From Candidatus Gastranaerophilales bacterium (GTDB lineage: Bacteria > Cyanobacteriota > Vampirovibrionia > Gastranaerophilales > Gastranaerophilaceae): 64,000 bases of DNA. Below, piece after piece: positions 1 to 64,000 of the stretch. The DNA is taken from NCBI GenBank assembly GCA_947588785.1, contig CANPZN010000002.1, positions 2,123 to 66,122 on the forward strand, written 5' to 3'. A model generated the notes under the pieces. The model saw only the letters and a program-made list of their open reading frames with translations. It did not search any database and was not told the DNA's origin. The position numbers were made by a program, and so were the translations under genes. The number at the start of each line of letters is the position of its first letter. Position 1 is the stretch's first letter.

Positions 1-2
1 CA

Positions 3-332
3 ATTACTTCTATTCAAGAAAATCATTATAATGGCAGAGCTCAAAAAATTTGTAAGAATGTGGGAAAAATTTCAGGTTTTGGATTGAGTTCAGCATATGT
101 GGCTAAAAACTATAAAGATGTTTATTCACAAATGGCAGAAAAAGTTGCAATAGAAACAAAAGGTAAACGTATTGCAGCTACAAGTGCTTGCTGTGCTATC
201 TTCGTAGGTGCTTCTATGTTGGCCGGTAAACTTATTGGTTCATTTATTGGCAAACAAATAGATAAACATAATCAAACTCCTGTAGAAGGACAAATGTTGT
301 GCGATAAAAATTCAAAAAATTGTGTTGCATAA
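3..332 (+). CDS. 3' end of a CDS entering from the left edge; hydrophobic C-terminal segment, function unknown
   Basis: The frame of the 60..332 ORF stays open back to nt 3, so the GTG at 60 is probably internal. Hydrophobic stretch AATSACCAIFVGASMLAG. Confidence 0.4.
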   Translation: MTSIQENHYNGRAQKICKNVGKISGFGLSSAYVAKNYKDVYSQMAEKVAIETKGKRIAATSACCAIFVGASMLAGKLIGSFIGKQIDKHNQTPVEGQMLCDKNSKNCVA

Positions 333-339
333 AATATCA

Positions 340-459
340 GAGTGACGGATTGAAAAGATTACAAAAAACATTTTCGAGCTTTAAGTCGTCAAAAAAACGG
401 AGTTTGAGCAACTATAAGGTTTATATAGGCAAGCAAAAAGTTGCGACATTGGATTAAAT
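340..459 (+). repeat. Copy R1 of the G+C-rich modular intergenic repeat family
   Basis: Modules GTGACGGATTGAAAA ... TTTATATAGGCAAG ... TTGCGACATTGGATTAAAT. The tail matches 58351-58387 and 24031-24049. Confidence 0.7.
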
Positions 460-478
460 AATCAAATATAGAAAAATT

Positions 479-507
479 AAATCCTTAATAATTTTTATTA
501 AGGATTT
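479..507. terminator. Bidirectional hairpin terminator between convergent genes
   Basis: Perfect 11-bp inverted repeat AAATCCTTAAT (479-489) / ATTAAGGATTT (497-507) with a 7-nt loop and A/T runs on both sides. It overlaps the uvrA stop codon. Confidence 0.6.
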
Positions 508-3332
508 TTTAACATTTTTTTTAGATATTGTCCGGTAAATGAATTTTTGACTTTTGCAACTTCTTCAGGTGTACCTTGAGCAACAATACTACCACCTTCA
601 TCTCCTCCTTGAGGCCCTAAATCAATTATATGATCGACGGTTTTAATTAAATCAAGATTATGTTCTATAATAAGGATAGTATTACCTGCGTCTGCAAGTT
701 TATTTATAATTTTAATTAGTTTGTCCAAATCATACCAATGAAGTCCGACAGTAGGTTCATCTAATAAGTATAAAGTTTTTCCTGTTGCACGTTTATTAAG
801 CTCACTGGCAAGTTTTATTCTTTGAGCTTCGCCACCTGAAAGTGTAGTTGCACTTTGACCAAGTTTCATATATCCCAACCCTACATCATTTAGTGTTTGA
901 AGTCTTGTTCTGATTTTAGGGATATTTTCAAAAAAATTAAGTGCTTCAGAAATAGTCATATCAAGAACTTCCGAGATATTTTTTCCGTTATATCTAACTT
1001 CAAGAGTTTCTCTGTTATATCTTTGTCCTTTGCAGACATTACATTTAATATAAACGTCAGAAAGGAAATTCATCTCAATTCTGGTTAAACCATCGCCTCC
1101 ACAGGCTTCACAACGACCTCCTTTTAGATTAAAACTGAATCTTCCAGCATTGTATCCCCTGACTTTGGCTTCCGGAGTTTTTGCAAATAACTCTCTAATA
1201 TATGTAAAGACATCTGTATATGTGGCCGGATTTGATCTTGGCGTTCTGCCTATTGGACTTTGGTCTATACATATTACTTTATCAATGTTTTCAAATCCGT
1301 CAATTCTATCTACTCCTTGAGGTTTTGGTTTATTTTTATTTAATTTATGGATGGAATATTGATAAATTATTTCATTCATTAATGTAGATTTTCCGCTTCC
1401 TGAAATTCCGGTTAAAGCAATAACTTTCCCGAGCGGGATATTAACATCAATATTTTTTAAATTATTTTTATATGCATTTTTAATTTCTAAATATTTTCCG
1501 TTGCCTTGTCGTCTTGTTGAAGGTATCGCAATATATTTTTCTCCGCTTAAATATTGACCCGTTATAGATTTTTTGCATTTTATTATATCTTCTAATGTAC
1601 CTTGTGCTATTATTTTACCTCCGTTAACACCGGCATATAATCCTATGTCCACAATATGATCCGCACTCCTTATTGTATCTTCATCATGTTCTACAACAAT
1701 AAGTGTGTTGCCAAGGTTTCTTAATCTTATAAGTGTTTTAATAAGCATATCATTGTTGTATTGATGTAAACCAATGGAAGGTTCATCTAAAACATATAAT
1801 ACACCGGATAACCCACTTCCTATTTGTGTCGCGAGTCTGATTCTTTGAGCTTCTCCGCCGGATAATGTGGATGCCATTCTCGCAAGATTTAGATAACTTA
1901 ATCCTACATCTAACATAAATTTAAGTCTGGCACTAATTTCTTCTAAGATCTGTTTCGCTATCGTTAATTTGTAATCATCTAATTCCAGATATAAATCTGA
2001 AAAAAACTTGTAACAGTCTTTTATTGATAATGTACATACTTCATAAATATTTTTTCCTCCGACAGTAACAGCAAGAGAAAATGGTTTTAATCTGGCTCCT
2101 TTACATTCATTACAAGGAATTTGCGACATGTATTCTTGAATTTGTCCTCTGATTTCATCAGAATTAGATTCTTCATATTTTTTCATAAAATAAGGAATTA
2201 CACCGGAAAATGGTCTGGTTTGAGTTATATATCTTGTTCCGCCAAATTCTTTAAATCTTAATTTTATGCAATCTTTTCCACTTCCATATAAAATGATATT
2301 TTTATGTTCTTCTGATAATTCTTCAAAAGGAGTATCTAAATTAATTCCATAGTGATTAGCTACTGATGATAAAATATCAATATAATATGGGTTCCCTGTT
2401 TTAGCCCAGGGATAAATAGCTCCTCCCTTTAAAGATTTTGTTTTATCCGGTATTAGAAGATCAGGATCCATTTCAAAATGTGCTCCAAGTCCTGAACAAG
2501 ACGGGCATGCTCCATAAGGATTATTGAAACTGAATATTCTTGGTGCTAATTCTTCAAAACTTAAATTACAATTGGGACATGCAAGTTTTTCACTAAAAAT
2601 CATTTCATTTGCACCAATAACATCGATAATTAATAATCCGTCTGATTTTTTTAGTGCTATTTGAGCAGAATCAGTAAGCCTTGATTTTGCACTTTCTTTA
2701 ATAACCAATCTATCAACAACAACTTCAATTGTATGTTTTTGCGTTTTATTCAGTTCGATTTCATCTTCATCTAAATTAAAAACTTTTCCGTCAACTCTTA
2801 CTCTTACAAAGCCTTCTTGTTTCAATTCGTTAAATAATGAAGAAAATTCACCTTTTTTCCCTCTGACCACAGGTGAAAGAATTTGAATTTTAGTACCTTC
2901 ACTTAATGTATATATTTTATCAACAATTTCATCAATGGATTGTGGTGCAATTTCACAACCACAATTGGGACAATGAGGAATACCTATTCTTGCATATAAC
3001 AGCCTAAGATAATCATATATTTCAGTTACAGTGCCGACTGTAGATCTCGGATTGTTGTTTGTTGATTTTTGATCTATGGAAATTGAAGGTGATAAGCCTT
3101 CAATGCTTTCAACGTCAGGTTTATCGAGTTGACCTAAAAATTGTCTTGCATAGTTTGAAAGACTTTCCACATACCTTCTTTGTCCTTCGGCAAAAATAGT
3201 ATCAAATGCAAGTGAGCTTTTTCCGGAACCTGAAATTCCCGTAAAAACTATAAGTTCATTTTTCGGTAATTCTAAACTTACATTTTTTAAATTATGTTGA
3301 TTTGCTTTTCTAATAATAATTTTATCGTTCAT
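498..3332 (-). CDS. uvrA: Excinuclease ABC subunit A
   Basis: 944 aa. Two ABC ATPase modules ([22 protein letters not shown], two LSGGEAQR signatures) and zinc-finger CxxC pairs. Confidence 0.97.
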
Positions 3333-3353
3333 AGTATTATTATGACATGAAAT

Positions 3354-4433
3354 TTATATTCTGAAACTTGTAGATAATTTAAATCTTTGTTTTATTGTTG
3401 AGCTATTATTGTACTGATTTGACGCATTGAATTCAATTTCTAAATTATTTTTATTTTTAAATGGTTTATAAGTCAAAACAAGCTCATCTTGATTATTTTC
3501 TCTTGTAATATTTCTAATAAACCTTGTTTTTAAAGTGAGTGATTTTGAGATTTGAAATTCAGGTATAAAATAAACACTTGTGTCACAATCCAACGAATTA
3601 GTATATTTGCTTTGACCTATTTGTGCATTTAATTTTAATCTTTTGTAGGTATATTCACCGAACAATCCGCCTGTAGTTTTATTACAATCTTGTTCTTCAT
3701 TAGCAAAATAAGCTCCGCCAAAACTTATACTGCCTGTTTTCTTTGGAAGTTTTAGCATTGATGATGATAAAATTGCACCGCCTGAGGCTGCTTGATTAAA
3801 TGAAGAATTAAAAGAACCTATTGCTAAATTAAATAAATCTCCTTTATATGAGATAACAGAACCGGTATTGTAGGTTGATTCATTTGCTCTTACAAATAAA
3901 ACTGATGTTGAAATTGCATCATTTAAAAATGTTTGTCCCAATGAGGCATTAAGAGATTTTGATAATGAAGTTCCTATTGATTGTGAGTTTATAATTCCCG
4001 GAATTGGTGCCATTTGTCTGGAATTAGTTAAAAAAGCGTGTGAAAATGACTTTGATTCATCCCATATCATATTTTCGGCTTTTATTTTTTGTTCTATTTT
4101 GTATTGTGTTTCATTAATATGTAATTTATAGATTCTGCCTTCATTAATGGAATCCAGGGCAGAATTACTCGTATCTTCAAGATTAAGTTCAATTGCATTG
4201 TTGTTATACCTGTTTGCTAAATCTATAATTGCTTCTTCTTCAAAGGAATCGTCAATTTGTTTTGTTTCAGGTGCAATCGATTGATCGGGTTCATTAATTT
4301 CAAATGTTTCTTTATATCTTCCAATGTCAATAAAACTGCCTGTATTGATGTTATTTTTTTCATTGGATTTAGCAAATATAGGCATCGCAGAAATGCAAAA
4401 TAGTATTATTAATGATAAAATTAGCTGTTTCAT
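3354..4433 (-). CDS. Secreted protein with signal peptide, possibly an outer-membrane beta-barrel
   Basis: Start moved to MKQLILSLIILFCISAMPIFA (signal-peptide-like). S/N/T/G-rich alternating C-terminal half. No family recognised. Confidence 0.45.
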   Translation of the reverse strand: MKQLILSLIILFCISAMPIFAKSNEKNNINTGSFIDIGRYKETFEINEPDQSIAPETKQIDDSFEEEAIIDLANRYNNNAIELNLEDTSNSALDSINEGRIYKLHINETQYKIEQKIKAENMIWDESKSFSHAFLTNSRQMAPIPGIINSQSIGTSLSKSLNASLGQTFLNDAISTSVLFVRANESTYNTGSVISYKGDLFNLAIGSFNSSFNQAASGGAILSSSMLKLPKKTGSISFGGAYFANEEQDCNKTTGGLFGEYTYKRLKLNAQIGQSKYTNSLDCDTSVYFIPEFQISKSLTLKTRFIRNITRENNQDELVLTYKPFKNKNNLEIEFNASNQYNNSSTIKQRFKLSTSFRI

Positions 4434-4720
4434 AGTTTTATTTTGCTGTAAAAATATTATAATTTCAATCAACCAATTATTTGACAAATTTTATTAAAAG
4501 TAATATAAAATTTAAGATGGCATAAATAATATTGAATAATTATATAAAATATTAAGAAATATTAATATAAATTATAAAGGTGCAATTTGAGTATTATTAT
4601 TGAATTGTAAACCGATAATGATAAATTAAAATAAAAAAAATAATATATATTTTAAAAAATACTAGCAAAAAAAATTTTGAACAGGGTTTAAAACATATTG
4701 CGAAAGAAATAAACACGGAG

Positions 4721-5098
4721 ATGACAATGACAGAAATAAATAATAATTTACATGGATTCGAGCTTAATAATGTAGAAAAAACAAAAATACCAAAAGTGAA
4801 AGAAGAAAGAATACAAGGAACGGAAACACCTGAACAGGAAGAGTCTAAAAATATAGTGCCGGATACAGGTGTACTTGGACGTTCACAAATTAGAAGCAAA
4901 AAAGGTTCGGATGTCACAAAAAGTGTTGATGAGGCAGTAGATTTAGCCAAAAATAATCCTGTTTTAATGAATGCAAGTGATAAAATTTTTAATAGTATTT
5001 ATGATGATTATATAAAACAGGGAATTGATCCTTCTGATGCTTATATTAAGGCATTATTGGCAGAAGAAGAATTTTGTGAGCTTGGAAAATCAATATAG
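4721..5098 (+). CDS. Hypothetical protein (125 aa)
   Basis: ORF with GGAG just upstream; the second in-frame ATG at 4727 has better SD spacing. No recognisable motif. Confidence 0.5.
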   Translation: MTMTEINNNLHGFELNNVEKTKIPKVKEERIQGTETPEQEESKNIVPDTGVLGRSQIRSKKGSDVTKSVDEAVDLAKNNPVLMNASDKIFNSIYDDYIKQGIDPSDAYIKALLAEEEFCELGKSI

Positions 5099-5107
5099 AA
5101 ATTGTTT

Positions 5108-5140
5108 GCAGCCATATGGCTTACTGTGACAGGATTAAAT
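5108..5140 (+). repeat. Short fragment of the repeat family (palindrome plus GTGACAGGATTAAAT terminal module)
   Basis: AGCCATATGGCT palindrome (5110-5121) followed by GTGACAGGATTAAAT (5126-5140). Confidence 0.5.
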
Positions 5141-5208
5141 AAAAACTATTGATAAGTTTTATTTCTGGTGTTAATATTATCTAGTTGTTTTATTAAAGAA
5201 GTAAATAT

Positions 5209-5955
5209 ATGATAGATATTAAACCGAAAGAAGCAAAAGATAGAATAATACTTGCATTAGATGTAGATAGTATAGAAGAAGTAAAAAGGCTGGTTGATCT
5301 GTTAAAGGATTATGTCGGCTTTTTTAAGGTAGGAATGCAGTTATTTACTGCTTGTGGTTATGAAGCAGTAGAGGTTATAAGAGAAAATGGCGGGAAGGTA
5401 TATTTTGATTGTAAGTTTCAAGATATACCAAATACTGTTGAGCAAACAAGTATAAATATAATGAAGAGGGGCGTTGATTTTTTCAATATCAGTGCAACCG
5501 GAGGCTCGAAAATGATGACGGGTGTTGTTTCTGCTTGTAATGCTTTTGCGAAAAAGATTAAAACAGAACCTCCGATAATATTAGCGGTGACATTATTATC
5601 AAGTTTCGGACAAAAAACTCTTACAAATGAACTTGGAGTAGAAATGAATATATCTTCATATGTATTTAAATTAGCTCAAGTTGCGAAAGAATCAGGGGTA
5701 AATGGAGTGGTAGTTCCATATACTGATGCCGGAAAAATAAAACAGGAATTAGGGGAAAGTTTTATAGTAGTATGTCCAGCGGTAAGACCCACCTGGGCAA
5801 TGGTAAATGATCAGATAAGAATTGTTTCTCCGACTGAGGCAATAAAGGCTGGAGTAGATTATATGGTAATAGGACGTCCGATTACCATGGCACATGATCC
5901 TGTAGCGGCTGTTAAATTGATTATAGCTGAAATTGAAGATGCACTTAATAAATAG
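5209..5955 (+). CDS. pyrF: Orotidine 5'-phosphate decarboxylase
   Basis: ILALDV...FFKVG...DCKFQDIPNTV...IGRPI motifs typical of OMP decarboxylase. Confidence 0.9.
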   Translation: MIDIKPKEAKDRIILALDVDSIEEVKRLVDLLKDYVGFFKVGMQLFTACGYEAVEVIRENGGKVYFDCKFQDIPNTVEQTSINIMKRGVDFFNISATGGSKMMTGVVSACNAFAKKIKTEPPIILAVTLLSSFGQKTLTNELGVEMNISSYVFKLAQVAKESGVNGVVVPYTDAGKIKQELGESFIVVCPAVRPTWAMVNDQIRIVSPTEAIKAGVDYMVIGRPITMAHDPVAAVKLIIAEIEDALNK

Positions 5956-5967
5956 AAGGTTGTATAT

Positions 5968-7089
5968 ATGATAATAGGTGTTCCGAAAGAAATTAAAATA
6001 AAAGAAGATCGTGTAGCTTTAACTCCTGACGGTGCAAAGGTGCTTGTTAATAATGGACATAGAGTATATGTAGAAAAATCGGCAGGTGATGGAAGCGGAT
6101 TTTCAGATCAAGAATATATAGACGCAGGTGCTGAAATATTAAAAACACCTGAAGAAATATATAAAACGGCAAATATTATTGTAAAGGTAAAAGAACCATT
6201 ACCACAGGAATATAAATTATTAGAAAAAGATAAAATTATTTTTACATATTTACATCTGGCAGTAGAAATGTCTTTAACCAAAGAATTATTGAATAAAAAA
6301 GTGACCGGAATCGCTTATGAAACTATTCAGACACAAAACGGAGAACTTCCGTTATTACTTCCTATGAGTGAGGTTGCCGGAAAAATGTCTGTACAGATTG
6401 CAGCGAATCTGCTTGAAAATAGAAATGGCGGTGCAGGAATATTACTTGGCGGTATTGCCGGAGTACCTGCAGCTAATGTATTAATTGTAGGTGGAGGTCA
6501 AGTCGGATTGAATGCCGCAAAGATTGCTGTAGGTATGGGAGCTAATGTAAGTATAACCGATATTGATACAAATAAATTACGTTATATTGATAATTTGTTT
6601 GGAACAAAAATAAAAACATTTGTTTCTAATGAATCAACATTAAAAAAATTAGTTGCTGAATCTGATGTATTAATCGGAGCTGTTTTAATTCCCGGACATA
6701 AAGCACCTTGTCTTATAACAGAAGAAATGGTAAAAAGCATGAAAAAAGGTTCTGTAATTGTTGATGTATCTATTGATCAAGGTGGTATAGTAGAAACAAT
6801 AGACAGAATTACGACACATGAAAATCCTTCTTTTGAAAAGTATGGAGTTTTACATTATAGTGTAGCAAATATTCCGGGTAGTGTTGCAAGAACTTCAACA
6901 ATTGCACTTACTAATGAAACATTAAAATATATATTATTGATAGCTAATAATGGAATAATCGATGCAATAAAAAAGGATGAATCATTAGCAAAAGGGGTAA
7001 ATACATTTAAAGGGAAAATCACAAACAAAGGTGTTGCAGAAGCCTTAGACTTAGATTATACAGAACTTCCAAGTATTATAGGTTTCTAG
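5968..7089 (+). CDS. ald: Alanine dehydrogenase
   Basis: MIIGVPKEIKxxEDRVALTP N-terminus, Rossmann motif VGGGQVGLNAA, 373 aa. Confidence 0.92.
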   Translation: MIIGVPKEIKIKEDRVALTPDGAKVLVNNGHRVYVEKSAGDGSGFSDQEYIDAGAEILKTPEEIYKTANIIVKVKEPLPQEYKLLEKDKIIFTYLHLAVEMSLTKELLNKKVTGIAYETIQTQNGELPLLLPMSEVAGKMSVQIAANLLENRNGGAGILLGGIAGVPAANVLIVGGGQVGLNAAKIAVGMGANVSITDIDTNKLRYIDNLFGTKIKTFVSNESTLKKLVAESDVLIGAVLIPGHKAPCLITEEMVKSMKKGSVIVDVSIDQGGIVETIDRITTHENPSFEKYGVLHYSVANIPGSVARTSTIALTNETLKYILLIANNGIIDAIKKDESLAKGVNTFKGKITNKGVAEALDLDYTELPSIIGF

Positions 7090-8158
7090 GAATCAGATCA
7101 CAGCACATTTGACAGCCGGTAAAAACTTTTGAATAATAAAGATTTTTTCTAAAACATTTAAATTTTGGAGTATTTATTAATTCTTTTAATGACATATCTT
7201 TTAGGCTTCCTATTTTATAAGATAAACAAGGATAAACATCTCCTTCCGGAGTAATATAAATACTTGTCATAGGTATTTTACAGGGATAGTATAAATCTGA
7301 AATTGTTTTATTTGAAGAATTAAAGAAATGTCTGATTTTTTCACTGTCACCGACAGCATTAAATCTTGGAGCATATCTTAAAATAGTTTTTGAATTTTTA
7401 GATATACTTTCAAGTTCTTTATATATTTCTAAAAAATGATCAAGATTAAAATAACATTCAATAGGATATTGGTTTAAATAAAACTCTTGGGAAAATTCGT
7501 TCCAAAGTTTTGAATTTTGTCTTAATGGTTGTTTACGTAAAAAAGTTAAAGAAAAGAATTGAGCATTCAATTTAATTGATTCTTTATATAATAAAGGTAA
7601 GTCATCAAGATTATTTTCTAAAACACAAGTTTTGATATCAAGCATTGGGTGTGATTTAAAATTTCTTTTGGAATTAAAAGATTCAATATTATTAATTACC
7701 TTATCCCATAAGCCTTTACAGTTCCGATTAAAATCATGATTTTCTCCGTAACCGTCAAGTGATACGGAAAGAAGTAATAACTTATTTTTTATAAAAGAAT
7801 CTAAAATCTCATTAGTTAAAGCAAGTCCATTAGAAATAAGAGATATTTTTCTATATTTTTTACTTGCGTATTCATAAATTTTTATAAAATCTTTTTTCAG
7901 AATTACTTCACCAGCGACCATTGATAATAGAGAAAAAGGGGGAATTTGATCTAAAATATTAAACCATTCTTGTGTAGAGAGTTCATTTTTATTTCTATTT
8001 TCGGTTATATAGCAAAAAGGGCATCTTAAATTACAATTATAAGTTAATTCTAATAGATATCTTACAGGCATTTTTATTTTTCCTGATTTTGGATCGAAAG
8101 AGAAATCCGCATATAGATTTCTAAGATAATCAAATAAAAAACTTCCGTTAATTCTCAT
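7076..8158 (-). CDS. Radical SAM enzyme with C-terminal SPASM/twitch-like Cys cluster
   Basis: CNLRCPFC (CxxxCxxC) near the N-terminus. C-terminal CKIP..x..PC...GCQMCC cysteine cluster. 14-nt convergent overlap with ald. Confidence 0.8.
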   Translation of the reverse strand: MRINGSFLFDYLRNLYADFSFDPKSGKIKMPVRYLLELTYNCNLRCPFCYITENRNKNELSTQEWFNILDQIPPFSLLSMVAGEVILKKDFIKIYEYASKKYRKISLISNGLALTNEILDSFIKNKLLLLSVSLDGYGENHDFNRNCKGLWDKVINNIESFNSKRNFKSHPMLDIKTCVLENNLDDLPLLYKESIKLNAQFFSLTFLRKQPLRQNSKLWNEFSQEFYLNQYPIECYFNLDHFLEIYKELESISKNSKTILRYAPRFNAVGDSEKIRHFFNSSNKTISDLYYPCKIPMTSIYITPEGDVYPCLSYKIGSLKDMSLKELINTPKFKCFRKNLYYSKVFTGCQMCCDLIPRNL

Positions 8159-8196
8159 ATTTATCCTTTAATTAATTGAAATGTTGTAGTAGTTTT

Positions 8197-8280
8197 CAGT
8201 TTTTGAACTCAAGTCGAAAATAATCATTTTGTAATTCTGTTTAAGTTTTGAATCCTCAAAATTTACTCGGACAATTTTAA
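8197..8280 (+). repeat. Degenerate copy (R2) of the intergenic repeat family
   Basis: TTGAACTCAAGTCGAAAATAATC resembles R1 TTCGAGCTTTAAGTCGTCAAAAA. Ends in CTCGGACAATTTTAATT. Confidence 0.4.
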
Positions 8281-8406
8281 TTATAAATATAATAAAAATT
8301 TTTGTTAATAAATTTTAATGAAAATTAAATATGTGGCAATTTAAATTAAAAAAAATTTTTTATTAATATATAGATAATGGGGAACACAGAAACAGGGGAT
8401 TAAATT

Positions 8407-8661
8407 ATGGCTGTTGGAGCTAGGGATAAAATTGATCGTGAATTAGTAAGAAAATATGCTAAATTAAAAATGGATAATCCGGAAACAACTAAATTAGTTG
8501 ATTCACAAAAAATGTTATCAGCAATGAATGATTATGCAATGATGCAAAGAAGTATGATGGAGATGAATGCAAAACTGAAGAATATATGTTCTGATGTTAC
8601 ATCTAAATCGGTTGTATATTTGAGGTTGAACTTTAATCCTCCGAAACCGAAGAAAAGATAA
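8407..8661 (+). CDS. Hypothetical small protein (84 aa, Met-rich)
   Basis: ORF preceded by GGGGATTAAAT one nt before the ATG. No recognisable family. Confidence 0.4.
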   Translation: MAVGARDKIDRELVRKYAKLKMDNPETTKLVDSQKMLSAMNDYAMMQRSMMEMNAKLKNICSDVTSKSVVYLRLNFNPPKPKKR

Positions 8662-8714
8662 AGCCGCTTCAGAATTTCGCCTTCATTGAGAGCATGCGAA
8701 ATTTTTCAGACAAT
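8662..8714 (+). repeat. Repeat-family hairpin module (R3)
   Basis: AATTTCGC - 15 nt - GCGAAATT stem-loop, the same stem sequence as in R7, R9 and R15. Confidence 0.55.
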
Positions 8715-8725
8715 ATTATATTTTC

Positions 8726-8769
8726 AAGTGATTAATTTTAAATTACAATGTATTTAGAATTAATCACTT
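8726..8769. promoter_or_regulatory. 12-bp perfect inverted repeat upstream of maf (terminator or operator)
   Basis: AAGTGATTAATT (8726-8737) / AATTAATCACTT (8758-8769) with a 20-nt spacer. Confidence 0.3.
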
Positions 8770-8804
8770 TGACGTTTGTAATTACATAAAAAAGTCATGA
8801 GCCT

Positions 8805-9377
8805 ATGAAAAAAATAATATTAGCTTCGACCTCACCGAGAAGAAAACAATTGTTAGATGAATTAGGTATTGTATTTGATATAGTAAGTCCTGATTATGAT
8901 GAATGTATAATAAATAAACCGTTTAGCTATGATCTTACGGAACAAACGGCAATTAATAAAGCAGAGTCTGTAAAATTAAAGATTAATGTATCATCTGTTA
9001 TAATTGCCGCTGATACCGTGGTAGTTTTTGACAATATAATTTTAGGAAAACCAAAAAATTATGATGAAGCAATGAAAATACTTTGTCGCTTAAGTGATAA
9101 TACTCATAAGGTTGTTACATCAGTATGTATAACAGATAAAGATACAAATAATCAAATTGTAAGATCAGAAACAAGTGAGGTAACTTTTAATAAAATAAAA
9201 ACAGAAGAAATAGAAAAATATATAAAAGAATTTCAACCGTTTGATAAAGCAGGAGCATATGGGATTCAGGAAATACCATCACATTTTATAAAAGAAATAA
9301 AAGGTGAATATAGCAATATAGTGGGTTTACCATTAAAAATAGTAGAAAGAATGCTAAAAGAAATCACAAAGATATAA
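8805..9377 (+). CDS. maf: Maf-like nucleoside triphosphate pyrophosphatase
   Basis: ILASTSPRRKQLL N-terminus, AADTVV, KAGAYGIQE motifs. Confidence 0.9.
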   Translation: MKKIILASTSPRRKQLLDELGIVFDIVSPDYDECIINKPFSYDLTEQTAINKAESVKLKINVSSVIIAADTVVVFDNIILGKPKNYDEAMKILCRLSDNTHKVVTSVCITDKDTNNQIVRSETSEVTFNKIKTEEIEKYIKEFQPFDKAGAYGIQEIPSHFIKEIKGEYSNIVGLPLKIVERMLKEITKI

Positions 9378-9397
9378 ATTTATTGTAAAATAATATT

Positions 9398-9482
9398 ATC
9401 CGAGAAAAAAATTCAATTTTGTAAGGATGTAAGAATAAAATTTTTTAGTGGACAGTTGAAAGGTTTGTGCCAAAAATTAAAT
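9398..9482 (+). repeat. Repeat-family copy (R4)
   Basis: TCCGAGAAAAAAATTC head and GTGGACAGTTGAAAGG...TGTGCCAAAAATTAAAT tail. Confidence 0.5.
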
Positions 9483-9508
9483 CATAAGGAGTTAAGAAGG
9501 AGATATAA

Positions 9509-10036
9509 ATGAACGGCATGCAGTTAGTAAAAGAAAAAGTTAGAAGTATTAAAGATTTTCCTATAGAAGGTGTAATATTCAGAGATATAACTACAGCCAT
9601 AAAAGATAAAGAAGCATTAAAAGAAATGATTAATTTCTTAACGGAAAAGTTTAAAAATAAAGGAATAGATTATGTTGCGGTAATAGAATCAAGAGGTTTT
9701 ATTTTTGGTTCGGCATTAGCGTATAATATAAATGCAGGGTGTATATTAATAAGAAAACCCGGAAAATTACCTGCGGAAACTATAAGTGAAGAGTATTCAT
9801 TGGAATATGGTACAGATAAATTGGAAATGCATAAAGATGCAATAGAACCGGGGAAGAATGTCATTATAATAGATGACTTATTAGCAACTGGCGGAACTGT
9901 AAATGCGGCATGTCGATTATTAAAGAAAGCCGGAGCAAATGTTAAAGCAGCAGCATTTATAATAGAATTAACTGAATTGAACGGAAGAAAGAATCTTCCT
10001 TCAGAAATAGAAGTAGTTTCAATGATTTCATATTAA
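9509..10036 (+). CDS. apt: Adenine phosphoribosyltransferase
   Basis: FRDIT, ESRGFIFG and PRPP-binding VIIIDDLLATGGT motifs. Confidence 0.93.
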   Translation: MNGMQLVKEKVRSIKDFPIEGVIFRDITTAIKDKEALKEMINFLTEKFKNKGIDYVAVIESRGFIFGSALAYNINAGCILIRKPGKLPAETISEEYSLEYGTDKLEMHKDAIEPGKNVIIIDDLLATGGTVNAACRLLKKAGANVKAAAFIIELTELNGRKNLPSEIEVVSMISY

Positions 10037-10053
10037 AACGGCGACGAATTTGA

Positions 10054-11127
10054 ATGGGTGACGAGAATAAACAATTTGAAGCAAGTCAGCAAAAACTTCA
10101 AAAGGCACGAAAAGAAGGTCAGGTAGTAAAATCAAAAGATTTTTCTACGGCACTTGCGTTGCTTGTAATGTTTATAGTTATATTAAAATTGTCGCCATTT
10201 ATATGGAATCAAATATCGCAATTATTTGTGTATTTATATGATAAAATTCCTGATAAACATTTGGATGAAATAGGATATACACATTTACTTGTATCAATAA
10301 TATTACCGTCAGCACTAATAATCGGGCCGATACTTGTAATGGCTGGATTTATGGGGATACTTGGGGATTTTATACAAGTAGGGCCTTTGGTAACAACTAA
10401 ACCATTAGAGCCGAAATTAGATAAATTAAATCCTGCAAAGTATTTTAAAAACTTAATGTCACCAAAAACTTTTTTTGAATTAGTAAAAAATATTCTGAAA
10501 GTAGTGATATTGGGAATAATAGGGTGGATGGTATATAATTCTCACTTGAGTGCAATAATAGGTTTAGCGAGTATAGATAATAGTTTTGCAGTATTAAATG
10601 AATTCGGATCATTAATAATAGATTTCGTAATGAAAGCATGTTTAGCTTTTTTGATCATAGCAGCAGCGGATTATGGGATGGTTCGATGGAAATTTTTACA
10701 AGATCAGAAAATGTCATTTAAAGAAGTAAAAGATGAATATAAGAACTCAGAAGGAGATCCGCATGTTAAAGCTGCATTAAGGCAAAGAAGACAGCAGATG
10801 TTACAGCAAAAAATGATGGATTCTGTGCCTGATTGTGATTTTATTGTAACTAATCCAACACATATAGCATGCGGATTAAAGTATGATCCGAAAGAGATGG
10901 AATCGCCAAAATTATTGGCAAAAGGAACAGAACTGTTTGCAAAAAAGATAATAGAAATAGCGAAGCAACATTCGATACCTGTAATAGAAAATCCGCCTGT
11001 AGCAAGAGCTATATTCAGGCTTGTAGAGGTTAATTCATCGATTCCTCCCGAATTATATAAAGCAGTAGCAGAAATTTTGATTTTTGTATACAATTTGCGT
11101 AATCCGAAAAAAGGTAGTAAAATATAA
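10054..11127 (+). CDS. flhB: Flagellar export apparatus protein FlhB
   Basis: N-terminal FEASQQKLQKARKEGQV, four TM segments, NPTH autocleavage motif (VTNPTHIA). Confidence 0.92.
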   Translation: MGDENKQFEASQQKLQKARKEGQVVKSKDFSTALALLVMFIVILKLSPFIWNQISQLFVYLYDKIPDKHLDEIGYTHLLVSIILPSALIIGPILVMAGFMGILGDFIQVGPLVTTKPLEPKLDKLNPAKYFKNLMSPKTFFELVKNILKVVILGIIGWMVYNSHLSAIIGLASIDNSFAVLNEFGSLIIDFVMKACLAFLIIAAADYGMVRWKFLQDQKMSFKEVKDEYKNSEGDPHVKAALRQRRQQMLQQKMMDSVPDCDFIVTNPTHIACGLKYDPKEMESPKLLAKGTELFAKKIIEIAKQHSIPVIENPPVARAIFRLVEVNSSIPPELYKAVAEILIFVYNLRNPKKGSKI

Positions 11128-11142
11128 TAGTGAGTTGATAGA

Positions 11143-11236
11143 TTGTCAGAAAAAGATTTTACTGAAAACAGTATAAGTAAGATTTTTTGAGTGGCGTATT
11201 AATATTGGACAGCTGAACTGTCAATACTGGATTAAA
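11143..11236 (+). repeat. Repeat-family copy (R5) immediately upstream of the sigma factor gene
   Basis: TTGTCAGAAAAAGATTTTAC head, GACAG-CTGAA-CTGTC hairpin, CTGGATTAAAT tail ending 8 nt before the ATG. Confidence 0.55.
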
Positions 11237-11244
11237 TTTAAAAA

Positions 11245-11901
11245 ATGCAAGCAAAAATTCAAGATTACATAGATATAATCGAAAAGGTAGCCAGAGTAGA
11301 ACATAAAAGAATACCATCGCATATGGTAGATTATGATGAACTGGTTAGTATCGGAATCATAGCTATACAGGTATTGATCAAAGATAAAACGGAAGAACAA
11401 TTGCTTCGTTATAATAATGCGTATATAGCAACAGCTGTAAGATGGGCAATAAGAAATGAACTTAGAAACAGATATAAATGGTACTCACTAAAACATAAAA
11501 ATGTTGAAGATGATGAAGATAGTTCAGGTGAAGATGGTACAGATGAAGCAATTACTCCCGGAAAAGTAAGGGAAGCTATTTATGAAACTATATTATCAAT
11601 AGATAGTTTAGCTGCGGCAGCTTCAGATAATGATTCGCCATTTGATTTTATTAAAGATCCTGCAGCACTTCCTGATGAAAAAGCAGAAATATCGGAACTG
11701 GGGAGAGTTATACGTGAAGCCATTTCAAAACTTCCGCAGAAAGAAAGAACGATTATAGAATATAGGTTTTACCGTAATATGCAGGTTAAAGAAATAGCAG
11801 AACAAATAGGGTTGTCATCTTCCCGTATTACAAGAATTATTCAGGCTGCATTAAATACTGTAAGAGAATATTTAAATAAAAAAGATCATTACGGTTATTA
11901 A
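11245..11901 (+). CDS. Sigma-70 family sigma factor, FliA/sigma-28-like
   Basis: Region 2 (YIATAVRWAIRNELR) and region 4 HTH (MQVKEIAEQIGLSSSRITRI). 218 aa, adjacent to flhB. Acidic insert DDEDSSGEDGTDE. Confidence 0.6.
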   Translation: MQAKIQDYIDIIEKVARVEHKRIPSHMVDYDELVSIGIIAIQVLIKDKTEEQLLRYNNAYIATAVRWAIRNELRNRYKWYSLKHKNVEDDEDSSGEDGTDEAITPGKVREAIYETILSIDSLAAAASDNDSPFDFIKDPAALPDEKAEISELGRVIREAISKLPQKERTIIEYRFYRNMQVKEIAEQIGLSSSRITRIIQAALNTVREYLNKKDHYGY

Positions 11902-13557
11902 TTAAACTTCAAATAAAGAATGAAGTTTTGTTCTAATTTCTTCCGTATCAATTTCAGGATTTAATTCATTATATTCTAATGCTTTTTGATATTGTTTTGC
12001 TGCCGCAATATTTTCTCCATCCAGTTCATAAACACGGCCTAAGTTAAAATTAGCCATAACATAATCTTGTTTCAGATTTAATGCAGTTTCAAAGAGTCTT
12101 TTTGCCTCTTTTAAATTTCTTACTCCATCAAGATATATAACTCCTAAATTATTATATGCAGCATAATATTCGGGATCAAGGAGAAGAGCTTTATTGTAAG
12201 CAATGATAGCTTCTTCAAGATAATCTTTTTGCCATAGTGCCATTGCACATTTATTGTAAGAAACAGGATTTTTAGGATTTAACTTGATTGCTTCACAGTA
12301 TGATTTTATAGCACTATCAATATCATCACATTCATTATAAATGTCACCCAATTCAATGAATACTTCGTCATTATTGGCATCCATCATAATAGCCATTTTA
12401 AGGAAAGTCATAGCTGAATCTATATCACCAAAAATTTTATGATATATAGAAGCGATTGACTGACATACAATTGCAGTCCATTCATTATCAGGATTTTTAT
12501 CAATGGCAATTTTATAATGATCACAAGCTTCTTCATATTGTTCTGCTCTAACCAGGGCATAAGCCAATGCATTATGATAGAAAGGATTTTCTTCATCTTT
12601 TTCCAAAGCCAATTTAAAGGCATTAATAGAATTAATAAAATCTTCTTTTTTTAAATACAGATGTCCTAATTCATAATAAATATTTGCATTATTATCACCG
12701 AGTTCAAGTAGTTTTGTATAACAATCAATTGCCGTGTCTGTTTCTTGTTCGTAATCTTTAGCGATTGAAGCGACTTTTAATAATAAATCTTTATTATAAG
12801 GATTTGTTTCAAGAGCTTTTAGATAGGACTCTTTTGCAATTTTTAATTTTTCATTTTTAACACTAATATCACCGATTTTTTTATAAAAAATAGAATTTCT
12901 TCCGGTGGAATTGGCTGCCATATCATAAGTTTTAACAGCCATCTGATAATTTTTTGTTTTTTCTAATATATTGCCTATAAAATCATAAAACATTACAGTA
13001 AGATTTTTAGATAAATTTTTATAGAGCATTTTTAAAGAAGAATAGTCAAGAGCAATGCTTAAACTTCCTGAAAGTATATAGTATAGTGATTTAGACATGT
13101 CTTTAGCATTGACTTGCGTATCATTCATTTTATCTATGTATAAAGAAGCAAGTGATAACCGTGATCTTGCGGATTTTAAGGGATTAAGACGGATGGCTTC
13201 TTTAAATTCTTTTTCAGCTTCATCATATTTTTTAGCAAGTTCCAAAAAGAATCCGGCATAAATTCTTGCGTTTGGATTTGACGGAGAAATATTTATTGCA
13301 GATTTACATTGTTCAATCGCAGAAGAAAGATTTATTTCTCCTTTATCCCATAATAATGTAGCGAGCCTGTAATATGCTTCAGGAATATTTGGGTTAAATT
13401 TTATAGCCTCGATATAACTTTCTACTGCATTTTCTAAATCTGTTTTGCAACCTTTAATTAGATATTGCTCATGATATTTTCTTGCTATTTCCATATAATC
13501 CTGAGCCATAATATTTAAATCAAATTTGTGGTTTGTAGTGAAAGTATTATTCATCAT
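11902..13557 (-). CDS. Tetratricopeptide (TPR) repeat protein
   Basis: About 12 tandem 34-aa units with the A..Y...A/L...P pattern (e.g. AIKLNPKNPVSYNKCAMALWQ). Confidence 0.85.
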   Translation of the reverse strand: MMNNTFTTNHKFDLNIMAQDYMEIARKYHEQYLIKGCKTDLENAVESYIEAIKFNPNIPEAYYRLATLLWDKGEINLSSAIEQCKSAINISPSNPNARIYAGFFLELAKKYDEAEKEFKEAIRLNPLKSARSRLSLASLYIDKMNDTQVNAKDMSKSLYYILSGSLSIALDYSSLKMLYKNLSKNLTVMFYDFIGNILEKTKNYQMAVKTYDMAANSTGRNSIFYKKIGDISVKNEKLKIAKESYLKALETNPYNKDLLLKVASIAKDYEQETDTAIDCYTKLLELGDNNANIYYELGHLYLKKEDFINSINAFKLALEKDEENPFYHNALAYALVRAEQYEEACDHYKIAIDKNPDNEWTAIVCQSIASIYHKIFGDIDSAMTFLKMAIMMDANNDEVFIELGDIYNECDDIDSAIKSYCEAIKLNPKNPVSYNKCAMALWQKDYLEEAIIAYNKALLLDPEYYAAYNNLGVIYLDGVRNLKEAKRLFETALNLKQDYVMANFNLGRVYELDGENIAAAKQYQKALEYNELNPEIDTEEIRTKLHSLFEV

Positions 13558-13818
13558 AATAATCTTAATCCTTTATAATTATATAATCTGATAAAATTCA
13601 AAAAAATGGAATATTTGAACCGGAAAATCATGCATATGGAGTATAAAAATTATAAAATTTTAATGTCAATTTTTATTTGCATTTTGTTTTTAAATAAGTA
13701 AGGTATTCAAAAAATATTATATTTTTTATGTCAAAATATATTTTTTTGAAAAAGTAAATAAATAAAGTAAAATTTGCAGGTATGTTTAGAATTAATTAAT
13801 TTAGTGAAAGGAAATAAT

Positions 13819-14163
13819 ATGAATTCTTTATTATCAACGCCATTTCATGTTGAAAAACCGATTACGTATAAGGATTTGCAAAATGCTTATGGTATTAAAT
13901 CAGAAACTAAGTCAAATTCTGTTCATAATGATGTCAAAAATTCTTATTATTCAAAATATATTCCTAAAAAAAGCAAAATAAAACCTGTTATTATGGCAGC
14001 ATCACTTGCTGCAGGTGTAATAGCGTTGAAGAAATCAAAAGGAATATCAAAAATAGTGAATGTTGTTAAAAAGCCTGTAAAAAAAATTATTCCAAGTTGT
14101 ATAAATGTGTTAAAAACGGGAGTTTCAAAACTTGGAAGTCTTGTTAAAAAAATTGTAAAGTGA
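13819..14163 (+). CDS. Hypothetical Lys-rich single-TM protein
   Basis: Start moved to MNSLL (AAAGGA SD). TM KPVIMAASLAAGVIAL followed by a K-rich tail. Confidence 0.45.
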   Translation: MNSLLSTPFHVEKPITYKDLQNAYGIKSETKSNSVHNDVKNSYYSKYIPKKSKIKPVIMAASLAAGVIALKKSKGISKIVNVVKKPVKKIIPSCINVLKTGVSKLGSLVKKIVK

Positions 14164-14176
14164 AATAAACATATAA

Positions 14177-15949
14177 ATGAGTAATTATATAGCAAATAAT
14201 TCAAATATATTCAGTCAATTTCCGGTTTATAAACAGGAAATAGCTATAGGTGCGAAGAAAAAATATCCTGATAAAGGAGTAAATGGTTCATTAAAAGAAA
14301 CGGAAAATAATTCAAAGAAGAAGAAAGTATTATTTGGATCTACACTGGCTTCATCAATATTAACAGCAGGTATAGTAGGATTTATTTTTGTAAAAGGTCC
14401 TCATGGAAGTGCATTAAAGAAACTTTCAAAATTTTCAAATTATCTAAGTGAGAATATACAAAAAACAAATCATCTAAAAACAAAAGATATCCCGACAAAG
14501 ACAATTTATTATTCAAAAAAAACAGTAAAAAAAGTAATTGATATAATGGAAGCCAGTGCAAATTTTACTGCGATAAAAGATTGGATTGCAAATAAAATAC
14601 TGAGGAAAAATAAATTTACGGGCAAATTTGCAGATAAATCAACATCTTTTTTTCAAAAGATAGTAGATAAAACATTGAGTAAAAAATATGATAAAGTTGA
14701 AGTAAAGGTAAAAGATTTAACATCATTATTGAAACATTATAGTATTGCGAATTTGTCAAAGTTAGATGAATCCCAGCAAGCTCAAAAAATTAGTATAAAA
14801 GGTATAACGAAAACGTTAAAAGAGTGGATTGAGATATTATCTTATCATACCGAACAATTACAAACTAATTATGATAAAAATTTTAGTCTGGGGGCAAGAA
14901 AACAGAGGAATATAAAACGTTCAAAGTTATTGGGTAATATATCAGAGAAAATAGAAGAAAGATTTTTCAAAGATAAGAAATCTTTATTGAAAATACAAAA
15001 TTATAAAACATATGTAACGGAAGATGCAGCTAAAAATGCTCATAGTATTTTAAAAGAAGATATATATAAAGCAAAAAGACAAATTACAAATAATATAAAA
15101 TCTATATATGAATATATAAAAACTGATTTAAATAATTTCTCAAAAATTGTAAAACCTAATGATGATTCATCAAAAAAGATAGTTCAAGGTATAAGACAGC
15201 AATTGGAAGAATTTAAAACTTCGACGGATTCAAATAATAAAAAAATAGCTGATAAATTGTTAAAATCAATAGATTCATTATTAGAATCATTACAAGGTAA
15301 TAATAAATATACGGAAGAAGAAATAGAACAATTAACACAAATAATAACAGATATAAAGAATTCGCTAAACTTGTCAAAAAATAATCCCAAAGGTTCAATA
15401 GATGAAATTATTTCAATATTACAAGGACTAAATGCTTCAACATTAAGAAATAGCACAGAAAGAATTATATCCACTGAAAATTTGAAAGAATATAGTCATT
15501 TGGCAGGAAAAATAAATAAAGATTTAGAAAAAGCGGTAGAATTAGAAAATGGAGAATATTTTTTGAAACAGGCTGAACTAAAAGTAGGGTCGGCTGCAAC
15601 TGATTTATTATCACTAATATTTCCGATAGGAGTAGGAACATACTCAATAGCAACAAAAGAAGATAAAGAAGAGAGAATATCTGCGACATTGACAACATGT
15701 GTTCCATTGGTAGGTACGTTTGCAACATTTGTATACGGAACAGTCAAAATGTTTTCAGGAGCAAAAAATTTGATGTTTTCACTTGTAACCGGAGCAGTAA
15801 TAAGTAAAATAGGTCATTATGCAGATAAGTTATATAAAAAATATAAAGATACCGGTTCATTTGTAAACGTAGTAAAAGATGAATATGATTCAATTGTAAC
15901 AGATATTACGCCTGGTCAAAATAAAATATCTGAAAAGGACAAGAAATAA
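14177..15949 (+). CDS. Hypothetical membrane protein with long coiled-coil-like K/E/N-rich middle
   Basis: 590 aa. N-proximal TM (LASSILTAGIVGFIFV) and a C-terminal cluster of hydrophobic segments. No family recognised. Confidence 0.55.
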   Translation: MSNYIANNSNIFSQFPVYKQEIAIGAKKKYPDKGVNGSLKETENNSKKKKVLFGSTLASSILTAGIVGFIFVKGPHGSALKKLSKFSNYLSENIQKTNHLKTKDIPTKTIYYSKKTVKKVIDIMEASANFTAIKDWIANKILRKNKFTGKFADKSTSFFQKIVDKTLSKKYDKVEVKVKDLTSLLKHYSIANLSKLDESQQAQKISIKGITKTLKEWIEILSYHTEQLQTNYDKNFSLGARKQRNIKRSKLLGNISEKIEERFFKDKKSLLKIQNYKTYVTEDAAKNAHSILKEDIYKAKRQITNNIKSIYEYIKTDLNNFSKIVKPNDDSSKKIVQGIRQQLEEFKTSTDSNNKKIADKLLKSIDSLLESLQGNNKYTEEEIEQLTQIITDIKNSLNLSKNNPKGSIDEIISILQGLNASTLRNSTERIISTENLKEYSHLAGKINKDLEKAVELENGEYFLKQAELKVGSAATDLLSLIFPIGVGTYSIATKEDKEERISATLTTCVPLVGTFATFVYGTVKMFSGAKNLMFSLVTGAVISKIGHYADKLYKKYKDTGSFVNVVKDEYDSIVTDITPGQNKISEKDKK

Positions 15950-16000
15950 TTCACTCATTTATGTGAGTTATAGTTTTGTATTTAAGTATAAAATATAAGT

Positions 16001-16792
16001 ATGAAAAAAAGTATTTCATTCTTGTTAATAATAATATATCTAACATCTGTAGCGTATGCTTTGGAATTTGATACATCTATTGATGAAACAATAAGAAAAA
16101 GTTATAATTTGTCAACAAGTGAATCAGAGTTACCTGCCTTGCCAAAAGTTGTACCGACAGATACACCTGAAATAAGTCAGGAAATATCATCTAATAGTGC
16201 AACCGGAAAAAGATATGTAATAAAAAAAGGTACAAAAATAACTTTGGTATCAAAGAATACAATATCAGACAGACTATCCAAAGGAAGTAAAGTCGGTTTT
16301 TATTGTAAAAATGGATTTACCACAAAAGAAAATGCAATAATACCTGCCGGAACTGTTTTAAAAGCTACGGTAATGGATTCACATAAACCTCAATTAACAG
16401 GAAATGGCGGATTAGTAGAATTAGCAATAAATGAAATATATTATAACGGAGTTAAATCAAAAATAGAAACAAAACTAAGCAAGGCAAACTCAAAAAAAGT
16501 TTATATGAGTAATATAAAAGGTAAACGGTCATATTGGAAAAATTTTATAAAAGTGACAAACCCCGGGCGTAAGTTTTTTGGAGCAACACAAACAGCCGCA
16601 ACAGCCATGTCTGCAATACCAATAATAAACCTGGTATCATTTATTCCAATATTTGGAGGTGCTGTAGTTTATACAGTTAATATGATAACTGCTCCGGTAA
16701 TCTCAATATTTACAAAAGGCGGATCAGTAAGTATTCCTGCGGGAAGCGTATTTGAAGTAAAAATATCAGAAGATATTTCAATAAACGGATAG
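16001..16792 (+). CDS. Hypothetical exported/membrane protein
   Basis: Signal peptide MKKSISFLLIIIYLTSVAYA and C-terminal hydrophobic segments (AIPIINLVSFIPIFGGAVVY). Confidence 0.55.
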   Translation: MKKSISFLLIIIYLTSVAYALEFDTSIDETIRKSYNLSTSESELPALPKVVPTDTPEISQEISSNSATGKRYVIKKGTKITLVSKNTISDRLSKGSKVGFYCKNGFTTKENAIIPAGTVLKATVMDSHKPQLTGNGGLVELAINEIYYNGVKSKIETKLSKANSKKVYMSNIKGKRSYWKNFIKVTNPGRKFFGATQTAATAMSAIPIINLVSFIPIFGGAVVYTVNMITAPVISIFTKGGSVSIPAGSVFEVKISEDISING

Positions 16793-16927
16793 TGTCTAAG
16801 TTATAGTGTTGCACTTTGCAGCTGACTGTCTTTAAATTCGCCGTTTTTTGGGGCTTGTCATTCATAAGCGTTTGATCGACTTTGCCCGGCGTAATTTCTC
16901 TCCAATTCTAAAGTGGCAAAATTTCAT
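16792..16927 (-). repeat. Repeat-family copy (R6), inverted orientation
   Basis: Contains TGGGGCTTGTCAT (16849-16861), which equals the core at 25255-25267 and the reverse complement of 21306-21318. Confidence 0.7.
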
Positions 16928-17023
16928 CAAACATAGTCATGAGGAAAAAATATTGAAAATAATAATGTTGATTCCGTATTATTTTTATATTAGGCTTTTA
17001 TATGAATTAGAGGGAGAATATTT

Positions 17024-18121
17024 ATGTTAAGAGCGGGAATTGTAGGGCTACCAAATGTAGGAAAATCAACGTTATTTAATGCATTGACATCGTCCAAAAA
17101 TGCACAAAGTGAAAATTATCCCTTTTGTACTATAGAACCTAATGTAGGAGTGGTAAGTGTTCCTGATGAAAGATTAATGGTATTGAAAGATATAGTTAAA
17201 ACAAATGTAGTAATACCTACGGCAATTGAATTTGTAGATATAGCAGGACTGGTAAAGGGTGCAAGTAAAGGTGAAGGTCTTGGAAATCAATTCTTGCATA
17301 ATATTCGAGAAGTAGATGCAATTATTCAAGTAGTAAGATGTTTTGATGATGAAAATACAATTCATGTTTCCGGAAAAATAAATCCTATTGATGATATAGA
17401 AACAATAAATACCGAACTTGCATTAAGTGATATGGCATCAATCGAAAGACGAATAGAAAGATTAAATAAACAGGTTAAAAGCGGAGATAAACAAGCAATA
17501 TTGGAGCATAAAGTATTAACGAAATTGAATGATTTACTTTCAGATGCCATGTTTATAAACATAGAAGAACATTTTGAAGAAGAAGAACTTGAGATAGCGA
17601 GAGCGACACAGTTAATGTGTATAAAACCCGTAATATATGCGGCAAATGTTAGTGAAACTGATCTTGCCAAAGGAAATGCCTATGTAGATAAGGTAAAAGA
17701 ATATGCTTCAAAACACGGAGCGGATGTTGTTGTAATATCTGCAAAAATAGAAGCAGAATTAGTAGATTTATCCCAGGAGGAAGCAAAGGCATATTTATCT
17801 GATTTGGGCGTACAAAATTCCGGTATTGAAAGAATGATACAATCAGTGTATAAACTTTTAAAATTAACGACATTTATTACAGCAGGAGAAAAAGAGGTAA
17901 GAGCATGGACAGTAAAGGCAGGCTCAAAAGCACCCCAAGCAGCAGGAGTTATACATACTGATTTTGAAAAAGGATTCATAAGGGCAGAAGTTACAGCATA
18001 CAAAGATTTTGTAGAAGCAGGTTCTTATGCGGTTGCAAGGGATAAAGGATTAACTAGATTAGAAGGTAAGGATTATATAATACAAGATGGAGATATAGTT
18101 CATTTTAGATTTAATGTCTAA
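17024..18121 (+). CDS. ychF: Ribosome-binding ATPase YchF
   Basis: [19 protein letters not shown]-loop, [11 protein letters not shown]-terminal TGS-like [11 protein letters not shown]. Confidence 0.95.
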
Positions 18122-18159
18122 TATAAAAGATTTACTATAATAAAAAAATGTGATAATAT

Positions 18160-18275
18160 CTTTGTATAAAGCGAGGAAATAAGGTGAAAATCCTAAACCG
18201 GACCGCGGCCGTTATAGTCGGAATACTCTTGTTTAATTTAATTGCGGAATCCAATTAAATATATGAGAGTTCCTT
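18160..18275 (+). promoter_or_regulatory. Candidate compact cobalamin riboswitch (class II / AdoCbl-variant-like) plus downstream hairpin
   Basis: Ordered blocks AAAGCG-AGGAAA-(4 nt)-GGTGAAAATCC-(15 nt)-CCGTTATAGTCGGAAT. GTAT(18164)/ATAC(18223) can close a P1. Followed by the ATTTAATTG-CGGAATC-CAATTAAAT hairpin. Confidence 0.45.
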
Positions 18276-18380
18276 ACATAATCTTTAATGAGCGTGTTAA
18301 AAAATATGCTTATTAAAATAATACCAAAATACACGATCAAAAGAAGTTTGATTGTTGAGTAAAAAGCAGTAAGGAAAATT

Positions 18381-19100
18381 ATGTCAGTATCAGTCACAAG
18401 CCCAAACACACAAAGAGCAGGATTATGTCCGCATGGACTTCCTCCCGCTGCTTGTCCAATATGTAGCGGAAATGGAGGTATGGGAGGAACGGGACGAATA
18501 AAAAATACACCTCCTCCAAAATCAACTGTGTCAAATGAATGGTCATGGATGAAATGTTATACAGCCGGTTTAATGATGAAATCCCAACAAGATAGAATAG
18601 AATCGGCAAAACTTGATTTTAAACGGGAAATAGAATCATATAAATTGTTACAAAAAATGGTAGATGCACTTGCTGATAAAATAAAATCGAATTTAGAAAA
18701 TATACAAAATTCCCTACCAAAACCTATTTCAATTCCGTTGCAGATAATAACAAATTTTATAGTAAAACCAATATTAAATTTAATTTCACAACTGCCTAAA
18801 ATAATGGAAAATATTGCAAATTTCGGGCAAAATTTGCGGAATTTGATTCAACAGGCCGGTGAAAAATTAACAGCAGTAATAGGTGAAATGAAAAATTTTG
18901 TAAAAAGTAAAATTGAAGATATAAAGAAACGGGCAAAAAAAATTTTTTTGTTTTTTCTATCTGAAATAGAAGATAAAGATTATAAAAATGATGAATCATT
19001 AGAGGTCTTTAAATCAAGAGAGTTAAAAAAATATCTTTTAAAAATTATAAAAATGGTAAAGAAACAGGGTGAAAATGATACCGGAAACTCTGAAAAATAA
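18381..19100 (+). CDS. Hypothetical protein with N-terminal Cys/His knuckle
   Basis: CPHGLPPAACPICSG near the N-terminus, Gly-rich linker, helical K/E/I-rich remainder. Confidence 0.5.
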   Translation: MSVSVTSPNTQRAGLCPHGLPPAACPICSGNGGMGGTGRIKNTPPPKSTVSNEWSWMKCYTAGLMMKSQQDRIESAKLDFKREIESYKLLQKMVDALADKIKSNLENIQNSLPKPISIPLQIITNFIVKPILNLISQLPKIMENIANFGQNLRNLIQQAGEKLTAVIGEMKNFVKSKIEDIKKRAKKIFLFFLSEIEDKDYKNDESLEVFKSRELKKYLLKIIKMVKKQGENDTGNSEK

Positions 19101-20646
19101 ATACGATATTTTAAGAAATAATAGAAATATAGCTCAAGAAAAAATAAAAAATAAAGAATTAAATAAAACGCTAAAAAGTGTTTTAATAAATAATCATATA
19201 AAAAATACTAATGAAAATATATCATTTGACGAAATTCAAGATTCATTATTAATTACTGATTCATCATCTTATTATTTAAAAAAAGAAAAAGAAGAAGAAA
19301 ACGGCTTTAATGAAAATAATGCTTTGAAACCAATTATAACAGCAACCGGAATACTTTTTGCCGGAGTAATAACATTAAGCAGTATGATAAAATTATCATC
19401 AAAAAATTTATTAAAAACAATGAATTTTGAACAACTTCCCGAATTAGCAACGAATATGAACATAAAGGAAGAAACTCATTTCGCAATATATAGAGCAATA
19501 AGAGATCCAAATACCAAAAATATATTGGGAGCTGCAGCAGTTTTTTTAATGAGCGGAATAACAATTGCCGCTAAAAATTTTGTTGACGGAACAAAAGAAA
19601 TATGGTTAAAAAAACAAGCTGCAGATATAGAAAGAGATTTGCAAGAAAATTTAATAAAAGTTGAAACAGATTCTTTTTCCGGAAAATTAAATGTCGTAAA
19701 TGATATGTTAAATCAAAATATAAAATATTTTGATTCTGTTTTAAATAATAAAAAAATAAATTCTAAAAATTCACAAATATTTTCCGAAATAATTTCATTT
19801 AAAAGTGAACATTTGAACGGCGTTGAAAAATCAATAGCAGAAGGCGATGACATATTAAATCAAAATTCTGAAACAGAAGAAAAAAACAGAAAAGATAAAA
19901 AAAGAAATATAAAATATGGATTATTATTGCTAGGTGTACTTTTAGGAGCATATGTTACAGGAAAAATCAGTTTTAAAAATATAAAGAAAACAATCGAAAA
20001 TACGGAAAAATATGCTACAAATTATGTAGAAAAAACAATAGAAGCAATAGATATAATGAAAGAGAAATCAGATCCAAAAGATTTGCCTCGTATAAAAGAG
20101 CTGTTACAGGCAATTTGTGCAAAGCCCGAATATGTCAGAGAAATTGGTCAAAAATATAACTTGAGTGAAGAAGAAATAAGAGAAATAATAGAATCAGTAA
20201 AGGAAGTAAAAAAGACAATTTTTGCGGACGCCCCGACAGCATTAGGAGGAATACCCAAAAAAATTCAATATTATTGCTATATAGATGAAAACAGAGGTCA
20301 TTTATATAATTGGATTATGAATCCTGATAATAAATTTACAAAATATTTATTTATGTCTTGTACAATAGCAAGTTCAATAGGTTATATTTTTAAAGAAGGC
20401 ATGGATGCCATAAAAGAAGTAACGGTGTTAAAAGAGAATTCTAAAACAGAATTAAATTTAAGAAAAAGGTTGGTAGATGTAGAGATTTCTAATTTTAAAT
20501 CAAAGAAAAATAGTGCCATTAGACCATTGATTGAAGATTTTACAAAACAAGCGGAATCAGGTCAAAAAACAAAAGAAGAATTAAAAGTTATAGCAGATAA
20601 TATATTAACGGAGACTAAAAATGGCCCTCCGTATGTTTATACATAG
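19069..20646 (+). CDS. Hypothetical polytopic membrane protein
   Basis: 525 aa. Overlaps the upstream ORF by 32 nt. TM segments [46 protein letters not shown]. Confidence 0.55.
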   Translation: MKMIPETLKNKYDILRNNRNIAQEKIKNKELNKTLKSVLINNHIKNTNENISFDEIQDSLLITDSSSYYLKKEKEEENGFNENNALKPIITATGILFAGVITLSSMIKLSSKNLLKTMNFEQLPELATNMNIKEETHFAIYRAIRDPNTKNILGAAAVFLMSGITIAAKNFVDGTKEIWLKKQAADIERDLQENLIKVETDSFSGKLNVVNDMLNQNIKYFDSVLNNKKINSKNSQIFSEIISFKSEHLNGVEKSIAEGDDILNQNSETEEKNRKDKKRNIKYGLLLLGVLLGAYVTGKISFKNIKKTIENTEKYATNYVEKTIEAIDIMKEKSDPKDLPRIKELLQAICAKPEYVREIGQKYNLSEEEIREIIESVKEVKKTIFADAPTALGGIPKKIQYYCYIDENRGHLYNWIMNPDNKFTKYLFMSCTIASSIGYIFKEGMDAIKEVTVLKENSKTELNLRKRLVDVEISNFKSKKNSAIRPLIEDFTKQAESGQKTKEELKVIADNILTETKNGPPYVYT

Positions 20647-20656
20647 GGGATAGGCA

Positions 20657-21109
20657 ATGATAACATATAATCCTAATTTATATACACAAGTCGGACAATT
20701 GGGTATCGGTGTGGAAAAACCTAATAGTGTGAGAAATTATTGTGTCTTTGATAATAAAAGGACAGAAGAAATATTAAAATATAAAGAAGAAGCATTGCCT
20801 TATATAGATTCATTTTTAAAGACCGTAAATACGGAAGAACAAGTGTTAGATGCACTGCAAGTACTTGATAAAATGTTGGATAAAAAAGTAAAAGGAATTG
20901 AAAAAATGTATCCGACTTTATCAAGATTTAATGATGTAACATCTCCGAATATTCAAGTTATGCTTGCCGGAATATACAGAAAAACGTTAATACCTGATGC
21001 ATTTGGCCCATTAAATAAAATGTTAATCAGGCAGACATTATATCCTAATTCATTATATTTTGATCCGACTGAAGAGATAGGCGGGGCAATTATGGAATAT
21101 TTAATATAG
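20657..21109 (+). CDS. Hypothetical protein (150 aa)
   Basis: ORF 10 nt after the previous stop with a GGGGATAGG SD-like tract. Helical, no family recognised. Confidence 0.5.
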   Translation: MITYNPNLYTQVGQLGIGVEKPNSVRNYCVFDNKRTEEILKYKEEALPYIDSFLKTVNTEEQVLDALQVLDKMLDKKVKGIEKMYPTLSRFNDVTSPNIQVMLAGIYRKTLIPDAFGPLNKMLIRQTLYPNSLYFDPTEEIGGAIMEYLI

Positions 21110-21151
21110 TGATTTATGTTTCATATATTGGATAAAAATTAATATATAAAT

Positions 21152-21540
21152 TGGTGTGCCGAAACTAAACAAAATTGAATCAGAACAATCAGCCAGAATT
21201 TGTCCGAGAAAATTTTGCAATAAGTAACGTGAGCGAAATTTGAGAAAGGGTGAAACAAACCCGAGTAGCGAAGGGGCTGAAATGAGCGGCAGCGATAGCG
21301 AGCGAATGACAAGCCCCAAGACAGCAAATTTCAAGACAGCGAAATTTGCGAAAGGGTACCGGCAAATCCGGTTTAAAATTGGATTAACGGAATTTCGTAC
21401 AGCCAAAGGCGGACTGGCTTGTACGAAAGGGGATTTCAAGACAATTTAAATGAGTTAAACTAAACTTATAAAGTGCCACTGCACCAAACCCGAGAATGTG
21501 AGGGCAAAGGGAACACAAGGTTACGACACTAGGTTCAAAT
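21152..21540 (+). repeat. Composite array (R7) containing nearly every module of the repeat family
   Basis: About 390 bp of G+C-rich sequence in an AT-rich background. Sub-blocks recur at 16792-16927, 22924-23068, 23993-24051, 25233-25376, 29375-29585 and 36443-36542. Confidence 0.85.
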
Positions 21541-21629
21541 TTTTTAAACAAGATTCAAACATCTATAATTTGTAATAAATAAATATATTAAGGGAAAAAG
21601 AAAAAATATAATAAAATTTAAAATAAAAA

Positions 21630-21719
21630 CGGAGAAGGAGAGATTCGAACTCTCGGTGCAGATTACTCCACACAACACCTTAGCAGGGTGCCGCCTTAAA
21701 CCTACTCGGCCACTTCTCC
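21630..21719 (-). tRNA. tRNA-Ser (anticodon GCU)
   Basis: Manually folded. Acceptor GGAGAAG/CTTCTCC+G, anticodon loop CTGCTAA, about 20-nt variable arm, T-arm GAGAG-TTCGAAT-CTCTC. CCA is not encoded. Confidence 0.9.
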
Positions 21720-21843
21720 ACCAAAGTATGATTATACTAACATAAATATTACTTCAATACAAGTATAAAAATCTTAATATTAAAAACAAATATATAGATT
21801 TTATAATCTGGTTAAGATAATATGACATTGAGGATATGGTTTT

Positions 21844-22899
21844 ATGAAGATATATAATAATTTTAGCATTGGTAATATTGTGAAATACAATACCAGAAAA
21901 GTAGACAGCGTTCCTGCTTTAAAAATGGAAACAATACAAGATTCGTTTACGTTTAGCGGAAGGCAAAAATCGAGTAATGGCGAGTGGAGTGTAATTTATT
22001 CAATAAAAAAAGATCCGGAAAATTATCAAGAAAATATAAAAAAATTGCGTAAAATTGCAAGAAAAGGATTATATTCCGGAAGATTCGGAGCCGATAAAAC
22101 ATTGCAAAGATATGATTATCATGTTTTTATGGACTCACACAAAAAACCACTATTATTAATGAGAGTTTCAGGCAGAAATGTAAATGAAATAAGAAGTAAT
22201 AAAGATGGAACAATTGATGGCGAATATATAAATTTAATAAATGATTACATTGCTAAAAACAATTTAGTAACATCAGGTTCTGCAAGTATTGAAATGGAAA
22301 TTACTAATAATAGAACCGAAAGATTAAAAAAATATAAAAATGATTTGGCAGCTGCTATTCATGAAAATAATGTTGAAAGAATATTTCATTATTTCAATAT
22401 AAAAACAGATAAAGATTCAGAAGGAAATCTCAGTATTTCAGAATATAGGCAGCCGGATTGTGAAATTACATATAAAGATATTGGGATAGATGAAAGAAAT
22501 TTAGTTGAACATGTTGTCACGGTAGACGGTGACGCAGATTTTAGCAGAAGTTCTTTGGTAATACCCGGAGCAATTGAATATATAGGTGGAAATGCAAAAT
22601 TTACACATTCAAACATAATTCATTTGGGTAATATTGAAGTTATAGAAGGTGATGCGGATTTTAATGACTCAAAAGTTAAATATCTGTCAAAACTTGAGTA
22701 TATTGGCGGAAATGCAAACTTTAGAGGATCAAAAATAGTTTCACTTGAAAATTTGGAGCATATAGAAAATAATGCTTTCTTTAGAGAATCAGCAGTTTCT
22801 GATATAGGAAGATTAAATTATATAGGTGGTGATATTACATATATAAATTCACCGCTTACAAAGAAACATTTTATAAATGTAGCAAGAAGAGCAAAATAA
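21844..22899 (+). CDS. Leucine-rich-repeat protein (BspA-like about 22-aa repeats) with unknown N-terminal domain
   Basis: C-terminal tandem units IEYIGGNAKFTHSNIIHLGN / IEVIEGDADFNDSKVKYLSK / LEYIGGNANFRGSKIVSLEN and so on. Confidence 0.7.
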   Translation: MKIYNNFSIGNIVKYNTRKVDSVPALKMETIQDSFTFSGRQKSSNGEWSVIYSIKKDPENYQENIKKLRKIARKGLYSGRFGADKTLQRYDYHVFMDSHKKPLLLMRVSGRNVNEIRSNKDGTIDGEYINLINDYIAKNNLVTSGSASIEMEITNNRTERLKKYKNDLAAAIHENNVERIFHYFNIKTDKDSEGNLSISEYRQPDCEITYKDIGIDERNLVEHVVTVDGDADFSRSSLVIPGAIEYIGGNAKFTHSNIIHLGNIEVIEGDADFNDSKVKYLSKLEYIGGNANFRGSKIVSLENLEHIENNAFFRESAVSDIGRLNYIGGDITYINSPLTKKHFINVARRAK

Positions 22900-22923
22900 A
22901 AAAAAATGTATCAGGAGGCTATA

Positions 22924-23068
22924 CAAGCGAATTTTCCGTTGAATGCCAATAGAGCCGGTTTAAATTGGATTAGTTTCAAGATAAATATAAAAAACAAACC
23001 TATTTTAAATGTGCCGCTGAAACAACTTCAGGAATGGTTATTTGCAAATTGTGACCATCGGATTAATT
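22924..23068 (+). repeat. Repeat-family copy (R8)
   Basis: CCGGTTTAAATTGGATTA (22955-22972) matches 21368-21386. Ends in GTGACCATCGGATTAAT. Confidence 0.7.
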
Positions 23069-23971
23069 TATATGTTCATTATTTTGGATAAATAAATTAT
23101 CAGAGTCTGTTATTGTATCAGTTGTTATTGCTTTACAATCTAAATTAAGCATCTTATTTAATTGATTTTGTTCATTTACAGTCCAAGATTCAAAATCAAA
23201 ACCTGCATTCTCTATTAAATCGGATGTTTCTTCTGAAATTTTCGTATATTTAATATCTAAAAATACTTCATTTTTATCAGTTTTTAAATTATCTAAAATT
23301 TCTATAGTTTCATTATTCGGTTCAGTTTTGGAAAGATAACCGATTCTTGCCTCAGGCATAATATCATTAATAATTTTAAGATAGTCATTTTCAAAACTTA
23401 TCCAGGTAATATTATTTTCTAATCCTGCCTCTTTAACTTTATCAATAAGGATTTGTGCTTTTTCTCTATTAAAATCAGTTGATTCTTTCAAATCAACATA
23501 TAAATTAAGTCCATAATCTTTACAACAAGTCAATATTTCATTAAAAGTCGGAATTTTAGTTCCTTTATATTCTTTATTTTTCCATATTCCGAAATCATAT
23601 TTTTGCAATTCTTTAAAAGAACATTTTGAGCATTTTTTAGGAAATATAAATTTCCAACCGTTGGATTTTCTTGCAGTTCGATTAATGGTATCATCGTGTA
23701 ATAGAACGGGTACATTATCTTTTGTCCATTCAATATCGCATTCAACAGTTTTAAAACCTGCTTCTGCGGCTGCGATATATGCAGGGATAGTGTTTTCAGG
23801 AGCAATTGAGCTTAGTCCTCTATGGGCAATTAATTCTATTGAATCATTAATTTTATCTGTTTGAATATTGGATTGTTCCTGATTATCATAAGTTTCATTA
23901 TTCAATAGATTGTTGAAGTAAATCTTTTGCGGATTATAAATAGGTAAATTGACTATACTCTCAAATGACAT
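23063..23971 (-). CDS. Glycerophosphodiester phosphodiesterase family protein
   Basis: IAHRGLSSIAPENT...ECDIEWTKDNVPVLLHDDTINRT (GDPD HRG/ENT/E.D/HD motifs). Confidence 0.88.
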   Translation of the reverse strand: MSFESIVNLPIYNPQKIYFNNLLNNETYDNQEQSNIQTDKINDSIELIAHRGLSSIAPENTIPAYIAAAEAGFKTVECDIEWTKDNVPVLLHDDTINRTARKSNGWKFIFPKKCSKCSFKELQKYDFGIWKNKEYKGTKIPTFNEILTCCKDYGLNLYVDLKESTDFNREKAQILIDKVKEAGLENNITWISFENDYLKIINDIMPEARIGYLSKTEPNNETIEILDNLKTDKNEVFLDIKYTKISEETSDLIENAGFDFESWTVNEQNQLNKMLNLDCKAITTDTITDSDNLFIQNNEHIN

Positions 23972-23992
23972 ATTGACATATCCCGTTTAAAT

Positions 23993-24051
23993 TGTCTGAG
24001 AAAATTTCGCAATAATGAACGTGAACGAAATTTTGCGACACTAGATTAAAT
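23993..24051 (+). repeat. Repeat-family copy (R9): hairpin module plus terminal module
   Basis: TGTCTGAGAAAATTTCGCAATAATGAACGTGAACGAAATTTTGCGACACTAGATTAAAT with a 9-bp stem AAAATTTCG/CGAAATTTT. Confidence 0.75.
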
Positions 24052-24139
24052 ATATAAAAAAATTTTTTAGATAAAAATTGATTTATATAAATAAAATTGA
24101 AAAAAAATTTACAAATCAAACCTTTGAATTGTGTCTAGT

Positions 24140-25291
24140 CTAAAAATCAAAATTTAATTCTTGCTGAATGTTTAAAGAACCAAGGTTAAAGCATTTACAA
24201 GCAAAAGGAGTTAATTTTCTACCCCGTGGTGTCCTTTGAATAAAACCTTTTTGAAGTAAATAAGGTTCATAAACATCTTCAATAGTTTTTGAATCTTCCC
24301 CTAAAGCGGTAGCAATAGTTTCAATTCCAACGGGGCCTCCATTGTATTTATTTGCAATTAAATTAATAAGGCTGCGATCAGTATTATCAAGTCCGTATTT
24401 ATCAATTTGCAAAATATCAAGTGATTGATTAGCTAATTTTTCATTAATAAATCCATTTGATTTTACAATCGCATAATCTCTTACTCGCTTAACTAAACGA
24501 TTAGCAATTCTTGGAGTACCTCTTGATCTTTTTGCAATAGCATAAGCTCCATTTTCATCAATTTCAATTTCTAATATTTGAGCAGTTCTTTTTATAACTT
24601 TTGCAAGTTCATCTTCAGTATAAAATTCAAGTCGATGAATAATTCCAAATCTGTCTCTTAACGGGCCGGATAAAGAACCTGCTTTTGTAGTAGCACCAAT
24701 AAGCGTAAATTTGGGAATGGGAATTCTAATTGATTTCAAAGTTTGAGCTTTACCTGTAGTCATATCTAAATAAAAATCTTCCATAGCCGGATATAAAATT
24801 TCTTCAGATATTTTGTTTAATCTGTGTATTTCATCTATAAATAAAATATCACCTGCTTTTAATGCCATTAAAATACCAATGATATCTCTGGGGCGTTCAA
24901 AAGAAGGTGCAGATGTAATTTTTATATTAGCATTCATCTCAGTAGCGATAACAGAAGCAAGAGTAGTTTTTCCTAATCCTGGCGGGCCGTAAAATAATAT
25001 GTGATCCAGAGGAAGTTCTCTCTTCTTCGCAGCTTCAATAGATATTTTTAAAGTCGACTTTAATGAACTTTGTCCAACATAATCATCAAAATGTTTCGGT
25101 CTTATAGTAGATTCAAAAGATGTATCAAAAGGAATGTGTTCAGATGTTGTATCTTCATTTTTTAACTTTTCAAATTTATTATTATCATCATCTGAAATTA
25201 TAGCCACGGGTTCTTCTTTCTTATTTGTGCTTGCTGTCTTGAAATTTGCTGTCTTGGGGCTTGTCATTCGCTCGCTATTGCTGCCGCTCAT
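24140..25291 (-). CDS. ruvB: Holliday junction branch-migration helicase RuvB
   Basis: [28 protein letters not shown], and a C-terminal winged helix. The annotated ATG and first ~20 codons lie inside repeat R10; an alternative GTG start is possible at 25207. Confidence 0.95.
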
Positions 25292-25376
25292 TTCAGCCCC
25301 TTAGCTACTCGGGTTCACTTTGTTTCACCCTTTCGCAAATTTCGCTCTCTTTCCGAACCAACAAAATTTTCTCGGA
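25233..25376 (-). repeat. Repeat-family copy (R10), inverted partner of 21203-21340
   Basis: Hand alignment: the reverse complement of 25233-25313 equals 21260-21340 with 2 mismatches in 81 nt. The outer part shares TCCGAGAAAATTTTG and AGCGAAATTTG.GAAAGGGTGAAACAAA. Confidence 0.9.
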
Positions 25377-25498
25377 TATAATAATATAATAACATTCATA
25401 AAATTTTTAGGAAATAAGTTAATAATTTCTTTTTTTAATACTAATTTATATTTCTTTAATTTATAATATAATCAAAAGAGCATGAGAGGTATTTAAGA

Positions 25499-26980
25499 TT
25501 GGATATTAATGAATTAATAATTGAATCATCTTCAAAACAAAGACAAGCATTATTAAATAAAGATGTTAGTGCAACAGAATTAGTAAAAGCGATATATGAT
25601 CAAGTCGAATCAGTTGATGAAGAAATAGGTGCATATAACTCATTAACAAAAGAATATGCCCTAGAAACAGCAAAAAAAGTTGATGAAAAAATTAATAGGG
25701 GTGAAGAACTCCCTCCATTAGCCGGTATACCATTAGCCTTAAAAGATAATATTAATTTAAAAGGTTATAAAACAACGGCATCAAGTAAAATACTTTCTAA
25801 TTTTATATCACCTTATGATGCGACAGTGTCACAAAAAATAAAAAATAATTTAATTCCGATTATAGGAAAAGCAAATTTAGATGAATTTGCAATGGGTTCA
25901 AGTAATGAAAATTCTGCTACAAGAATCGTAAGAAATCCGTGGAATAAAAATAAAGTACCCGGAGGCAGTTCCGGAGGAAGTGCAGCGGCAGTTGCGGCAG
26001 GTGAAGCAACAATAGCATTAGGCTCTGATACCGGAGGAAGTATTAGGTTACCTGCAAGCTATTGCGGTTTAGTAGGACTAAAACCGACATATGGAAGAGT
26101 ATCAAGGTATGGATTAATAGCATTTGCTTCTTCTTTGGATCAAATAGGGCCAATAACAAAAACAGTTGAAGATGCAGCATTATTACTGAATGTAATAGCA
26201 GGTCATGATGAGCATGATTCTACATCATTAAACCAATCAGTGCCTGATTTCACAAAAGATTTGAAAAAAGATTTAAAAGGAATAAAAATAGGATATATCA
26301 AAGAATTATGTACTGAAGGTCTGGCTTCAGATGTGGATAAAGCAATAAAAAAAGCAATAGAAGTATATAAAACAATGGGAGCAGAAATTGTAGAAATTTC
26401 ACTTCCTTTGATTAAATACTCGATAGCAGTATATTATGTTGTTGCAACAGCAGAAGCAAGTTCAAATTTGGCAAGATTTGACGGGGTAAAATATGGCTAT
26501 AGAGCAAGTGATGCAGATACATTATATGATATGTATGTTAAAACTCGTGCTCAAGGATTCGGCCCTGAGGTTAAACGCAGAATAATGTTAGGTACATATG
26601 CTTTGAGTTCCGGATATTATGATGCATATTATAAAAAAGCTCAACAGCTAAGACGTCTTGTAAAAAATGATTTTGATAATGCGTTCAAAAAAGTTGATGT
26701 GTTATTATCTCCGACATGCCCACATACGGCATTTGATATAGGTTCAAAAATAGAAGATCCGTTGAGTATGTATTTAACAGATATTGCAACAATTACGGCT
26801 AATTTGGCAGGAATACCCGCAATGAATGTTCCTGTTGGATTAGATTCCACGGGGATGCCTATAGGTTTACAGCTTCAATCAGATTGTTTAAATGAACAAA
26901 AATTATTAAATGTTGCCTTTAAGTTAGAAGAAGCTGTACAATTTAATTATGGTACTCCTATAAAAATGTTGGTAAAATGA
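25499..26980 (+). CDS. gatA: Glutamyl-tRNA(Gln) amidotransferase subunit A
   Basis: Amidase signature GGSSGGSAAAVAAGE...GSDTGGSIR. Apparent TTG start with GAGAGG upstream. Confidence 0.95.
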   Translation: MDINELIIESSSKQRQALLNKDVSATELVKAIYDQVESVDEEIGAYNSLTKEYALETAKKVDEKINRGEELPPLAGIPLALKDNINLKGYKTTASSKILSNFISPYDATVSQKIKNNLIPIIGKANLDEFAMGSSNENSATRIVRNPWNKNKVPGGSSGGSAAAVAAGEATIALGSDTGGSIRLPASYCGLVGLKPTYGRVSRYGLIAFASSLDQIGPITKTVEDAALLLNVIAGHDEHDSTSLNQSVPDFTKDLKKDLKGIKIGYIKELCTEGLASDVDKAIKKAIEVYKTMGAEIVEISLPLIKYSIAVYYVVATAEASSNLARFDGVKYGYRASDADTLYDMYVKTRAQGFGPEVKRRIMLGTYALSSGYYDAYYKKAQQLRRLVKNDFDNAFKKVDVLLSPTCPHTAFDIGSKIEDPLSMYLTDIATITANLAGIPAMNVPVGLDSTGMPIGLQLQSDCLNEQKLLNVAFKLEEAVQFNYGTPIKMLVK

Positions 26981-27855
26981 AGAAAAAATTATTATTTAAA
27001 ATTCTAATATTTGTACTTTGTATATTTTTATCTGAATCAGTATATGCATATGATGATGAAGATATAAGTGATGAAATGAAAACAAAGGCTGCGATTGCCT
27101 ATAAAAAAGGTGTTTCACTGGAAAAAATGCGAGCTTATGATAGTGCAATATCTTGTTTCAATGAAGCATTATCATATGATCCTAAAATGTATGATGCATA
27201 TTATAATATTGCCTCAATATATGTAAAACAAAAAAAATATGATGAAGCGTATAATGCATATATAAAGGTAATAGCATTAAATCCGAGTGATTATGATTCA
27301 ATTTTACAGGCTGCAAAAATTTCATATAATCGTCAAAATTATTCTTTGGCATTAAAATATTTGAAGTATATTCCTGAAGATTATCAATACTACTATGTAG
27401 TTGAGCAATTAATAAGAGATTCAGAGGAAATGTTTAATAACCAGACGGGAAAGATTGAAAGATCAAAGGTTACAACATCAAATAAGAACAAAAGAGTATT
27501 GTTAGATAATTTTGAATCACCAGCAGGGATGTCTGTAGATTCGGAAGGAAATATATTTGTTGCTTGTTATTCTGATAATTCGATAGTAAAAGTAGATAAA
27601 GCAAATAAAAGGACAAATTTTGTCAAAGGAAATCTTTTAGACGGCCCGGTTGGATTAGCTATTGATAAATATGATAATATTTATGTAGCAAATTTTGATG
27701 CGAATAATATTATAAAAATAACAAAAGGCGGTATAGCAAGTGTATTTATGAGTAATGTCTCAAAGCCTTATTTTCTATATATTAAAAATGATGTCCTATA
27801 TATTTCCGAGCAGGGCAATGATGCAGTTTTAAAATATGATTTAAGCAGAAATTAA
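26977..27855 (+). CDS. Secreted TPR plus NHL-repeat protein
   Basis: Signal peptide, TPR units (YDAYYNIASIYVKQKKYDEA), NHL-like units (PAGMSVDSEGNIFVA, PVGLAIDKYDNIYVA). ATGA overlap with gatA. Confidence 0.7.
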   Translation: MKKKLLFKILIFVLCIFLSESVYAYDDEDISDEMKTKAAIAYKKGVSLEKMRAYDSAISCFNEALSYDPKMYDAYYNIASIYVKQKKYDEAYNAYIKVIALNPSDYDSILQAAKISYNRQNYSLALKYLKYIPEDYQYYYVVEQLIRDSEEMFNNQTGKIERSKVTTSNKNKRVLLDNFESPAGMSVDSEGNIFVACYSDNSIVKVDKANKRTNFVKGNLLDGPVGLAIDKYDNIYVANFDANNIIKITKGGIASVFMSNVSKPYFLYIKNDVLYISEQGNDAVLKYDLSRN

Positions 27856-27869
27856 ATTATCAATGTTAA

Positions 27870-27963
27870 CAGAGTGAAAATAGAGTGTATTTAAAAACTG
27901 TGTAACATTGTGCGTTAATGGCACCGTATTAAATCAAGACGGTAAAGGAAATTCTGGGGCATT
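27870..27963 (+). repeat. Repeat-family copy (R11)
   Basis: CTGTGTAACATTGTGCG...AATGGCACCGTATTAAAT...GGAAATTCTGGGGC modules between convergent genes. Confidence 0.5.
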
Positions 27964-27966
27964 GAA

Positions 27967-29679
27967 TTATTTAAATCTTTTATAAAAACTTCCGCCAACT
28001 TCAAATAAATTTGTATGTTTTTTTACATAATCATTAAAAGTTTCTATTTGGGTTCTGTCAATACCGGTATCTAAATCATAGCTAGGCACAACAGTTTCAA
28101 AAGCTGTAAGCATTCCTTTAGATTTTTCTTGTAATGTGTTAATAAAATTGATTACCCTTGGAAATTCATGTGAATCTTTTTCATCATAGTAATGAGATAA
28201 ATAAAATGGAGCACAAATTGCAATAATAGGGTGTTGTGATTCTTTTGAGAGGCAATCAATTAAATCATCAAAAGGATTTTCAGCAGCAGAAACGACTTTT
28301 CCTTTTTCTTCATCATAATGAGTTGAATATTCTTCAAATATGGATTTTATTGTTTTATTTAATTCTTTGCCTTTTATGATATCAGAGTCAATGGCAGAAA
28401 ATTCAGAATCATTAGATCCTTTATTAATTACATATAAATTATTGAATATGTCTTCAGATTCTTCAAGAACATCTTTAGGAGTCATGTAATTTCTTCCTAT
28501 TGCAAGATCACCTTTAGTTTCAACATATTCTCTGGCACGCCAATAAAGATTGGAAACTGTAAAATCTTTATTATATTTATGTCTGTTTTGTTCAGCGAAT
28601 TCAATAACGGTATATCCGAATTCAGGATATAATTGAGTAACCTTTTTTATAAAATTAATAATAGTATTTCTTCTTCCTTTAATAATATTTTGAAGGAATG
28701 TAGAAAAATTTTCGGAAAAAGGATTAATACCATAAACAAGCATTTCACTATTTTCATAACCAATAAAAGACCCGGGAGCTTCATGGGCAAAAGTCAGTTT
28801 TACAGCGGGAACAAATTTTAAATGTTTAAATTTTTCAGGATTATCATTAATAATTCTTATTGCGTGTTTAACACCTTCAACGGTATCTCTGTCTGTAAGT
28901 GCAAAAATAAAATCTTTTCCTGTTTGTTTATAATATTTATTTGAAAATTTTGCAATATTTTCAAGAATATCAAAAATATTTTCTTGTCCGTTGGAGTAAC
29001 TGCTGTGATAATCCAGATCAATAAAATAAATACCTTTTTCTTGATTTTGTTTAGAAGAGATAAAATTTTCTTTATTTAACTGAGGCAGTAATTGTTTTAA
29101 TTCAGAAGGAGTTACTATGCTTTGTAAATTTGAAGTTTGTATGGGTTTCCATGTAAATTGGCTTAAACCTTGAGCTAATTCAAAAATATATTTATCTTTT
29201 GTTCCATTATCATTAATAATAACAGGTTCAGTCATAATAGTTTTTCCGGGGAAAAGAGAAGAAAGGAATTTTCCGCTAAAAGATATATTTTTTGTATTAT
29301 CCGCACAATTAGAATTTAATTTAGTGTCACGACATTGTGCTTGCAGTCTTGAATTTTCCTTTATCACATTTCGCTTCGCTATGGATACAGGCTCATTGAT
29401 TTTGCCTATCGGCTCAATAATTCGCTTTGTATCAAATGAGTGCTTCACAGCATTTCGTTTTTCGTTCAGCTCGTCCTCACATTCTCGGGTTTGTTCACTT
29501 TTGCTCGACTTCACCCTACGGAAAATTCGCTCATCTGAGCGGTAAAGTTGCTCACCTTTTAAAAATGCCACTCCAAAATTTATGGAAAATGAATCAGAAG
29601 TTGTGGAATTATGCGCAAAAGAATTTCTTTTTCCTTGATAAAAGTATTTATTATATATAACTGAATTTTGAATTTTCAT
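27967..29679 (-). CDS. PHP (TrpH/YciV-like) domain protein with degenerate metal-binding motifs and a repeat-derived N-terminal insert
   Basis: DLDYHSSYSNG (cf. DLHxHTxxSDG), ALTDRDTVEG (cf. TDHD), MLVYGINP, GGSFYKR (cf. GSDFH). GGTGA SD 5 nt upstream, 13 nt after the upstream stop. Confidence 0.4.
   Translation of the reverse strand: MKIQNSVIYNKYFYQGKRNSFAHNSTTSDSFSINFGVAFLKGEQLYRSDERIFRRVKSSKSEQTRECEDELNEKRNAVKHSFDTKRIIEPIGKINEPVSIAKRNVIKENSRLQAQCRDTKLNSNCADNTKNISFSGKFLSSLFPGKTIMTEPVIINDNGTKDKYIFELAQGLSQFTWKPIQTSNLQSIVTPSELKQLLPQLNKENFISSKQNQEKGIYFIDLDYHSSYSNGQENIFDILENIAKFSNKYYKQTGKDFIFALTDRDTVEGVKHAIRIINDNPEKFKHLKFVPAVKLTFAHEAPGSFIGYENSEMLVYGINPFSENFSTFLQNIIKGRRNTIINFIKKVTQLYPEFGYTVIEFAEQNRHKYNKDFTVSNLYWRAREYVETKGDLAIGRNYMTPKDVLEESEDIFNNLYVINKGSNDSEFSAIDSDIIKGKELNKTIKSIFEEYSTHYDEEKGKVVSAAENPFDDLIDCLSKESQHPIIAICAPFYLSHYYDEKDSHEFPRVINFINTLQEKSKGMLTAFETVVPSYDLDTGIDRTQIETFNDYVKKHTNLFEVGGSFYKRFK
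29375..29585 (-). repeat. Repeat-family copy (R12) embedded in frame in the 27967-29679 ORF
   Basis: CCTCACATTCTCGGGTTT (29475-29492) is the reverse complement of 21486-21503. GGATACAGGCT (29383-29393) equals 36475-36485. GAGCGAATTTTCCGTAGGGTGAAG-type block on the minus strand. Confidence 0.8.
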
Positions 29680-29692
29680 TTTTCACCATTTG

Positions 29693-29971
29693 TTATTTCA
29701 ATTTTTTTAGTAATAAAATACCTATAGTTGAAATAAGTCCCATTTTAAAAATATTATTGAGTTTTATTTTTTTCTTTTCATTAGATTTATAATTTGTATA
29801 TTTAAATTCATCTCTGATTTGTTTATTTTCTTTGAGAGCATTGTTTAATGAATATTTCGGCAGGGCTTGAGCCACTGTAATATTATTGTAAGACGCTTTA
29901 CCTTTGAAGAAATTTTGAGTATCGTCGATGTTATTAATATTGATAGATTGGGAATTTATTAAATTAGTCAT
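29693..29971 (-). CDS. Small tail-anchored membrane protein
   Basis: Start moved to MTNLINS (GGAG 6 nt upstream). C-terminal TM MGLISTIGILLL flanked by Lys. Confidence 0.5.
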   Translation of the reverse strand: MTNLINSQSININNIDDTQNFFKGKASYNNITVAQALPKYSLNNALKENKQIRDEFKYTNYKSNEKKKIKLNNIFKMGLISTIGILLLKKLK

Positions 29972-30165
29972 AGTTTCTCCGTGATGAAAATAAATGTACA
30001 AAATAAATAAATATTGTCATAAAAATTATAATATTTACTTAAATTTTACAAAAATTTACAAAAAATAGTGTAAAATTTTGTTAAAATTGTTGATAAAAAG
30101 GGGCAATAAAAAGCATTCAGATGAATTAAAATAATATAAATTTCTGCATGAAAAAGGAGTAAAAC

Positions 30166-33100
30166 GTGAACATTCAAAAGAATCATTTAAATCTTCAAAA
30201 TATTGCATTTAAAGGACACAAAAAAACAATAGATAAAACGGGGTATGATGTTCATAAGTTTTATTATGTATATGATCCCAAAAAATATGATTGTGAACTG
30301 GAATTATATAATATAAACAAAGATAAAAAAGGGAATATGTCCATATCAGGGGATAAAATAGCATATCCAATGAAAGACGGATCAGTTACAATAGATATGG
30401 ATGAGGTATCAGAAATAACGTCAGATATAGGTTTTGCATATAGATTTAAACTAACGGACAAAACATCAAAAAATAAAGAAGTATCATATGCATTTGATAA
30501 TGGAACAGTAATAGGAATATTTGATAATATAAAAAATTCTGATAATAAATTTAATGTAATATTAAATAATCGTGCAACAATAAATAAAAATGGCCCAATG
30601 CAATTAATAATGCCCGATATATATTATCCCGGAGTAGAAGGAATAAACGGGAATGCAGTATTAAATCAAAGTTTAAGAGGGATAGCTCTTTCAAGTGTAA
30701 GAACCCATGCTAATAAATTGGGCGGAAATTTCATGGGAATTATAAAAAGGTTAAATGAATTAGAAAAAGAAGGTGTAAAAAGAATAGTAGGAACACCGTA
30801 TACAAAAGACACTATTTCATCACATTTATATTGGACGGAGAATGGATATCAAATAGCCCCAACATTAGGAACGGAAAAAGATTTTAAAAAACTTCAAGTT
30901 GAATTGTTTAAACACGGAATGAATTGGATAGCAGATGCCGCATTAGTAAATGAAGGTTTTGGCGGGATACATATGTCAGAATTACTGAGAAAGGGTAATG
31001 ATTCAATATCAAAGGATATGTTTAGGGCTGATTCAAGAATATCACTCGGAATACTGCCTGATAAATGCGATTATACAAGAATGAAAATAATAAATGCTCC
31101 ATTCTTAATAGATAAGGATGGAAAATATCACGCTAAAAATCCATCATATACTTCTTTAAAACCAACATATGTCCAATTTTATGATTCACGATTAGCAAGT
31201 GAAAAACAAATAAATTCAGAATCTCCGATAGATACAACTACATATGATAATAAAAATACAGATAATATATATGATATAACAAAGCATGATGATGCGGTAT
31301 ATCCTTTCCCCTTAGAAGTAAGCCCGGAACAGTTAAAAAGGAATGCAAAAATAATATCGGAACAAAAAGGGAAAATTGATTTAGCAGACATAGATACAAT
31401 AAAACAATTAAATGAGTATACAAATTTTAATGTTGTAAATAAAAGTGCCGCAGGTGGACTTGAGGTCTGGGACGGTAATGTAGATATAGCGAAACTTAAT
31501 TTTTATAGATGTGATAAAGATGATTCAAGATTTATAGATTTACCTGATTATCAAAGAGAACAAGCAATACAAGATTTTAACAGAGGAACTCTTGCTGTTA
31601 GGGAATATGCACTAAACGCAGGTAAGTATTGGACACAATTAACATCAGATACATTATTGCAATATGTGTCTGAAATGCTCGGAAAGGTTGATGATGATCC
31701 CCAAACAATTTTAAATGAAATAAAAGATCTTGAAAATAAAAATATTCTGCCAAAAGATCCTGAAAATAAAATTGATGAAGAAGTCATAAAAAATGTTTTG
31801 GATGATAATTATAATTTGCATCGCTTGGATGATGCTGATATGAGGGCAGATATCAATCCGGAAGATTTTGGAAATGATTATAATGTTAATGATTATATAT
31901 TAAGAAAATCAATGGAAGTTCCATTAGAAACATTACCAATAGCAACAAATTTATTAGGAATTATAACTTCCCCGTATATTGCCAAAAAACCGAATATTGA
32001 AAATGAGTTAGGTGTTTCCCGATATGATTTATATAAAGCCGGGAATCCGAATCTGCCTCAAAAATATAAGGAAGTATATCAACAGGCTGAAGAATTCTAT
32101 ACAGAACAAGTAGTACCTTTTATAGATGAGATAATACAAAATATTCCGGATATATCTGATGATAAAATGGTATCAGAATATGGGAAGTATGTAATATCTG
32201 AAATTGTGCCCGATCTGACAAAATATCTTTTTGTAAAAGCTTTAGATCCAAATGCGGATATTAGAATAAGTAAAGATGGAAAATTCGATTTCTCAAATGT
32301 TGATGAAAGTAAAATTACGATTCAATCTTTAGGAATACCGTTTAATGGAATGTCAATGGAAGAAGAAGCTCAAATTGTAATTAATTCATTAAGAAATGGT
32401 GTATCGAAAATAAATGAATCAGATAAAGAAGAATTAATAAAATCCGTAAAAACAAGATTCAAAAATAGATCATTAGAAGGCTTTAAATTAGCAGAAATGA
32501 TAATAGACAGAACAGAATCAGGATTGGGCTGGAGAATAGATGCGGCAAAAGATATAGCATCCATTGATTCAGTACGTTCAGATGCGGATTCTATGACAAA
32601 AGCATGGAAAAATGTTACTGATTTCTGGGGTAAATACAATCAAGCAGTATTGGATATAAACAGGCATGCATATACTACAGCAGAAATAACAGATTTGGCA
32701 GATTTATTTAGAAATGAAGATAAAGGTACATATACAAGTGATGCGGATGCTGAAAGAAAATTCATAGAGGAAACTGGTATAACTGCAGTAGCAAATTATA
32801 ATTATTTCTTTTCATTATTGCCTTCTTTGTTCTCAAAAAATTCTTTTGAAACAGGTGATTCTAATTGGGAAGTAAATGAAGGAAAAAACTTTGAAATAAG
32901 AGAAAAACTAGATACAGGATGGTCAGGAACGAACCCTGGATTTTTGTTCCAGAGTCCTGATGATGGTGTAGTGAATTCATATACATTTATAGGAAACCAT
33001 GATAAACCAAGAGTATTACATTGTCTTGGATTAGATATGGGATTGTTTAATTCTGACTTTACAAATGAAGAACATAAAAAAGCCGCTGCTTCTTGTTTAG

Positions 33101-34125
33101 ATATGAATGAAGAAGAAATTGATTTTGACAGATTAAGCAATAAAGCTGTTGCAATGGCAACAAGATTAAATTCTGCGTTTGAAGAAACGGTAAAAGATTC
33201 TAAAGAGTTAAGTGAAATAAAAAAAGCAATAAAAGATTTAACTTTAGGCGAATTTAAAGGCAGAAAATTTGATGCGGAAGCATTTGGAACAAGACCATTT
33301 GAAGTAGCAATAAAATCTGTATTAGATGAAGTTGAGTATAATAAAGGTAAAATTAGTAACAGAGACAATGTTGAAGCGGAAACTATTAAATCGATATTAG
33401 AACCTGCATTTAGAAAATTTTATGCTATGTATAAATTATTAATGGTGTTACCGGGAAGTCCTACAGATTTCGCAGGAGATAGAGTAGGTTCTACCGGGTA
33501 TGAATCAAAAGCCAAAAATTATCATCAACAAAATAGAAATGTAATAAATTGGGAATGGTTGGAAGATGATAATTATAAATTTATAAAAGAATTTTATAAT
33601 AATATGAATCAAATAGCTAATATAAGAGGAAAAGATGAACTTAGTGCATTAAATGATGGTTCAACTGTTACACTGCCTATTCTTCAGGAAGATGAAAAAA
33701 GTTTTAATGAAAAAGTTCAAGCATTTTTAAGATACAATGATAAAGGTTCAATTGTATTGGTAATTACGGATAACCATAATTCTAATACTCCGATTGAAAA
33801 AGAAATGAATACAAGTTCATTAGTATTATCACCTGTCCAAAACGGTAGTATAGCCAATAGAATTATTCTGTCGGCAGATCAATTTAATGCTAAACAAGGA
33901 TTAAAACATGGACTTACTGAAGGTACAATATTAAAAAATGAACGAAGTGATGATTCTTATGTATATAAAATCGAAAAAATGAAAATACAAGATAAAGATA
34001 CAAAACAAGAAAAAGAATACTATTATTTAAAAAAGGAAGATCAAAACGGGAACGAAGTTCCATTAGAAATAACTCCTGAAGATTGTAATACTTTGATTTT
34101 ATATAAACCATTAAGTGCTAAATAA
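30166..34125 (+). CDS. Very large GH13 (alpha-amylase superfamily)-like protein
   Basis: GTG start with AAGGAG 6 nt upstream. GH13-like regions I WIADAALVNEG, II GWRIDAAKD, III TTAEITD, IV FIGNHDKPR. About 530 aa lie between regions I and II. No signal peptide seen. Confidence 0.55.
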   Translation: MNIQKNHLNLQNIAFKGHKKTIDKTGYDVHKFYYVYDPKKYDCELELYNINKDKKGNMSISGDKIAYPMKDGSVTIDMDEVSEITSDIGFAYRFKLTDKTSKNKEVSYAFDNGTVIGIFDNIKNSDNKFNVILNNRATINKNGPMQLIMPDIYYPGVEGINGNAVLNQSLRGIALSSVRTHANKLGGNFMGIIKRLNELEKEGVKRIVGTPYTKDTISSHLYWTENGYQIAPTLGTEKDFKKLQVELFKHGMNWIADAALVNEGFGGIHMSELLRKGNDSISKDMFRADSRISLGILPDKCDYTRMKIINAPFLIDKDGKYHAKNPSYTSLKPTYVQFYDSRLASEKQINSESPIDTTTYDNKNTDNIYDITKHDDAVYPFPLEVSPEQLKRNAKIISEQKGKIDLADIDTIKQLNEYTNFNVVNKSAAGGLEVWDGNVDIAKLNFYRCDKDDSRFIDLPDYQREQAIQDFNRGTLAVREYALNAGKYWTQLTSDTLLQYVSEMLGKVDDDPQTILNEIKDLENKNILPKDPENKIDEEVIKNVLDDNYNLHRLDDADMRADINPEDFGNDYNVNDYILRKSMEVPLETLPIATNLLGIITSPYIAKKPNIENELGVSRYDLYKAGNPNLPQKYKEVYQQAEEFYTEQVVPFIDEIIQNIPDISDDKMVSEYGKYVISEIVPDLTKYLFVKALDPNADIRISKDGKFDFSNVDESKITIQSLGIPFNGMSMEEEAQIVINSLRNGVSKINESDKEELIKSVKTRFKNRSLEGFKLAEMIIDRTESGLGWRIDAAKDIASIDSVRSDADSMTKAWKNVTDFWGKYNQAVLDINRHAYTTAEITDLADLFRNEDKGTYTSDADAERKFIEETGITAVANYNYFFSLLPSLFSKNSFETGDSNWEVNEGKNFEIREKLDTGWSGTNPGFLFQSPDDGVVNSYTFIGNHDKPRVLHCLGLDMGLFNSDFTNEEHKKAAASCLDMNEEEIDFDRLSNKAVAMATRLNSAFEETVKDSKELSEIKKAIKDLTLGEFKGRKFDAEAFGTRPFEVAIKSVLDEVEYNKGKISNRDNVEAETIKSILEPAFRKFYAMYKLLMVLPGSPTDFAGDRVGSTGYESKAKNYHQQNRNVINWEWLEDDNYKFIKEFYNNMNQIANIRGKDELSALNDGSTVTLPILQEDEKSFNEKVQAFLRYNDKGSIVLVITDNHNSNTPIEKEMNTSSLVLSPVQNGSIANRIILSADQFNAKQGLKHGLTEGTILKNERSDDSYVYKIEKMKIQDKDTKQEKEYYYLKKEDQNGNEVPLEITPEDCNTLILYKPLSAK

Positions 34126-34163
34126 TAAGTAAAAAAATAATTTTTGTTGTATAATTTTATGAT

Positions 34164-34190
34164 CATACCCGAGAAATTTTCTCGGGTATG
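34164..34190 (+). terminator. Perfect palindromic hairpin after the GH13-like gene
   Basis: CATACCCGAGAAA-T-TTTCTCGGGTATG. The core CCGAGAAAATTTTCTCGG is a palindromised version of the repeat head TCCGAGAAAATTTT. Confidence 0.65.
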
Positions 34191-34310
34191 GTTTGATATA
34201 ACTATGAAAATAAATATTATGATAAGAACTGAAAAATTCAAGTTGCTTATGGAAAAATTTTTATTGATAAATTAAAATAAAAGTTAATTATAAAGAAAAA
34301 GGATATAAAT

Positions 34311-35753
34311 ATGAAGTTATATAATACATATACTAATTCAATAGAAGAATTTAAACCAATAGAAGATAATAAAGTTAAAATGTATGTATGTGGGCCGACT
34401 GTATATGATTATCCTCATTTAGGTCATGCAAGGTGTTATATAACATGGGATATGTTGTACCGATATTTAAAATATCTGGGCTATGAGGTAACATATTGCC
34501 GAAATATAACAGATGTTGATGATAAAATATTAAAAAAAGCAAGGGAAGAAAAAACAACAGCTGAGGTTATATCTCGCAGATATTATGAAATATTTGCAGA
34601 TTCCATGAAGAAATTAAATGTTTTAAAACCGGATATAGAGCCATTTGCAACAAAAACACTGGGGGAAATGATATCAATCATAAAAGATTTAATCAAAAAT
34701 GGCAATGCCTATGAAAGTCAGGGGGATGTATATTTTCGAGTAAAAAGTTTTAAAGATTATGGAAAGCTCAGTAAACAATCAATAGAAGATTTAAAAGCCG
34801 GAGCAAGAGTTGAAACATCCACAATAAAAGAAGATGAATTAGATTTTGCACTATGGAAAAAAGATGAAGAATTCGGCTATTCATCACCGTGGAGTAAAGG
34901 ACGTCCCGGATGGCATATTGAATGTAGTGCAATGAGCAGAAAACACTTGGCAAAACACATAGATATTCACGCAGGTGGAGCCGATTTGATTTTTCCTCAT
35001 CACGAAAATGAAATAGCACAATCAGAATGTGCTAACGGTTGTAAATTTGTAAATTATTGGCTTCATAATGGATTTGTTACAATTAATAAGGAAAAAATGT
35101 CAAAATCATTAAAGAATTTTATTACAATAAATGATTTATTAGAAAATTATGACGCTAACACAATAAGAATATTTATACTTACAAATCATTATAGAATGCC
35201 TGTTGAATTTAATGATATTGCCTTAGAAGGTGCAAAATCAGGATGGAAACGAATACAAACATCAATTAATCAGGCTCTAAGATATTTGGGAAATGAAAAT
35301 AATTCATTGGATATTAATAATGAAGAAGAAATAAAATTATTTAAAGAAGCAATGGATAATGATTTAAATACATCAAAGGCACTTGCTGTTATATTTGATA
35401 CAATTACAAAATTAAATAAATCGGTATGTGAAAAAAATAAAGATTCAGCTCGAAAATATTGCTCTATAGCTATAACTCTTACAAACGTTTTAGGGTTTAA
35501 TATAGAAAAGGAAAAACTCTCTCAAGAAGAGCTACAAAAGAGATTAGACAAAATAATCGCAGAAATGGATTTTCTTACAGATGAAGATAAAAAATTAAAT
35601 GGATATTTATTAATGGATAAAATTATTGAATATAGAAATAATGCAAGAAAAGAAAAAAATTGGGCAATTGCGGATAAAGTAAGAAACTTGTTTGATTCTA
35701 TATCAATAGTATTAAAAGATACAAAAGAAAATACAATATGGGAAGAAAAATAG
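34311..35753 (+). CDS. cysS: Cysteinyl-tRNA synthetase
   Basis: Class I HIGH (HLGHAR) and KMSKS motifs, CGPTVYD, WHIECS zinc site. Confidence 0.96.
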   Translation: MKLYNTYTNSIEEFKPIEDNKVKMYVCGPTVYDYPHLGHARCYITWDMLYRYLKYLGYEVTYCRNITDVDDKILKKAREEKTTAEVISRRYYEIFADSMKKLNVLKPDIEPFATKTLGEMISIIKDLIKNGNAYESQGDVYFRVKSFKDYGKLSKQSIEDLKAGARVETSTIKEDELDFALWKKDEEFGYSSPWSKGRPGWHIECSAMSRKHLAKHIDIHAGGADLIFPHHENEIAQSECANGCKFVNYWLHNGFVTINKEKMSKSLKNFITINDLLENYDANTIRIFILTNHYRMPVEFNDIALEGAKSGWKRIQTSINQALRYLGNENNSLDINNEEEIKLFKEAMDNDLNTSKALAVIFDTITKLNKSVCEKNKDSARKYCSIAITLTNVLGFNIEKEKLSQEELQKRLDKIIAEMDFLTDEDKKLNGYLLMDKIIEYRNNARKEKNWAIADKVRNLFDSISIVLKDTKENTIWEEK

Positions 35754-35867
35754 GGAACAAATAAATATAAAAATTGTCTAAAATAATGTGTTCAAAAATT
35801 AAGAATCTAAAATTGTGCAGAACACAAAGGATTTAAGAAGATTAAAAAAGGAAGTATATAAAGTAAA

Positions 35868-35894
35868 AGAACACGACCTTAAAAGCCGTGTTCT
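35868..35894 (-). terminator. Rho-independent terminator for the minus-strand sORF
   Basis: AGAACACG (35868-75) / CGTGTTCT (35887-94) stem, followed on the minus strand by TTTTACTTT. Confidence 0.55.
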
Positions 35895-35916
35895 CATGTA
35901 AATAGTTTGATACTCG

Positions 35917-36012
35917 TTAATGTGCATTTCCGAAGTGTTCAAATTTAGAAGGAACCCAAATAAGCAAGAAATACATTAGAGCACCGAATAAAAATAAGTA
36001 GAGACCATCCAT
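35917..36012 (-). CDS. Unannotated 31-codon hydrophobic sORF
   Basis: Hand translation MDGLYLFLFGALMYFLLIWVPSKFEHFGNAH*. AAGGAA SD about 8 nt upstream, own terminator downstream. Below the ORF-track length cut-off. Confidence 0.45.
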   Translation of the reverse strand: MDGLYLFLFGALMYFLLIWVPSKFEHFGNAH

Positions 36013-36100
36013 AACACAATTCCTTTTTTTAAATAATCACATGTATATAATGCCCTTATTAAAAAAAAATTAAACGTATGTATATAATAAAAGAGGTAAG

Positions 36101-36433
36101 ATGGATAAATCAAAATTAAAACAATTGTTTTCCGGATTGTGCTGCAGTGTTTGCAAACATGATTTTGATGAAAATGCAATATTTATAAAAAGGCAAGAAA
36201 AAGATTTACTTGTATTAAAAATTATATGTCCGAAATGTGGTAAGAGTTTTGGAGTAGCACTTTTGGGGACATCAGGATTTGAAATAAAAGAAGGGGAATC
36301 TCCATTTGAAATTCAGGAAACACCATTACCTATAAATTATGATGATGTAATAGAGGCTCACAAATTTATTGATAAATTGGAGAAAGACTGGACAAAATAT
36401 ATACCGGATGAATTAAAAAATCCAAAAAAATAA
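36101..36433 (+). CDS. Small zinc-ribbon protein
   Basis: CSVC...x25...CPKC pairs. 110 aa. Confidence 0.5.
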   Translation: MDKSKLKQLFSGLCCSVCKHDFDENAIFIKRQEKDLLVLKIICPKCGKSFGVALLGTSGFEIKEGESPFEIQETPLPINYDDVIEAHKFIDKLEKDWTKYIPDELKNPKK

Positions 36434-36442
36434 CATAACAAT

Positions 36443-36542
36443 ATTTAATACAGTGTAGCAATCGTAAAGTTATCGGATACAGGCTTACTCGCTTCAAGTG
36501 TTCGCTGCTTTGTAACGTTCCTTATTGCAAAATTTTCTCTGA
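36443..36542 (-). repeat. Repeat-family copy (R13), inverted orientation
   Basis: The reverse complement reads CAGAGAAAATTTTGCAATAAGGAACGTTACAAAGC...GCTACACTGTATTAAAT. Shares GGATACAGGCT with R12. Confidence 0.75.
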
Positions 36543-36564
36543 TGTATAAATAATGAAATCGAGT

Positions 36565-37434
36565 TTATAACTCTGGTTTATCTTTTAATCTTGCGAATTT
36601 AAAATCTTTATAAAAATAGTTGAGGATTTGATAAGCATTGTAGCCTTGTGCTGCAAGATTATTGGCACCGTGCTGGCTCATACCGACACCGTGCCCGTTT
36701 TTTTTCGTTCCATAATCAAAAGAAGGTACTGATTGTAGAAAAGAACTACCGGAACTCCAAACTTTTGTTTGCCCGCCGGAGCTGGCATGATAATAAGTAG
36801 GAATTACTTTCATGTCTTGAACAAGAACAATTCCTTTCGTATCATCAACAGCTTTAGAGGTAGTAACTTTTTCCGCACTGGCACCTCCATATGCTTGATC
36901 AGCCGTTGTATCAACTAAATCATAACCTTTAGAAGCATGTTTACCAGCACTTCGTGTAGCAATAGCATAGCTTCTTGCCGCAATAGCCTGAGCTTTTAAT
37001 GCTTCTTCATTCCATTTAGACGGCATTTCAGAAGGAACAACCCCTTTTAAATAATCTTCAAGATATACATCATTTATTAAAGTTATTGAATCTCCTAAAT
37101 TATTAATTAAGAAATTACCTCTGTACCAGGCTCTTTTTTGACATAAAAATCCTGGTTTCATTGTTCTTATGGCAACTTGATTCGTTTTAAGAGGAATATT
37201 TTTTTTATCAATGTTAACTAATAATTCATTCCCGTGAGGCTTAAAATGATAAATAATCATGGGTCGAATTTGGTATAAAGATTTATTATTAATAGTATCA
37301 TATATTTCAGCAGGAACTGAAGAAGCTATTTTTACTTCCTTTACACTTGTTTGTAATCCTATTTTAATTGCTTCTGCTTTCGTACAAAAAGAAAATAATA
37401 CGAAAAGTGTAATTATAAATAATTTTATACGCAT
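36565..37434 (-). CDS. SpoIID/LytB-domain protein (peptidoglycan remodelling)
   Basis: Signal peptide MRIKLFIITLFVLFSFC. YLKGVVPSEMP...EALKAQAIAARSYA...YHASSGG motifs. Confidence 0.85.
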   Translation of the reverse strand: MRIKLFIITLFVLFSFCTKAEAIKIGLQTSVKEVKIASSVPAEIYDTINNKSLYQIRPMIIYHFKPHGNELLVNIDKKNIPLKTNQVAIRTMKPGFLCQKRAWYRGNFLINNLGDSITLINDVYLEDYLKGVVPSEMPSKWNEEALKAQAIAARSYAIATRSAGKHASKGYDLVDTTADQAYGGASAEKVTTSKAVDDTKGIVLVQDMKVIPTYYHASSGGQTKVWSSGSSFLQSVPSFDYGTKKNGHGVGMSQHGANNLAAQGYNAYQILNYFYKDFKFARLKDKPEL

Positions 37435-37612
37435 ATCCGAAACCATTTTACACTTAGTAGTAATATAATAGCACATAAATTTTCTGAAATGTATAAAATC
37501 ATATAAATAGAGGATAAAGTATTTAACAAAATATTATATATCAACTAAAAATAGGACTACATTTGACATTTAATAGTTTATTATTAAATATGTAAAAAAA
37601 GGGTAAAGTTGT

Positions 37613-38305
37613 ATGACATTTATTGGCGGAATAAATTATACCGATAGAGGAATAGTCCAAAACATTCGAGCAATGAGAATGCAAACAATGTTAATGGGTA
37701 TTGCGAATGAAAACGTCGCAGGATTCGATAAAGTGGGCTATCAAAGGAAAATACCCGTAGTTTCTTCTTTTGCGGAATATATAGGCGAAGATGCAATATC
37801 GGTAACTACAGATGACACGGTAGGAAGACTCGGAATTTCCGGAAATCCTTTAGATGTGGCACTCGCAGAAAAAGGATATTTTCAAATGAAAACACCCGAA
37901 GGAATAAAGTTAACCAGAGACGGAAGATTTAAAATGACAAAAGAAGGCGAAATACTTGCCTTAGATGGTAGTCAAGTACTTACAGACATGGGTACTCCGT
38001 TAAAATTACCAATAATACCTGAATCAATTGAAGATATAAATATAGATTTGTCCGGAACAGTAAGAGTATTAAACAGAAAAACAAGAAAATTTGAATTGGC
38101 AGGAAACTTGTCAGTTGTAAACGCAGATGGTTCAATAGTGTTAAATCCTAATATAAGACAAGGCTATAACGAGTATTCAAATGTGACACTGGAAACTGAA
38201 TTTTTAGAAGCACTTCCATATCCAAAAACATTTAATGCTAATTTGCAGCTTTATAAAATGCAAAATACGAATATACAAAGAGCAATATCTTCGTTAGGCA
38301 GCTAG
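37613..38305 (+). CDS. flgF: Flagellar basal-body rod protein, FlgF-like
   Basis: N-terminal rod-family helix (IANENVAGFDKVGYQRK), GYFQMKTPEG...TRDGRF, position before flgG. Confidence 0.7.
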   Translation: MTFIGGINYTDRGIVQNIRAMRMQTMLMGIANENVAGFDKVGYQRKIPVVSSFAEYIGEDAISVTTDDTVGRLGISGNPLDVALAEKGYFQMKTPEGIKLTRDGRFKMTKEGEILALDGSQVLTDMGTPLKLPIIPESIEDINIDLSGTVRVLNRKTRKFELAGNLSVVNADGSIVLNPNIRQGYNEYSNVTLETEFLEALPYPKTFNANLQLYKMQNTNIQRAISSLGS

Positions 38306-38317
38306 GAAAGGATATAA

Positions 38318-39031
38318 ATGACAACAATACAAGGAATAATTAATAAAGGTGTAATAAATACAGAACTTCAATATGAAAGAATGAGCTATATATCATCAAA
38401 TGTTGCAAATTATAATACTAACGGATATAAAGCAATGAGATTTGAACAAGTTCTAAATGAAAACGGATATTTAACCGGTTATGAACGAACTGATTATTCA
38501 AATGGTGCAATAACAAGAACAGGACATGAACTAGATATAGCAATAGATGGTCAAGGATTTATTCCCGTAACATCACCTACAGGAGATGTAGTATATACAA
38601 GAGATGCTTCATTTAAACTGGATAAAGACGGTTATATTATAACAAATGATGGTTATCTTGTCGGAGATGGAATACAACTTCCCGTAAATTATGAAAATAT
38701 AAAAATAAATACTAATGGTGATATTGAAATATTTTCTAATGACGGAACAAAAAGAGAATTATTGGGAACAATACCTCTTGTAACGTTTAGGAATCCGGAA
38801 GGTTTAAAATTTAGTGATAATAATAAGTATCTGTTAACGGAAGAATCAGGTGATCCGATATTAGAAAAAAATCATACAAAATTTTTGCAAGGAAATCTTG
38901 AGTCAACAAATGTAGATTTGTTTAATGAAGTAAATCAATTATTAAGATTAAATGCCTCATTACTTGCCAGTAATAAAGTAATGAGTGCGGTTAATAAAAT
39001 GTATTCAGAAATGTTGCAATTGAATCAATAG
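38318..39031 (+). CDS. flgG: Flagellar distal rod protein FlgG
   Basis: SSNVANYNTNGYK, GFIPV...YTRD.SF..D.DGY, C-terminal LESTNVDL...L....AS.K. Confidence 0.82.
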   Translation: MTTIQGIINKGVINTELQYERMSYISSNVANYNTNGYKAMRFEQVLNENGYLTGYERTDYSNGAITRTGHELDIAIDGQGFIPVTSPTGDVVYTRDASFKLDKDGYIITNDGYLVGDGIQLPVNYENIKINTNGDIEIFSNDGTKRELLGTIPLVTFRNPEGLKFSDNNKYLLTEESGDPILEKNHTKFLQGNLESTNVDLFNEVNQLLRLNASLLASNKVMSAVNKMYSEMLQLNQ

Positions 39032-39047
39032 CAGAGAAGGTGATTAA

Positions 39048-39398
39048 ATGTTTCCGATAAACAATCCAATGAATAGAACGTTAAATGCATTAGATTTGAT
39101 AGCAGAAAAACATAAGGCATTAGCAAGTAATTTAGCAAATATGAATACGCCGAATTACAAAAGAAAAGATGTATCATTCACGCAATATTTAGCAGGTAGT
39201 ACAAATTCTTTGGAAACAAAACTGGCTTCAAAATTGGGTGCGTCACCTATAAATATTGAAACAAGTAATGAAAAAATTGATCCGGCGACGGAACTTGCGG
39301 AATCACAAAAAAATGTGATGATGTATACAATAGCAGCAAGAAGAATGACATCTTTAATAACGGAAATGCGTCAAGTAATTAATATGGGTAACGGATAA
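39048..39398 (+). CDS. flgB: Flagellar proximal rod protein FlgB
   Basis: LASNLANMNTPNYKRKDVSF; 116 aa. Confidence 0.85.
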   Translation: MFPINNPMNRTLNALDLIAEKHKALASNLANMNTPNYKRKDVSFTQYLAGSTNSLETKLASKLGASPINIETSNEKIDPATELAESQKNVMMYTIAARRMTSLITEMRQVINMGNG

Positions 39399-39841
39399 TG
39401 GGTATATTTAGTGCAATGAATATCGGCTGTGATGGACTAAAGGTACATTCGGCAAGGTTGGATTTAAACTCAAAGAATATAGCGAATTTGGATACTCCTA
39501 ATTATGTTAGAAAAATACCATTAGTAGTAGCGACAGACAGGAGTTCATTTCTTAGTGTTATGAATCAAATGAAAGAATCGACTTTTGGTGCCGGTACACT
39601 TCCATATTCAACTGGGAGTGTGGCTCTGGCAGGAGTTGTAGAAGATCCGACACTGGGCGAAAAAATATATAAACCCGGTCATCCTGATGCTGATGAAAAT
39701 GGTTATATAAGAACTTCAAATGTTGATCCGTTAGTTGAAATAACTGATGCAATAATGGCACAGAGAGCATATGAAGCGAGTCTTGCGATATTAACAATAA
39801 CTAAAACAATGGCTGATAGGGCATCTTCAATAGGAAGCTAG
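39398..39841 (+). CDS. flgC: Flagellar proximal rod protein FlgC
   Basis: SKNIANLDTPNYVRK...SNVD...EITDAIMAQRAYEAS. Confidence 0.9.
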   Translation: MGIFSAMNIGCDGLKVHSARLDLNSKNIANLDTPNYVRKIPLVVATDRSSFLSVMNQMKESTFGAGTLPYSTGSVALAGVVEDPTLGEKIYKPGHPDADENGYIRTSNVDPLVEITDAIMAQRAYEASLAILTITKTMADRASSIGS

Positions 39842-39863
39842 ATTTAAGGGGTGTGTGTAAAAG

Positions 39864-40553
39864 ATGTTTACGGGTATGATACAAAATTTATTAAATTCAT
39901 CAAGTCAAGAATCTGCTGTAAAAAGGTCACAGCAGATTAGTAATTATGTACAAACAAAAAGAATGACAGATGATCTTTCCGGTAATGGGGTGGATTTTAA
40001 AACATTTGAAGATGTATTAAATTCATCATTGAATGTACATACAAGATTTAATACTAATAAAATTCAAAAACCGATAGAGTTTGGTACTTTAACAGCTAAA
40101 AAAAATGTAGAAGCAATTGTAGCTGATAAAATTAATCCTGAAAAAAATGATGTTTCAAAAGTAAAAAATAAAATTTCAAAAGGTCATATTAAAGAATTAA
40201 TATCAACTATATCAAAAAAACACGGAGTAGATGAGAAATTAGTAAATGCAGTTATAAAACAAGAATCAGGATATAATCCAAATGCGAAATCTTCAGCGGG
40301 AGCAAAAGGATTAATGCAATTAATGCCTCAGACAGCAAAAAATTTAGGAGTAAAAGATCCGTATAATCCGCTGCAAAATATAGATGGTGGTGTAAGATAT
40401 TTAAAAAGTATGATGGAAAGATATAATGGTAATTTAATACTTGCACTTGCCGCATATAATGCAGGGCCGGGTAATGTTGATAAATATAATGGAATACCTC
40501 CTTTTAGAGAAACTCAAAATTATGTTAAAAATATACTTGCAAATTATCTTTAA
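39864..40553 (+). CDS. Soluble lytic transglycosylase (SLT) domain protein, probable flagellar rod-associated muramidase
   Basis: [25 protein letters not shown]...[10 protein letters not shown]. Embedded between flgC and fliE. Confidence 0.8.
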
Positions 40554-40571
40554 AAAGAAAGGTTATAAATC

Positions 40572-40913
40572 ATGCTGGAAAATAGACTAGTGCCAAATAT
40601 AAATATTTTTTCAAATTTATCTTCTTCTATGCCAATAGATGAATTTTCACAAAAAGGATTTGGAATAAGTTCAATGAAAGAATCTAACGGATCTGATTTT
40701 AAAACAGTTTTATCAGGTTTAGTAAGTAATATAAATAGTGAAATTGAAAAACCGGATCAATTATTAAATCAACAAATGATGGGAAATTCAGAAGTTGATA
40801 TTCATGATGTAATGACGGCTATTGCAAAGGCGGATCTGGGAATAACATTGGCAACACAGGTTACATCAAAAGTTGTTAGTGCATATAATACCGTAATGAA
40901 TATATCTATCTGA
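40572..40913 (+). CDS. fliE: Flagellar hook-basal body protein FliE
   Basis: 113 aa. C-terminal DIHDVMTAIAKADLGITLATQVTSKVVSAYNTVMN. Confidence 0.8.
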   Translation: MLENRLVPNINIFSNLSSSMPIDEFSQKGFGISSMKESNGSDFKTVLSGLVSNINSEIEKPDQLLNQQMMGNSEVDIHDVMTAIAKADLGITLATQVTSKVVSAYNTVMNISI

Positions 40914-41052
40914 TATAGTTTAGAAATGTACAATTTTTATGTACTTTAATATTATTTTAAGATAAATTATGCTAAATAGTGTTAAGAAATTAACCTTTTA
41001 ATAAAAAGAATGTATAATAACAAGTAGATGAAATTGTAAAGATTAGGGCTTT

Positions 41053-42705
41053 ATGAATATAAAAGAACTGCTGAAAAATAAAACAATATTATATTCTGTA
41101 ATCGGTGGTGTTGCTGCATTGTTGATTATAATAATACTTGTTGTATGTATATCTGTCAGCAATGGCTCATCAGCAGAAAAAACAACTGATAAAATACAAA
41201 AAGAACCATTTACAATAATAGAAACTGATAATGCCGGAAAAGCATTGGAAATACAAACTCTGTTGGCAAGAAGCGGAATTAATGCAAAAAGGACACTGAA
41301 TGGTTCAAAAACAACAGTTTTTTTGGCGGCAAATAAGTATACTGATGCACAGCGAGACAGAGCATTATTGGAAATAGTAAAGGCAGGGCTTGTAGATCAA
41401 AATGTGGGTCTTGAAATATTTGATAAAAGTGATTTTACATCAACTAAAGATGATAAACGAATAAAATTGGCAAGAGCTGTAAATGGGGAACTTTCAAGAT
41501 TAATAAGAAAATTACCGAAAGTAGAGAATGCCTCTGTTTTGGTTAGTATACCCGATAATTCGACATTATATACTGCAGATAAAAAACCAATTACGGTAAC
41601 GGTAGTTTTAACGATAGCAAATCAAGAAAGGTTGGATGATTCTGTAGTTAAAGCTATAAAAAGTTTATTATTGGGAAGTGTAAGCGGATTAACTGCGGAA
41701 AATATATCAATTACAGATACAAATGGAAATGTGTATAACAGTCTTGTAAAATCAATTGATGATCAAGTTTCAAAAGTGCAGGAAATGGATCAATATATGA
41801 AAAATAATGTATCTGCACAATTAGATAGATTGGTAGGCCCTGGGAATTACGTTGTAACTGTAAGTTCTTTCTTAAGTCAAAAACCGGTGGAACAAACACA
41901 AATAATATATGATCCGGATAAGAAAGCCGCACTTACTGAGCAAACATTTAATGAAGGACTGGGAGATACATCACAGGATTCAAATAAAGGTTCGGATGCA
42001 GTTAGTGTATATTTACCTAACGGCTTGGCAAATGCATCTTCGACGTCATCACAAAATAAAAATTATAATAGATCAGCAACAGAAACAAACTGGGGTGTCA
42101 CAAAGACATACAGAACAGAAACAACAAAAGCAGGTGTAATAGAAAAAATAACAATTGCTGTTTCAATGAATGCCAATGCAATGCCTGCAAATATGTCAGA
42201 ATTGGAATTGAAAACATTAATAGCAAATGCGGCTTCACCTATAGTAAAACCGGAGGATGTTTCTATAGGATATGTAGAAACAATAGATCCATATCTTGCT
42301 TCAGACAGGGCAGTTAATTTACCGGTTGTAGAATCATCGGGGAATCCTTGGTGGTTGGCATTGGTATTGATAGCAGTCGGTTTAGTAGTCGGATTCATAT
42401 TTGTTCACAGAAAATTAAAAGATTCCTCATTGGATCAAGAAGAAGAACTAAAGAAATTGAAAGAAAAAACAACCGAGCAAGAAAAACAGATAGTTGATGT
42501 TAATTTGAAAGCAGCTGAATTAATAGAAAAACAAACAATATTAACTCAAGAATTATTAGAACAGCAAAAGCAATTGCAATTAGAGAAAAAATCACAACCG
42601 GATTTGTCTTTAGAAGAAATAATAGAAGAGGTTTCTTCGGATATAGAGCATGCAGATACCGAAAAGACATTAAAAGAATTGAAAACATGGATTGAACAGT
42701 CATAG
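41053..42705 (+). CDS. fliF: Flagellar MS-ring protein FliF
   Basis: N-terminal TM, YscJ/FliF-type ring-building region, second TM WWLALVLIAVGLVVGFIF, C-terminal TLKELKTWIEQS. Confidence 0.88.
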   Translation: MNIKELLKNKTILYSVIGGVAALLIIIILVVCISVSNGSSAEKTTDKIQKEPFTIIETDNAGKALEIQTLLARSGINAKRTLNGSKTTVFLAANKYTDAQRDRALLEIVKAGLVDQNVGLEIFDKSDFTSTKDDKRIKLARAVNGELSRLIRKLPKVENASVLVSIPDNSTLYTADKKPITVTVVLTIANQERLDDSVVKAIKSLLLGSVSGLTAENISITDTNGNVYNSLVKSIDDQVSKVQEMDQYMKNNVSAQLDRLVGPGNYVVTVSSFLSQKPVEQTQIIYDPDKKAALTEQTFNEGLGDTSQDSNKGSDAVSVYLPNGLANASSTSSQNKNYNRSATETNWGVTKTYRTETTKAGVIEKITIAVSMNANAMPANMSELELKTLIANAASPIVKPEDVSIGYVETIDPYLASDRAVNLPVVESSGNPWWLALVLIAVGLVVGFIFVHRKLKDSSLDQEEELKKLKEKTTEQEKQIVDVNLKAAELIEKQTILTQELLEQQKQLQLEKKSQPDLSLEEIIEEVSSDIEHADTEKTLKELKTWIEQS

Positions 42706-42716
42706 CGGAGGATAAA

Positions 42717-43736
42717 ATGCCGATAGAAGGCTTTGATTATAAAGCATTTGCAACAGATTTAGCAAAACAGGCTTTGGAAATATTACAACAGCCCGGATCA
42801 AATGCTGCTCCTTCAACATTAACCGACCAAGATAAAAAAACGATAATTGATACGGTAAGAAAATTCTGTACAATGTCAGGTGAAGCATTGAGTAATGATG
42901 CACAAATTAAATTTAATGCAGAACAGGCCTGTTTGGTTACTCAATTTATAGGCGAATGGACATTTCATAAATCTATTGATTTAATAAATGGAAAAATTCC
43001 TGCTCAAAATAGGGAACCAATATTACAAATATTGGCGGCAAATATTTTTCAAACTGCTAAATTAGCATTAATAAAGAAAATGCCTCAAGATACTTTAATT
43101 ACGTTGATAGAAAATAAGGTTAAACAAGTATATGCAGATGAACTTCAGAAATTGGTAAAAAAAGGAGTATTATCACAACAACAATATGAAGTAGCGGTTA
43201 ATACATCAAATTTAAATAATATGGTTCAAAAAAATGAACAAGAAGAAGTGAAAGCTCAAGAAGCTGTACCGCCCGAAAAACCAGGCATTGCCGCAAATGA
43301 AAAAAAAGTATTAAAACTAGCTTCTTTAGCAATGATTTTAAGAAAACTACCTGAAGAAAAAGCAAAAATAATATTAAATTCACTTGATAAAAATGATGTT
43401 CAACATGTTGTTAATTATATGAGAATGACAGATTTAGAAAATAAAATTGATCATCAAGTGATTATAAAATCAATTGAAGAAATAAAAAGTATGATTCCGG
43501 AATCGGATAATTTAAATGTAGAAAAAATTTTGAAGCATTATTATAAAATTTTAAAATATACTCCGGTTGATGTATTAAGCGAGATTGCAATAAGAGAAAG
43601 AGATAGTGTTAAAGATTTTATATTAGATCCTAAATTTGAGGCAATAGAGTCATTTTCACCCTTGGTAATTCAATCTTTAGTTAAGATTATAGAAGAAAAA
43701 ATTAATGATTATAAAGAAAAAGTATACAAATATTAA
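42717..43736 (+). CDS. FliG-position protein; only a FliG_N-like segment is recognisable
   Basis: Residues ~197-262 (LKLASLAMILRKLPEEKAKIILNSLDKNDVQHVVNYM) resemble the FliG N-domain. No EHPQ or MFVFEDL/torque-helix motifs seen. About 190 aa of unrelated N-terminal sequence. Confidence 0.45.
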   Translation: MPIEGFDYKAFATDLAKQALEILQQPGSNAAPSTLTDQDKKTIIDTVRKFCTMSGEALSNDAQIKFNAEQACLVTQFIGEWTFHKSIDLINGKIPAQNREPILQILAANIFQTAKLALIKKMPQDTLITLIENKVKQVYADELQKLVKKGVLSQQQYEVAVNTSNLNNMVQKNEQEEVKAQEAVPPEKPGIAANEKKVLKLASLAMILRKLPEEKAKIILNSLDKNDVQHVVNYMRMTDLENKIDHQVIIKSIEEIKSMIPESDNLNVEKILKHYYKILKYTPVDVLSEIAIRERDSVKDFILDPKFEAIESFSPLVIQSLVKIIEEKINDYKEKVYKY

Positions 43737-44565
43737 AAATCCTTCAGTGGAAATTATAGAGTCTGAAGAAAAAAAACAAGAAGAAAAAGCGGAAATAGAA
43801 ATTAATAAAGTTTCTAAAGATACTTCTGACCTAAAAAATAATCAAACAGCACAAAAAATAGAAAAACCGGCGGAAAAGCCTATAGAACAAAAAGCAGAAA
43901 AACAGCCGGAAGAAGAAAAAAAAGAAGAAAAAGAAGAAAAAATTTTACCACCAAAAAATGAATTAGATTTATCTTTTGATGATTTAACATTTGAACCTAG
44001 GCAAGAAAGACGAGAAGGTACAAGAAGACGAGGATATAGAAGAACACAAGACAGGAATATTGTTTCAAGAGCACAACAAGAAGCAATATCAATAAAAGAG
44101 CAGGCAAAAATAGATGGGTATAAAGAAGGAATTGAAAAGGCTGAAAAAGATATATCAGACTTAAGGAATAAATTTTCTGAATTTTTTAATTATAAGGATG
44201 AAGTTTATCAAAAAGTTTCGGAATGTATTTTAGATATTTCAATAGAAATTGCAAAAAAAATTATTAAAAAGGAAGTAGAAACAGATAAAACAAATATAAT
44301 CAAAATAATAAAAGAATCTGTAGAAGAAATAAATAACACAGAAAATAAATTAATTTTAAAAGTTATGCCAAAGGATGTAGAAATTGTAAAAGATAATATA
44401 CCTGAGATATTTAAAGATGGTGCTTCAGAAGCAAAAATTTCCGTAGTTCCTGATAACACCATAAAAGAAGGAGGGGTAATTATAGAAACTTCTAATGGTA
44501 TAATTAATGCAACAATAGAGTCACAAATGTTAATATTGGAAAAAGCATTAAAAAATAAGAGTTAA
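43705..44565 (+). CDS. fliH: Flagellar export ATPase regulator FliH
   Basis: K/E-rich N-terminus, coiled coil, C-terminal GGVIIETSNGIINATIESQ. Position before flhA/fliI. Confidence 0.62.
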   Translation: MIIKKKYTNIKNPSVEIIESEEKKQEEKAEIEINKVSKDTSDLKNNQTAQKIEKPAEKPIEQKAEKQPEEEKKEEKEEKILPPKNELDLSFDDLTFEPRQERREGTRRRGYRRTQDRNIVSRAQQEAISIKEQAKIDGYKEGIEKAEKDISDLRNKFSEFFNYKDEVYQKVSECILDISIEIAKKIIKKEVETDKTNIIKIIKESVEEINNTENKLILKVMPKDVEIVKDNIPEIFKDGASEAKISVVPDNTIKEGGVIIETSNGIINATIESQMLILEKALKNKS

Positions 44566-44580
44566 AAGAAGGTAATAAAG

Positions 44581-46680
44581 GTGGCACAACCGCAAGATCA
44601 AAAATCAATGATAAGTGAAATACTACTAGCAATATTTGTAATATTGCTAATAGTATTGTTGATTTGTGAACTTCCATCATGGATTGTAAATTTTGCGATT
44701 AGTTTTAATATAACATTAGGTATTTTATTGTTAATGATATCATTGTATATTCAAAGGCCATTAGAACTTGCATCATTTCCTTCTATTATATTAATAGGTA
44801 CGATGTTTAGACTTGTATTATCGATAGCTTCAACAAGATTAATATTATCAAAAGGTGAAGCAGGAGAAGTAATAGATGCATTCGGTAATTTCGTAACAGG
44901 CGGAAACTTAGTTGTAGGATTTGTAATATTTATAATTATAACCGTTGTACAATTTATGGTTATAACAAAAGGTTCGGAACGTATAGCAGAAGTTGCCGCA
45001 AGATTTGCATTAGATGCTATGCCCGGTAAACAAATGCAGATCGACGGTGATTTTAATCAAGGTTTAATATCACCGGATGAAGCAGCGAGAAGACGTGAGG
45101 ACCTTGCACGGGAATCAAATTTATACGGTTCTATGGATGGTGCAATGAAGTTTGTAAAAGGTGATACAATGGCAGGTATCATCATAGTTATTATTAATAT
45201 AGTAGGCGGATTATGTATTGGTGTATTAATGCAAGGTATGCAGGCAGGTGAAGCGGTAAAAAAATATACTGTTTTAACTGTTGGTGATGGACTTGCTGCA
45301 CAACTGCCTTCTTTATTAATGGCAATTGCAGCAGGTATTGTAATGACTCGATCAACGGCATCAGGAGGTTCGTTGGGCGGAGATCTTGCAGGACAAATAT
45401 TAAATAAGCCTTCAAGTTTGATATTTACTGTTGTATTTTTAATTATAATTGTTTTAACCAGTTTTTATACCGGTTTACCTTGGTATACTTTTACGGTGTA
45501 TGCTCTTTTGATTTTAGGAGCTTATTTGATTGTTTCTGTGAATAAGGATGTTCAATCTCAATTGGGACAATTAGATGCAGTAAAAAAGAGTATGAGTGAT
45601 TTAACCAATCCAAACAGAATGTATGAGAGACTAGGGGTTGATGTTTTGAATCTGCAAGTTGGTTCAGCATTGTTAGAAATAGCTGATCCCGAACAAGATG
45701 GTTTGCTTCTGCCTAAAATTGCAGCTTTAAGACAGCGTGTTACTGATGAACTGGGATATATTATTCCGAATATAAGAATTATGGATTCATCAGCGATTGG
45801 TGCAAATGAATATATGATATCAGTAAGGGGAAATACTGTTGCTGTAGGTACTGTATATCCTAAAAAAAGTATGGTTATTGCAGATCAATGGGATTCTACA
45901 GGCAGAGAAGTACCTAAAGATGCTATAATCGGTCTTGATCCTACATATCAAACTCAAGCGTATTGGATGGATACAAATTACTTGAAAGAACAAAAAGACA
46001 TTACTGCTGTAGATTCTGTTGATGTTATTATTACTCATATTCAAGATTGCGTAAGAAAATATGTTGATGAAATAATGACAAAAACAGATGTACTTAAACT
46101 TATGGAACTTGTTAAAAGTCAGGATCCTACTCTTGTAAATGATTTAGTACCTACTATTATATCAACAAGTGATTTAAGAAAAATATTTGTAAATTTAATA
46201 AGAGAAAAAGTTTCAATAAAGGATATTATATATATATTTGAACGATTATGTGATTATGCAAGATTTTCTAAAGAACCGGATATTTTATCTGAACGTTTAA
46301 GAGCAGCATTAGGCAGACAAATTTGTTTAGCTCATTGTACGCCTGATAAAATTTTATATGCTTTAACCTTATCTCCGGAGTGGGAAAAAACATTAGATGA
46401 CAGTTGTCAAAGAACGGAATTGGGTACTATGTTTTTATTAAATCCGTTGCAGGTTCAAGAATTAATTGAATCAGCTGCTTCGACATTGATTAGAGCCCAT
46501 CAGAGTATTAATGTTCAACCTGTTATTTTGTGTTCTCCAAGAATAAGATTGCCTTTATATCAACTTTTGGAACGTCATATACCGACTATTGTTGTAATTT
46601 CTTATTCTGAATTAATTACAGATATTAGAGTTGAAGCGGTAGATACAATTGGAGAGTCTGCAAATTATAATTTCGGGTAG
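44581..46680 (+). CDS. flhA: Flagellar export gate protein FlhA
   Basis: GTG start. FHIPEP region (ERIAEVAARFALDAMPGKQMQIDGD), 8 TM segments, large cytoplasmic domain. Confidence 0.96.
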   Translation: MAQPQDQKSMISEILLAIFVILLIVLLICELPSWIVNFAISFNITLGILLLMISLYIQRPLELASFPSIILIGTMFRLVLSIASTRLILSKGEAGEVIDAFGNFVTGGNLVVGFVIFIIITVVQFMVITKGSERIAEVAARFALDAMPGKQMQIDGDFNQGLISPDEAARRREDLARESNLYGSMDGAMKFVKGDTMAGIIIVIINIVGGLCIGVLMQGMQAGEAVKKYTVLTVGDGLAAQLPSLLMAIAAGIVMTRSTASGGSLGGDLAGQILNKPSSLIFTVVFLIIIVLTSFYTGLPWYTFTVYALLILGAYLIVSVNKDVQSQLGQLDAVKKSMSDLTNPNRMYERLGVDVLNLQVGSALLEIADPEQDGLLLPKIAALRQRVTDELGYIIPNIRIMDSSAIGANEYMISVRGNTVAVGTVYPKKSMVIADQWDSTGREVPKDAIIGLDPTYQTQAYWMDTNYLKEQKDITAVDSVDVIITHIQDCVRKYVDEIMTKTDVLKLMELVKSQDPTLVNDLVPTIISTSDLRKIFVNLIREKVSIKDIIYIFERLCDYARFSKEPDILSERLRAALGRQICLAHCTPDKILYALTLSPEWEKTLDDSCQRTELGTMFLLNPLQVQELIESAASTLIRAHQSINVQPVILCSPRIRLPLYQLLERHIPTIVVISYSELITDIRVEAVDTIGESANYNFG

Positions 46681-46687
46681 GTAAAAA

Positions 46688-48037
46688 ATGTTAGATCAAT
46701 CACGTGAAAAATCAATAGAGTATGTAAAAAAACAGGCATTTGATATAATTAATTCCACACAGCTTTATTCATATAAAGGTACAGTATCTAAATTATTGGG
46801 GTTAACGGTAGAGGTAAAACTGCCGGGATTAAAAATAGGTGATTTATGTTTTATTGAAACTGCGGAAGGTGAGAGAAAACCTGCTGAAGTCGTTGCATTT
46901 AAAGGTGAAAGTGCTCAATTATTATTATTATATGACGGGGCGGGAATTGGTCAAGGCAGTTTGGTTCAATCTACAGGACAGGCTATAAGAATTCCGATGG
47001 GAGATTTTTTGTTAGGAAGATTAATAAGTCCGTTAGGTGAACCTATTGACGGAAAACCTATGGATATACGAGGATGTAAATATGTTAATATTGATAATCC
47101 CCCTCCGGGTGCTTTTGACAGACCGATTATTAAGACTATGTTTTCAACGGGTGTGCGTGCTATAGATTCTATGCTTACTTTGGGTGCCGGACAACGTATG
47201 GGACTATTTGCAGGCTCCGGTGTCGGGAAAAGTACTATGCTTGGTATGATTGCTAGAAATTCTGATGCTGATATTAATGTTGTTGCACTTATTGGTGAAC
47301 GAGGAAGAGAAGTAAAAGAATTTGTTGAAAATTCTTTGGGTGAAAAAGGTATGAGTAAATCTGTTCTTGTTTGTTCAACGGGTGATCAACCACCTTTGAT
47401 AAGACAAAAATGTCTAATGGCTGCTACTGCGGTTTGTGAATATTTTAGAGATCAAGGAAAAAAAGTATTTTTGATGACTGATACTGTTACAAGATGTGCT
47501 ATGGCAGGCAGAGAAGTTGGACTTTCTATCGGAGAACCTCCTACTATCAAAGGTTATCCGCCTTCTATTTTCTCTTGGCTTCAGAAAATTCTTGAACGAA
47601 GCGGTAATAGTCCTAAAGGTTCTATTACTGCTCTTTATACTGTTTTGATGGAAGGTGATGATATTAATGATCCTGTTGTTGATACTGTAAGAGGTATTGT
47701 TGATGGACATATTTTCCTTTCAAGAAAAGTTGCGGAAATGAATCATTATCCTGCTATTGATGTTCTTGGCAGCATTAGCCGTTTATTTACGGAAATTGTT
47801 ACGGAAGAACATAAGCAAGCTGCTTATAAAATGAGAAAAATTATGTCTTTATATCGTGAAAATAAGGACTTAATTGATGTAGGTATGTATAATGCCGGTT
47901 CAAATCCAAAACTTGATGCAGCTATTGAGCTAATGCCTCAAATTAATGCATTTTTACAACAAAAAACTTCTGATAGTGTTACTATGGAATCAACAATTTC
48001 TACTTTAATTTCTATGATGAAAGATGTTGATATTTAA
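46688..48037 (+). CDS. fliI: Flagellum-specific ATPase FliI
   Basis: Walker A GSGVGKST, Walker B VFLMTD, F1-ATPase-like fold motifs. Confidence 0.95.
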   Translation: MLDQSREKSIEYVKKQAFDIINSTQLYSYKGTVSKLLGLTVEVKLPGLKIGDLCFIETAEGERKPAEVVAFKGESAQLLLLYDGAGIGQGSLVQSTGQAIRIPMGDFLLGRLISPLGEPIDGKPMDIRGCKYVNIDNPPPGAFDRPIIKTMFSTGVRAIDSMLTLGAGQRMGLFAGSGVGKSTMLGMIARNSDADINVVALIGERGREVKEFVENSLGEKGMSKSVLVCSTGDQPPLIRQKCLMAATAVCEYFRDQGKKVFLMTDTVTRCAMAGREVGLSIGEPPTIKGYPPSIFSWLQKILERSGNSPKGSITALYTVLMEGDDINDPVVDTVRGIVDGHIFLSRKVAEMNHYPAIDVLGSISRLFTEIVTEEHKQAAYKMRKIMSLYRENKDLIDVGMYNAGSNPKLDAAIELMPQINAFLQQKTSDSVTMESTISTLISMMKDVDI

Positions 48038-48066
48038 ATTTCTTATTGCAAATATTTTTTACAATT

Positions 48067-49039
48067 TTATAACTCTAACTTTTTACTTAAAAATGGAACT
48101 ATTATATCCCAAGCTTCAGAAGATGGATGTGAATTATCTTCAATCCAATATTTATCTTCTTTGTTTAGATTAGGGAGTTCTTTATTAATATCTATAAAAA
48201 TTATATCGTTATTTTCTTTTTTTAAATTATTAATTTCATTATTATATATATTTTCTTGATCTAATGGGCAAGGATAATATAAAATTACCATTTTTGCATT
48301 TGGAAAATTATTTTTTATTTCTTTATAAGATTCAGAAATTAATTTTGTTAAAAGATTATTTCTTATTTTTTGATTTTCGGCAGATTTTTTTGCTATAAAT
48401 TCTTCAATAACTATGGATGTAAAAAATGAATGAATAAAAGGAAATAATAATTTATCTTGTATTAATTCGTTATTTTTGATTTTATATCTTAATGTATGAT
48501 CACCTGTCATAACCCAGTTTCTATATCTGAATAATCTTGGAATGTGATCCGGAATCATTGTAAATATTATATATTCTGCATTCTTTGGCAGTTCATTTAA
48601 AATCTCTTTATCTTTTAATTGGTAATACATAAATGGAATTCCTGTTCCGGATCTTCCTCTGTTTATTACAGTTCTGTTTGTATAATCAGATAATTTTTTT
48701 GAAAAAGTTTCATTTCTGTTTAATCCAAATCCATATGTGTAGGAACAACCAAAAAGTATTATCGGTTTTTTATTTGTTTTTTTATATTCTATGGGTCTAA
48801 AGTCAGAAGTTAAATTTTGTTTATCTGGTGTTGTAACTTTTGCGTACCCTATAAATGGAGATGGTTTTTTATTTATACCCCCCCCCCATTGTATTTTTTG
48901 AAATATTTTTATAATTAATTATATCTTCTTTGTATTTAAAACATAATGAGAGATATGATGCAAATTCTATTATGATTAGAATTAAAACTATTGCTGTTAT
49001 ATTGATTATTATTAATTTAATTTGTTTATGATTATTCAT
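48067..49039 (-). pseudogene. Membrane-anchored SGNH/GDSL-like hydrolase paralogue, frame-shifted at a C10 tract (candidate phase-variable gene)
   Basis: An ATG at 49039 (ATGA overlap with the upstream stop) gives MNNHKQIKLIIINITAIVLILIIIEF..NTMGGGYK*. The frame of the 48067-48630 ORF is open up to 48918 and encodes RPIEYKKTNKKPIILFGCSYTYG, homologous to the neighbour. The total of 973 nt is not a multiple of 3. Confidence 0.65.
48878..48887. repeat. C10 (G10 on the coding strand) homopolymer
   Basis: Counted directly: ...tttata CCCCCCCCCC attgta... No comparably long G/C run was noticed elsewhere in this AT-rich window. Confidence 0.9.
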
Positions 49040-49989
49040 TTATTTGTATTCAATTCCAGTTTTTTTGATATCTCGGGAACTAAAATATCCCAGGCTTGTG
49101 TTGAGGGATGTCCATCAAACATCCAATATTTATTTTCTTTTAATTGAGGACATAATTCTAAAGAATCAAGTATTATTATGTCTTTATTTTTTTCTTTTAC
49201 TTTTTTTAAATCATTGATATTAAATTTCCCATCATCTTCTCTAGAATCAAAAATATCATACATGTATAAAATCACAAATTTGGAATTCGGAAATTTTGTT
49301 TTAATGATTTTATAAATTTCTTCAATATATTTATAAAATAAATTATAAGTTTTTTTTGTATCATGTATTTGTATTAAATAAATATAGTTTTCAAGCAATG
49401 CTTTTATGTAGAAATAATTAAAAATAGAAAAAATATTTTTATTAGAATCAATAAATTCTAATTTGTTATTATGTAATTTATATCTTGTTATATAGAAATA
49501 GGATAATTCACAATTTCTAAATCTAAAAGATCTCTCAATATGATCAGGAATAAATGTATATATAAAATATTCCGTATCTGAAGGAAATCTGTTTAATATT
49601 TCATCATCAGTTAATTGTCTATATATTTCCCCGAGTCCTTCGCCGCAAATACCTCGATTTATTACTGTTTTATTCGTATAATTTGCAAGTTTGTATGAAA
49701 ATGTTTCATTATCTTTTAATCTGTTTCCGTGTGTAAAAGAATCACCTAAAAGAATAATAGGTTTTTTCTGAGAACTGCGATATTCTATAGGTCTCATTTC
49801 TCCTTCAAATTCTTCTTTTCCCGGAACGTAACAGCTTTTATGATTTAAATAATATTTAATTTTATTTATTTTAACTTCATTTTCAAATAAATTAATATTT
49901 TTATTAAATGCAATAAGAAAAGACACCCATTCCAGTACCATTATAAGTATTAGCATTATTAAAATATTTATTAATATTATTTTTTTCAT
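49036..49989 (-). CDS. Membrane-anchored SGNH/GDSL-like hydrolase
   Basis: N-terminal TM, block I ILLGDSFTHG, block V-like DGHPS. Paralogue of the downstream gene. Confidence 0.62.
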   Translation of the reverse strand: MKKIILINILIMLILIMVLEWVSFLIAFNKNINLFENEVKINKIKYYLNHKSCYVPGKEEFEGEMRPIEYRSSQKKPIILLGDSFTHGNRLKDNETFSYKLANYTNKTVINRGICGEGLGEIYRQLTDDEILNRFPSDTEYFIYTFIPDHIERSFRFRNCELSYFYITRYKLHNNKLEFIDSNKNIFSIFNYFYIKALLENYIYLIQIHDTKKTYNLFYKYIEEIYKIIKTKFPNSKFVILYMYDIFDSREDDGKFNINDLKKVKEKNKDIIILDSLELCPQLKENKYWMFDGHPSTQAWDILVPEISKKLELNTNK

Positions 49990-49990
49990 A

Positions 49991-50842
49991 TTAATTAATC
50001 ATTTCTTCGAGTGCGGCAATTTTCATTTTTAATGGATCAGGTTTTTTACCCGTCCATATTTCAAATGCTTTGGCTCCTTGATAAATTAACATATCAAGCC
50101 CTTGAATAGTTTGTATATTATGCTTTTTTGCAAGTTTAATTAATTCTGTTTTTAAGGGATTGTATACTATATCATATATAATTCCGTTTTTATTCATTGT
50201 CTTTATAATTTTTTCTTCAACAGGAGAAACACCCATTGCTTTACCTCTCATACCTATAGGTGTTGTATTTACAAGCATTTTATACTCTGATAAATCTTTT
50301 AAACTTTCTATTTGCTTACAATTATATTTTATATTCGGAAAGTTTCTTTGCAGAACTTCTGTCATATCACCGGCATTTATAACATTTCTTACATATATAT
50401 CTATACTTTGTACATTTAATATTGAAAAACCTACGGATACAGCTCGTGCAGCTCCGCCTCCGCCTATAATTGCAACTTTATTTGCACTCAATTCTTTCCT
50501 GAAATTTTCCGGAATCGCTTCTACAAATCCGTATATATCTGTGTTATATCCTTGCAATGATGAATCTTCCATTATTTTTATAGTATTAGCACTTCCTGCA
50601 ACATTTGCGGCATTATCTACTCCTGATAAAAATAATGTTATTGGAACTTTTAACGGAATTGTTACATTAAAACCTTGATATTTATTTGATTTTAAATACT
50701 TTAATCTTGAAACAATATCTTCTTGGGGTGTTTCTAATATATCATATGTTCCTTCCATTCCTAATGATTTGAAGGCTGCTTCGTGTATTACTTTTGATAA
50801 TGAATGTGAAAGGGGATATCCTATTAATCCAAATTTATACAT
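49991..50842 (-). CDS. aroE: Shikimate dehydrogenase
   Basis: SLSKVIHEAAF...NVTIPLK...NTDIYG...GGGGAARA. Confidence 0.9.
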   Translation of the reverse strand: MYKFGLIGYPLSHSLSKVIHEAAFKSLGMEGTYDILETPQEDIVSRLKYLKSNKYQGFNVTIPLKVPITLFLSGVDNAANVAGSANTIKIMEDSSLQGYNTDIYGFVEAIPENFRKELSANKVAIIGGGGAARAVSVGFSILNVQSIDIYVRNVINAGDMTEVLQRNFPNIKYNCKQIESLKDLSEYKMLVNTTPIGMRGKAMGVSPVEEKIIKTMNKNGIIYDIVYNPLKTELIKLAKKHNIQTIQGLDMLIYQGAKAFEIWTGKKPDPLKMKIAALEEMIN

Positions 50843-50845
50843 ATT

Positions 50846-53080
50846 TTATTCTTCCATTTCTTTTGAAAAAGTACAATTTTTATTGAAGCATACTAATTTT
50901 TTTTCTTTTTTAGTTATTTTTTTTACTAATATATTTCCGCACAACGGGCATTTTTCATTTACGGGTTCATTCCAAGAAACAAAATCGCAATCCGGATATT
51001 TATTACATCCATAAAATATTTTATTGTATTTCGATTTCCTTAATATAATTTCACCATCTTTACATTTTGGACATTTTACACCGGTAGATTTGATGATTCT
51101 TTTTCTATGCTTACATTCCTCATTAGTACATTCCAAATAAGGTCCGTATGGCCCGTTTTTTTGTATCATTGGTGATTGACATTTTTCGCATTTTTCATTA
51201 GTTTCTTTGGTTTGTTCTATTACCTCTCCATTATTATTTAATGGTAACATTGTTTTACATTCCGGATATTTTGAACATCCTAAAAACTGTGTTCCGAATC
51301 TGCTTGTTCTGACTACCATTTTACTTCCGCAGTTGGGGCATATTATGTCGGATTCTATTAATACTTTTTCCATATTCTTTTTTGCGTCTGCAACTGTTTC
51401 AATGAATGGATTATAAAATTCTTTAATGACTTCATTCCATTTTAATTTATTTTCAGCAATGTCATCTAATTTATTTTCCATATTGGCAGTAAATTCATAG
51501 TTCATTATATCTTTAAAATGATCAACTAATTGCTTGCATAGAGTTGAACCCAATGAAGTAGGTGCCAGTGCTTTTTCTATTTTTTCAACATAATTTTTTT
51601 GCTGAATTTTAGAAATAATCGGTGCATATGTACTTGGTCTTCCTATACCATGTTCTTCAAGTGCTTTAACTAATGAAGCTTCGGTATACCTTGGAGGCGG
51701 ACTTGTAAAATGTTGTTTTGGAATAATTTCTTTTAATTTTAAATTGTCACCTTCTTTTAAATCCGGAATTTTTAATGTTTTTTCTTCTTCATCATTATCA
51801 TTGTATATTTTTAAATAACCGTCAAATATTATTTTACTTATGCCTGATTTAAACAGACAATCATCAGCTGTTATATCAATTGTTGTATTTTGAACGGTAG
51901 CATTTTCCATTTGTGACGCTACAAATTTACTCCAAATTAATTTGTATAGTTGGTATTGTTCATTTGTAAGGTATTGTTTTATGCTTTCAGGAGTTTTTTC
52001 TATATATGATGGTCTTATTGCTTCATGAGCGTCTTGTACGTTTTTTGATTTTTTTACATAATTATTAGGTGTTTTTGGATAATAATTTTCTCCGTAATTT
52101 TTTGTTATAAATTCTTTGGCAGCTGTTTGTGCATCATCGGATATCCTGACTGAGTCAGTTCTCATATATGTGATTAAACCAACCGGCCCATCTGATCCGA
52201 TTTCAATTCCTTCATATAACTTTTGAGCTATCTGCATTGTTTTTGATACGCCATAACCCAATTTATTACTTGCTTCTCTTTGTAATGTTGATGTTATAAA
52301 CGGAGCAGTAGGTTTCCTTGTTGAATTTCTGTTTGAAATTTTTGATACAATATATTTTCGAGATTTTTCTTTTAAATATTCCGCTATTTTATTTGCTTCT
52401 GTTTCATTTTTTATATCAATTTTTTCATTTTTATATTTTGATAATTCTGCACTAAATTTTGTTTTATCCTTTAAAAGATCAGCGGAAATTGTCCAATATT
52501 CAACGGGAGTAAATGCTTTGATTTCTTCTTCTCGTTCACATATCATTCGCAGTGCTACACTTTGTACTCTTCCTGCGGAAAGATGATAATTTCTCATTTT
52601 TTCCCATAATACCGGACTTATTTTATAGCCTACCAGTCTATCCAAAATTTGTCTTGTTTGTTGAGCTTTTACTCTGTTCATATCTATTTGTCTGGAATGC
52701 TCAACTGCATAAGTTACTGCTTTTGGGGTAATTTCATTAAATTCTATTCTGAATACTTTGTCATCTGCTACATTAATAACCTGTCTTACATGCCAGGCGA
52801 TTGCTTCTCCTTCACGGTCAGGATCGGATGCCAGATATACTTTATCTGCCTTTTGTGCCATATCATTAAGTTTTTTTACTACTGCTTTTTTTTCGGGAAT
52901 AATTTCAAATGTCGGTGTAAAATCATTTTGAACATCAAATCCCAGAACTTTGGGCGGAAAATCTCTTATATGACCATAACTGGCTTCAATATCATATGAT
53001 GGGCCCAATATTTTTTTTATCGTTTTTGATTTCGCAGGTGATTCAACTATTACCAGTATTTGTTCTTTTTTCTTTGCCAT
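50846..53080 (-). CDS. topA: DNA topoisomerase I
   Basis: Toprim (VIVESPAKSKTI, DPDREGE), active-site region ITYMRTDS, C-terminal Cys4 zinc ribbons. Confidence 0.96.
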   Translation of the reverse strand: MAKKKEQILVIVESPAKSKTIKKILGPSYDIEASYGHIRDFPPKVLGFDVQNDFTPTFEIIPEKKAVVKKLNDMAQKADKVYLASDPDREGEAIAWHVRQVINVADDKVFRIEFNEITPKAVTYAVEHSRQIDMNRVKAQQTRQILDRLVGYKISPVLWEKMRNYHLSAGRVQSVALRMICEREEEIKAFTPVEYWTISADLLKDKTKFSAELSKYKNEKIDIKNETEANKIAEYLKEKSRKYIVSKISNRNSTRKPTAPFITSTLQREASNKLGYGVSKTMQIAQKLYEGIEIGSDGPVGLITYMRTDSVRISDDAQTAAKEFITKNYGENYYPKTPNNYVKKSKNVQDAHEAIRPSYIEKTPESIKQYLTNEQYQLYKLIWSKFVASQMENATVQNTTIDITADDCLFKSGISKIIFDGYLKIYNDNDEEEKTLKIPDLKEGDNLKLKEIIPKQHFTSPPPRYTEASLVKALEEHGIGRPSTYAPIISKIQQKNYVEKIEKALAPTSLGSTLCKQLVDHFKDIMNYEFTANMENKLDDIAENKLKWNEVIKEFYNPFIETVADAKKNMEKVLIESDIICPNCGSKMVVRTSRFGTQFLGCSKYPECKTMLPLNNNGEVIEQTKETNEKCEKCQSPMIQKNGPYGPYLECTNEECKHRKRIIKSTGVKCPKCKDGEIILRKSKYNKIFYGCNKYPDCDFVSWNEPVNEKCPLCGNILVKKITKKEKKLVCFNKNCTFSKEMEE

Positions 53081-53085
53081 TTATT

Positions 53086-54177
53086 TTATACCAATGCTGT
53101 ATATCTCTCTCCGTTTAGTTGAGAAATTATTCCTTCTAATTCTAACTTTGTTAATATTACCATTAAATCATTAATATTCAAGTTTGTTTTTATTATTAAT
53201 TCATCAAATGTAAGTGAATCTTTTTTTATATATTCTAATATTAATTTTTCTTGATTCGTTAATTGATTAGTATTTTCGTTTTGTATTCCATTTGTTTCTT
53301 TAATTATTTCCCAATTCAGTGCATCTAATATATCTTGGGAATTAACAACAAGAGCTGCTCCTTCTTTCAAAAGTTTATATATTCCTTCTGTATTTGGATT
53401 TGAAATTAATCCCGGAATACACATTAATTCTTTATTTTGTTCAATAGCTAATCTTGCTGTTATCATTGCTCCTGATTTTATTGCTGCTTCTGCTACAAGA
53501 ACACCTTTTGCTAATCCTGATACAATTCTGTTTCTAACAGGAAAATGCCAGCTTAGTGCATCTTCATCAGGCCAATATTCCGAAATAACAGCTCCATAAC
53601 CGTTAATTATTTTATTAAATAGCTGAATATTTGATTTCGGATATAATTTGTCAAATCCTCCACCTATAACACCTATTGTTTTCATATTATTTTCTATAGC
53701 ACTTTTATGGGCTGCTGTATCTATACCTTCTGCAAGTCCTGATATAATACATATATCAGTTCCGGCAAAATCTGAAAGAATTTTGTTTAATGTTATTTTC
53801 GCATTTTCACTTGCTCTTCTTGAACCAACTACTGCTAATGTCTTTTCAAGATTACATTTCGTTAAATCGCCTAATACGAAAAGTCCTATCGGAGGGTTAT
53901 CTATTTGCTTTAATAAATATGGATATGCTTTATCTTCAAAATTTATAAATTTTATCCCACGTTTCATTATATATTCAAGGCATTCATCAGGATTTATTTT
54001 ATTTCTTTCTTCTATAAAACAAGAAATTTGATTTTTTCTTAATCCGGGAATTTTATATAAATCACATATTTCAGCATGCCACGCTAATTCTATTGAACCA
54101 AAATATTTATATAATAAATTGACAAAAACCGAACCGGTTTTTGTCAATTTTGCAAATGCACACCAATATTTTTCCAT
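53086..54177 (-). CDS. dprA: DNA processing protein DprA
   Basis: Rossmann-like core VVGSRRAS...SGLAEGIDTAAH...FPVRNRIVSGL. Confidence 0.92.
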   Translation of the reverse strand: MEKYWCAFAKLTKTGSVFVNLLYKYFGSIELAWHAEICDLYKIPGLRKNQISCFIEERNKINPDECLEYIMKRGIKFINFEDKAYPYLLKQIDNPPIGLFVLGDLTKCNLEKTLAVVGSRRASENAKITLNKILSDFAGTDICIISGLAEGIDTAAHKSAIENNMKTIGVIGGGFDKLYPKSNIQLFNKIINGYGAVISEYWPDEDALSWHFPVRNRIVSGLAKGVLVAEAAIKSGAMITARLAIEQNKELMCIPGLISNPNTEGIYKLLKEGAALVVNSQDILDALNWEIIKETNGIQNENTNQLTNQEKLILEYIKKDSLTFDELIIKTNLNINDLMVILTKLELEGIISQLNGERYTALV

Positions 54178-54180
54178 AAA

Positions 54181-54414
54181 TTAAGCCTGACAAGAGCCTT
54201 CTTTTACAAGATTATCATATTGATTTTTGTAAAATGCTGCTAAACGACAAGCTATATCATATTTTTGATTAATATTATCCGAACTTGAAATAAAACTATC
54301 TTTTATTTCATTATTTCCTTCAGTTTGGGGTGTTTTTCTCTTCTCAAAATCAACTTTACTTACAGGATTAACTCTTGACATTGAATTTATTGCGTTTATT
54401 GATTGAATTTGCAT
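54181..54414 (-). CDS. Small hypothetical protein; termini weakly reminiscent of anti-sigma-28 FlgM
   Basis: Start moved to MQIQSINAINSMSRVNPV (GGGGG SD). C-terminus YDIACRLAAFYKNQ. The central FlgM region is not evident. Confidence 0.25.
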   Translation of the reverse strand: MQIQSINAINSMSRVNPVSKVDFEKRKTPQTEGNNEIKDSFISSSDNINQKYDIACRLAAFYKNQYDNLVKEGSCQA

Positions 54415-54529
54415 TTTTGTCCCCCTTACCGATAAATACCCATGACTAAATATTATCATATACATATTGATTTTTCAATTAGTTATTTGTTTAATTTTTT
54501 ATTTTTACCGGAGTTTTTGTAAAGAATAT

Positions 54530-54628
54530 TGCCCGGGAATGATCTTCGAAAATTTTTCTTATTCACTATTGTGAACAACGAATGAAATTTCAAGATAATC
54601 TTTGATAAAGTGTGGCACCGAATTAAAT
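54530..54628 (+). repeat. Repeat-family copy (R14)
   Basis: CTTCGAAAATTTTTC...GAATGAAATTTCAAG...GTGTGGCACCGAATTAAAT. Confidence 0.55.
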
Positions 54629-54633
54629 ATTTT

Positions 54634-56394
54634 TTATATTTTATCGGTACTTACTGTAAAACTTTCATCAGACAATTTATCTGCCAATGGTGTCACTATC
54701 ATTCCGTTTAAAGATTTGTCAATCTCTTTTAGTTTTTTTGAGACTCTTTCTATTTCTTCAGTCCAATTAAAATAATTGTTTATAAATTTTTCTCCCCTGT
54801 CAAAATTTTGAGAGAGCTGTACTTCTATTATTTCAGTAAGCATTTTTTTTGCTGCAGGAATCATTTTTTCTAAATTTATATCAATTATTCCGTCATTATT
54901 TACAGATATAGCTCCTTCTTTAATAAAATAGAATGCCTGCATGACTGTTCTGACTCGATGAGCTTGTGCCAGTTCCGGTTTTGCTTTTAAAAAGCAATTT
55001 GCACCAAACGTTACTAAAATTTGTTTTTTTTCTTCGTCGGTATAAGCTCCTTTTTCCGTTAAACAATCAAGCAGAGCTAATGAACCCATATCTGCTTTAT
55101 TTTCTTCTATTATATTTTTATATTTTCCAAGTGCTTCTGTTCCTGATTTCGGCCCTAATGAATGTACATTTTCATGACCAATTGTGAACCAATGATCTGC
55201 TTCCGGATTATAGTATTTATGTAAATCTTTATTTAATGTTGCATTTAGTCTTTTTTTTCTGCGTTCAACGGCATCTTGAGAATTGTTTGTTCTTATTTGT
55301 CTGTGGTATACATTTCTTCTTCCTCCGCCTATGGTTAATGATAATTTATCATTATTCGGCAGGTTTTGAGCAATTGTAATACCGCCTCTATATGAGCCTT
55401 CATCTCCTCTTAAGGATACTATATCCACATCAACCATTGTTTGTAGGTTATCATTTCCTGACGATATGTTTTGTTCATATTGATCTTTTAATGGCATATT
55501 TTCTGCCATTAACGGAAGAAAATTTTTTATTTTTAATAAATCCTGAGTCCCTTTTTTATTAACAATTCCAACTCTTATCCCTATTGAATCTTTTGAAATT
55601 GCAGTTATATTATTTTCTTCCAAAAGCTGTTTTAATTCTTCATCTTCTAATACACTTCCTGTTAATAAATCGGCATATTGTTCTCTTGATATTGTAAATT
55701 CCAGTGGAGTATCTTGCAATTGTGCCCATTTTTTATCTGCTTTTGCATCTAACATCGGATTATTTTGTCTTAATGCTTCTGCTTGTAATTTTAAATATTC
55801 ATTAAATTCTTTGTTTGTTGAAATTTTTGCAGCTTCTTCAATCTCTTTTGCAATATTAGTAAATTCTTCTTTAAATTCTTCTGTATAATCTGCAGCTTTA
55901 AGTTTGTTTCCGTCCCTTTTTACTATTGTTCTTTGGTTTAATATTTTTGAAACTTCTTCTTTTTCACCATTCTTAAGCATTTTTTTTAAAATATTATGAA
56001 ATTCTTGTTTATTCATATCAGCAGGGTAGAATGCTTTACCATCTTTTTCTTGTGCATTCTTTAACAATACAACTTTTTTCGATTCAGAATCTATTCCTAT
56101 AATTCCTAATTGGGCATCAAATAATATCTTGGTTAATTCTGCCTGTTTGTTTCCTTTTTTTATTTCTTCTTTTAAATAATCTAAAAATGGAATATTTAAT
56201 TCATTATCTTGTTTCATATATATTATATTTGCATAGTTTGCCGCTTTTACAAGGTGACTTAGTGCTTTTTTATCTTGAATATTTAGATTTTTATATTCTT
56301 CTGAATCTTCTGTAAGCATTTGTTTTCTTATTAAATAGTCTTTGTTGGTTCTTTTTTCTAATTCTTCTATGGAAAGATTAAGTTCAAAATTCAT
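54634..56394 (-). CDS. Zinc metallopeptidase, M49 (DPP III)-like
   Basis: HENVHSLGP (HExxH) followed by EENKADMGSL (cf. the EECRAE/D second zinc motif). 586 aa. Confidence 0.5.
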   Translation of the reverse strand: MNFELNLSIEELEKRTNKDYLIRKQMLTEDSEEYKNLNIQDKKALSHLVKAANYANIIYMKQDNELNIPFLDYLKEEIKKGNKQAELTKILFDAQLGIIGIDSESKKVVLLKNAQEKDGKAFYPADMNKQEFHNILKKMLKNGEKEEVSKILNQRTIVKRDGNKLKAADYTEEFKEEFTNIAKEIEEAAKISTNKEFNEYLKLQAEALRQNNPMLDAKADKKWAQLQDTPLEFTISREQYADLLTGSVLEDEELKQLLEENNITAISKDSIGIRVGIVNKKGTQDLLKIKNFLPLMAENMPLKDQYEQNISSGNDNLQTMVDVDIVSLRGDEGSYRGGITIAQNLPNNDKLSLTIGGGRRNVYHRQIRTNNSQDAVERRKKRLNATLNKDLHKYYNPEADHWFTIGHENVHSLGPKSGTEALGKYKNIIEENKADMGSLALLDCLTEKGAYTDEEKKQILVTFGANCFLKAKPELAQAHRVRTVMQAFYFIKEGAISVNNDGIIDINLEKMIPAAKKMLTEIIEVQLSQNFDRGEKFINNYFNWTEEIERVSKKLKEIDKSLNGMIVTPLADKLSDESFTVSTDKI

Positions 56395-56407
56395 ATTTTT
56401 CTCCTGA

Positions 56408-58252
56408 TTATTTCATTATAATTGTATCCGGTACTTCATAATATCCGCAGGATGGGCATATCTCTTTTGCATAATACAATCCATTTTCGTTATAAAATCT
56501 TGATTTATAATTTGCTATGACTGTTGATTTTATTTCCGGTTCTTTTATGCAATATGTATATGCTTTTTCATTACTTAATGATTCATCAATTCCTTGTAAT
56601 GAAATAGTTTGTGAATCACTATAATATGCCATGACGGGTATTTTTGTATTTGTAATACTATCTGTTATTACATTATTTGTCCAATATTTTGTTCCTATAT
56701 CCGTTTTGTTGAAATATTTTAGTATTCCGATCAATTCCGGAATATTAGGGTGTCTGCCGCCTTTTGCCCAACAATATGAGTCTTTTTCATATTTAGTTTT
56801 TAAAACAGGAGTTTTTTCCGCTAAAATAAAAGATGGTGTGCAAAAACTTTGTTTCCATATTTCTGCTTCATTATATATATTCATATCCCCATAGTTAATA
56901 AATGGATAATAACATAATCTTATATTATCAGATGAATAATCAATATTCATTCTTGCTTTTAGGGCATTATCGTTTATTTCATAACGGCTGTTTATTGTAT
57001 TTTCTCTTCCGTAGTTATAACCTTTTTCTAATAATTGTTCAAAAACTTCATTGCTTACAAGTTTTACATTAAAACTTACATGCTTACGTTCATTATCTAT
57101 ATTATTTTGATAAGTATTATTCATATATGGATTTGAAGAATATTGCGGAGGGTATTCTACATAAGAATTTTGTTGTTCGGTTTGTTGTTTTGTTTGCTCT
57201 CCCAATATTTTTTCCAGATTATCAGTATTTGAATTATTTTTAATGATATTTTTTATGAAATTTTCCCGTTCAATTTTTTTACTTTTATAAAAGAATTTTT
57301 TATTTTTTTCAGTTTCATCACTTACACAGTATAGCAAAGGAGTGATTTTGCCGTCATATTTAATTAATTTGTATGACATATTATCAAACTCCAGAATAAT
57401 TGGAATTTTACCATCAGTATTACTTGTCCAATAATATTTTTTCCCGAAAGTATCGAATTTATTAAATGCAATATGATACATTTGCAGATAATCAGGAACT
57501 TTTGCATTAATATTTTTACAAAAGTTTGAAGCATCTTTATATTGATCGAATTTAAAAGAATCCAAAGTATAATAAAAAGGGACTTTCATTTTAATATTTT
57601 TTAATTTTTCTTCACTTACGGCACTGATATTTCTGTAATTTAAAGGTTCTCTGGAGTATTCTAAAGAGATTTGTCCGCATTTATACTTGTCTTGTTTTTC
57701 TATATTTTGGGATCTGATTATATTGGGAAGTGTTTTTATTAAGCATAAGATTAAAAAAATCAAGACCAGAATTAAATAAAATTTTTTAAGATTCCTTTTT
57801 GTGTTTTTATGAATTATTCCCGGAATGATGAATGCCGGCATAATGAAATAAATAAAGACCAATAAAATCATTGCGGGAAAAAGCATTGAAATAATACTCA
57901 TAAAAAATGTAAATACAGATATAAGATTTAATGCTTCCTGATTAACAATGGCGAGTGTTGCTATACATAAAAGAATGATAACTAAAATACATATGAAAAA
58001 AGTACCTATATTAACCGGATAATTTATAAATAATATTTCTTTTTTTATATCATTTAAATTTTTTTCAGATTGTTTTTCAAAAAGAAATAAATAAAATAGC
58101 AATAACAGAATACAAAAAAATGAGTTTATTAAAATATAAGGACTTCTATTTCCTTCCGAGAATCCCCAAGCTGCAATACTAAGAATAACAGTAAGTATAG
58201 TTATTAATATATTTATATTTTTTAAATAATTTTTATGTAATGGTTTTTTCAT
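56408..58252 (-). CDS. Polytopic membrane protein with two C-terminal DUF1566/Lcl-like modules
   Basis: About 6 N-terminal TM segments. Repeated A..FC...(x)P...(x)...KYYWTSN / YCWAKGGRHPNIPEL...KYWTNN. Confidence 0.45.
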   Translation of the reverse strand: MKKPLHKNYLKNINILITILTVILSIAAWGFSEGNRSPYILINSFFCILLLLFYLFLFEKQSEKNLNDIKKEILFINYPVNIGTFFICILVIILLCIATLAIVNQEALNLISVFTFFMSIISMLFPAMILLVFIYFIMPAFIIPGIIHKNTKRNLKKFYLILVLIFLILCLIKTLPNIIRSQNIEKQDKYKCGQISLEYSREPLNYRNISAVSEEKLKNIKMKVPFYYTLDSFKFDQYKDASNFCKNINAKVPDYLQMYHIAFNKFDTFGKKYYWTSNTDGKIPIILEFDNMSYKLIKYDGKITPLLYCVSDETEKNKKFFYKSKKIERENFIKNIIKNNSNTDNLEKILGEQTKQQTEQQNSYVEYPPQYSSNPYMNNTYQNNIDNERKHVSFNVKLVSNEVFEQLLEKGYNYGRENTINSRYEINDNALKARMNIDYSSDNIRLCYYPFINYGDMNIYNEAEIWKQSFCTPSFILAEKTPVLKTKYEKDSYCWAKGGRHPNIPELIGILKYFNKTDIGTKYWTNNVITDSITNTKIPVMAYYSDSQTISLQGIDESLSNEKAYTYCIKEPEIKSTVIANYKSRFYNENGLYYAKEICPSCGYYEVPDTIIMK

Positions 58253-58321
58253 AACTTCATCATGTATTTTACAATAAAATTTTATATTATTGTATAATTT
58301 ATAATGACATAGAAATTTAAA

Positions 58322-58387
58322 AGAAAATTTTGCGATAGGAAAAGTAAGCGAAATTTATATAGGCAAAGTGCGGTAATGGATAAATTA
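58322..58387 (+). repeat. Repeat-family copy (R15)
   Basis: AGAAAATTTTGCGATAGGAAAAGTAAGCGAAATTTATATAGGCAAAGTGCGGTAATGGATAAATT. Confidence 0.7.
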
Positions 58388-58412
58388 ATCATAGATTACG
58401 GAAGGTTTAAGC

Positions 58413-59396
58413 GTGGAAATTATACAACAAACAACGATGCAGGAATTAGCCAGAGAGGTTTTTCAAATTGAGTCTGATTCGATACTTAAATTGAAAGATA
58501 GAATTGATAGCAATTTAGAGAAAGCTATTTCTGTAATTATAGGCTCAAAAGGAAGAATAATAGTTACAGGTATGGGAAAATCAGGGTTAATCGGGCGAAA
58601 AATAGCAGCTACATTATCTTCTACCGGTACACCTGCCTATTTTCTTCATCCTGCGGAAAGTACACACGGTGATTCCGGAATAATAACAAGAGATGATGTT
58701 GTTATTGCTATTTCCAATAGCGGTGAAACAACAGAACTTTTAAATTTATTACCTTTAATAAAAAGATTTGAAGTTCCATTAATAGCTTTTGCCGGAAATA
58801 AAAATTCTACATTGGGAAAATGTGCAGATATTTATTTTGATATATCTGTGGAGAAAGAAGCATGTCCATTGGGAAAAGCTCCAACAGCAAGTACAACTGC
58901 GACATTAGCTATGGGTGATGCACTTGCGATATGTTTATTAAAAAAGAGAGGATTTTCAACGGAAGATTTTCTTTTATATCATCCATCTGGTACTTTAGGT
59001 AAAGGTGTATTATATATGGTGAAAGACCTTATGTTAAAAGATACAAATCTTCTTCCGATTGCACATGAAGAAGATACCTTCTTAGAAACTGTAGATTTAA
59101 TTTCCAAAAAGCGTCTTGGTTGTGCATTAATAGTAGATTCTCAAAATAAATTGACAGGATTAATAACAGATGGTGATATAAGAAGAATACTTTTAAGATA
59201 TCCTGATATATCTGTTTTAAGAACGAAATTTGTAATGACAAAAAATCCGAAAACAATATCATCGGAAGATATGGCTTCAAAAGCTCTTGCTTTAATGGAA
59301 AAGTATTCTATTACATCTCTGGCGGTTTGTGATGAAGATGATTGTCCTATAGGGTTAATACACATTCATGATTTATTAAGGGCAGGTGTTGCATAG
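58413..59396 (+). CDS. kdsD: Arabinose-5-phosphate isomerase (KdsD/KpsF)
   Basis: SIS domain (GMGKSG, SNSGET) plus two CBS domains. GTG start. Confidence 0.9.
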   Translation: MEIIQQTTMQELAREVFQIESDSILKLKDRIDSNLEKAISVIIGSKGRIIVTGMGKSGLIGRKIAATLSSTGTPAYFLHPAESTHGDSGIITRDDVVIAISNSGETTELLNLLPLIKRFEVPLIAFAGNKNSTLGKCADIYFDISVEKEACPLGKAPTASTTATLAMGDALAICLLKKRGFSTEDFLLYHPSGTLGKGVLYMVKDLMLKDTNLLPIAHEEDTFLETVDLISKKRLGCALIVDSQNKLTGLITDGDIRRILLRYPDISVLRTKFVMTKNPKTISSEDMASKALALMEKYSITSLAVCDEDDCPIGLIHIHDLLRAGVA

Positions 59397-59911
59397 TGAA
59401 AAATCAAGAAGTAGAAACAAATGCAATGAAAATAAAAATGGCTGTATTTGATGTTGATGGAGTCATGACTGACGGAAGTATTACTTATGATGAGAATGGT
59501 GTAGAATATAAAACATTTAATGCAAAAGATGGACAAGGTATTGTTATGCTTACAAAAGCAGGAATAATAACCGCAATAATAACTGCAAGAGAGAGCGGAA
59601 CAGTAAAAAAAAGATTTGAAAATCTTGGTATGACCAGACTTTTTATGGGACAAAAAAATAAAATTAAGGCACTTGATACATTAATTCAAGAATATAAAAT
59701 TGATTATTCTCAGGTTGCTTATATGGGGGATGATTTGCCTGATTTATGTGTTTTAGAAAAAGTCGGTTTGGCTTGTTGTCCAAGTGATGCTGTTGATGAA
59801 GTAAAAAATGTATGTAATTTTATATCTTCTAAAAACGGAGGAAGAGGAGCTGTAAGAGAATTAACGGATTTGATTTTTAAGGTACAAAAATTATCTGAAA
59901 AAAAATTATAA
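59396..59911 (+). CDS. kdsC: KDO-8-phosphate phosphatase (HAD family)
   Basis: FDVDGVMTDG, GDDLPD, position after kdsD. Start could be the GTG at 59396 or the ATG at 59426. Confidence 0.85.
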   Translation: MKNQEVETNAMKIKMAVFDVDGVMTDGSITYDENGVEYKTFNAKDGQGIVMLTKAGIITAIITARESGTVKKRFENLGMTRLFMGQKNKIKALDTLIQEYKIDYSQVAYMGDDLPDLCVLEKVGLACCPSDAVDEVKNVCNFISSKNGGRGAVRELTDLIFKVQKLSEKKL

Positions 59912-59929
59912 TCGAATATATGAAATATT

Positions 59930-60013
59930 TATCTGCATTTGACATACAACACTTAGAAATAAGTTGCCGATGAATGAACAAAGGAAAACGTTATAATGTA
60001 AAGTGTAACATTA
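59930..60013 (+). repeat. Repeat-family copy (R16)
   Basis: GGAAAACGTTATAATGTAAAGTGTAACATTAAAT parallels the reverse complement of R13, GGAACGTTACAAAGC...CTACACTGTATTAAAT. Confidence 0.5.
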
Positions 60014-60015
60014 AA

Positions 60016-60783
60016 TTAATTATTATTTATATCAAATAATAATTTTGCTCCGTAAAGTGTTAAATCGGGATTAATATAGTCAAACTTACGTCTTAGATAT
60101 TTACTGATTACGTTAGAGAATCCGCCTGTCGCAATTATTATTGCTTTTTCACCTAATTCACGTTCGCATTCAAAAATAAGACCGTCTATCATTGCAGCAT
60201 GTCCTCTTACAATACCTGATAGCATAGCATCAATTGTATTTCTGCCAATAGCTTTTTCCGGAGCTTCAATATTAAGTTTAGGTAATTTTGATGTTTTACG
60301 GCTTAGAGCTTCTGCTTGTATATTCATTCCGGCTGTAATAATTCCTCCGATAAATTCTTTTTGTTTATTAACAATGTCAAAAGATGTAGCTGTTCCAAAA
60401 TCTACTACTATTGCAGGACAAGCATATAAATTGGCAGCTGCAGCAGCATTAGCTATTCTGTCTGCACCTACTTGAGCCGGATTATCAGTGTCTATCACAA
60501 TATTTGTTTTTATTTTATGCGAAATGATAAATGATGTAATATTAAGATATTTTTTTAGTGCAAGTTCTATTTTTTCGGTAAGCTGAAGTACAACGCTGGA
60601 AATTACTGCATTTGTAATTTTCATATCGCAATAAGTTTCTCTTAATAAATTTTTTATAAAAACGCCATATTCATCCTCGGTTCGTGTTAATTCCGATGAT
60701 AATCTCCAAAAATGAATTAAATTATCTCCGTTAAAAACTCCAATAGTAATATTTGTATTACCAATATCAATAACTAATAACAT
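60016..60783 (-). CDS. coaX: Type III pantothenate kinase
   Basis: Start moved to MLLVIDIGNTNITIGVF. DFGTATSFD, GGF motifs. Confidence 0.9.
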   Translation of the reverse strand: MLLVIDIGNTNITIGVFNGDNLIHFWRLSSELTRTEDEYGVFIKNLLRETYCDMKITNAVISSVVLQLTEKIELALKKYLNITSFIISHKIKTNIVIDTDNPAQVGADRIANAAAAANLYACPAIVVDFGTATSFDIVNKQKEFIGGIITAGMNIQAEALSRKTSKLPKLNIEAPEKAIGRNTIDAMLSGIVRGHAAMIDGLIFECERELGEKAIIIATGGFSNVISKYLRRKFDYINPDLTLYGAKLLFDINNN

Positions 60784-60976
60784 AAATTTCCCTTTTGTTT
60801 TTATTCTACCAAAAACATATTTTATGCTAAAATTATCTTGTCTTGTCCCCTCAAAAATTTTAAAATAACAATATTGAAATTTTAAAACGGCAGATTTAAA
60901 CAATGGACACTTTCAATGGAATATTAAGATATTGAGGGAGTTAAAATCAGATTAAAAAATAGAGTGGAGACTAATT

Positions 60977-61282
60977 ATGTTAGATCTTTTAATACAAAGT
61001 TTTCAAATGAAATCAATGAGTTTTTTTGAGGCAGGAATGTTAATATGTTTTGGAGCAAGTTGGCCTTTTGCGGTAATGAAAACATATAAATCAAAATGCG
61101 TAAAAGGAAAAAGCAGATTATTTTTATCATTAATAATTCTTGGTTATATTTGCGGAATAATTAATAAAATCCTCAATTCTATGGATTTAGTTTTTTGGCT
61201 TTATATTATAAACTTATTGTTAGTGAGTACTGATTTTATGTTTTGTATTATTTACAGACATAGAGAAGAAAATAAAAATTAA
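60977..61282 (+). CDS. Small 3-TM membrane protein (PQ-loop/SemiSWEET-like pattern, weak)
   Basis: ASWPFAVMKTYKSK...GKS...three hydrophobic helices in about 100 aa. Confidence 0.3.
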   Translation: MLDLLIQSFQMKSMSFFEAGMLICFGASWPFAVMKTYKSKCVKGKSRLFLSLIILGYICGIINKILNSMDLVFWLYIINLLLVSTDFMFCIIYRHREENKN

Positions 61283-61296
61283 AGGTAGTTAAGAAA

Positions 61297-62262
61297 ATGA
61301 AAAAAGTATGTTTGTTTCTATTTATCTCAAGCTTATTATTTATTAATAATAATGCATATTCGATAACACCTTCTGCTGATAAAGCTGCGTCTGTTAAGGT
61401 TGATGTAAAAAATAGCAATTTGACGGAAAAAGAAGATGATGTAATAAAAAAATTCAGTTTAAAGAATAAATTTCAACGTTCTGCGGAATCTCAAATACAA
61501 TCATTTTTTAAAAAATATAACAGATATTCGGAAAAGAATGATATAGAGGCTTTAAAAAATCTCTATTCCGATTCTTTTGTTAATAATGACGGGTTTAATA
61601 AAAAAACGATATTTGAATTGATGGAGTTGGCAGTTGATGCATACAAAAATGTTAAATATACAACTACTATAGAAAAAATGAAAATAGACGGAGATTATGC
61701 GGTTGTATATGCTCATGAATATGCGGAAGCAACAACTACGGCTAAACAAGTACAAGTAAATGATTATGGACAGGTTATTTCTGACATTTATTATAAAGAT
61801 TATTTACAAAAAGAGGCTGATGAGTGGAAACTTATTTCAACAACCATAGAATCAGAAAAATTGTATTTAAAATATGGTGAAGCAAAAAAAATGGATATAA
61901 GTGTAACAGCTCCTGAAGTAGTTCCTGCTAATGTTGATTATAATGTGAAAATAAAAACCACTTCACCTGATGGAGTATTTCTATTAGGCTCAATAGTAAA
62001 TGAACAAATTGTGCATCCTCAAACAGAAAAAAAAGAAGTTTATAAATCCATAAAATCCGGAGAATTGCAAAGAATTTTAAAAGCGAATGCTGATAATCAT
62101 AATGAATATGCGACAATTACAATCGGCGTTACAAGACCTATCGTTAATCCGCCGGATATAACATTTAATATGACAGGTATGGCTTTTATTATGGCAAGAG
62201 TTAATGTTGTGAATGATAATAATAATAAAAAAAGTAAGGAGATAGTTAATGGTAAAAAGTAG
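61297..62262 (+). CDS. Secreted protein with NTF2/SnoaL-like N-terminal domain
   Basis: Signal peptide MKKVCLFLFISSLLFINNNAYS. IQSFFKKYNRYSEKNDIEALKNLYSDSF pattern. Confidence 0.4.
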   Translation: MKKVCLFLFISSLLFINNNAYSITPSADKAASVKVDVKNSNLTEKEDDVIKKFSLKNKFQRSAESQIQSFFKKYNRYSEKNDIEALKNLYSDSFVNNDGFNKKTIFELMELAVDAYKNVKYTTTIEKMKIDGDYAVVYAHEYAEATTTAKQVQVNDYGQVISDIYYKDYLQKEADEWKLISTTIESEKLYLKYGEAKKMDISVTAPEVVPANVDYNVKIKTTSPDGVFLLGSIVNEQIVHPQTEKKEVYKSIKSGELQRILKANADNHNEYATITIGVTRPIVNPPDITFNMTGMAFIMARVNVVNDNNNKKSKEIVNGKK

Positions 62263-62743
62263 ACCTCAAAAAAAAGAAACATTTGATATTTTTTTAATAT
62301 TAAAATATATAGTTTTAACAATAGTTTTTGGATGTCTATCATATGGTATAGAATTAATTGTAACATATGCTTGTAAACAATCACCTACCGGAAAATGCGG
62401 AAATGGAATATTAACTTTATATGAAGTTCATAATACCGGTGCTGCGTTCGGAATATTGCAAGATCAATCAGAGGTATTAATAATGGCAGCTATTTTGGCA
62501 TTAATAGCTATTGCTATTTGCGTGGTATTTTTGTCAGGGAAAATGTCATCTACTGCATCATCGGCTTTAGCTGTTTTAAGTGCCGGTATAAGTGTTAATT
62601 TAATTGAAAGAGTATCAACAGGATATGTAGTTGATTATATAAGCATGGATTTTTTACCGGATATTCCTGTATTTAATACTTCAGATATTATGATAATTGT
62701 GGGAGCAATTTGTCTTGTATTCTCTTTATTTACAAGGAGATAA
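62249..62743 (+). CDS. lspA: Lipoprotein signal peptidase
   Basis: NTGAAFG, VVDYISMDF..PVFNTSD motifs, four TM segments. Confidence 0.9.
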   Translation: MVKSRPQKKETFDIFLILKYIVLTIVFGCLSYGIELIVTYACKQSPTGKCGNGILTLYEVHNTGAAFGILQDQSEVLIMAAILALIAIAICVVFLSGKMSSTASSALAVLSAGISVNLIERVSTGYVVDYISMDFLPDIPVFNTSDIMIIVGAICLVFSLFTRR

Positions 62744-62752
62744 TAAAAAATA

Positions 62753-63682
62753 ATGTCTGAAAATAAGTATATTTTTAGTGTCCAATCTTTAAAACAGCCA
62801 ACAAGATTGGACACATTTTTAACAACAGAGAAAATTTTTAAATCACGATCACAAATACAGAATTTAATAAAAAAAAATCAGGTTATGGTGAACGGCAATA
62901 TCAGGAAGTCCTCCTTCTTGGTACAAAATGATGATGAGGTTATAGTATTATTAAGTGATGAATTTTCAGTTATAATAGAACCCGAGAATATAAAGCTGGA
63001 TATTGTGTATGAAGATGAAGATATTTTGGTTGTTAATAAGCCAAAAAATATGCTTACACATCCTACAACGAAAGAAACGACAGGAACACTTGTTAATGCA
63101 TTGTTATATAAGTACGGTTATGAAGGATTATCAGATATAAATGGAATTTTAAGACCCGGAATAGTACATCGTCTTGATAGAAATACTTCTGGTCTGTTAA
63201 TGGTTGCAAAAAATAATGAGTCACATAAATTTTTAACTGAGCAAATACAAAATAAAACAGCAATCAGAAAATATCATGCCATTGTTCATGGTAATTTTGA
63301 CGAACAAACAGGCAAGATAGATTTGCCTATAGGCAGAGATCCTGTAAAACCTGAGAAAATGGCAGTTATTGAAAACGGCAAACCTTCAATAACGGAGTAT
63401 AATGTTATTGAACAATTTAAAGGGTATTCTTTTGTAGAATTGATACTAAAGACAGGAAGAACACATCAAATAAGGGTTCATATGAGTTATATAGGTCATC
63501 CTCTTGTTAATGATTCATTATATAATAAAATACAATTTAAGGTAAAAACTATAGAGCAAGTTCTTCAATCATACAGTCTAAAATTTGCTGTATTAAAAAA
63601 TAATGATATAATTGAACTTAAGTTAGATGCAGATGATGATATCAAAAAAGTTTTAAATTATTTAAGGAGTTGTAACAAATGA
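62753..63682 (+). CDS. rluD: 23S rRNA pseudouridine synthase, RluD family
   Basis: S4 domain, HRLDRNTSGLLMVAKN, TGRTHQIRVH. Confidence 0.93.
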   Translation: MSENKYIFSVQSLKQPTRLDTFLTTEKIFKSRSQIQNLIKKNQVMVNGNIRKSSFLVQNDDEVIVLLSDEFSVIIEPENIKLDIVYEDEDILVVNKPKNMLTHPTTKETTGTLVNALLYKYGYEGLSDINGILRPGIVHRLDRNTSGLLMVAKNNESHKFLTEQIQNKTAIRKYHAIVHGNFDEQTGKIDLPIGRDPVKPEKMAVIENGKPSITEYNVIEQFKGYSFVELILKTGRTHQIRVHMSYIGHPLVNDSLYNKIQFKVKTIEQVLQSYSLKFAVLKNNDIIELKLDADDDIKKVLNYLRSCNK

Positions 63683-64000
63683 AAAATAAAATAGTTTTAA
63701 TGATAATAGAATCAATACTTTTTACTATAGTACTTTTAGCATTGGCACTTAATTTAAAAAATAATACAACTTCTCAGGTAGGAATATCATTTGATGGCGA
63801 GTATACAGTATTAAGTACTTTTTTTGTAGGTTTATTGTTCTATATTATAGGTGTATTTTCAGGATTCGTATATTCCGTAGTTTTGGGGTTAAGATATAAG
63901 GATCAAATAGAATTTTATGCACGTAAAACAGAAAAATTATCACAGCAAAATGAAATAGATTCTGATGATAAAGAGGCTTTGCAAAGAAAAATAGCTTCTT
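63679..64000 (+). CDS. 5' part of a membrane protein (LapA/DUF1049-like), truncated by the window end
   Basis: ATGA overlap with rluD. Two TM helices followed by a coiled-coil-like KTEKLSQQNE segment. Confidence 0.4.
   Translation, partial: MKNKIVLMIIESILFTIVLLALALNLKNNTTSQVGISFDGEYTVLSTFFVGLLFYIIGVFSGFVYSVVLGLRYKDQIEFYARKTEKLSQQNEIDSDDKEALQRKIAS

Follow-up and report, generated by a model that had tools for sequence, protein, structure and literature searches.

The ERIC/IRU repeats of enterobacteria, some 110–130 nt long, form imperfect hairpins and occupy short intergenic spacers, mostly transcribed ones, with no fixed orientation. Insertions of 60–70 nt at fixed internal sites make longer variants, compensatory changes preserve the fold and, to our knowledge, no transposase is associated with the family. 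The hairpin repeat described here was found in a 64-kb stretch of DNA (the window) from a Candidatus Gastranaerophilales MAG, an uncultured gut relative of cyanobacteria. It resembles ERIC/IRU in size, hairpins, spacer location, occurrence in both orientations, fixed-site insertions, compensatory changes and lack of a known transposase, but has an unrelated sequence and a host from another phylum. Whereas ERIC is one long imperfect palindrome, the Gastranaerophilales unit combines a pair of dissimilar hairpins with a linker and a fixed 3′ tail, and prefers TAWWT in its left flank.

In the BOX element of Streptococcus pneumoniae (boxA-boxB(n)-boxC), tandem boxB repeats lie between boxA and boxC, which show partial complementarity to each other. 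The Gastranaerophilales repeat has a similar constant head and tail, internal modules variable in number and kind, strong predicted secondary structure and a non-autonomous nature; however, its head and tail are unpaired, and the modules inside it are dissimilar hairpins, nested at several points. Rickettsia palindromic elements (RPE) are small palindromic repeats which can insert in frame into protein genes and be translated. Similarly, a conserved protein of the window has gained ∼87 residues near its N-terminus from the copy at 29314-29581, although this is the only in-frame case here, the sequences are dissimilar and the host lineage is unrelated. With the Correia (NEMIS) elements of Neisseria and other MITEs with terminal inverted repeats, the likeness lies in abundant repeats of ∼100–150 bp near genes, some between promoter and gene; the 26-bp terminal inverted repeats and TA duplication of Correia both have no equivalent here.

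Further features are shared with non-autonomous IS200/IS605 derivatives (PATEs) and REP/REPIN-RAYT repeats: as is generally known of HUH Y1 systems, these have no terminal inverted repeats or target duplication, insert 3′ of a short specific sequence and have one folding strand. Hairpins also lie near both ends of the Gastranaerophilales element, ∼8 nt from the left and ∼9–10 nt from the right. It differs in that the left and right hairpins are dissimilar and there is no GTAG-type REP head, and neither a Y1 gene with matching ends nor guide/cleavage-site complementarity was found for it.

Copies of the repeat in the window

The short hairpin-forming modular repeat of the window is a real multi-copy family, and its six modules (a–f) lie where the original prediction had placed them. 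A covariance model (R1) and nhmmer models, both built without the window's own genome, recovered nine robust copies, with E values from 5e-11 to 7e-3. Three further copies are supported by shared modules or lineage-specific insertion status and about three are weak, making about a dozen overall; the multi-copy claim stands, whilst the predicted number, at least 17, was a little generous. Copies occur in about 12–16 of the 26 spacers of at least 60 nt, rather than in almost every longer spacer as first thought.

Exact matches to module b (AAACCCGAGWA) number three against 0.06 expected, to module c (ATGACAAGCCCCA) three against 0.04 and to module e (GGATACAGGCT) two against 0.01. For module d, the 22955 copy differs by one indel, leaving a single ungapped match. 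The head 13-mer GAGAAAATTTTGC, allowing one mismatch, is present at 21206, 23998, 58321, 25361(-) and 36527(-), with one further, coding match at 12005. The tail word GGATTAAAT by itself is at chance level (four found, 3.07 expected).

The first robust copy, 343..460(+), combines a degenerate head with a second hairpin and the tail GTTGCGACATTGGATTAAATA (R1 E=1.2e-3; nhmmer E=5e-3 for both P2/tail at 405-459 and tail only at 438-459), and lies between the end of a plus-strand ORF and the 3′ end of uvrA. The head-only copy 8663..8711(+), CAGAATTTCGC..GCGAAATTTTTCAG, was added by nhmmer (head, 8711-8663, E=7e-3; R1 E=0.05-0.34), the models matching both strands because the hairpin there is palindromic. 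The full architecture is seen at 11144..11238(+) (R1 E=4.5e-4), with a compensatory head-stem change AAAAAGATTTTAC/GTAAGATTTTTT, a short second hairpin GACAG..CTGTC and the tail TGGATTAAAT; this copy stops 6 nt ahead of the start of a sigma-factor gene. The minimal head-plus-tail copy 23993..24052(+), TGTCTGAGAAAATTTCGC..ACGAAATTTTGCGACACTAGATTAAATA (R1 E=8e-8; nhmmer head E=5e-11, tail E=3.7e-5), is antisense to both neighbouring genes.

The composite copy 21201..21540(+), 340 nt long (nhmmer head E=1.5e-11; R1 E=2.5e-5), comprises the head, the window-specific hairpin modules b, c and d, and the tail GTTACGACACTAGGTTCAAAT, with an internal duplication of GCGAAATTTG.GAAAGGGT. Together with 25222..25378(-) (nhmmer head E=6.6e-6; R1 at 25378-25302, E=0.015) it represents the window's own young subfamily, the two being 93% identical across 115 nt; self-BLAST aligned 21203-21340 with 25376-25233 over 144 nt at 88%, including an 83-nt core at 98%. 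At 36443..36544(-), between convergent genes, an exact 13-mer head (nhmmer 36541-36514, E=3.9e-4) and the tail GCTACACTGTATTAAAT accompany a TTACAAA...GCCTGTATCC module that replaces the 3′ arm of the head and occurs at the identical insertion point in L074, L059 and L060. The copy 58318..58385(+) consists of the head and GGCAAAGTGCGGTAATGGATAAAT, with the second hairpin deleted (R1 at 58325-58356, E=7e-3; nhmmer E=2.5e-5), and lies 27 nt upstream of kdsD, co-oriented with it.

The ninth robust copy, 29314..29581(-) (nhmmer at 29573-29529, E=5.5e-9), is read in frame within the coding sequence 27967-29679(-), so that copies are not, as had been claimed, strictly intergenic. It contains the linker, the start of the second hairpin, modules b and e and the tail GTCGTGACACTAAATTAAAT, its upstream head being degenerate, and is 95% identical across 40 nt to copies in other MAGs. 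Protein alignment shows an insert of ∼87 aa near the N-terminus of a conserved protein, missing from nine homologues of 481–499 aa. One open frame in the unit allows a copy to persist in frame within a gene. A second in-frame candidate, 19799-19860, was rejected.

Among the supported copies, the degenerate 16793..16930(-) carries module c as GAATGACAAGCCCCAA, an exact 16-mer common to 21304 and 25255, and the tail-like CAAAGTGCAACACTATAACTTAGAC (nhmmer tail E=0.19). The fragment 22910..22975(+) shares the 14-mer AGCGAATTTTCCGT with the coding-sequence copy and CCGGTTTAAA(A)TTGGATTA with 21368. A degenerate post-head and tail remnant, 27870..27935(+), GAGTGTATTTAAAAACTGTG...GGCACCGTATTAAAT, has 16-mer similarity to 54613, and its model scores are not significant. 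The weak candidates are 9397..9483(+) (CCGAGAAAAAAATTC... and the tail-like AAAATTAAAT; R1 E=4.6, not significant), where the predicted head hairpin at 9399 gave E about 4 with the other-genome models, 54543..54629(+) (tail-like GTGGCACCGAATTAAAT; R1 E=4.3; a 16-mer in common with 27919) and 5099..5140(+), a small hairpin GCAGCCATATGGCT followed by TGTGACAGGATTAAAT, recognised by eye only and containing an exact GGATTAAAT. The G+C island 18162-18236 is likely a cobalamin riboswitch rather than a copy.

Anatomy and host range of the unit

The canonical unit in other Gastranaerophilales is ∼111 nt long and consists of a head hairpin, TGTCC-GAG-AAAATTTCGC[14-nt loop]GCGAAATTTT-GAGTGGC, a linker, CTTTAAAA, a second hairpin and a tail, GCGACACTAGATTAGAT. 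The left hairpin is long and irregular, TGTCC/GGCA being followed by what are probably tandem G.A pairs and then by AAAATTTCGC/GCGAAATTTT around the conserved 14-nt loop. The second hairpin has a GATGA loop and covarying stems, the shape being kept and the stem sequence not. A fixed tail of ∼9–10 nt lies 3′ of it, with a final TA(G/A)AT. The pairing of the hairpins is supported: 96.6% of cells are paired, against 35–51% with a slid partner, two-sided changes affect 9 pairs and 56 cells, against 0–4 pairs and 0–6 cells in slid controls, and none of 500 shuffles attained the observed score.

Longer copies are canonical units with hairpin modules nested at fixed points, namely after AAAAG|GTGAGC, after AAAAGGT|TAC, in the second-hairpin loop and in the head loop, which is reverse-complemented in L109, L011, L074 and L097. 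Internal deletions also shorten copies, in the extreme to a head plus a tail.

A search of related MAGs showed multiple copies of the repeat in at least 14 further Gastranaerophilales species, in which matches to the exact head pattern have identical 36-nt spacing and downstream sequence; R1 scores reach 146 bits at such loci. The stem of the second hairpin defines subfamilies, most of which are confined to single genomes, a pattern that would be the signature of amplification.

Insertion and possible mobilisation

Empty sites were found in three related species (L001, L114 and L116). Their gatA-ruvB spacer is 115–118 nt long, and the window has a 155-nt insert there; the copy concerned, 25222..25378, sits between a -10-like TATATTA and the ruvB ribosome-binding site, in the ruvB orientation. 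The 111-nt spacer 27856-27966, which holds the remnant 27870..27935, is likewise missing from all three species. Window copies, among them the in-frame insert missing from nine homologues, are lineage-specific insertions relative to the related species.

Insertion is 3′ of a TAWWT-like site: across 42 distinct copies, the left flank directly before TGTCC reads T(29) A(38) W W T(28). Frequent sites are TAA-AT right after a stop codon and a -10-like box right before a ribosome-binding site. Neither terminal inverted repeats nor target duplications are present; every subfamily has a single right-end pentamer, which is therefore the element's own sequence rather than a duplication. Both orientations occur, as predicted, with co-orientation with the downstream gene favoured only 2:1 (34 versus 17; n=51, from crude gene calls), and 11 copies are antisense to both neighbours. 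The tail frequently ends <40 nt from a start codon.

An enzyme encoded elsewhere would move the copies in trans. Single-strand 'peel and paste' HUH/Y1 transposition (IS200/IS605-like or RAYT-like) would be the preferred route because of the strand asymmetry, the end-adjacent hairpins, the duplication-free insertion 3′ of the target and the target-like right end, and the element is possibly moved as single-stranded DNA. In agreement with the original prediction, no transposase, RAYT or integrase domain was present in any main window ORF of at least 100 aa, the fetched loci likewise contained no transposase, and no head...gene...tail arrangement was seen in 387 kb of fetched Gastranaerophilales DNA. 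The sole Y1 gene seen, in L001, is flanked by an unrelated GTAGGTTGGG REP, and matched no other locus in tblastn. Guide tetranucleotides complementary to cleavage sites were looked for and not found. The left and right ends of IS608/ISDra2 resemble each other; the mutually dissimilar end hairpins here count against such a scheme.

Alternative readings and status of the family

It is possible, though rather unlikely, that the repeat is a structured functional RNA spread by transposition or duplication, either a portable 5′-UTR/3′-UTR module affecting mRNA stability or translation, or a guide RNA of the kind exemplified by the omega RNA of TnpB/IscB-like proteins, with its 3′ end abutting the flank. 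Compensatory changes keep both hairpins intact, and the internal non-Watson-Crick motifs and loops (tandem GA, ACGG/GCGG, GATGA) are conserved, but a single-stranded DNA substrate predicts the covariation equally, and the reverse-complemented head loop would leave an RNA loop wholly altered. Folding is much more favourable for the G.U-rich top strand than for the bottom one (DNA -23.9 versus -17.4, RNA -38.6 versus -27.2 kcal/mol). The T.G pair had been taken to require a plus-sense RNA; it does establish one folding strand, but that conclusion is too strong because G.T wobbles are tolerated in single-stranded DNA hairpins too, and the four window copies sharing the T are one local subfamily rather than four independent observations. 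Co-orientation with the downstream gene in 34 of 51 copies, with tails often <40 nt from the start codon, fits a UTR module, but one-third are antisense to that gene and 11 to both neighbours, the element has no conserved promoter or terminator and its upstream flank is variable. Extra stem-loops at fixed tolerant points recall RNA expansion segments; against the RNA reading, Rfam gave no match even at E up to 5 and no TnpB or IscB gene was seen.

Conservation bears on this reading and the next. For two of the three orthologous pairs compared, conservation of the resident copy far exceeds that of its flanks (116/118 versus 88%; 71/71 versus 85%), coding flanks included, which counts against a purely selfish, decaying insert and needs gene conversion or host-level selection.

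Still less probable is a role as domesticated protein-binding sites that the host would keep in order to organise its nucleoid or regulate genes, like the gyrase/IHF sites of REP/BIME or Correia-borne promoters; the inverted repeat of the head, with 14 bp of conserved spacer, would then serve as a double-stranded operator. Many copies are promoter-proximal, orthologous copies are conserved, and loop inversion, which is tolerated, would preserve a double-stranded site. The head arms and loop are near-invariant across subfamilies whilst the second-hairpin stems drift, but this invariance is partly built in, copies having been collected via the exact head pattern. Moreover, diverged window heads keep pairing rather than sequence, pointing to a folded strand rather than a duplex, the second hairpin is conserved in structure only, and we know of no candidate binding protein. 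A number of the proposed copies (9399, 5099, 54543, 59990) fall short of significance, GGATTAAAT by itself is no commoner than expected by chance and most long window self-BLAST matches are A/T-rich noise, but chance matching of low-complexity A+T-rich intergenic DNA has next to no probability and is refuted for the core copies by the nine recovered with other-genome models, by shared exact 11- to 16-mers 50–200 times above expectation and by dozens of near-identical 111-nt units in other MAGs.

The copies are probably best read as small non-autonomous mobile DNA elements, of a family specific to Gastranaerophilales (Melainabacteria/Vampirovibrionia). The multi-species copies, lineage-specific insertions and lack of an enzyme in the window agree with the mosaic REP-, Correia-, RPE- or MITE-like nature first proposed. 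As was also anticipated, neither Rfam (E up to 5) nor literature searches produced a counterpart, and the family is apparently so far undescribed. It is a new family, but of a familiar type of bacterial 'junk' repeat rather than a novel kind of system.

Repeat copies in the window and in related genomes

When the window is compared with itself, an inverted pair of segments, 21203-21340 against 25376-25233, shows 88% identity over 144 nt, with a core of 83 nt at 98%. The head word GAGAAAATTTTGC, taken from the left hairpin of the repeat, recurs in the window with at most one mismatch at 21206, 23998 and 58321 and, on the minus strand, at 25361 and 36527. Three of the short sequence words on which the original prediction was built (its modules b, c and e) are found in the window as exact 11- to 13-mers, two or three times each against an expectation of 0.01–0.06, and the tail word GGATTAAAT alone occurs in the window at chance level. 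A stronger test was provided by a covariance model (R1) and nhmmer profiles trained solely on copies from other genomes. R1 recovered plus-strand copies at 23993-24052 (E=8e-8), from 21201 (E=2.5e-5), at 11144-11238 (E=4.5e-4), 343-460 (E=1.2e-3) and 58325-58356 (E=7e-3), and a minus-strand copy at 25378-25302 (E=0.015). The nhmmer profiles gave minus-strand copies at 29573-29529 (E=5.5e-9) and 36541 (E=3.9e-4), together with one at 8711-8663 (E=7e-3). These nine copies are robust and, with the self-comparison, confirm that a dispersed repeat is present. Three further copies, at 16793-16930 (minus strand), 22910-22975 and 27870-27935, are supported by 14- to 16-mers shared without mismatch or by an insertion absent in relatives. 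The window candidates at 9397, 5099 and 54543 had no significance as family members.

Two other structured segments of the window deserve mention. The G+C-rich island at 18162-18236 (plus strand) was rejected as a repeat copy and instead resembles an AdoCbl-II (cobalamin) riboswitch, the match (32.8 bits, E=8.9e-5) falling just below the 36.5 of the gathering score. The two ORFs downstream of it, 18381-19100 and 19069-20646, have no Pfam hits. At 34157-34229, 3′ of an amylase-like gene, there is a perfect palindrome, CATACCCGAGAAATTTTCTCGGGTATG, which has CCGAGAAA in common with the head motif and may act as a terminator or derive from a head hairpin. Its spacer measures 185 nt in the window and 73 nt in L001, a locus fetched from another MAG.

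To find the family elsewhere, species-representative genomes were scanned with the pattern GAGAAAATTTYG-N14-22-CGAAATTT, which gave at least 109 matching stretches. About half of the matches listed lie in Gastranaerophilales MAGs, and a 36-nt span is common to nearly all of these. In at least 14 Gastranaerophilales species the matches run on into a common unit of ∼111 nt, and the R1 scores of copies in other genomes reach 146 bits. In several MAGs (L014, L025, L048 and L105), contigs end in a copy. Matches to the head pattern in other phyla (Rhizobium, Anabaena and others) were discarded as chance, the sequence downstream being unrelated, and a resemblance seen by eye in an Elusimicrobia bin (L052) was not significant. 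True copies outside Gastranaerophilales bins were found at 3126-3241 of L053 (109 bits), in a ‘Muribaculaceae’ bin, and at 5888-5953 of L093 (58 bits). We suspect that both contigs are mis-binned Gastranaerophilales, in which case the repeat could be used to mark the lineage when bins are curated.

A scan of IMG/VR viral contigs gave 0 copies, and one of JGI metagenome contigs only four matches, of off-size spacing and chance-like. Rfam gave no match to the element at gathering score, none to a canonical copy at E values up to 5, and none to the elements across window positions 18100-25500 at E up to 1; on these negatives, a known ribozyme or riboswitch was rejected as the identity of the element. 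In one Gastranaerophilales MAG (L042), a repeat copy has as its neighbour, ∼100 nt away, a guanidine-I riboswitch (862-958, minus strand; 86.8 bits). Our full-text literature search found no description of this family, nor of other repeat families in Gastranaerophilales.

Fold and modular construction of the unit

The canonical unit reads tGTCC GAG AAAATTTCGC GATAAGGAACGTGA GCGAAATTTT (T/G)GAGTGGC A-CTTTAAAA GGTGAGC-stem-GATGA-stem-GCGACACT (A/G)GATTAGAT, with TGTCCGAG and the head at one side and the second hairpin and GCGACACTAGATTAGAT at the other. For an alignment of 28 copies, RNAalifold predicts two hairpins. In the head, TGTCC is paired with G.GGCA. Next come G6.A45 and A7.G44, which probably form tandem G.A pairs, and then a 10-bp stem (AAAATTTCGC/GCGAAATTTT) that closes a conserved 14-nt loop. 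The second hairpin extends from GGTGAGC to GCGACACT. Its stem sequences are wholly different among subfamilies (for example GCACTTGTACGGCGAC, GCAACTTTACGGTTGC, GCCGCTGCACGGCGGC, ACAATTGCCGGCTGC and CCCCAATTTTTCGGTGAC) and the pairing is kept, as are the internal ACGG/GCGG mismatches and the GATGA-type loop. These subfamilies are mostly genome-specific, two of them being present in each of two genomes, as expected for bursts from master copies.

The pairing is well above that of the controls. Of the cells scored on this structure, 96.6% are paired, against 35–51% when the partners are slid, and nine pairs show changes on both sides, against 0–4 in the slid control. Changes on both sides are seen in 56 cells, compared with a shuffle mean of 17.4, and the observed covariation score was reached by 0 of 500 shuffles. 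Part of the invariance seen in the head stem is artefactual, because the copies were retrieved with an exact head pattern. In diverged copies the head pairing is kept with other bases, namely AAAAAGATTTTAC/GTAAGATTTTTT at window position 11144 and AAAAATTCG/CGAATTTTT in L088.

The two strands differ in predicted folding energy, the top strand giving −23.9 kcal/mol as DNA and −38.6 kcal/mol as RNA, against −17.4 and −27.2 kcal/mol for the bottom strand. Since the top strand, in which G.T/U wobbles are present, folds better, one strand is the folding strand. The original prediction had taken a G-U pair to mean that the hairpin works only as a plus-sense RNA. That is too strong: a single folding strand is indicated, but the predicted strand asymmetry would fit RNA and single-stranded DNA alike and does not discriminate between them.

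The apparent mosaicism of the copies noted originally is explained by the nesting of extra hairpin modules in the canonical unit. Long copies in other MAGs consist of this unit plus one such module at one of a few points. It may lie between AAAAG and GTGAGC (L011, L015, L091 and L096), where it contains the AAACCCGAG of module b, between AAAAGGT and TAC (L060, L066 and L097), in the loop of the second hairpin (L059 and L079), or in the head loop between AACGT and TAC (L074 and window 36443-36544); the insertion in this window copy accounts for module e. Short copies, such as those at 23993-24052 and 58318-58385 in the window and in L074, L093 and L094, are internal deletions to head and tail. 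The 340-nt copy at 21201-21540 combines an internal duplication with lineage-specific modules, which are common to 25222-25378 (93% identity over 115 nt) and absent from the fetched MAG loci. In L109, L011, L074 and L097, the 14-nt head loop appears, exactly or nearly, as the reverse complement of its usual sequence, with the arms unchanged. This DNA-level flip is like those that arise through template switching or recombination at DNA palindromes.

Insertion sites, ends and gene context

The window, with a G+C content of ∼30%, carries housekeeping and flagellar genes (UvrA, RuvB, GatA, FlhA, FlhB, FliE/F/H/I, KdsD, TopA, DprA and CysRS) and one tRNA gene, tRNA-Ser. The closest relatives of its RuvB are 87% identical, those with a name coming from Candidatus Gastranaerophilales MAGs, and one window protein has a 100% identical record in ENA (P0121). 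The window accordingly derives from an uncultured melainabacterium of the gut. Two coding regions show peculiarities of their own. The ORF at 21844-22899 (plus strand) has no hit in Pfam or in NCBIfam; within it, a segment of 120 nt is repeated in tandem and in frame, three times in all (22579-22851; 73–79% mutual identity). A paralogue of the GDSL-like gene 49036-49989, at 48067-49039 on the minus strand (61% identity over ∼1 kb), is broken into ORFs of 56 and 187 aa; the break immediately follows a homopolymer of ten C near 48880, read as ten G in the coding sense. Phase variation of the gene or an error in the assembly could account for this.

Synteny with L001, L114 and L116, from three species whose RuvB proteins are 85–87% identical, covers the block 24140-35753, within which the window has three extra segments. 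The first, of ∼155 nt, lies between a −10-like TATATTA and the ruvB ribosome-binding site, where the spacer of the relatives is 115–118 nt (alignment A2). The longest ruvB ORF, 24140-25291 (minus strand, 383 codons), enters this repeat. It is a false 5′ extension over the repeat, as comparison with the relatives shows; the real start is a GTG near 25201, giving ∼353 aa. The second is a 111-nt spacer separating two convergent genes whose ends abut in the three relatives (alignment A5). The third lies in frame within ORF 27967-29679 (minus strand), where the conserved N-terminus MKIxxS is retained and followed by ∼87 element-encoded residues, absent in all nine aligned homologues (481–499 aa vs 570 aa). 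As read from the consensus, this coding copy uses frame 1 of the canonical unit, in which all 37 codons are open. A second in-frame copy, at 19799-19860 (nhmmer E=0.02–0.04), was rejected: the matching TTTAAAAG codes for SFKG, a conserved motif, and in every homologue this region is a variable linker. The empty sites were obtained from ruvB-anchored loci; a BLAST of joined flanks among the fetched loci found only filled orthologues and no empty sites.

Insertion shows a target preference. Across 42 distinct copies, the five bases before TGTCC read T(29) A(38) W W T(28), and conservation ends at position −6. Many insertions lie at the TAA-AT of an upstream stop codon (L036/L045) or just 3′ of a −10-like box (window ruvB). 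The right end, whose boundary is accurate to within about 2 nt, is TA(G/A/T)(A/G/T)T. Within a subfamily this pentamer is fixed regardless of the left flank, which varies; it is therefore part of the element, and a target duplication was rejected on comparing left flank with right end copy by copy. The few exact matches between flank and end (TAGAC in L056, TAGAT in L078 and TAAAT in the window) are coincidences of a common preference. There are no terminal inverted repeats, the left end TGTCCGAGAAAATTT having only an internal TGTC in common with the reverse complement of the right end, ATCTAATCTAGTGTCGC.

Origin of the family and its significance

The repeat is thus structured, strand-asymmetric and modular, with lineage-specific insertions and a target preference. 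The family is probably a non-autonomous mobile element, and the original interpretation as such was largely right. The repeat would be mobilised in trans. An HUH-type single-strand mechanism is put forward tentatively, with roughly half of the likelihood that we give to mobility as such. The target lies 5′ of the left end, with a hairpin ∼8 nt inside that end, and at the right end, which resembles the target, the hairpin foot is ∼9–10 nt from the border. Such a geometry is that of the IS200/IS605 ‘peel and paste’ elements, as in IS608/ISDra2.

IS200/IS605-derived elements (PATEs) are like the family in this end geometry, in having neither terminal inverted repeats (TIRs) nor target site duplications (TSDs), and in inserting 3′ of a specific 4–5-nt target. 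However, they have similar left and right subterminal hairpins recognised by one TnpA, whereas the family's pair is unlike: the head has a stem of 10 bp, rich in A/T, and a loop of 14 nt, and the second hairpin has a long, irregular stem, rich in G+C, with no similarity to the head. No tnpA/tnpB element with the same ends was found in the fetched DNA. The unlike hairpins, and the fact that no Y1 gene with matching ends was found, argue against simple IS200/IS605 membership. Transposase, integrase and RAYT domains are absent from all main ORFs of the window, neither the window nor the 387 kb of fetched loci yielded a RAYT (Y1) gene flanked by family repeats, and an autonomous copy was rejected, as no head and tail in these loci enclose a gene. 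The only Y1 gene seen, at 20230-20763 of L001, encodes a 177-aa Y1_Tnp (RAYT-like) protein and has GTAGGTTGGG...CCCAACCTAC palindromes on both sides. Gene and palindromes make up a REP-RAYT pair of the classical type, whose sequence is unrelated to that of the family, and a link to Y1/RAYT was rejected on that ground and on 0 tblastn hits in the other loci.

REP/BIME-RAYT sequences are imperfect palindromes of 20–40 nt with a 5′ GTAG-type tetranucleotide, often in inverted pairs (REPINs), whereas the family head starts with TGTCCGAG and the units are single, with no inverted doublets. TIR-type MITEs (Correia, IS630- or IS5-derived) have TIRs and a TSD, and the family has neither. By these defining features it belongs to neither class. 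In behaviour it is closest to four known repeats: ERIC, in size, spacer location, internal insertions at fixed sites and structure-preserving changes; BOX, in its build of head, variable part and tail; RPE, in an in-frame coding insertion that leaves the frame open (one case only, the copy in ORF 27967-29679); and the IS200/IS605-derived elements. The family is new but belongs to a known kind of repeat; our literature search found no such family described in Gastranaerophilales.

A primary function as RNA is rather unlikely, although one folding strand would suit it. Among 58 copies, scored with crude ORF calls, all but one coding case are intergenic; the downstream gene is co-oriented with 34 and opposed to 17, the upstream gene co-oriented with 24 and opposed to 28, and 11 copies are antisense to both neighbours. 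The downstream bias is weak and not the mark of an obligate cis-regulatory RNA. A regulon was rejected, the downstream genes (ruvB, tag, tyrS, kdsD and a sigma factor) having no common theme. At two orthologous sites the element is far better conserved than its flanks, coding flank included (98–100% vs 85–88%): L036/L045 are identical at 116/118 element positions with flanks at 88%, and L055/L048 at 71/71 with flanks at 85%. In a closer pair of species (L056/L025), the divergence of element (∼96% identity) and flank (96.5%) is about equal. The excess at the first two sites could reflect gene conversion among copies or host-level selection. It is improbable, in our estimation, that the unit is a portable structured RNA, an omega-RNA-like guide scaffold or UTR module whose 3′ tail abuts host sequence, which would be conserved at orthologous sites by the host or by a TnpB/IscB-like partner, with the hairpin modules as expansion segments. 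A domesticated binding site in duplex DNA is likewise improbable. These readings, as mobile element, RNA or duplex site, do not exclude one another.

For Gastranaerophilales, uncultured relatives of cyanobacteria from the gut, MAGs are the sole source of knowledge, and in the window the probable mobile element is dense, with at least nine copies in 64 kb. It affects annotation, lengthening ORF calls (the false 5′ extension of ruvB) and adding ∼87 residues to one protein; automatic annotation will over-extend genes into such G+C-richer, stop-poor repeats. The family is also a source of strain and species markers, and its asymmetric, hairpin-ended, TAWWT-targeting and nested design makes it a clean test case for a single-strand transposase or an RNA role. 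It would be biology of a new kind only if its interpretation as an RNA or guide proved correct, and proof of a mobilising enzyme of a new class would likewise make it far more important; were the unit a portable RNA, it would imply a lineage-wide, RNA-based regulatory or homing network in these non-photosynthetic relatives of cyanobacteria.

Follow-up and report, generated by a model that had tools for sequence, protein, structure and literature searches.

The leader that follows ychF in a stretch of Candidatus Gastranaerophilales DNA of 64,000 nucleotides (hereafter the window) raises two questions: whether it is a cobalamin riboswitch, and what the three proteins encoded behind it might do. 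Genes behind cobalamin riboswitches have repeatedly proved to encode B12 transporters, B12 binders or B12-independent isozymes. Here the B12 signpost points at three proteins without known relatives, which keep together as a conserved unit at no fewer than 411 genomic loci (counted as occurrences of ORF1), and the host belongs to an uncultured, gut-associated sister lineage of the cyanobacteria. We hypothesize, following the original prediction, that these proteins might serve in corrinoid uptake or binding. The features of the locus are collected in Table 1.

Table 1. Predicted features of the ORF1-3 leader and operon, in positions of the window.
Feature	Position	Strand	Sequence, basis or remark
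-35-like hexamer	18131..18136	+	TTTACT, 17 nt upstream of -10; read from sequence
Extended -10	18151..18159	+	TG-a-TAATAT; orthologue conservation
Aptamer core	18173..18228	+	Parse of 79 leaders, pair counts, RNAalifold consensus
P3	18173-75 : 18226-28	+	GAG : CUC
J3/4	18176-80	+	GAAAU
P4/L4	18181-95	+	Loop UGAAAAU
P5/L5	18198-208	+	Loop GACCG, 18201-05
P6/L6	18209-21	+	Loop UUAUAGU
J6/3	18222-25	+	AAUA
P13 hairpin, 9 bp	18236..18260	+	ATTTAATTG/CAATTAAAT; loop L13 CGGAAUC, 18245-51
Kissing loop	18245-47 : 18203-05	+	L13 CGG : L5 CCG
Anti-sequestor 5' strand	18220..18232	+	GGAAUACUCUUGU; P6 3' strand, J6/3, P3 3' strand, linker
Switching strand and anti-SD	18261..18277	+	Folding with and without forced aptamer
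Switching strand	18263-73		AUGAGAGUUCC; predicted to pair with aptamer 3' strand (apo state)
Anti-SD	18270-77		UUCCUUAC; predicted to pair with SD
Start-codon pairing strand	18261-66		AUAUGA; can pair with 18379-84 across start codon (holo-like state)
Two hairpins (18284-18317, 18333-18355)	18284..18355	+	Enclosed by the anti-SD:SD helix
Shine-Dalgarno (SD)	18369-76	+	GUAAGGAA; ORF1 start ATG at 18381-83
ORF1, 239 aa	18381..19100	+	Cys/His knuckle, long helical hairpin
ORF2, 525 aa from GTG 19069	19069..20646	+	Present beside ORF1 homologues
ORF3, 150 aa	20657..21109	+	All-helical, ARM/HEAT-like; best conserved of the three

We addressed the first question with Rfam covariance models. RF01689 (AdoCbl-II, class-II cobalamin riboswitch) matched positions 18162..18236 of the plus strand over the full model with 32.8 bits, at E=4.8e-6 in a 401-nt search and at E=7.7e-4 when both strands of the 64-kb window were searched with 4227 Rfam families, a search that returned no other riboswitch match. 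This score is the lowest of any copy seen and lies under the RF01689 gathering score of 36.5 bits, which counts against the assignment, the gathering score being an operational cut-off and not a structural feature. An E-value scan of 18 orthologous leaders nevertheless matched RF01689 in every one of them (33.5-48.4 bits), always on the plus strand and 70-125 nt upstream of the ORF1 homologue, and the gathering score was reached by 20 of the 29 orthologous leaders scanned, with a maximum of 49.2 bits. The best match within clan CL00101 was RF01689 at every locus and never RF00174; class I (RF00174) was rejected on this ground and on the lack of a P6 extension and of P7-P11, P6 being an unextended 3-bp hairpin. 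The fold of the leader had a z of -4.4 against dinucleotide shuffles. On the basis of the covariance-model match, the orthologues that pass the gathering score, and the covarying helices and kissing loop described below, the leader is, judged by its sequence, a cobalamin riboswitch of the already known class II (AdoCbl-II, env8-like), as had been predicted.

The sequence blocks on which that prediction was founded all lie where it had placed them (AAAGCG-AGGAAA at 18167-18179, GGTGAAAATCC at 18183-18193 and CCG-TTATAGT-CGG-AAT at 18209-18224), and of the 79 Gastranaerophilales genomes that could be evaluated, 78 have the same aptamer in front of the orthologous operon, one related genome (L021) having lost it altogether. 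Across 79 leaders J3/4 GGAAA, L4 GUGAAA and the run from L6 to J6/3 (..AGUCNGA..) were invariant or nearly so and identical to the RF01689 consensus, whose conserved unpaired positions were kept in J3/4, L4, L5 (ACC) and L6-J6/3 (AGUCGGAA). A de novo RNAalifold consensus of 31 leaders recovered P3-P6 independently of the parsed columns. In the parsed alignment, whose columns were set with prior knowledge of the pairing, 95.6% of the cells were paired, where shuffles gave 80.8% and slid controls about 40%, and both-sided changes occurred at 13 pairs. Such changes were seen in P3, P4 and P5, while P6 was invariant and hence uninformative; the comparative alignment also gave covariation for P13 and the kissing loop. 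The outermost P4 pair (18181/18195) is an A.A mismatch in the window copy and in none of the 78 relatives. The earlier caveat of a weak B12 box is correct in that GCCAC is absent from the P3 3' strand of the 79 leaders, with (A/G)CUN in its place. As an objection to a riboswitch it falls away, since P3 is kept as a shortened, covarying 3-bp helix, NAG:CUN, with four Watson-Crick pair types (outer pair GC 42, AU 18, UA 5 and CG 3).

The 9-bp hairpin with loop CGGAATC, previously noticed downstream of these blocks, is present and corresponds to P13, and in the parsed orthologues a hairpin with a loop starting in CG likewise follows the aptamer (10 of these were placed by hand). The first two pairs between L5 and L13 were G-C in 71 and A-U in 4 parsed leaders, and C-G in 74 and G-C in 1; the third was CG in 20, UA in 10, AU in 1 and unpaired in 44, and it was U-A in 10 of 10 loci with U in L5. 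Compensation was seen as GACCA with a UG-loop in 4 loci and as GAAGG with a CC-loop in 1, so that covariation supports a canonical L5-L13 kissing loop (CCG:CGG). A class-II kissing loop from L5 to a downstream hairpin has been described (PMC5028336), and the CCG:CGG pairing is proven in the Priestia megaterium metE riboswitch (PMC10327014).

Upstream of the aptamer and within 45 nt of P3, 54 of the 78 orthologous leaders carry TGnTAnnnT, mostly 11-17 nt from P3, compared with 2 of 78 control windows. A -35-like motif was present in 39 loci, and close orthologues have TTTAC(A/T/C) in that position. We infer from this putative promoter a transcription start at about 18164-18166. There would be no room for P1, because the conserved promoter sits just upstream of P3: the Rfam consensus of RF01689 has a P1 of 6 bp, whereas the flanks of the orthologous leaders showed no general 5'/3' complementarity (median z -0.07) and the window could form a P1-like helix of only 4 bp (AAGC:GUUU). 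The P1 formerly proposed, GTAT...ATAC, had to be abandoned, as its 3' half is J6/3 with the first base of P3 and its 5' half falls on or before the point where transcription is predicted to begin.

Downstream of P13, two alternative pairings point to an expression platform. The SD-sequestering helix that had been reported as missing exists, 18271-18277 pairing with 18369-18375 or, with one more pair, 18270-18277 with 18369-18376. Orthologous leaders read (G)UAAGGA-U5-7-AUG at the SD and start codon, and the SD hairpin is conserved among them. The pairing GGAATACTCT...AGAGTTCC, noticed earlier around the hairpin, is present and by our comparison is a conserved anti-sequestor, which shares bases with the anti-SD and forms at the expense of the aptamer core. 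Because its 5' strand is made of 3' elements of the aptamer, it and the folded aptamer are mutually exclusive. In the window the minimum-energy helix pairs 18225-32 with 18263-70, and the duplex CGGAAUACUCUUGUU:UAUGAGAGUUCCU, including GG:CC, has -10.4 kcal/mol. In 69 of the 79 leaders an equivalent duplex takes up two or more bases of the anti-SD, the overlap being 2-5 bases in most. Against shuffles z was below -1.64 in 21 of the 79 and below -2.33 in 14; that no more than these 21 stand out statistically counts against the anti-sequestor.

We propose a model, which we consider quite likely, in which the ORF1-3 5' UTR carries a class-II cobalamin riboswitch that turns translation off when B12 is bound. 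The transcript of the three-gene operon would start near 18165, the aptamer would form a four-way junction closed by the 3-bp P3 alone, without P1, and P13 would dock on it through the kissing loop. As long as no corrinoid is bound, the aptamer 3' strand would pair with the switching strand that follows P13, occupying the first anti-SD bases, so that the SD and AUG would be free and the operon translated. Corrinoid binding would lock P3, J6/3 and the kissing loop and free the downstream strand; the anti-SD would then pair with the SD, AUAUGA would pair across the start codon, and ORF1-3 would be repressed. In the orthologues the SD hairpin may also terminate transcription, because it is compact and a U-tract follows; the window copy has no U-tract, so its control would be translational only, and, as formerly noted, no terminator-like site lies within 17900-21700.

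Folding with a forced aptamer lowered the unpaired probability in the window from 0.66 to 0.10 for the AUG and from 0.10 to 0.02 for the SD. Thermodynamic modelling of 79 leaders gave a weak difference in SD accessibility (0.32 apo versus 0.22 holo; the paired apo/holo test, p=0.04, covered the whole -14..+3 region) and no decrease in the holo state for spacer and AUG (0.50 apo versus 0.55 holo). These small differences of mixed sign, and the finding that minimum-energy folds contain both the alternative helix and the SD hairpin, abutting one another, would also fit control of the opposite sign, in which corrinoid removes a helix stacked on the SD hairpin and thereby activates ORF1-3, whose role would then be B12-dependent or B12-handling. 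Nearly all characterised cobalamin riboswitches repress, however, the 2-5-base overlap with the anti-SD is the usual design of an anti-sequestor, and the forced aptamer made both SD and AUG of the window less accessible. We regard activation as unlikely, although an activating corrinoid riboswitch is known (PMC10327014).

The repressing model must also accommodate peculiarities of the window copy. The loop of the anti-SD:SD helix measures 5-15 nt in orthologues, whereas the window copy has a 91-nt insertion containing two hairpins that have no counterpart in orthologous leaders and no second copy in the window. It is conceivable that the riboswitch is decaying in this genome and that mismatch and insertion uncouple it, leaving ORF1-3 constitutive; the lowest score among the copies seen, the unique A.A at the outer P4 pair, the 91-nt loop that the SD helix has to close and the complete loss in L021 all point this way. 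We consider decay improbable: no junction or loop position that is invariant in the family has changed, L5 and L13 match perfectly as CCG:CGG, both the anti-sequestor and the anti-SD:SD helix survive the insertion, and the inserted sequence folds on itself into two hairpins, which draws the strands together.

Like the RF01689 (env8HyCbl) prototype, the leader has a four-way junction P3-P6 with J3/4 GGAAA and L4 GUGAAAxUC, a short P5 with a C-rich L5, P6 CCG-UUAUAGU-CGG followed by J6/3 AAU(A/G), and, a few nucleotides further on, a hairpin that joins L5 in the L5-L13 kissing loop. It differs in lacking P1, with a conserved promoter predicted to start the RNA 4-10 nt before P3; in its 3-bp P3 (NAG:CUN instead of GGUGG:CCACC); in its long P13 (mostly a contiguous stem of 4-14 bp) without an RBS inside; and in placing the RBS in a separate downstream hairpin tied to the aptamer by the anti-sequestor. 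The leader would add a natural example of a class-II aptamer predicted to work without P1 and with a separate sequestor hairpin. The P. megaterium metE riboswitch (PMC10327014) shares the CCG:CGG kissing loop, regulation by alternative helices downstream of P13 instead of an RBS inside L13 and, with the orthologues here, a U-tract after the final hairpin. It is of class I, however, with P1 and peripheral helices, and its antiterminator uses the 3' strand of P13, whereas here the aptamer 3' strand (P6, J6/3, P3) competes. A further comparison is with the nrdD-type AdoCbl-II riboswitch of related Gastranaerophilales (L141, L161, L168, L067 and L072), which has the same core (AAG-GAAAG...CCGCAGCCGU..AGUCGGAAUGCUU) in an env8-like setting, with P1 ACUGA:UCAGU, a short P13 CCA-CGGAAAUC-UGG and an SD, GGGAGA, inside P13, none of which the ORF1 type has. 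The two types stand divergently paired in 4 contigs, their core motifs about 165 nt apart, placing ORF1-3 in some genomes back-to-back with a riboswitch-controlled nrdD.

This divergence of sibling types, the missing P1, the 3-bp P3 and the replacement of GCCAC by (A/G)CUN could allow a shifted ligand (cobinamide, another cobamide or a non-corrinoid). A shift is nonetheless very improbable: the conserved unpaired positions of RF01689 are kept, the kissing loop is canonical, and corrinoid riboswitches are known to accept several corrinoids anyway (PMC9600662). That the leader is a chance likeness, the ychF terminator or 3' UTR, or an intergenic repeat copy is refuted, in spite of the sub-threshold score, the AT-rich genome in which hairpins arise easily and the earlier impression that the 3' hairpin resembles the tail module of a repeat family, by the window-wide E-value, the orthologous RF01689 matches, the 78/79 conservation, the covariation, linkage to the operon and not to ychF (upstream in only 25 of 80 loci), the lack of a terminator-like site, the absence of any second leader copy in the 64-kb window by blastn and an L13 loop motif at chance frequency there (29 matches versus 21 +/- 4.8 expected).

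As for what the riboswitch controls, the three open reading frames were borne out at their predicted coordinates, and ORF2 was kept beside ORF1 in 78 of 80 loci and all three together in 63 of 80, while flanking genes varied; ORF1-3 are, from these comparisons, conserved behind the same switch across the order Gastranaerophilales of uncultured gut bacteria. They are indeed uncharacterised, none matching a Pfam or NCBIfam family above noise, and ORF1 and ORF3 had no match among PDB sequences. The 136 ORF1 homologues are all unnamed; their alignment shows an N-terminal Cys/His knuckle, CPHGLPx3CPxC, and an invariant Cys59, after which comes a long helical hairpin (helices 56-111 and 114-193; AF2 pLDDT 62.6). 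ORF2, which by the orthologue alignment more likely starts at ATG 19075 than at GTG 19069, has 3-4 hydrophobic segments, long K/E-rich helical stretches between them and a conserved C-terminus, NGPP(Y/F)VY(S/T); because the segments are so few and the helical regions between them long, its predicted topology is not transporter-like. ORF3 (1542 homologues, none informatively named, one with the JGI label 'pentatricopeptide repeat protein'; 119 clusters among 1.84 billion representatives) was modelled with confidence as an ARM/HEAT-like fold (AF2 pLDDT 94.5, pTM 0.88), its best Foldseek PDB matches being armadillo repeat proteins at E >= 0.076.

BtuB/BtuFCD, ECF-CbrT, BtuM and BtuG are proteins found behind B12 riboswitches, and DUF4430 proteins were found there in the metagenomes; the same aptamer core also precedes nrdD and an ECF-S-like/DUF6580 gene in metagenomes and relatives. 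ORF1-3 share with these proteins the position behind a cobalamin riboswitch, a membrane-embedded member (ORF2) and conserved Cys/His residues (in ORF1). They show no sequence similarity to them, and ORF3 is an ARM-like scaffold. Profiles of BtuB, BtuF, BtuCD, ECF S-components, DUF4430 and cobalt transporters gave no significant match to ORF1-3, and nothing corrinoid-related was found in their sequences or predicted folds. ORF1-3 probably form a B12-repressed, membrane-associated complex, for which corrinoid acquisition or handling is our best guess, a B12-independent bypass function being the main alternative. More tentatively, and with less than even confidence, we suggest that the three proteins make up a corrinoid-linked machine not described before and confined to Gastranaerophilales and close Melainabacteria. 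Its parts would be a coiled-coil protein with a Cys/His knuckle, a protein that spans the membrane sparsely and has a conserved NGPPYVY tail, and a small ARM-repeat protein. The machine would provide a new route of B12 acquisition or handling, or else replace a B12-dependent process by one that needs no B12, and B12 would shut it down by way of a class-II riboswitch without P1, in which the GGAA segment of J6/3 would also act as a Shine-Dalgarno mimic. The leader is a promising pointer to a B12-linked system not yet described, and the operon offers a testable entry into Melainabacteria B12 physiology.

The 259-nt spacer between ychF and the next open reading frame contained, at the positions assigned to them, all of the sequence blocks claimed in the original prediction of a compact class-II cobalamin riboswitch. 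When searched by E-value, it gave a full-length match of 32.8 bits to RF01689 (AdoCbl-II, the class-II cobalamin riboswitch aptamer), for which the gathering score is 36.5 bits. Its E-value was 4.8e-6 for a search of 401 nt and 7.7e-4 for one of the entire 64-kb window, covering both strands and all 4227 Rfam families, and this was the sole riboswitch-type match in the window; a scan of the window at the gathering threshold reported a tRNA alone and no riboswitch. The leader was also far more stably folded than dinucleotide-shuffled versions of it (z=-4.4). RF01689 matched 18/18 orthologous loci searched by E-value (33.5-48.4 bits) and passed in 8 of 11 further orthologous loci searched at the gathering threshold. 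In total, 20 of 29 leaders reached the curated cut-off, which makes the window copy a slightly sub-threshold member of an accepted family, its lower score being due in part to an A18181.A18195 mismatch at the outer P4 pair that it alone carries among 79 leaders. These comparisons support the original reading of the leader RNA, as an additional member of the known class-II family; its P1-less architecture is somewhat unusual, and its sequestor is a separate hairpin. The original reading needed corrections to the P1, the B12 box, the sequestor and the supposed resemblance to repeats. A literature search on Gastranaerophilales and cobalamin riboswitches returned nothing specific. A second riboswitch candidate at 11095-11107 (TTGCGTAATCCGA) was dismissed as a chance match within coding sequence that had no Rfam match.

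The ORF1 family is compact and unnamed (136 clusters), and its relatives were encoded at 411 loci when one genome per GTDB species was scanned; the best 80 of these loci were almost all from Candidatus Gastranaerophilales or other Melainabacteria MAGs, with a few deposited under other organism names. The same aptamer motif was located 70-200 nt upstream of the start codon in 78 of the 79 loci with sufficient upstream sequence. ORF2 followed ORF1 in 78/80 loci and ORF3 did so in 63/80, while the genes flanking the operon varied among clades (ychF was upstream in only 25/80), suggesting that riboswitch and operon form a unit that is kept together. The sole evaluable genome lacking the motif before the operon was L021 (JAFUEV010000059.1), where ychF ends 127 nt upstream of ORF1. 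An exact look-up of the window ORF1 in the contig index gave no record.

We parsed 79 leaders into helices and counted pairs on a fixed-column alignment of the parsed segments (A4). Standard pairs occupied 95.6% of cells, compared to 80.8% with shuffled partners and 30-48% with partners slid by 1-3 columns, although these counts lean toward the structure because the columns were picked knowing the pairing. Changes on both sides occurred in 13 of the 20 pairs. The closing helix P3 comprised just 3 bp (NAG:CUN), and its outer pair was G-C in 42 leaders, A-U in 18, U-A in 5 and C-G in 3; P4 and P5 covaried too, and P6 was invariant. As an independent check, RNAalifold recovered P3, P4, P5 and P6 de novo from a plain MAFFT alignment of 31 full leaders. 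The B12 box had been described as weak, and GCCAC is indeed absent, but the pairing of P3 is kept: GCCAC is the 3' strand of the longer consensus P3, which is here shortened and has drifted in sequence.

The 9-bp hairpin downstream of the window aptamer had a counterpart in the parsed orthologues, 3-16 nt past the aptamer and with a loop starting CG (those in 10 orthologues were placed by hand). At its start this loop pairs with the end of L5 (GACCG), in the window as CCG (18203-05) with CGG (18245-47). For one pair of this contact, 71 sequences had G-C and 4 had A-U, and the four loci with an L5 of GACCA all had a loop starting UG. For another, 74 had C-G and 1 had G-C; the L5 and loop of orthologue L015 are GAAGG and CCAAAUC. 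Ten loci had a U at the third L5 position, with A opposite in 10/10. The covarying L5 contact of the orthologous hairpins identifies the window hairpin as P13, and an L5-L13 kissing loop is the regulatory contact that characterises cobalamin riboswitches (PMC5028336). The likeness of this hairpin to the repeat family of the window, suggested originally, was not borne out, as they share no sequence.

A match to the extended -10 pattern TGnTAnnnT was found within 45 nt of P3 in 54/78 leaders, compared to 2/78 control windows, and its distance to P3 was nearly always 11-17 nt. From this promoter conservation we infer a transcription start 4-10 nt upstream of P3, which would leave no room for the consensus 6-bp P1 and 7-nt J1/3. 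The Rfam P1 (UUGUAU/GUUUAA) was rejected because its 5' strand would lie largely upstream of the predicted start and because a direct test of the 5' flank against the sequence after P3 found no overall complementarity (median z -0.07). The P1 originally proposed, GUAU (18164-67) with AUAC (18223-26), was also unsupported, as AUAC constitutes J6/3 and the first P3 base, and orthologues with AAUG at that site had no matching 5' strand. In one subclade (L015, L023, L026, L029, L030 and relatives) the first transcribed bases, GUUAAUA, copy the P13 3' strand, with a common stretch of 10 nt in L015 (CCGGUUAAUA). They could pair with the P13 5' strand, and the resulting helix may resemble P1 and compete with P13; such a pairing was rejected as a general one, being real in that subclade and absent in the window and the deep clades.

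The aptamer of the orthologues is followed by a short linker, P13, a purine-rich strand, a hairpin whose 3' half is the Shine-Dalgarno (SD) sequence (e.g. UCCUUAC-loop-GUAAGGA), U5-7 and the AUG. The purine-rich strand and first anti-SD bases complement the aptamer along its 3' edge (GG of the P6 3' strand, J6/3, the P3 3' strand and the linker), and the J6/3-anti-SD complementarity suggests that GGAA, invariant in J6/3, mimics the SD (AAGGA). The best alternative duplex included at least 2 anti-SD bases in 69/79 leaders and at least 2 P6/J6/3 bases in 75/79; relative to shuffled partners, it was significant (z below -1.64) in 21/79, with z below -2.33 in 14/79. The nested pairing GGAATACTCT...AGAGTTCC of the original prediction proved real, and is the duplex of the purine-rich strand with the aptamer 3' edge. 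This duplex is incompatible with the folded aptamer and competes with SD sequestration, consistent with the anti-sequestor logic of an OFF switch, for which such competition is a standard design.

Contrary to the earlier caveat that no SD-sequestering helix was present, the window anti-SD UUCCUUAC pairs with GUAAGGAA across a 91-nt insertion that folds into two hairpins of its own. As the window leader has no U-tract, control in this copy would be translational only. We folded the predicted window transcript with the aptamer helices forced and the core blocked. The unpaired probability then fell from 0.66 to 0.10 for the AUG, owing to pairing of AUAUGA (18261-66) with 18379-84, and from 0.10 to 0.02 for the SD. 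Across all 79 leaders, an apo/holo thermodynamic model yielded a weak shift (SD unpaired probability from 0.32 to 0.22; p=0.04 in a paired test run on the whole -14..+3 region), with no loss of accessibility of the spacer and AUG in the holo state. Given this weak effect, the OFF direction rests on the architecture and the window-specific calculation, which make it fairly likely that B12 switches expression off. The P4 5' strand (UAAGG) was ruled out as a covarying anti-SD partner, since the P4 variants CGAG and GAAG showed no matching change.

We scanned metagenome contigs with the family core pattern (CCGCRRCCGT..AGYCGGAANNCT) and obtained 124 matches, 41 of which had an ORF1 homologue just downstream. 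An additional 25 with a complete aptamer precede other genes, including nrdD, for anaerobic ribonucleotide reductase (contigs L121, L141, L161 and L168), ECF S-component-like DUF6580 proteins (L087, L183) and a DUF4430 protein (L105). Both nrdD and ECF S-component-type transporters are typical B12 regulon members. In four contigs the core occurs twice, once on each strand, with a gap of about 165 nt. One member of each pair is oriented toward the ORF1 operon, and the other faces nrdD in L161, the sole contig where that gene is readable. L067 and L072 have nrdD with its own riboswitch 1.8 kb upstream, and none was reported at the gathering threshold for the L067 copy. The nrdD riboswitches (L141, L161, L168, L121, L067, L072) are canonical and env8-like, with a P1 (ACUGA:UCAGU) and the SD (GGGAGA) inside a short P13, whereas ORF1-type leaders lack P1 and hold the SD in a separate hairpin, suggesting that the same bacteria hold two architecturally distinct class-II switches. 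In environmental contigs of other organisms (L086, L096, L115, L134, L143, L169, L176, L178; GC 0.32-0.47), a protein that belongs to no known family and is about 280-330 aa long repeatedly lies behind a complete AdoCbl-II aptamer; its N-terminus is MSNKETLLQEKVIESWV... in L115 and L176, and its relatives in the other contigs are more divergent.

Searches of the three operon proteins against Pfam and NCBIfam gave no match above noise, nor did ORF1 and ORF3 match PDB sequences. ORF1 has an invariant N-terminal Cys/His knuckle (CPHGLPx3CPxC), beyond which a long helical hairpin is predicted with low confidence (AF2 pLDDT 62.6), and this model was not good enough to search for similar folds. In ORF2, long charged helical stretches lie between three to four hydrophobic segments, and several motifs are strictly conserved, among them a C-terminal NGPP(Y/F)VY(S/T); the predicted topology of ORF2 is not transporter-like. 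The reported overlap of ORF2 with ORF1 stands, but 32 nt is likely too long: ATG 19075, preceded by GGGUG, is a likelier start than GTG 19069, fits the N-termini of orthologues (MIPETL vs MQIEAL) and leaves 26 nt. ORF3 is the most conserved: clades with about 54% identity in ORF1 have about 75% in ORF3. Its high-confidence model (pLDDT 94.5) is an eight-helix ARM/HEAT-like repeat, and armadillo proteins were its best matches in a PDB fold search, at non-significant E-values. With 119 clusters among 1.84 billion representatives, the ORF3 family is small, and its few distant named members are from Melainabacteria or Vampirovibrio; these were set aside, occurring in unrelated contexts without a riboswitch.

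The composition of the operon suggests that ORF1-3 may form a membrane-associated complex held by a peptide-binding scaffold. Since the operon appears to be regulated by a B12-type riboswitch, our most economical guess at its function is corrinoid acquisition or handling. The main alternative is a B12-independent substitute function, as for nrdD. The locus is of interest for its regulated operon, which links three conserved, uncharacterised proteins to B12 status in a lineage of uncultured gut bacteria.

Positions of features in the window and of paired riboswitch cores in metagenome contigs
Feature	Position	Strand	Detail
ychF	17024-18121		
Extended -10 element	18151-59		TG-a-TAATAT, pattern TGnTAnnnT
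TTTACT	17 nt upstream of -10 element		
RF01689 match	18162-18236	+	
P13 hairpin	18236-18260		9 bp
Anti-SD strand	18270-77		
SD strand	18369-76		
ORF1	18381-19100		
ORF2	19069-20646		
ORF3	20657-21109		
tRNA-Ser(GCT)	21629-21720	-	
Repeat copy	21195-21440		
Repeat copy	25233-25352		inverted
Repeat copy	23999-24033		
Repeat copy	36515-36542		
Repeat copy	58322-58356		
Repeat copies	21485-21514 with 29464-29493		
Paired cores, L161	1758/1943	-/+	
Paired cores, L103	566/753	-/+	
Paired cores, L129	8630/8816	-/+	
Paired cores, L172	3414/3598	-/+	

The window also contains a family of comparatively GC-rich intergenic repeats, in which modules such as GAAAATTTTGCAATAAG..CGTGAGCGAAATTT and GGGTGAAACAAACCC recur; one 83-nt stretch has a 98% inverted copy 3.9 kb away. 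Rfam gave no match to the repeats, and they do not resemble the riboswitch leader, which rules out the leader as a copy of this family. The strand opposite tRNA-Ser(GCT) gave a spurious sub-threshold match to a plastid 3' UTR family (RF04351, 42 bits vs a gathering score of 68). Two more family-less proteins, of 590 aa (14177-15949) and 263 aa (16001-16792), are conserved upstream of ychF in the clade of the window (12/80 and 14/80 loci), the former being a K-rich coiled coil with C-terminal hydrophobic segments.

Follow-up and report, generated by a model that had tools for sequence, protein, structure and literature searches.

The window analysed here, a stretch of 64,000 nucleotides from an uncultured gut bacterium of the Gastranaerophilales (Melainabacteria), carries two related genes, sgnh1 and sgnh2, arranged head-to-tail on the minus strand. 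The upstream paralogue sgnh1 (49036..49989) is intact and encodes 317 aa, carrying GDS in block I and D-G-H in block V. Its stop codon overlaps the start codon of sgnh2 (48067..49039, minus strand, 973 nt including the stop) in an ATGA at 49036..49039 on the same strand, which suggests translational coupling of the pair. The two products share 44% identity over 269 aa (BLASTP 3e-69). Upstream on the same strand lie aroE (49991-50842) and, beyond it, topA (50846-53080). Intergenic gaps along this stretch measure 1-3 nt; topA, aroE and the sgnh pair are probably one transcription unit. A promoter and terminator scan was uninformative, promoter-like sites being fewer than in shuffled sequences. 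On the plus strand, fliI (46688..48037), encoding a flagellar/T3SS ATPase, converges on sgnh2 across a gap of 29 nt, a relationship of adjacency only. The initial annotation had the pair abutting the flagellar block; it does adjoin fliI, with which it converges, but it is not part of the block and is encoded on the other strand, following topA and aroE.

A +1 frameshift at a homopolymer of ten G (C10 on the plus strand; 48878..48887, minus strand), covering codons 51-54 (M-G-G-G), splits sgnh2. Translation of this G10 allele ends after 56 residues and yields an OFF-state product that consists of the membrane anchor only (48869..49039, minus strand; MNNHKQ...NTMGGGYK, then stop). The frame with the SGNH catalytic domain (48067..48918, minus strand) is open from 48918 to 48070, with its stop codon at 48069-48067, and encodes ...RPIEYKKTNKKPIILFGCSYTYG.... 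A profile HMM matches one frame over its positions 3-45 and the other over 46-312. The first ATG, GTG or TTG of the catalytic frame is codon M136, so no product bearing the catalytic Ser can start separately in the OFF state. With G8 or G11 translation stops after 54-55 residues, and the two frames join at G9 (323 aa) or G12 (324 aa). The tract encodes five inserted residues in the linker that joins the anchor helix to the catalytic domain. No other G/C homopolymer longer than 5 is found in the 64-kb window (29.6% GC), where Gly is least often encoded by GGG (8.5%) and the remaining GGG/PPP tripeptides use mixed codons. The initial annotation had described a C10 tract splitting the downstream copy, conspicuous in an AT-rich genome, with the gene intact at 9 or 12 G; all its coordinates, including the frames, the ATGA overlap and the 973 nt, hold, as do the tract's prominence and both intact lengths. 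A search of the 973 nt for a second disabling lesion found none besides the tract frameshift. Exact look-ups of the sgnh1, 56-aa ORF, FliI and P0002 proteins of the window gave no match, and the sole close relative returned by a database search with sgnh1 was its own record.

The sgnh2 protein is predicted to adopt a three-layer α/β/α SGNH fold (AF2 model with pLDDT 94 and pTM 0.90), with the lowest-confidence block at residues 51-60 (pLDDT 67), the tract linker. A Foldseek search with this model gave 52 PDB matches at E<=1e-3, and the best 50 of the 52 are dominated by SGNH-type esterases. Probabilities of 1.0 were obtained to SGNH esterases, TesA, CE2 enzymes, sialate O-acetylesterase and the OatA C-terminal domain. 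In block I, which reads G-C-S and lines up with the GDS of 4rsh, Ser99 (codon at 48742..48744, minus strand) is the predicted nucleophile and is invariant in 38 homologues. Block V, D301-N-S-H304 (DxxH; 48127..48138, minus strand), is nearly invariant at its Asp and His, each conserved in at least 90% of these homologues. An invariant N126 stands in an NRG context resembling block II. The sequence alignment places I-P-D-H165 where block III is expected, with an invariant His and no conserved Asn. A single hydrophobic segment spans residues 4-27 (Kyte-Doolittle 2.88, 19-residue window). The reading of the pair as tandem SGNH paralogues is thus borne out by sequence identity, model, Foldseek matches and the lone N-terminal anchor. 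The GCS motif, which had been singled out as a peculiarity of the downstream copy, turns out to be the family norm, with Cys in at least 90% of the 38 homologues; the GDS of sgnh1 is therefore the exception.

Despite its fold, the sgnh2 protein belongs to no curated sequence family. It misses the Pfam gathering score (PF13472/PF00657; 24.4 and 21.4 vs 32.9 bits), a sequence-only PDB search returned just marginal SGNH matches (E 0.3-2.5), and the precomputed Pfam entry is '-' for nearly all homologues. No Pfam match to an AT3 (Acyl_transf_3) domain was found in sgnh2, nor is any acyltransferase among the enriched neighbours of the family. Among curated models, NCBIfam NF047474 alone covers the catalytic domain from end to end (residues 71-311 of sgnh1 against 82-325 of the 326 profile positions).

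A second allele is present on a contig of the same species (ENA contig L001, ERZ27249059; 99% nucleotide identity), which has nine G and a continuous ORF of 323 aa. The comparison is between two assemblies, with the G9 contig at about 2.4x coverage, and either tract length may include a homopolymer miscall. Eight SNPs separate the two sgnh2 alleles, seven synonymous and one non-synonymous (pN/pS 0.034), and seven of the eight, six of them synonymous, are located downstream of the frameshift. Selection across the split gene is thus purifying. Scanning JGI metagenome contigs for the tract flanks with a variable gap gave 0 matches.

The Gastranaerophilales gene family to which sgnh2 belongs is unannotated and large (635 representatives at E<=1e-30, clustered at 50% identity), with several paralogues per genome that are frequently in tandem. 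G/C runs were counted in 688 kb made up of the window and 90 related loci, and since these loci were collected through family genes, other tract-bearing genes of the same genomes are under-sampled. The numbers of runs fall from 865 of length 4 to 116 of length 5, 9 of length 6 and 0 of lengths 7 and 8, followed by 7 of length 9, 7 of length 10 and 1 of length 11. The 15 runs of at least 9 compare with 0.08 expected under an i.i.d. model. Fourteen of them fall inside ORFs of the family, and such ORFs account for 15.5% of the sequence (binomial 6e-11). One long run, in L081, lies outside the family ORFs. The tracts occupy about 8 positions on the profile (0, 45, 67, 72, ~75, 140, 186 and 277), are encoded as poly-G (GGG) or poly-C (PPP), and reside in genes that mostly share 23-40% identity. 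Of the 14 tract-bearing family genes, nine keep the reading frame and five have lost it; in each of the five, a tract change of +/-1 alone gives a full-length match (profile 1/3/7-312).

The tracts also differ between close relatives. Two orthologues at 94% aa identity carry C9 (L033, ON) and C10 (L044, OFF), a comparison of two alleles. The pure G9 of one gene (L005) is replaced by GGA GGC GGG at the same place in two others (L063 and L110) at ~97% nucleotide identity. The aroE-sgnh-|fliI synteny recurs in related genomes, and in three species the aroE|fliI slot holds a tract-bearing member, the tract lying at a different position in each. Comparing tract length across MAGs, which the initial annotation had put forward, gave G9 in the second same-species assembly and both ON and OFF orthologues in the family. 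About 100 of the 114 family genes examined are without a tract, those of the most abundantly sampled species included. Some PPP/GGG motifs of family members use mixed codons, so part of the pattern could reflect pre-existing Pro/Gly motifs, not selection for mutability.

Several apparent cases were set aside. The 271-aa and 307-aa forms of the P0038 cluster are not ON and OFF states, as the DNA is intact in both, there is no tract, and the difference is a start choice by the gene caller. 'LGGV' in P0087 (GGT GGG GTG) and 'YPPPE' in P0081 (CCT CCA CCT) contain no homopolymer. An origin of the tracts as poly-G artefacts of two-colour sequencing was ruled out because they are 9-11 nt long, gene-internal, bordered by homologous coding flanks, mostly in frame and found in independent samples.

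Among 122 flanking genes of the family, no glycan, flagellin-modification or acyltransferase partner was enriched. The neighbours are housekeeping genes (ValRS, iPGM, NanE, Hsp70, radical SAM, aroE and fliI), and the flagellar role first entertained for the pair, at odds with such assorted company elsewhere, is therefore dropped.

One alternative account of the G10 allele would be a sequencing or assembly error in a gene that is really intact at G9. Homopolymers of 9-10 are error-prone, MAGs are consensus sequences, and the sole other assembly of the species does have nine G; that assembly is, however, the one with the lower coverage (cov 2.4). Five of the 14 tract-bearing genes, from independent MAGs, are out of frame by exactly one slip each, which makes uniform miscalls unlikely, and even the intact G9 allele would be a gene of the contingency type. 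We therefore regard an erroneous extra G as unlikely. A lower probability still is assigned to sgnh2 being a plain pseudogene, a dispensable duplicate that acquired a frameshift by chance in a G run. Redundancy is conceivable for one of two tandem paralogues, and in a related species (L002/L004) the single orthologue has an in-frame TGA. Against such decay stand the lack of a second lesion in 973 nt, the pN/pS of 0.034 relative to the intact allele, with the SNPs past the frameshift mostly synonymous, and the recurrence of the same tract pattern across the family. The tract itself is improbable as an accident, being three of the rarest Gly codons in succession inserted in a linker. This reading is hardly probable at all.

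Recoding offers a further alternative, in which RNA-polymerase slippage or ribosomal frameshifting would produce a constant mixture of anchor peptide and full-length protein from any allele. Transcriptional slippage is known to occur on long homopolymers, and such a mechanism would fit both the confinement of the tracts to 9-11 nt and the persistence of in-frame and out-of-frame alleles. Known bacterial cases, however, occur mostly on A/T runs, alleles and orthologues here differ in tract length in the DNA itself, and the surroundings of the tracts, at about 8 positions, showed neither a stimulatory RNA structure nor a conserved slippery context. Recoding could add leakiness without replacing a DNA switch; as the explanation itself it is very improbable.

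We consider it probable that sgnh2 is a slipped-strand phase-variable gene, seen here in its OFF state, whose product is a membrane-anchored SGNH esterase or acyl-transferase facing the periplasm. Its earlier designation as a candidate contingency gene gains support from the intact G9 allele, the purifying selection on the split gene and the family-wide tracts of 9-11 nt. In this model, the product would comprise one N-terminal transmembrane helix and a helical stalk (residues 1-50), followed by a catalytic domain (about residues 60-323; Ser99, Asp301, His304) that would face the periplasm or cell envelope. The G tract would sit in a flexible, insertion-tolerant linker, where 9 or 12 G would allow the whole protein to be made and 10 G would impose the early stop. 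Slipped-strand mispairing at replication would add or remove one G, an event expected at high frequency, and with frequent slippage a population would always contain both ON and OFF cells. Members of the family would have gained tracts repeatedly at differing sites, so that one cell could vary several such enzymes independently. The product would most likely add or remove acyl or acetyl groups on an envelope (or host) glycan and thereby alter recognition by phage or host. The tract, its reading frames, the G9/G10 allele pair, the pattern across the family and the fold are shown here, and hypermutability in vivo, topology, enzymatic activity and this biological role are what we infer for sgnh2. 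The recurrent G/C tracts of 9-11 bases suggest that a Campylobacter-style random on/off switch may operate in this phylum. The mechanism is a classical one, but neither this gene family nor this phylum had been linked to it before.

A broader reading is about as likely as not. Gut-associated (rabbit and other) Gastranaerophilales might carry a multi-gene SGNH 'phasome', in which paralogues are switched independently by their own poly-G/C tracts, giving combinatorial acylation of envelope or host glycans and bet-hedging against phages or host immunity. If true, the cyanobacterial phylum would gain its first simple-repeat phase-variation system, a phasome that could be followed directly in metagenomic reads, the organism being uncultured. 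Repeat-driven phase variation is documented mainly in cultured pathogens and in few commensals. Its known distribution is perhaps database-biased, and mapping across phylogeny has been called for in a 2025 review (PMC11868660). Full-text literature searches found no paper linking Gastranaerophilales or Melainabacteria to phase variation. The tract signature is now seen in uncultured, non-photosynthetic cyanobacterial relatives from animal guts, where it points to fluctuating selection on a family that has no annotation. Mixtures of tract lengths, if sought in existing metagenome reads, would provide a simple, testable read-out. The signature also matters for annotation, in which such genes are called fragments or pseudogenes (P0002, P0112 and P0162 are examples).

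Comparison with known systems places both the protein and its switch. The sgnh2 product resembles the SGNH/GDSL superfamily (TesA, CE2, CE3, sialate O-acetylesterases and the OatA C-terminal domain) in its fold (target-normalised TM-scores of 0.6-0.74), its block I Gly-x-Ser, its block V DxxH and a putative, NxG-like block II. It differs in its low identity (10-15%), in GCS instead of GDS, in the invariant His165 (I-P-D-H) where GxND of block III is expected, in an extra helical insertion (residues ~200-245) and in the N-terminal membrane anchor. Length and architecture are similar in NF047474, the LA_2486 family SGNH/GDSL-type esterase, a hypothetical family of Leptospira. Scores of 17-33 bits against a cut-off of 300 make it a remote relative of which the sgnh pair are not members.

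For the switch, the closest parallel is the Campylobacter jejuni/coli 'phasome' of capsule, lipooligosaccharide and flagellar-glycan genes, likewise found in an AT-rich gut bacterium with in-ORF G/C tracts of 8-11 nt (PMC6321876). Campylobacter poly-G/C tracts of at least 8 are experimentally phase variable, and at least 7-8 is the threshold for a hypermutable tract (PMC6321876), which the in-ORF G10 tract of sgnh2 passes. Shared features also include envelope-modifying enzymes (a presumed role for sgnh2), tracts above chance, ON and OFF genomes, and paralogous families with tracts at differing positions (PMC6321876). Unlike the Campylobacter system, the proposed one belongs to uncultured, Cyanobacteriota-related Melainabacteria, involves a membrane-anchored SGNH-like family without Pfam assignment and has tracts so far nearly confined to that one family. 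A possible GDSL domain in the poly-G autotransporters of Campylobacter is not used as support here, as the paper examined for it makes no mention of one. In Haemophilus influenzae, the lipooligosaccharide O-acetyltransferase gene oafA contains a tetranucleotide repeat and encodes a multi-pass AT3 acyltransferase domain fused to an SGNH domain. It would share with sgnh2 the repeat-driven ON/OFF control of an acyl- or acetyl-modifying envelope enzyme, and switching of this type affects recognition by antibody or phage (PMC11868660). In contrast to oafA, sgnh2 lacks an AT3 domain and has just one anchor helix, so its product may be an esterase and not a transferase.

The tandem paralogues sgnh1 (49989-49036) and sgnh2 (49039-48067) are the last genes in a minus-strand series of dprA, topA (53080-50846), aroE (50842-49991), sgnh1 and sgnh2, in which neighbours are spaced by 1-3 nt or overlap. 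At 49036-49039, an ATGA joins the sgnh1 TGA to the sgnh2 ATG, and 29 nt separate the end of this unit from the convergent fliI (46688-48037, plus strand). The order topA-aroE-sgnh/fliI-flhA is kept in related loci. The head-to-tail copies share 44% identity (3e-69), in keeping with their initial annotation as paralogues. The 2-kb block carrying them (48001-50000) is clearly AT-richer, at 22.6% G+C against 29.6% for the window and 26-34% in its remainder. The GC skew also flips sign there because the coding strand switches.

The N-terminus of sgnh2, MNNHKQIKLIIINITAIVLILIIIEF..., leads into ATG GGG GGG GGG TAT AAA TAA. This G10 tract (48887-48878, coding strand) brings a stop after 56 codons, while the catalytic part lies in a second frame, open from 48918 to 48070. 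Loss of one G yields a single ORF of 323 aa, and gain of two G one of 324 aa, so the earlier description of a split gene restored by 9 or 12 G holds. The earliest ATG, GTG or TTG of the downstream frame is Met136, beyond the predicted nucleophile Ser99; as read, the G10 allele therefore cannot yield an active domain. A slipped-strand change of ±1 would toggle sgnh2 between the full-length (ON) and the 56-codon (OFF) product. The window contains no other G or C run longer than 5. Compared with every other homologue in the family alignment, the encoded M-G-G-G(-I) inserts five residues; among the window's Gly codons, GGG is the least used (8.5%). The other Gly-Gly-Gly (five) and Pro-Pro-Pro (three) stretches in its long ORFs all use mixed codons.

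A second assembly of the species (L001, ERZ27249059, coverage 2.4) matches the window at 99% identity across the full 1,150-nt overlap and carries G9, encoding exactly the predicted 323-aa protein (P0001). The strain comparison called for initially thus returned two tract lengths. Within the gene, eight SNPs separate the alleles, seven synonymous and one non-synonymous (P246S; pN/pS = 0.034), and seven of the eight map 3′ of the frameshift. Purifying selection has therefore acted on the "broken" frame from the divergence of the two strains onward, which counts against an old pseudogene; that sgnh2 is no more than a pseudogene is accordingly most improbable. The species is seldom sampled, its sequences coming from a single NCBI contig (67,550 bp; P0002, P0310) and a single 1,164-bp ENA contig.

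To place the tract in context, a family profile HMM was searched against six-frame translations of 90 related loci and the window (688 kb, ~114 family genes), and every G/C run was listed. Run lengths are bimodal: 865 of length 4, 116 of 5, 9 of 6, none of 7 or 8, then 7 of 9, 7 of 10 and 1 of 11. Fifteen runs reach at least 9, against 0.08 expected under an i.i.d. model. Fourteen of them lie inside family ORFs, which make up 15.5% of the sequence (binomial 6e-11, or 4e-7 counting 9 of 10 independent sites). Nine of these 14 genes are in frame, with G9 in L001 and L005, C9 in L031, L033, L038 and L064, and C10 in L039, L054 and L071 (codons 7-10). The five out of frame are those of the window (G10), L020 (G11), L044 and L058 (both C10) and L062 (C9), and each of the five returns to a full-length family protein by a ±1 tract change alone.

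The tract-bearing genes share 23-40% pairwise identity, three orthologue groups excepted, and their tracts fall at profile positions 0, 45, 67, 72, ~75, 140, 186 and 277. Position 140, directly before the beta-strand with I-P-D-H, is a hotspot. The orthologues L033 (C9, ON) and L044 (C10, OFF) are 94% identical in amino acids. The L005 tract is pure (AAC GGG GGG GGG TGT), whereas the L063/L110 version (AAC GGA GGC GGG TGT, ~97% nucleotide identity) is interrupted and, from its sequence, non-slippery; L031/L038 read TAC CCC CCC CCA against TAC CCT CCA CCT in the related P0081. At least one MAG (Lapin-004__bin83) holds two tract-bearing paralogues, L005 and L039, and the aroE/fliI slot harbors tract-bearing members in three species (window, L005, L064), each with a different tract position. 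Tandem arrays are a family tendency, as in the window and L064; in L031 (2091-4981) and L038 (1-2591), three members stand in direct tandem with a C9 tract solely in the last.

Bimodal run lengths, near-confinement to one family and many independent positions are standard elements of the comparative signature by which slipped-strand contingency loci are recognised. The presence of both ON and OFF genes, every OFF gene one slip away, belongs to this signature, as do the synonymous pure and interrupted versions and the G9/G10 pair under purifying selection. On these grounds sgnh2, initially proposed as a candidate contingency gene, is regarded as probably phase-variable and caught in its OFF state. 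Some doubt attaches to this because the tract lengths are read from two assemblies, one of the two alleles coming from a 2.4x contig. A homopolymer miscall at the tract is unlikely, and would alter the state of the locus, not its nature. Slippage during transcription or translation that recodes the gene constitutively is a very unlikely alternative.

Pfam matches to Lipase_GDSL_2 fall below threshold (24.4 and 21.4 bits vs 32.9), and NCBIfam gives a remote match over the full domain to the uncharacterised LA_2486 SGNH family. An AlphaFold2 model from 38 homologues (pLDDT 94, pTM 0.90) predicts that a long helix at the N-terminus (2-35) is followed by another (37-50), by a loop of low confidence coded by the tract (51-60) and by an alpha/beta domain. 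Foldseek matches it in the PDB to SGNH hydrolases (probability 1.0), including TesA, GDSL esterases, CE2 and acetyl-xylan esterases, sialate O-acetylesterases and the OatA C-terminal domain, consistent with the SGNH assignment made at the outset. The family alignment shows G97, S99, G103, N126 and H165 to be invariant, with conservation of at least 90% at C98, D301 and H304. Block I of the family thus reads G-C-S, and the initial view of GCS as an oddity of the downstream copy is reversed, the GDS of sgnh1 being the exception. At the expected block III (GxND) position, family alignment A2 has I-P-D-H (columns of P0001 residues 161-165), with His165 invariant and no conserved Asn, which may represent a variant oxyanion-hole arrangement. 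Both paralogues have a single strong hydrophobic segment, N-terminal and preceded by Lys residues (Kyte-Doolittle hydropathy 2.88, 19-residue window), suggesting a signal anchor of N-in, C-out topology that places the enzyme on the extracytoplasmic side. Family members, all ~300-335 aa with one common architecture, number 635 representatives at E<=1e-30 and 1923 at E<=1e-10 (clusters at 50% identity), almost none with a Pfam assignment or name.

The 122 genes flanking family members (ValRS, iPGM, NanE, Hsp70, radical-SAM enzymes, aroE, fliI and similar) give no clue to a functional partner. The flagellar adjacency is conserved yet convergent, and the flagellar or glycan role floated initially finds no support in these neighbours. 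Given the fold, the extracytoplasmic anchor and the usual work of phase-variable genes, the protein would most likely hydrolyse or transfer acetyl or acyl groups of host glycans or of an envelope polymer (LPS, peptidoglycan or capsule). Pfam search and hydropathy reveal no AT3 or MBOAT partner domain, which favours a predicted esterase over a transferase.

The fifteenth tract (L081 3730-3739, JAAGKN010000289.1) is a C10, which reads as G10 on the strand of a TupA-like ATP-grasp gene (PF14305) whose ATG it precedes by 62 nt; this gene is oriented divergently from a member of the SGNH family. G11 would link an upstream ATG (MINRMFSALGGGG...) in frame with the ATP-grasp gene, a configuration that may mark a second type of contingency gene in these genomes. 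PF14305 is linked to polysaccharide modification. The single aroE-adjacent orthologue of L002 (4001-4942) and L004 (GCA_910583875.1, 'Vampirovibrio sp.' MGBC124931) has an in-frame TGA (..KFVV*YYECP.., with Leu or Ile there in relatives), past which no further stop interrupts the frame before the usual C-terminus; its truncated 243-aa product (P0031) occurs in 5 contigs from 3 sources, and the TGA would either make the gene a nonsense pseudogene or act as a site of read-through. At the P0038 cluster locus beside feoB (L091-L109), from the most abundantly sampled species, no G/C tract occurs, family copy number varies among assemblies (three in L092, two in L095, one plus a 3′ remnant in L091), and a LysE gene is present or absent. 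In the P0016 cluster, P0055 has 312 aa and twenty members 298 aa, most called 14 residues shorter. An A-rich run must encode the N-terminus of P0055 (MNNKKK...), and the protein lengths would fit a frameshift in an A tract or a difference in the called start codon.

The nearest loci among GTDB species representatives belong to Candidatus Gastranaerophilales, Melainabacteria or 'Vampirovibrio' MAGs, many from rabbit ('Lapin') gut metagenomes (best match 58% identity). Contigs L017, L030, L058 and L061, with the Gastranaerophilales-type family, are recorded as 'uncultured Muribaculaceae', probably through mis-binning or mislabelling of MAGs. In full-text searches, no paper ties Gastranaerophilales, Melainabacteria or Vampirovibrionia to phase variation, contingency loci, slipped-strand mispairing or poly-G; nor does phase variation come up in a 2026 preprint on gut Gastranaerophilales, and no paper joins SGNH, phase-variable and homopolymeric. 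The mechanism is classical, and the gene family and phylum are new for it. In Campylobacter, poly-G/C tracts of at least 7 serve as the cut-off and those of at least 8 are experimentally phase variable (PMC6321876). The family tracts described here, read from sequence, span 9-11.
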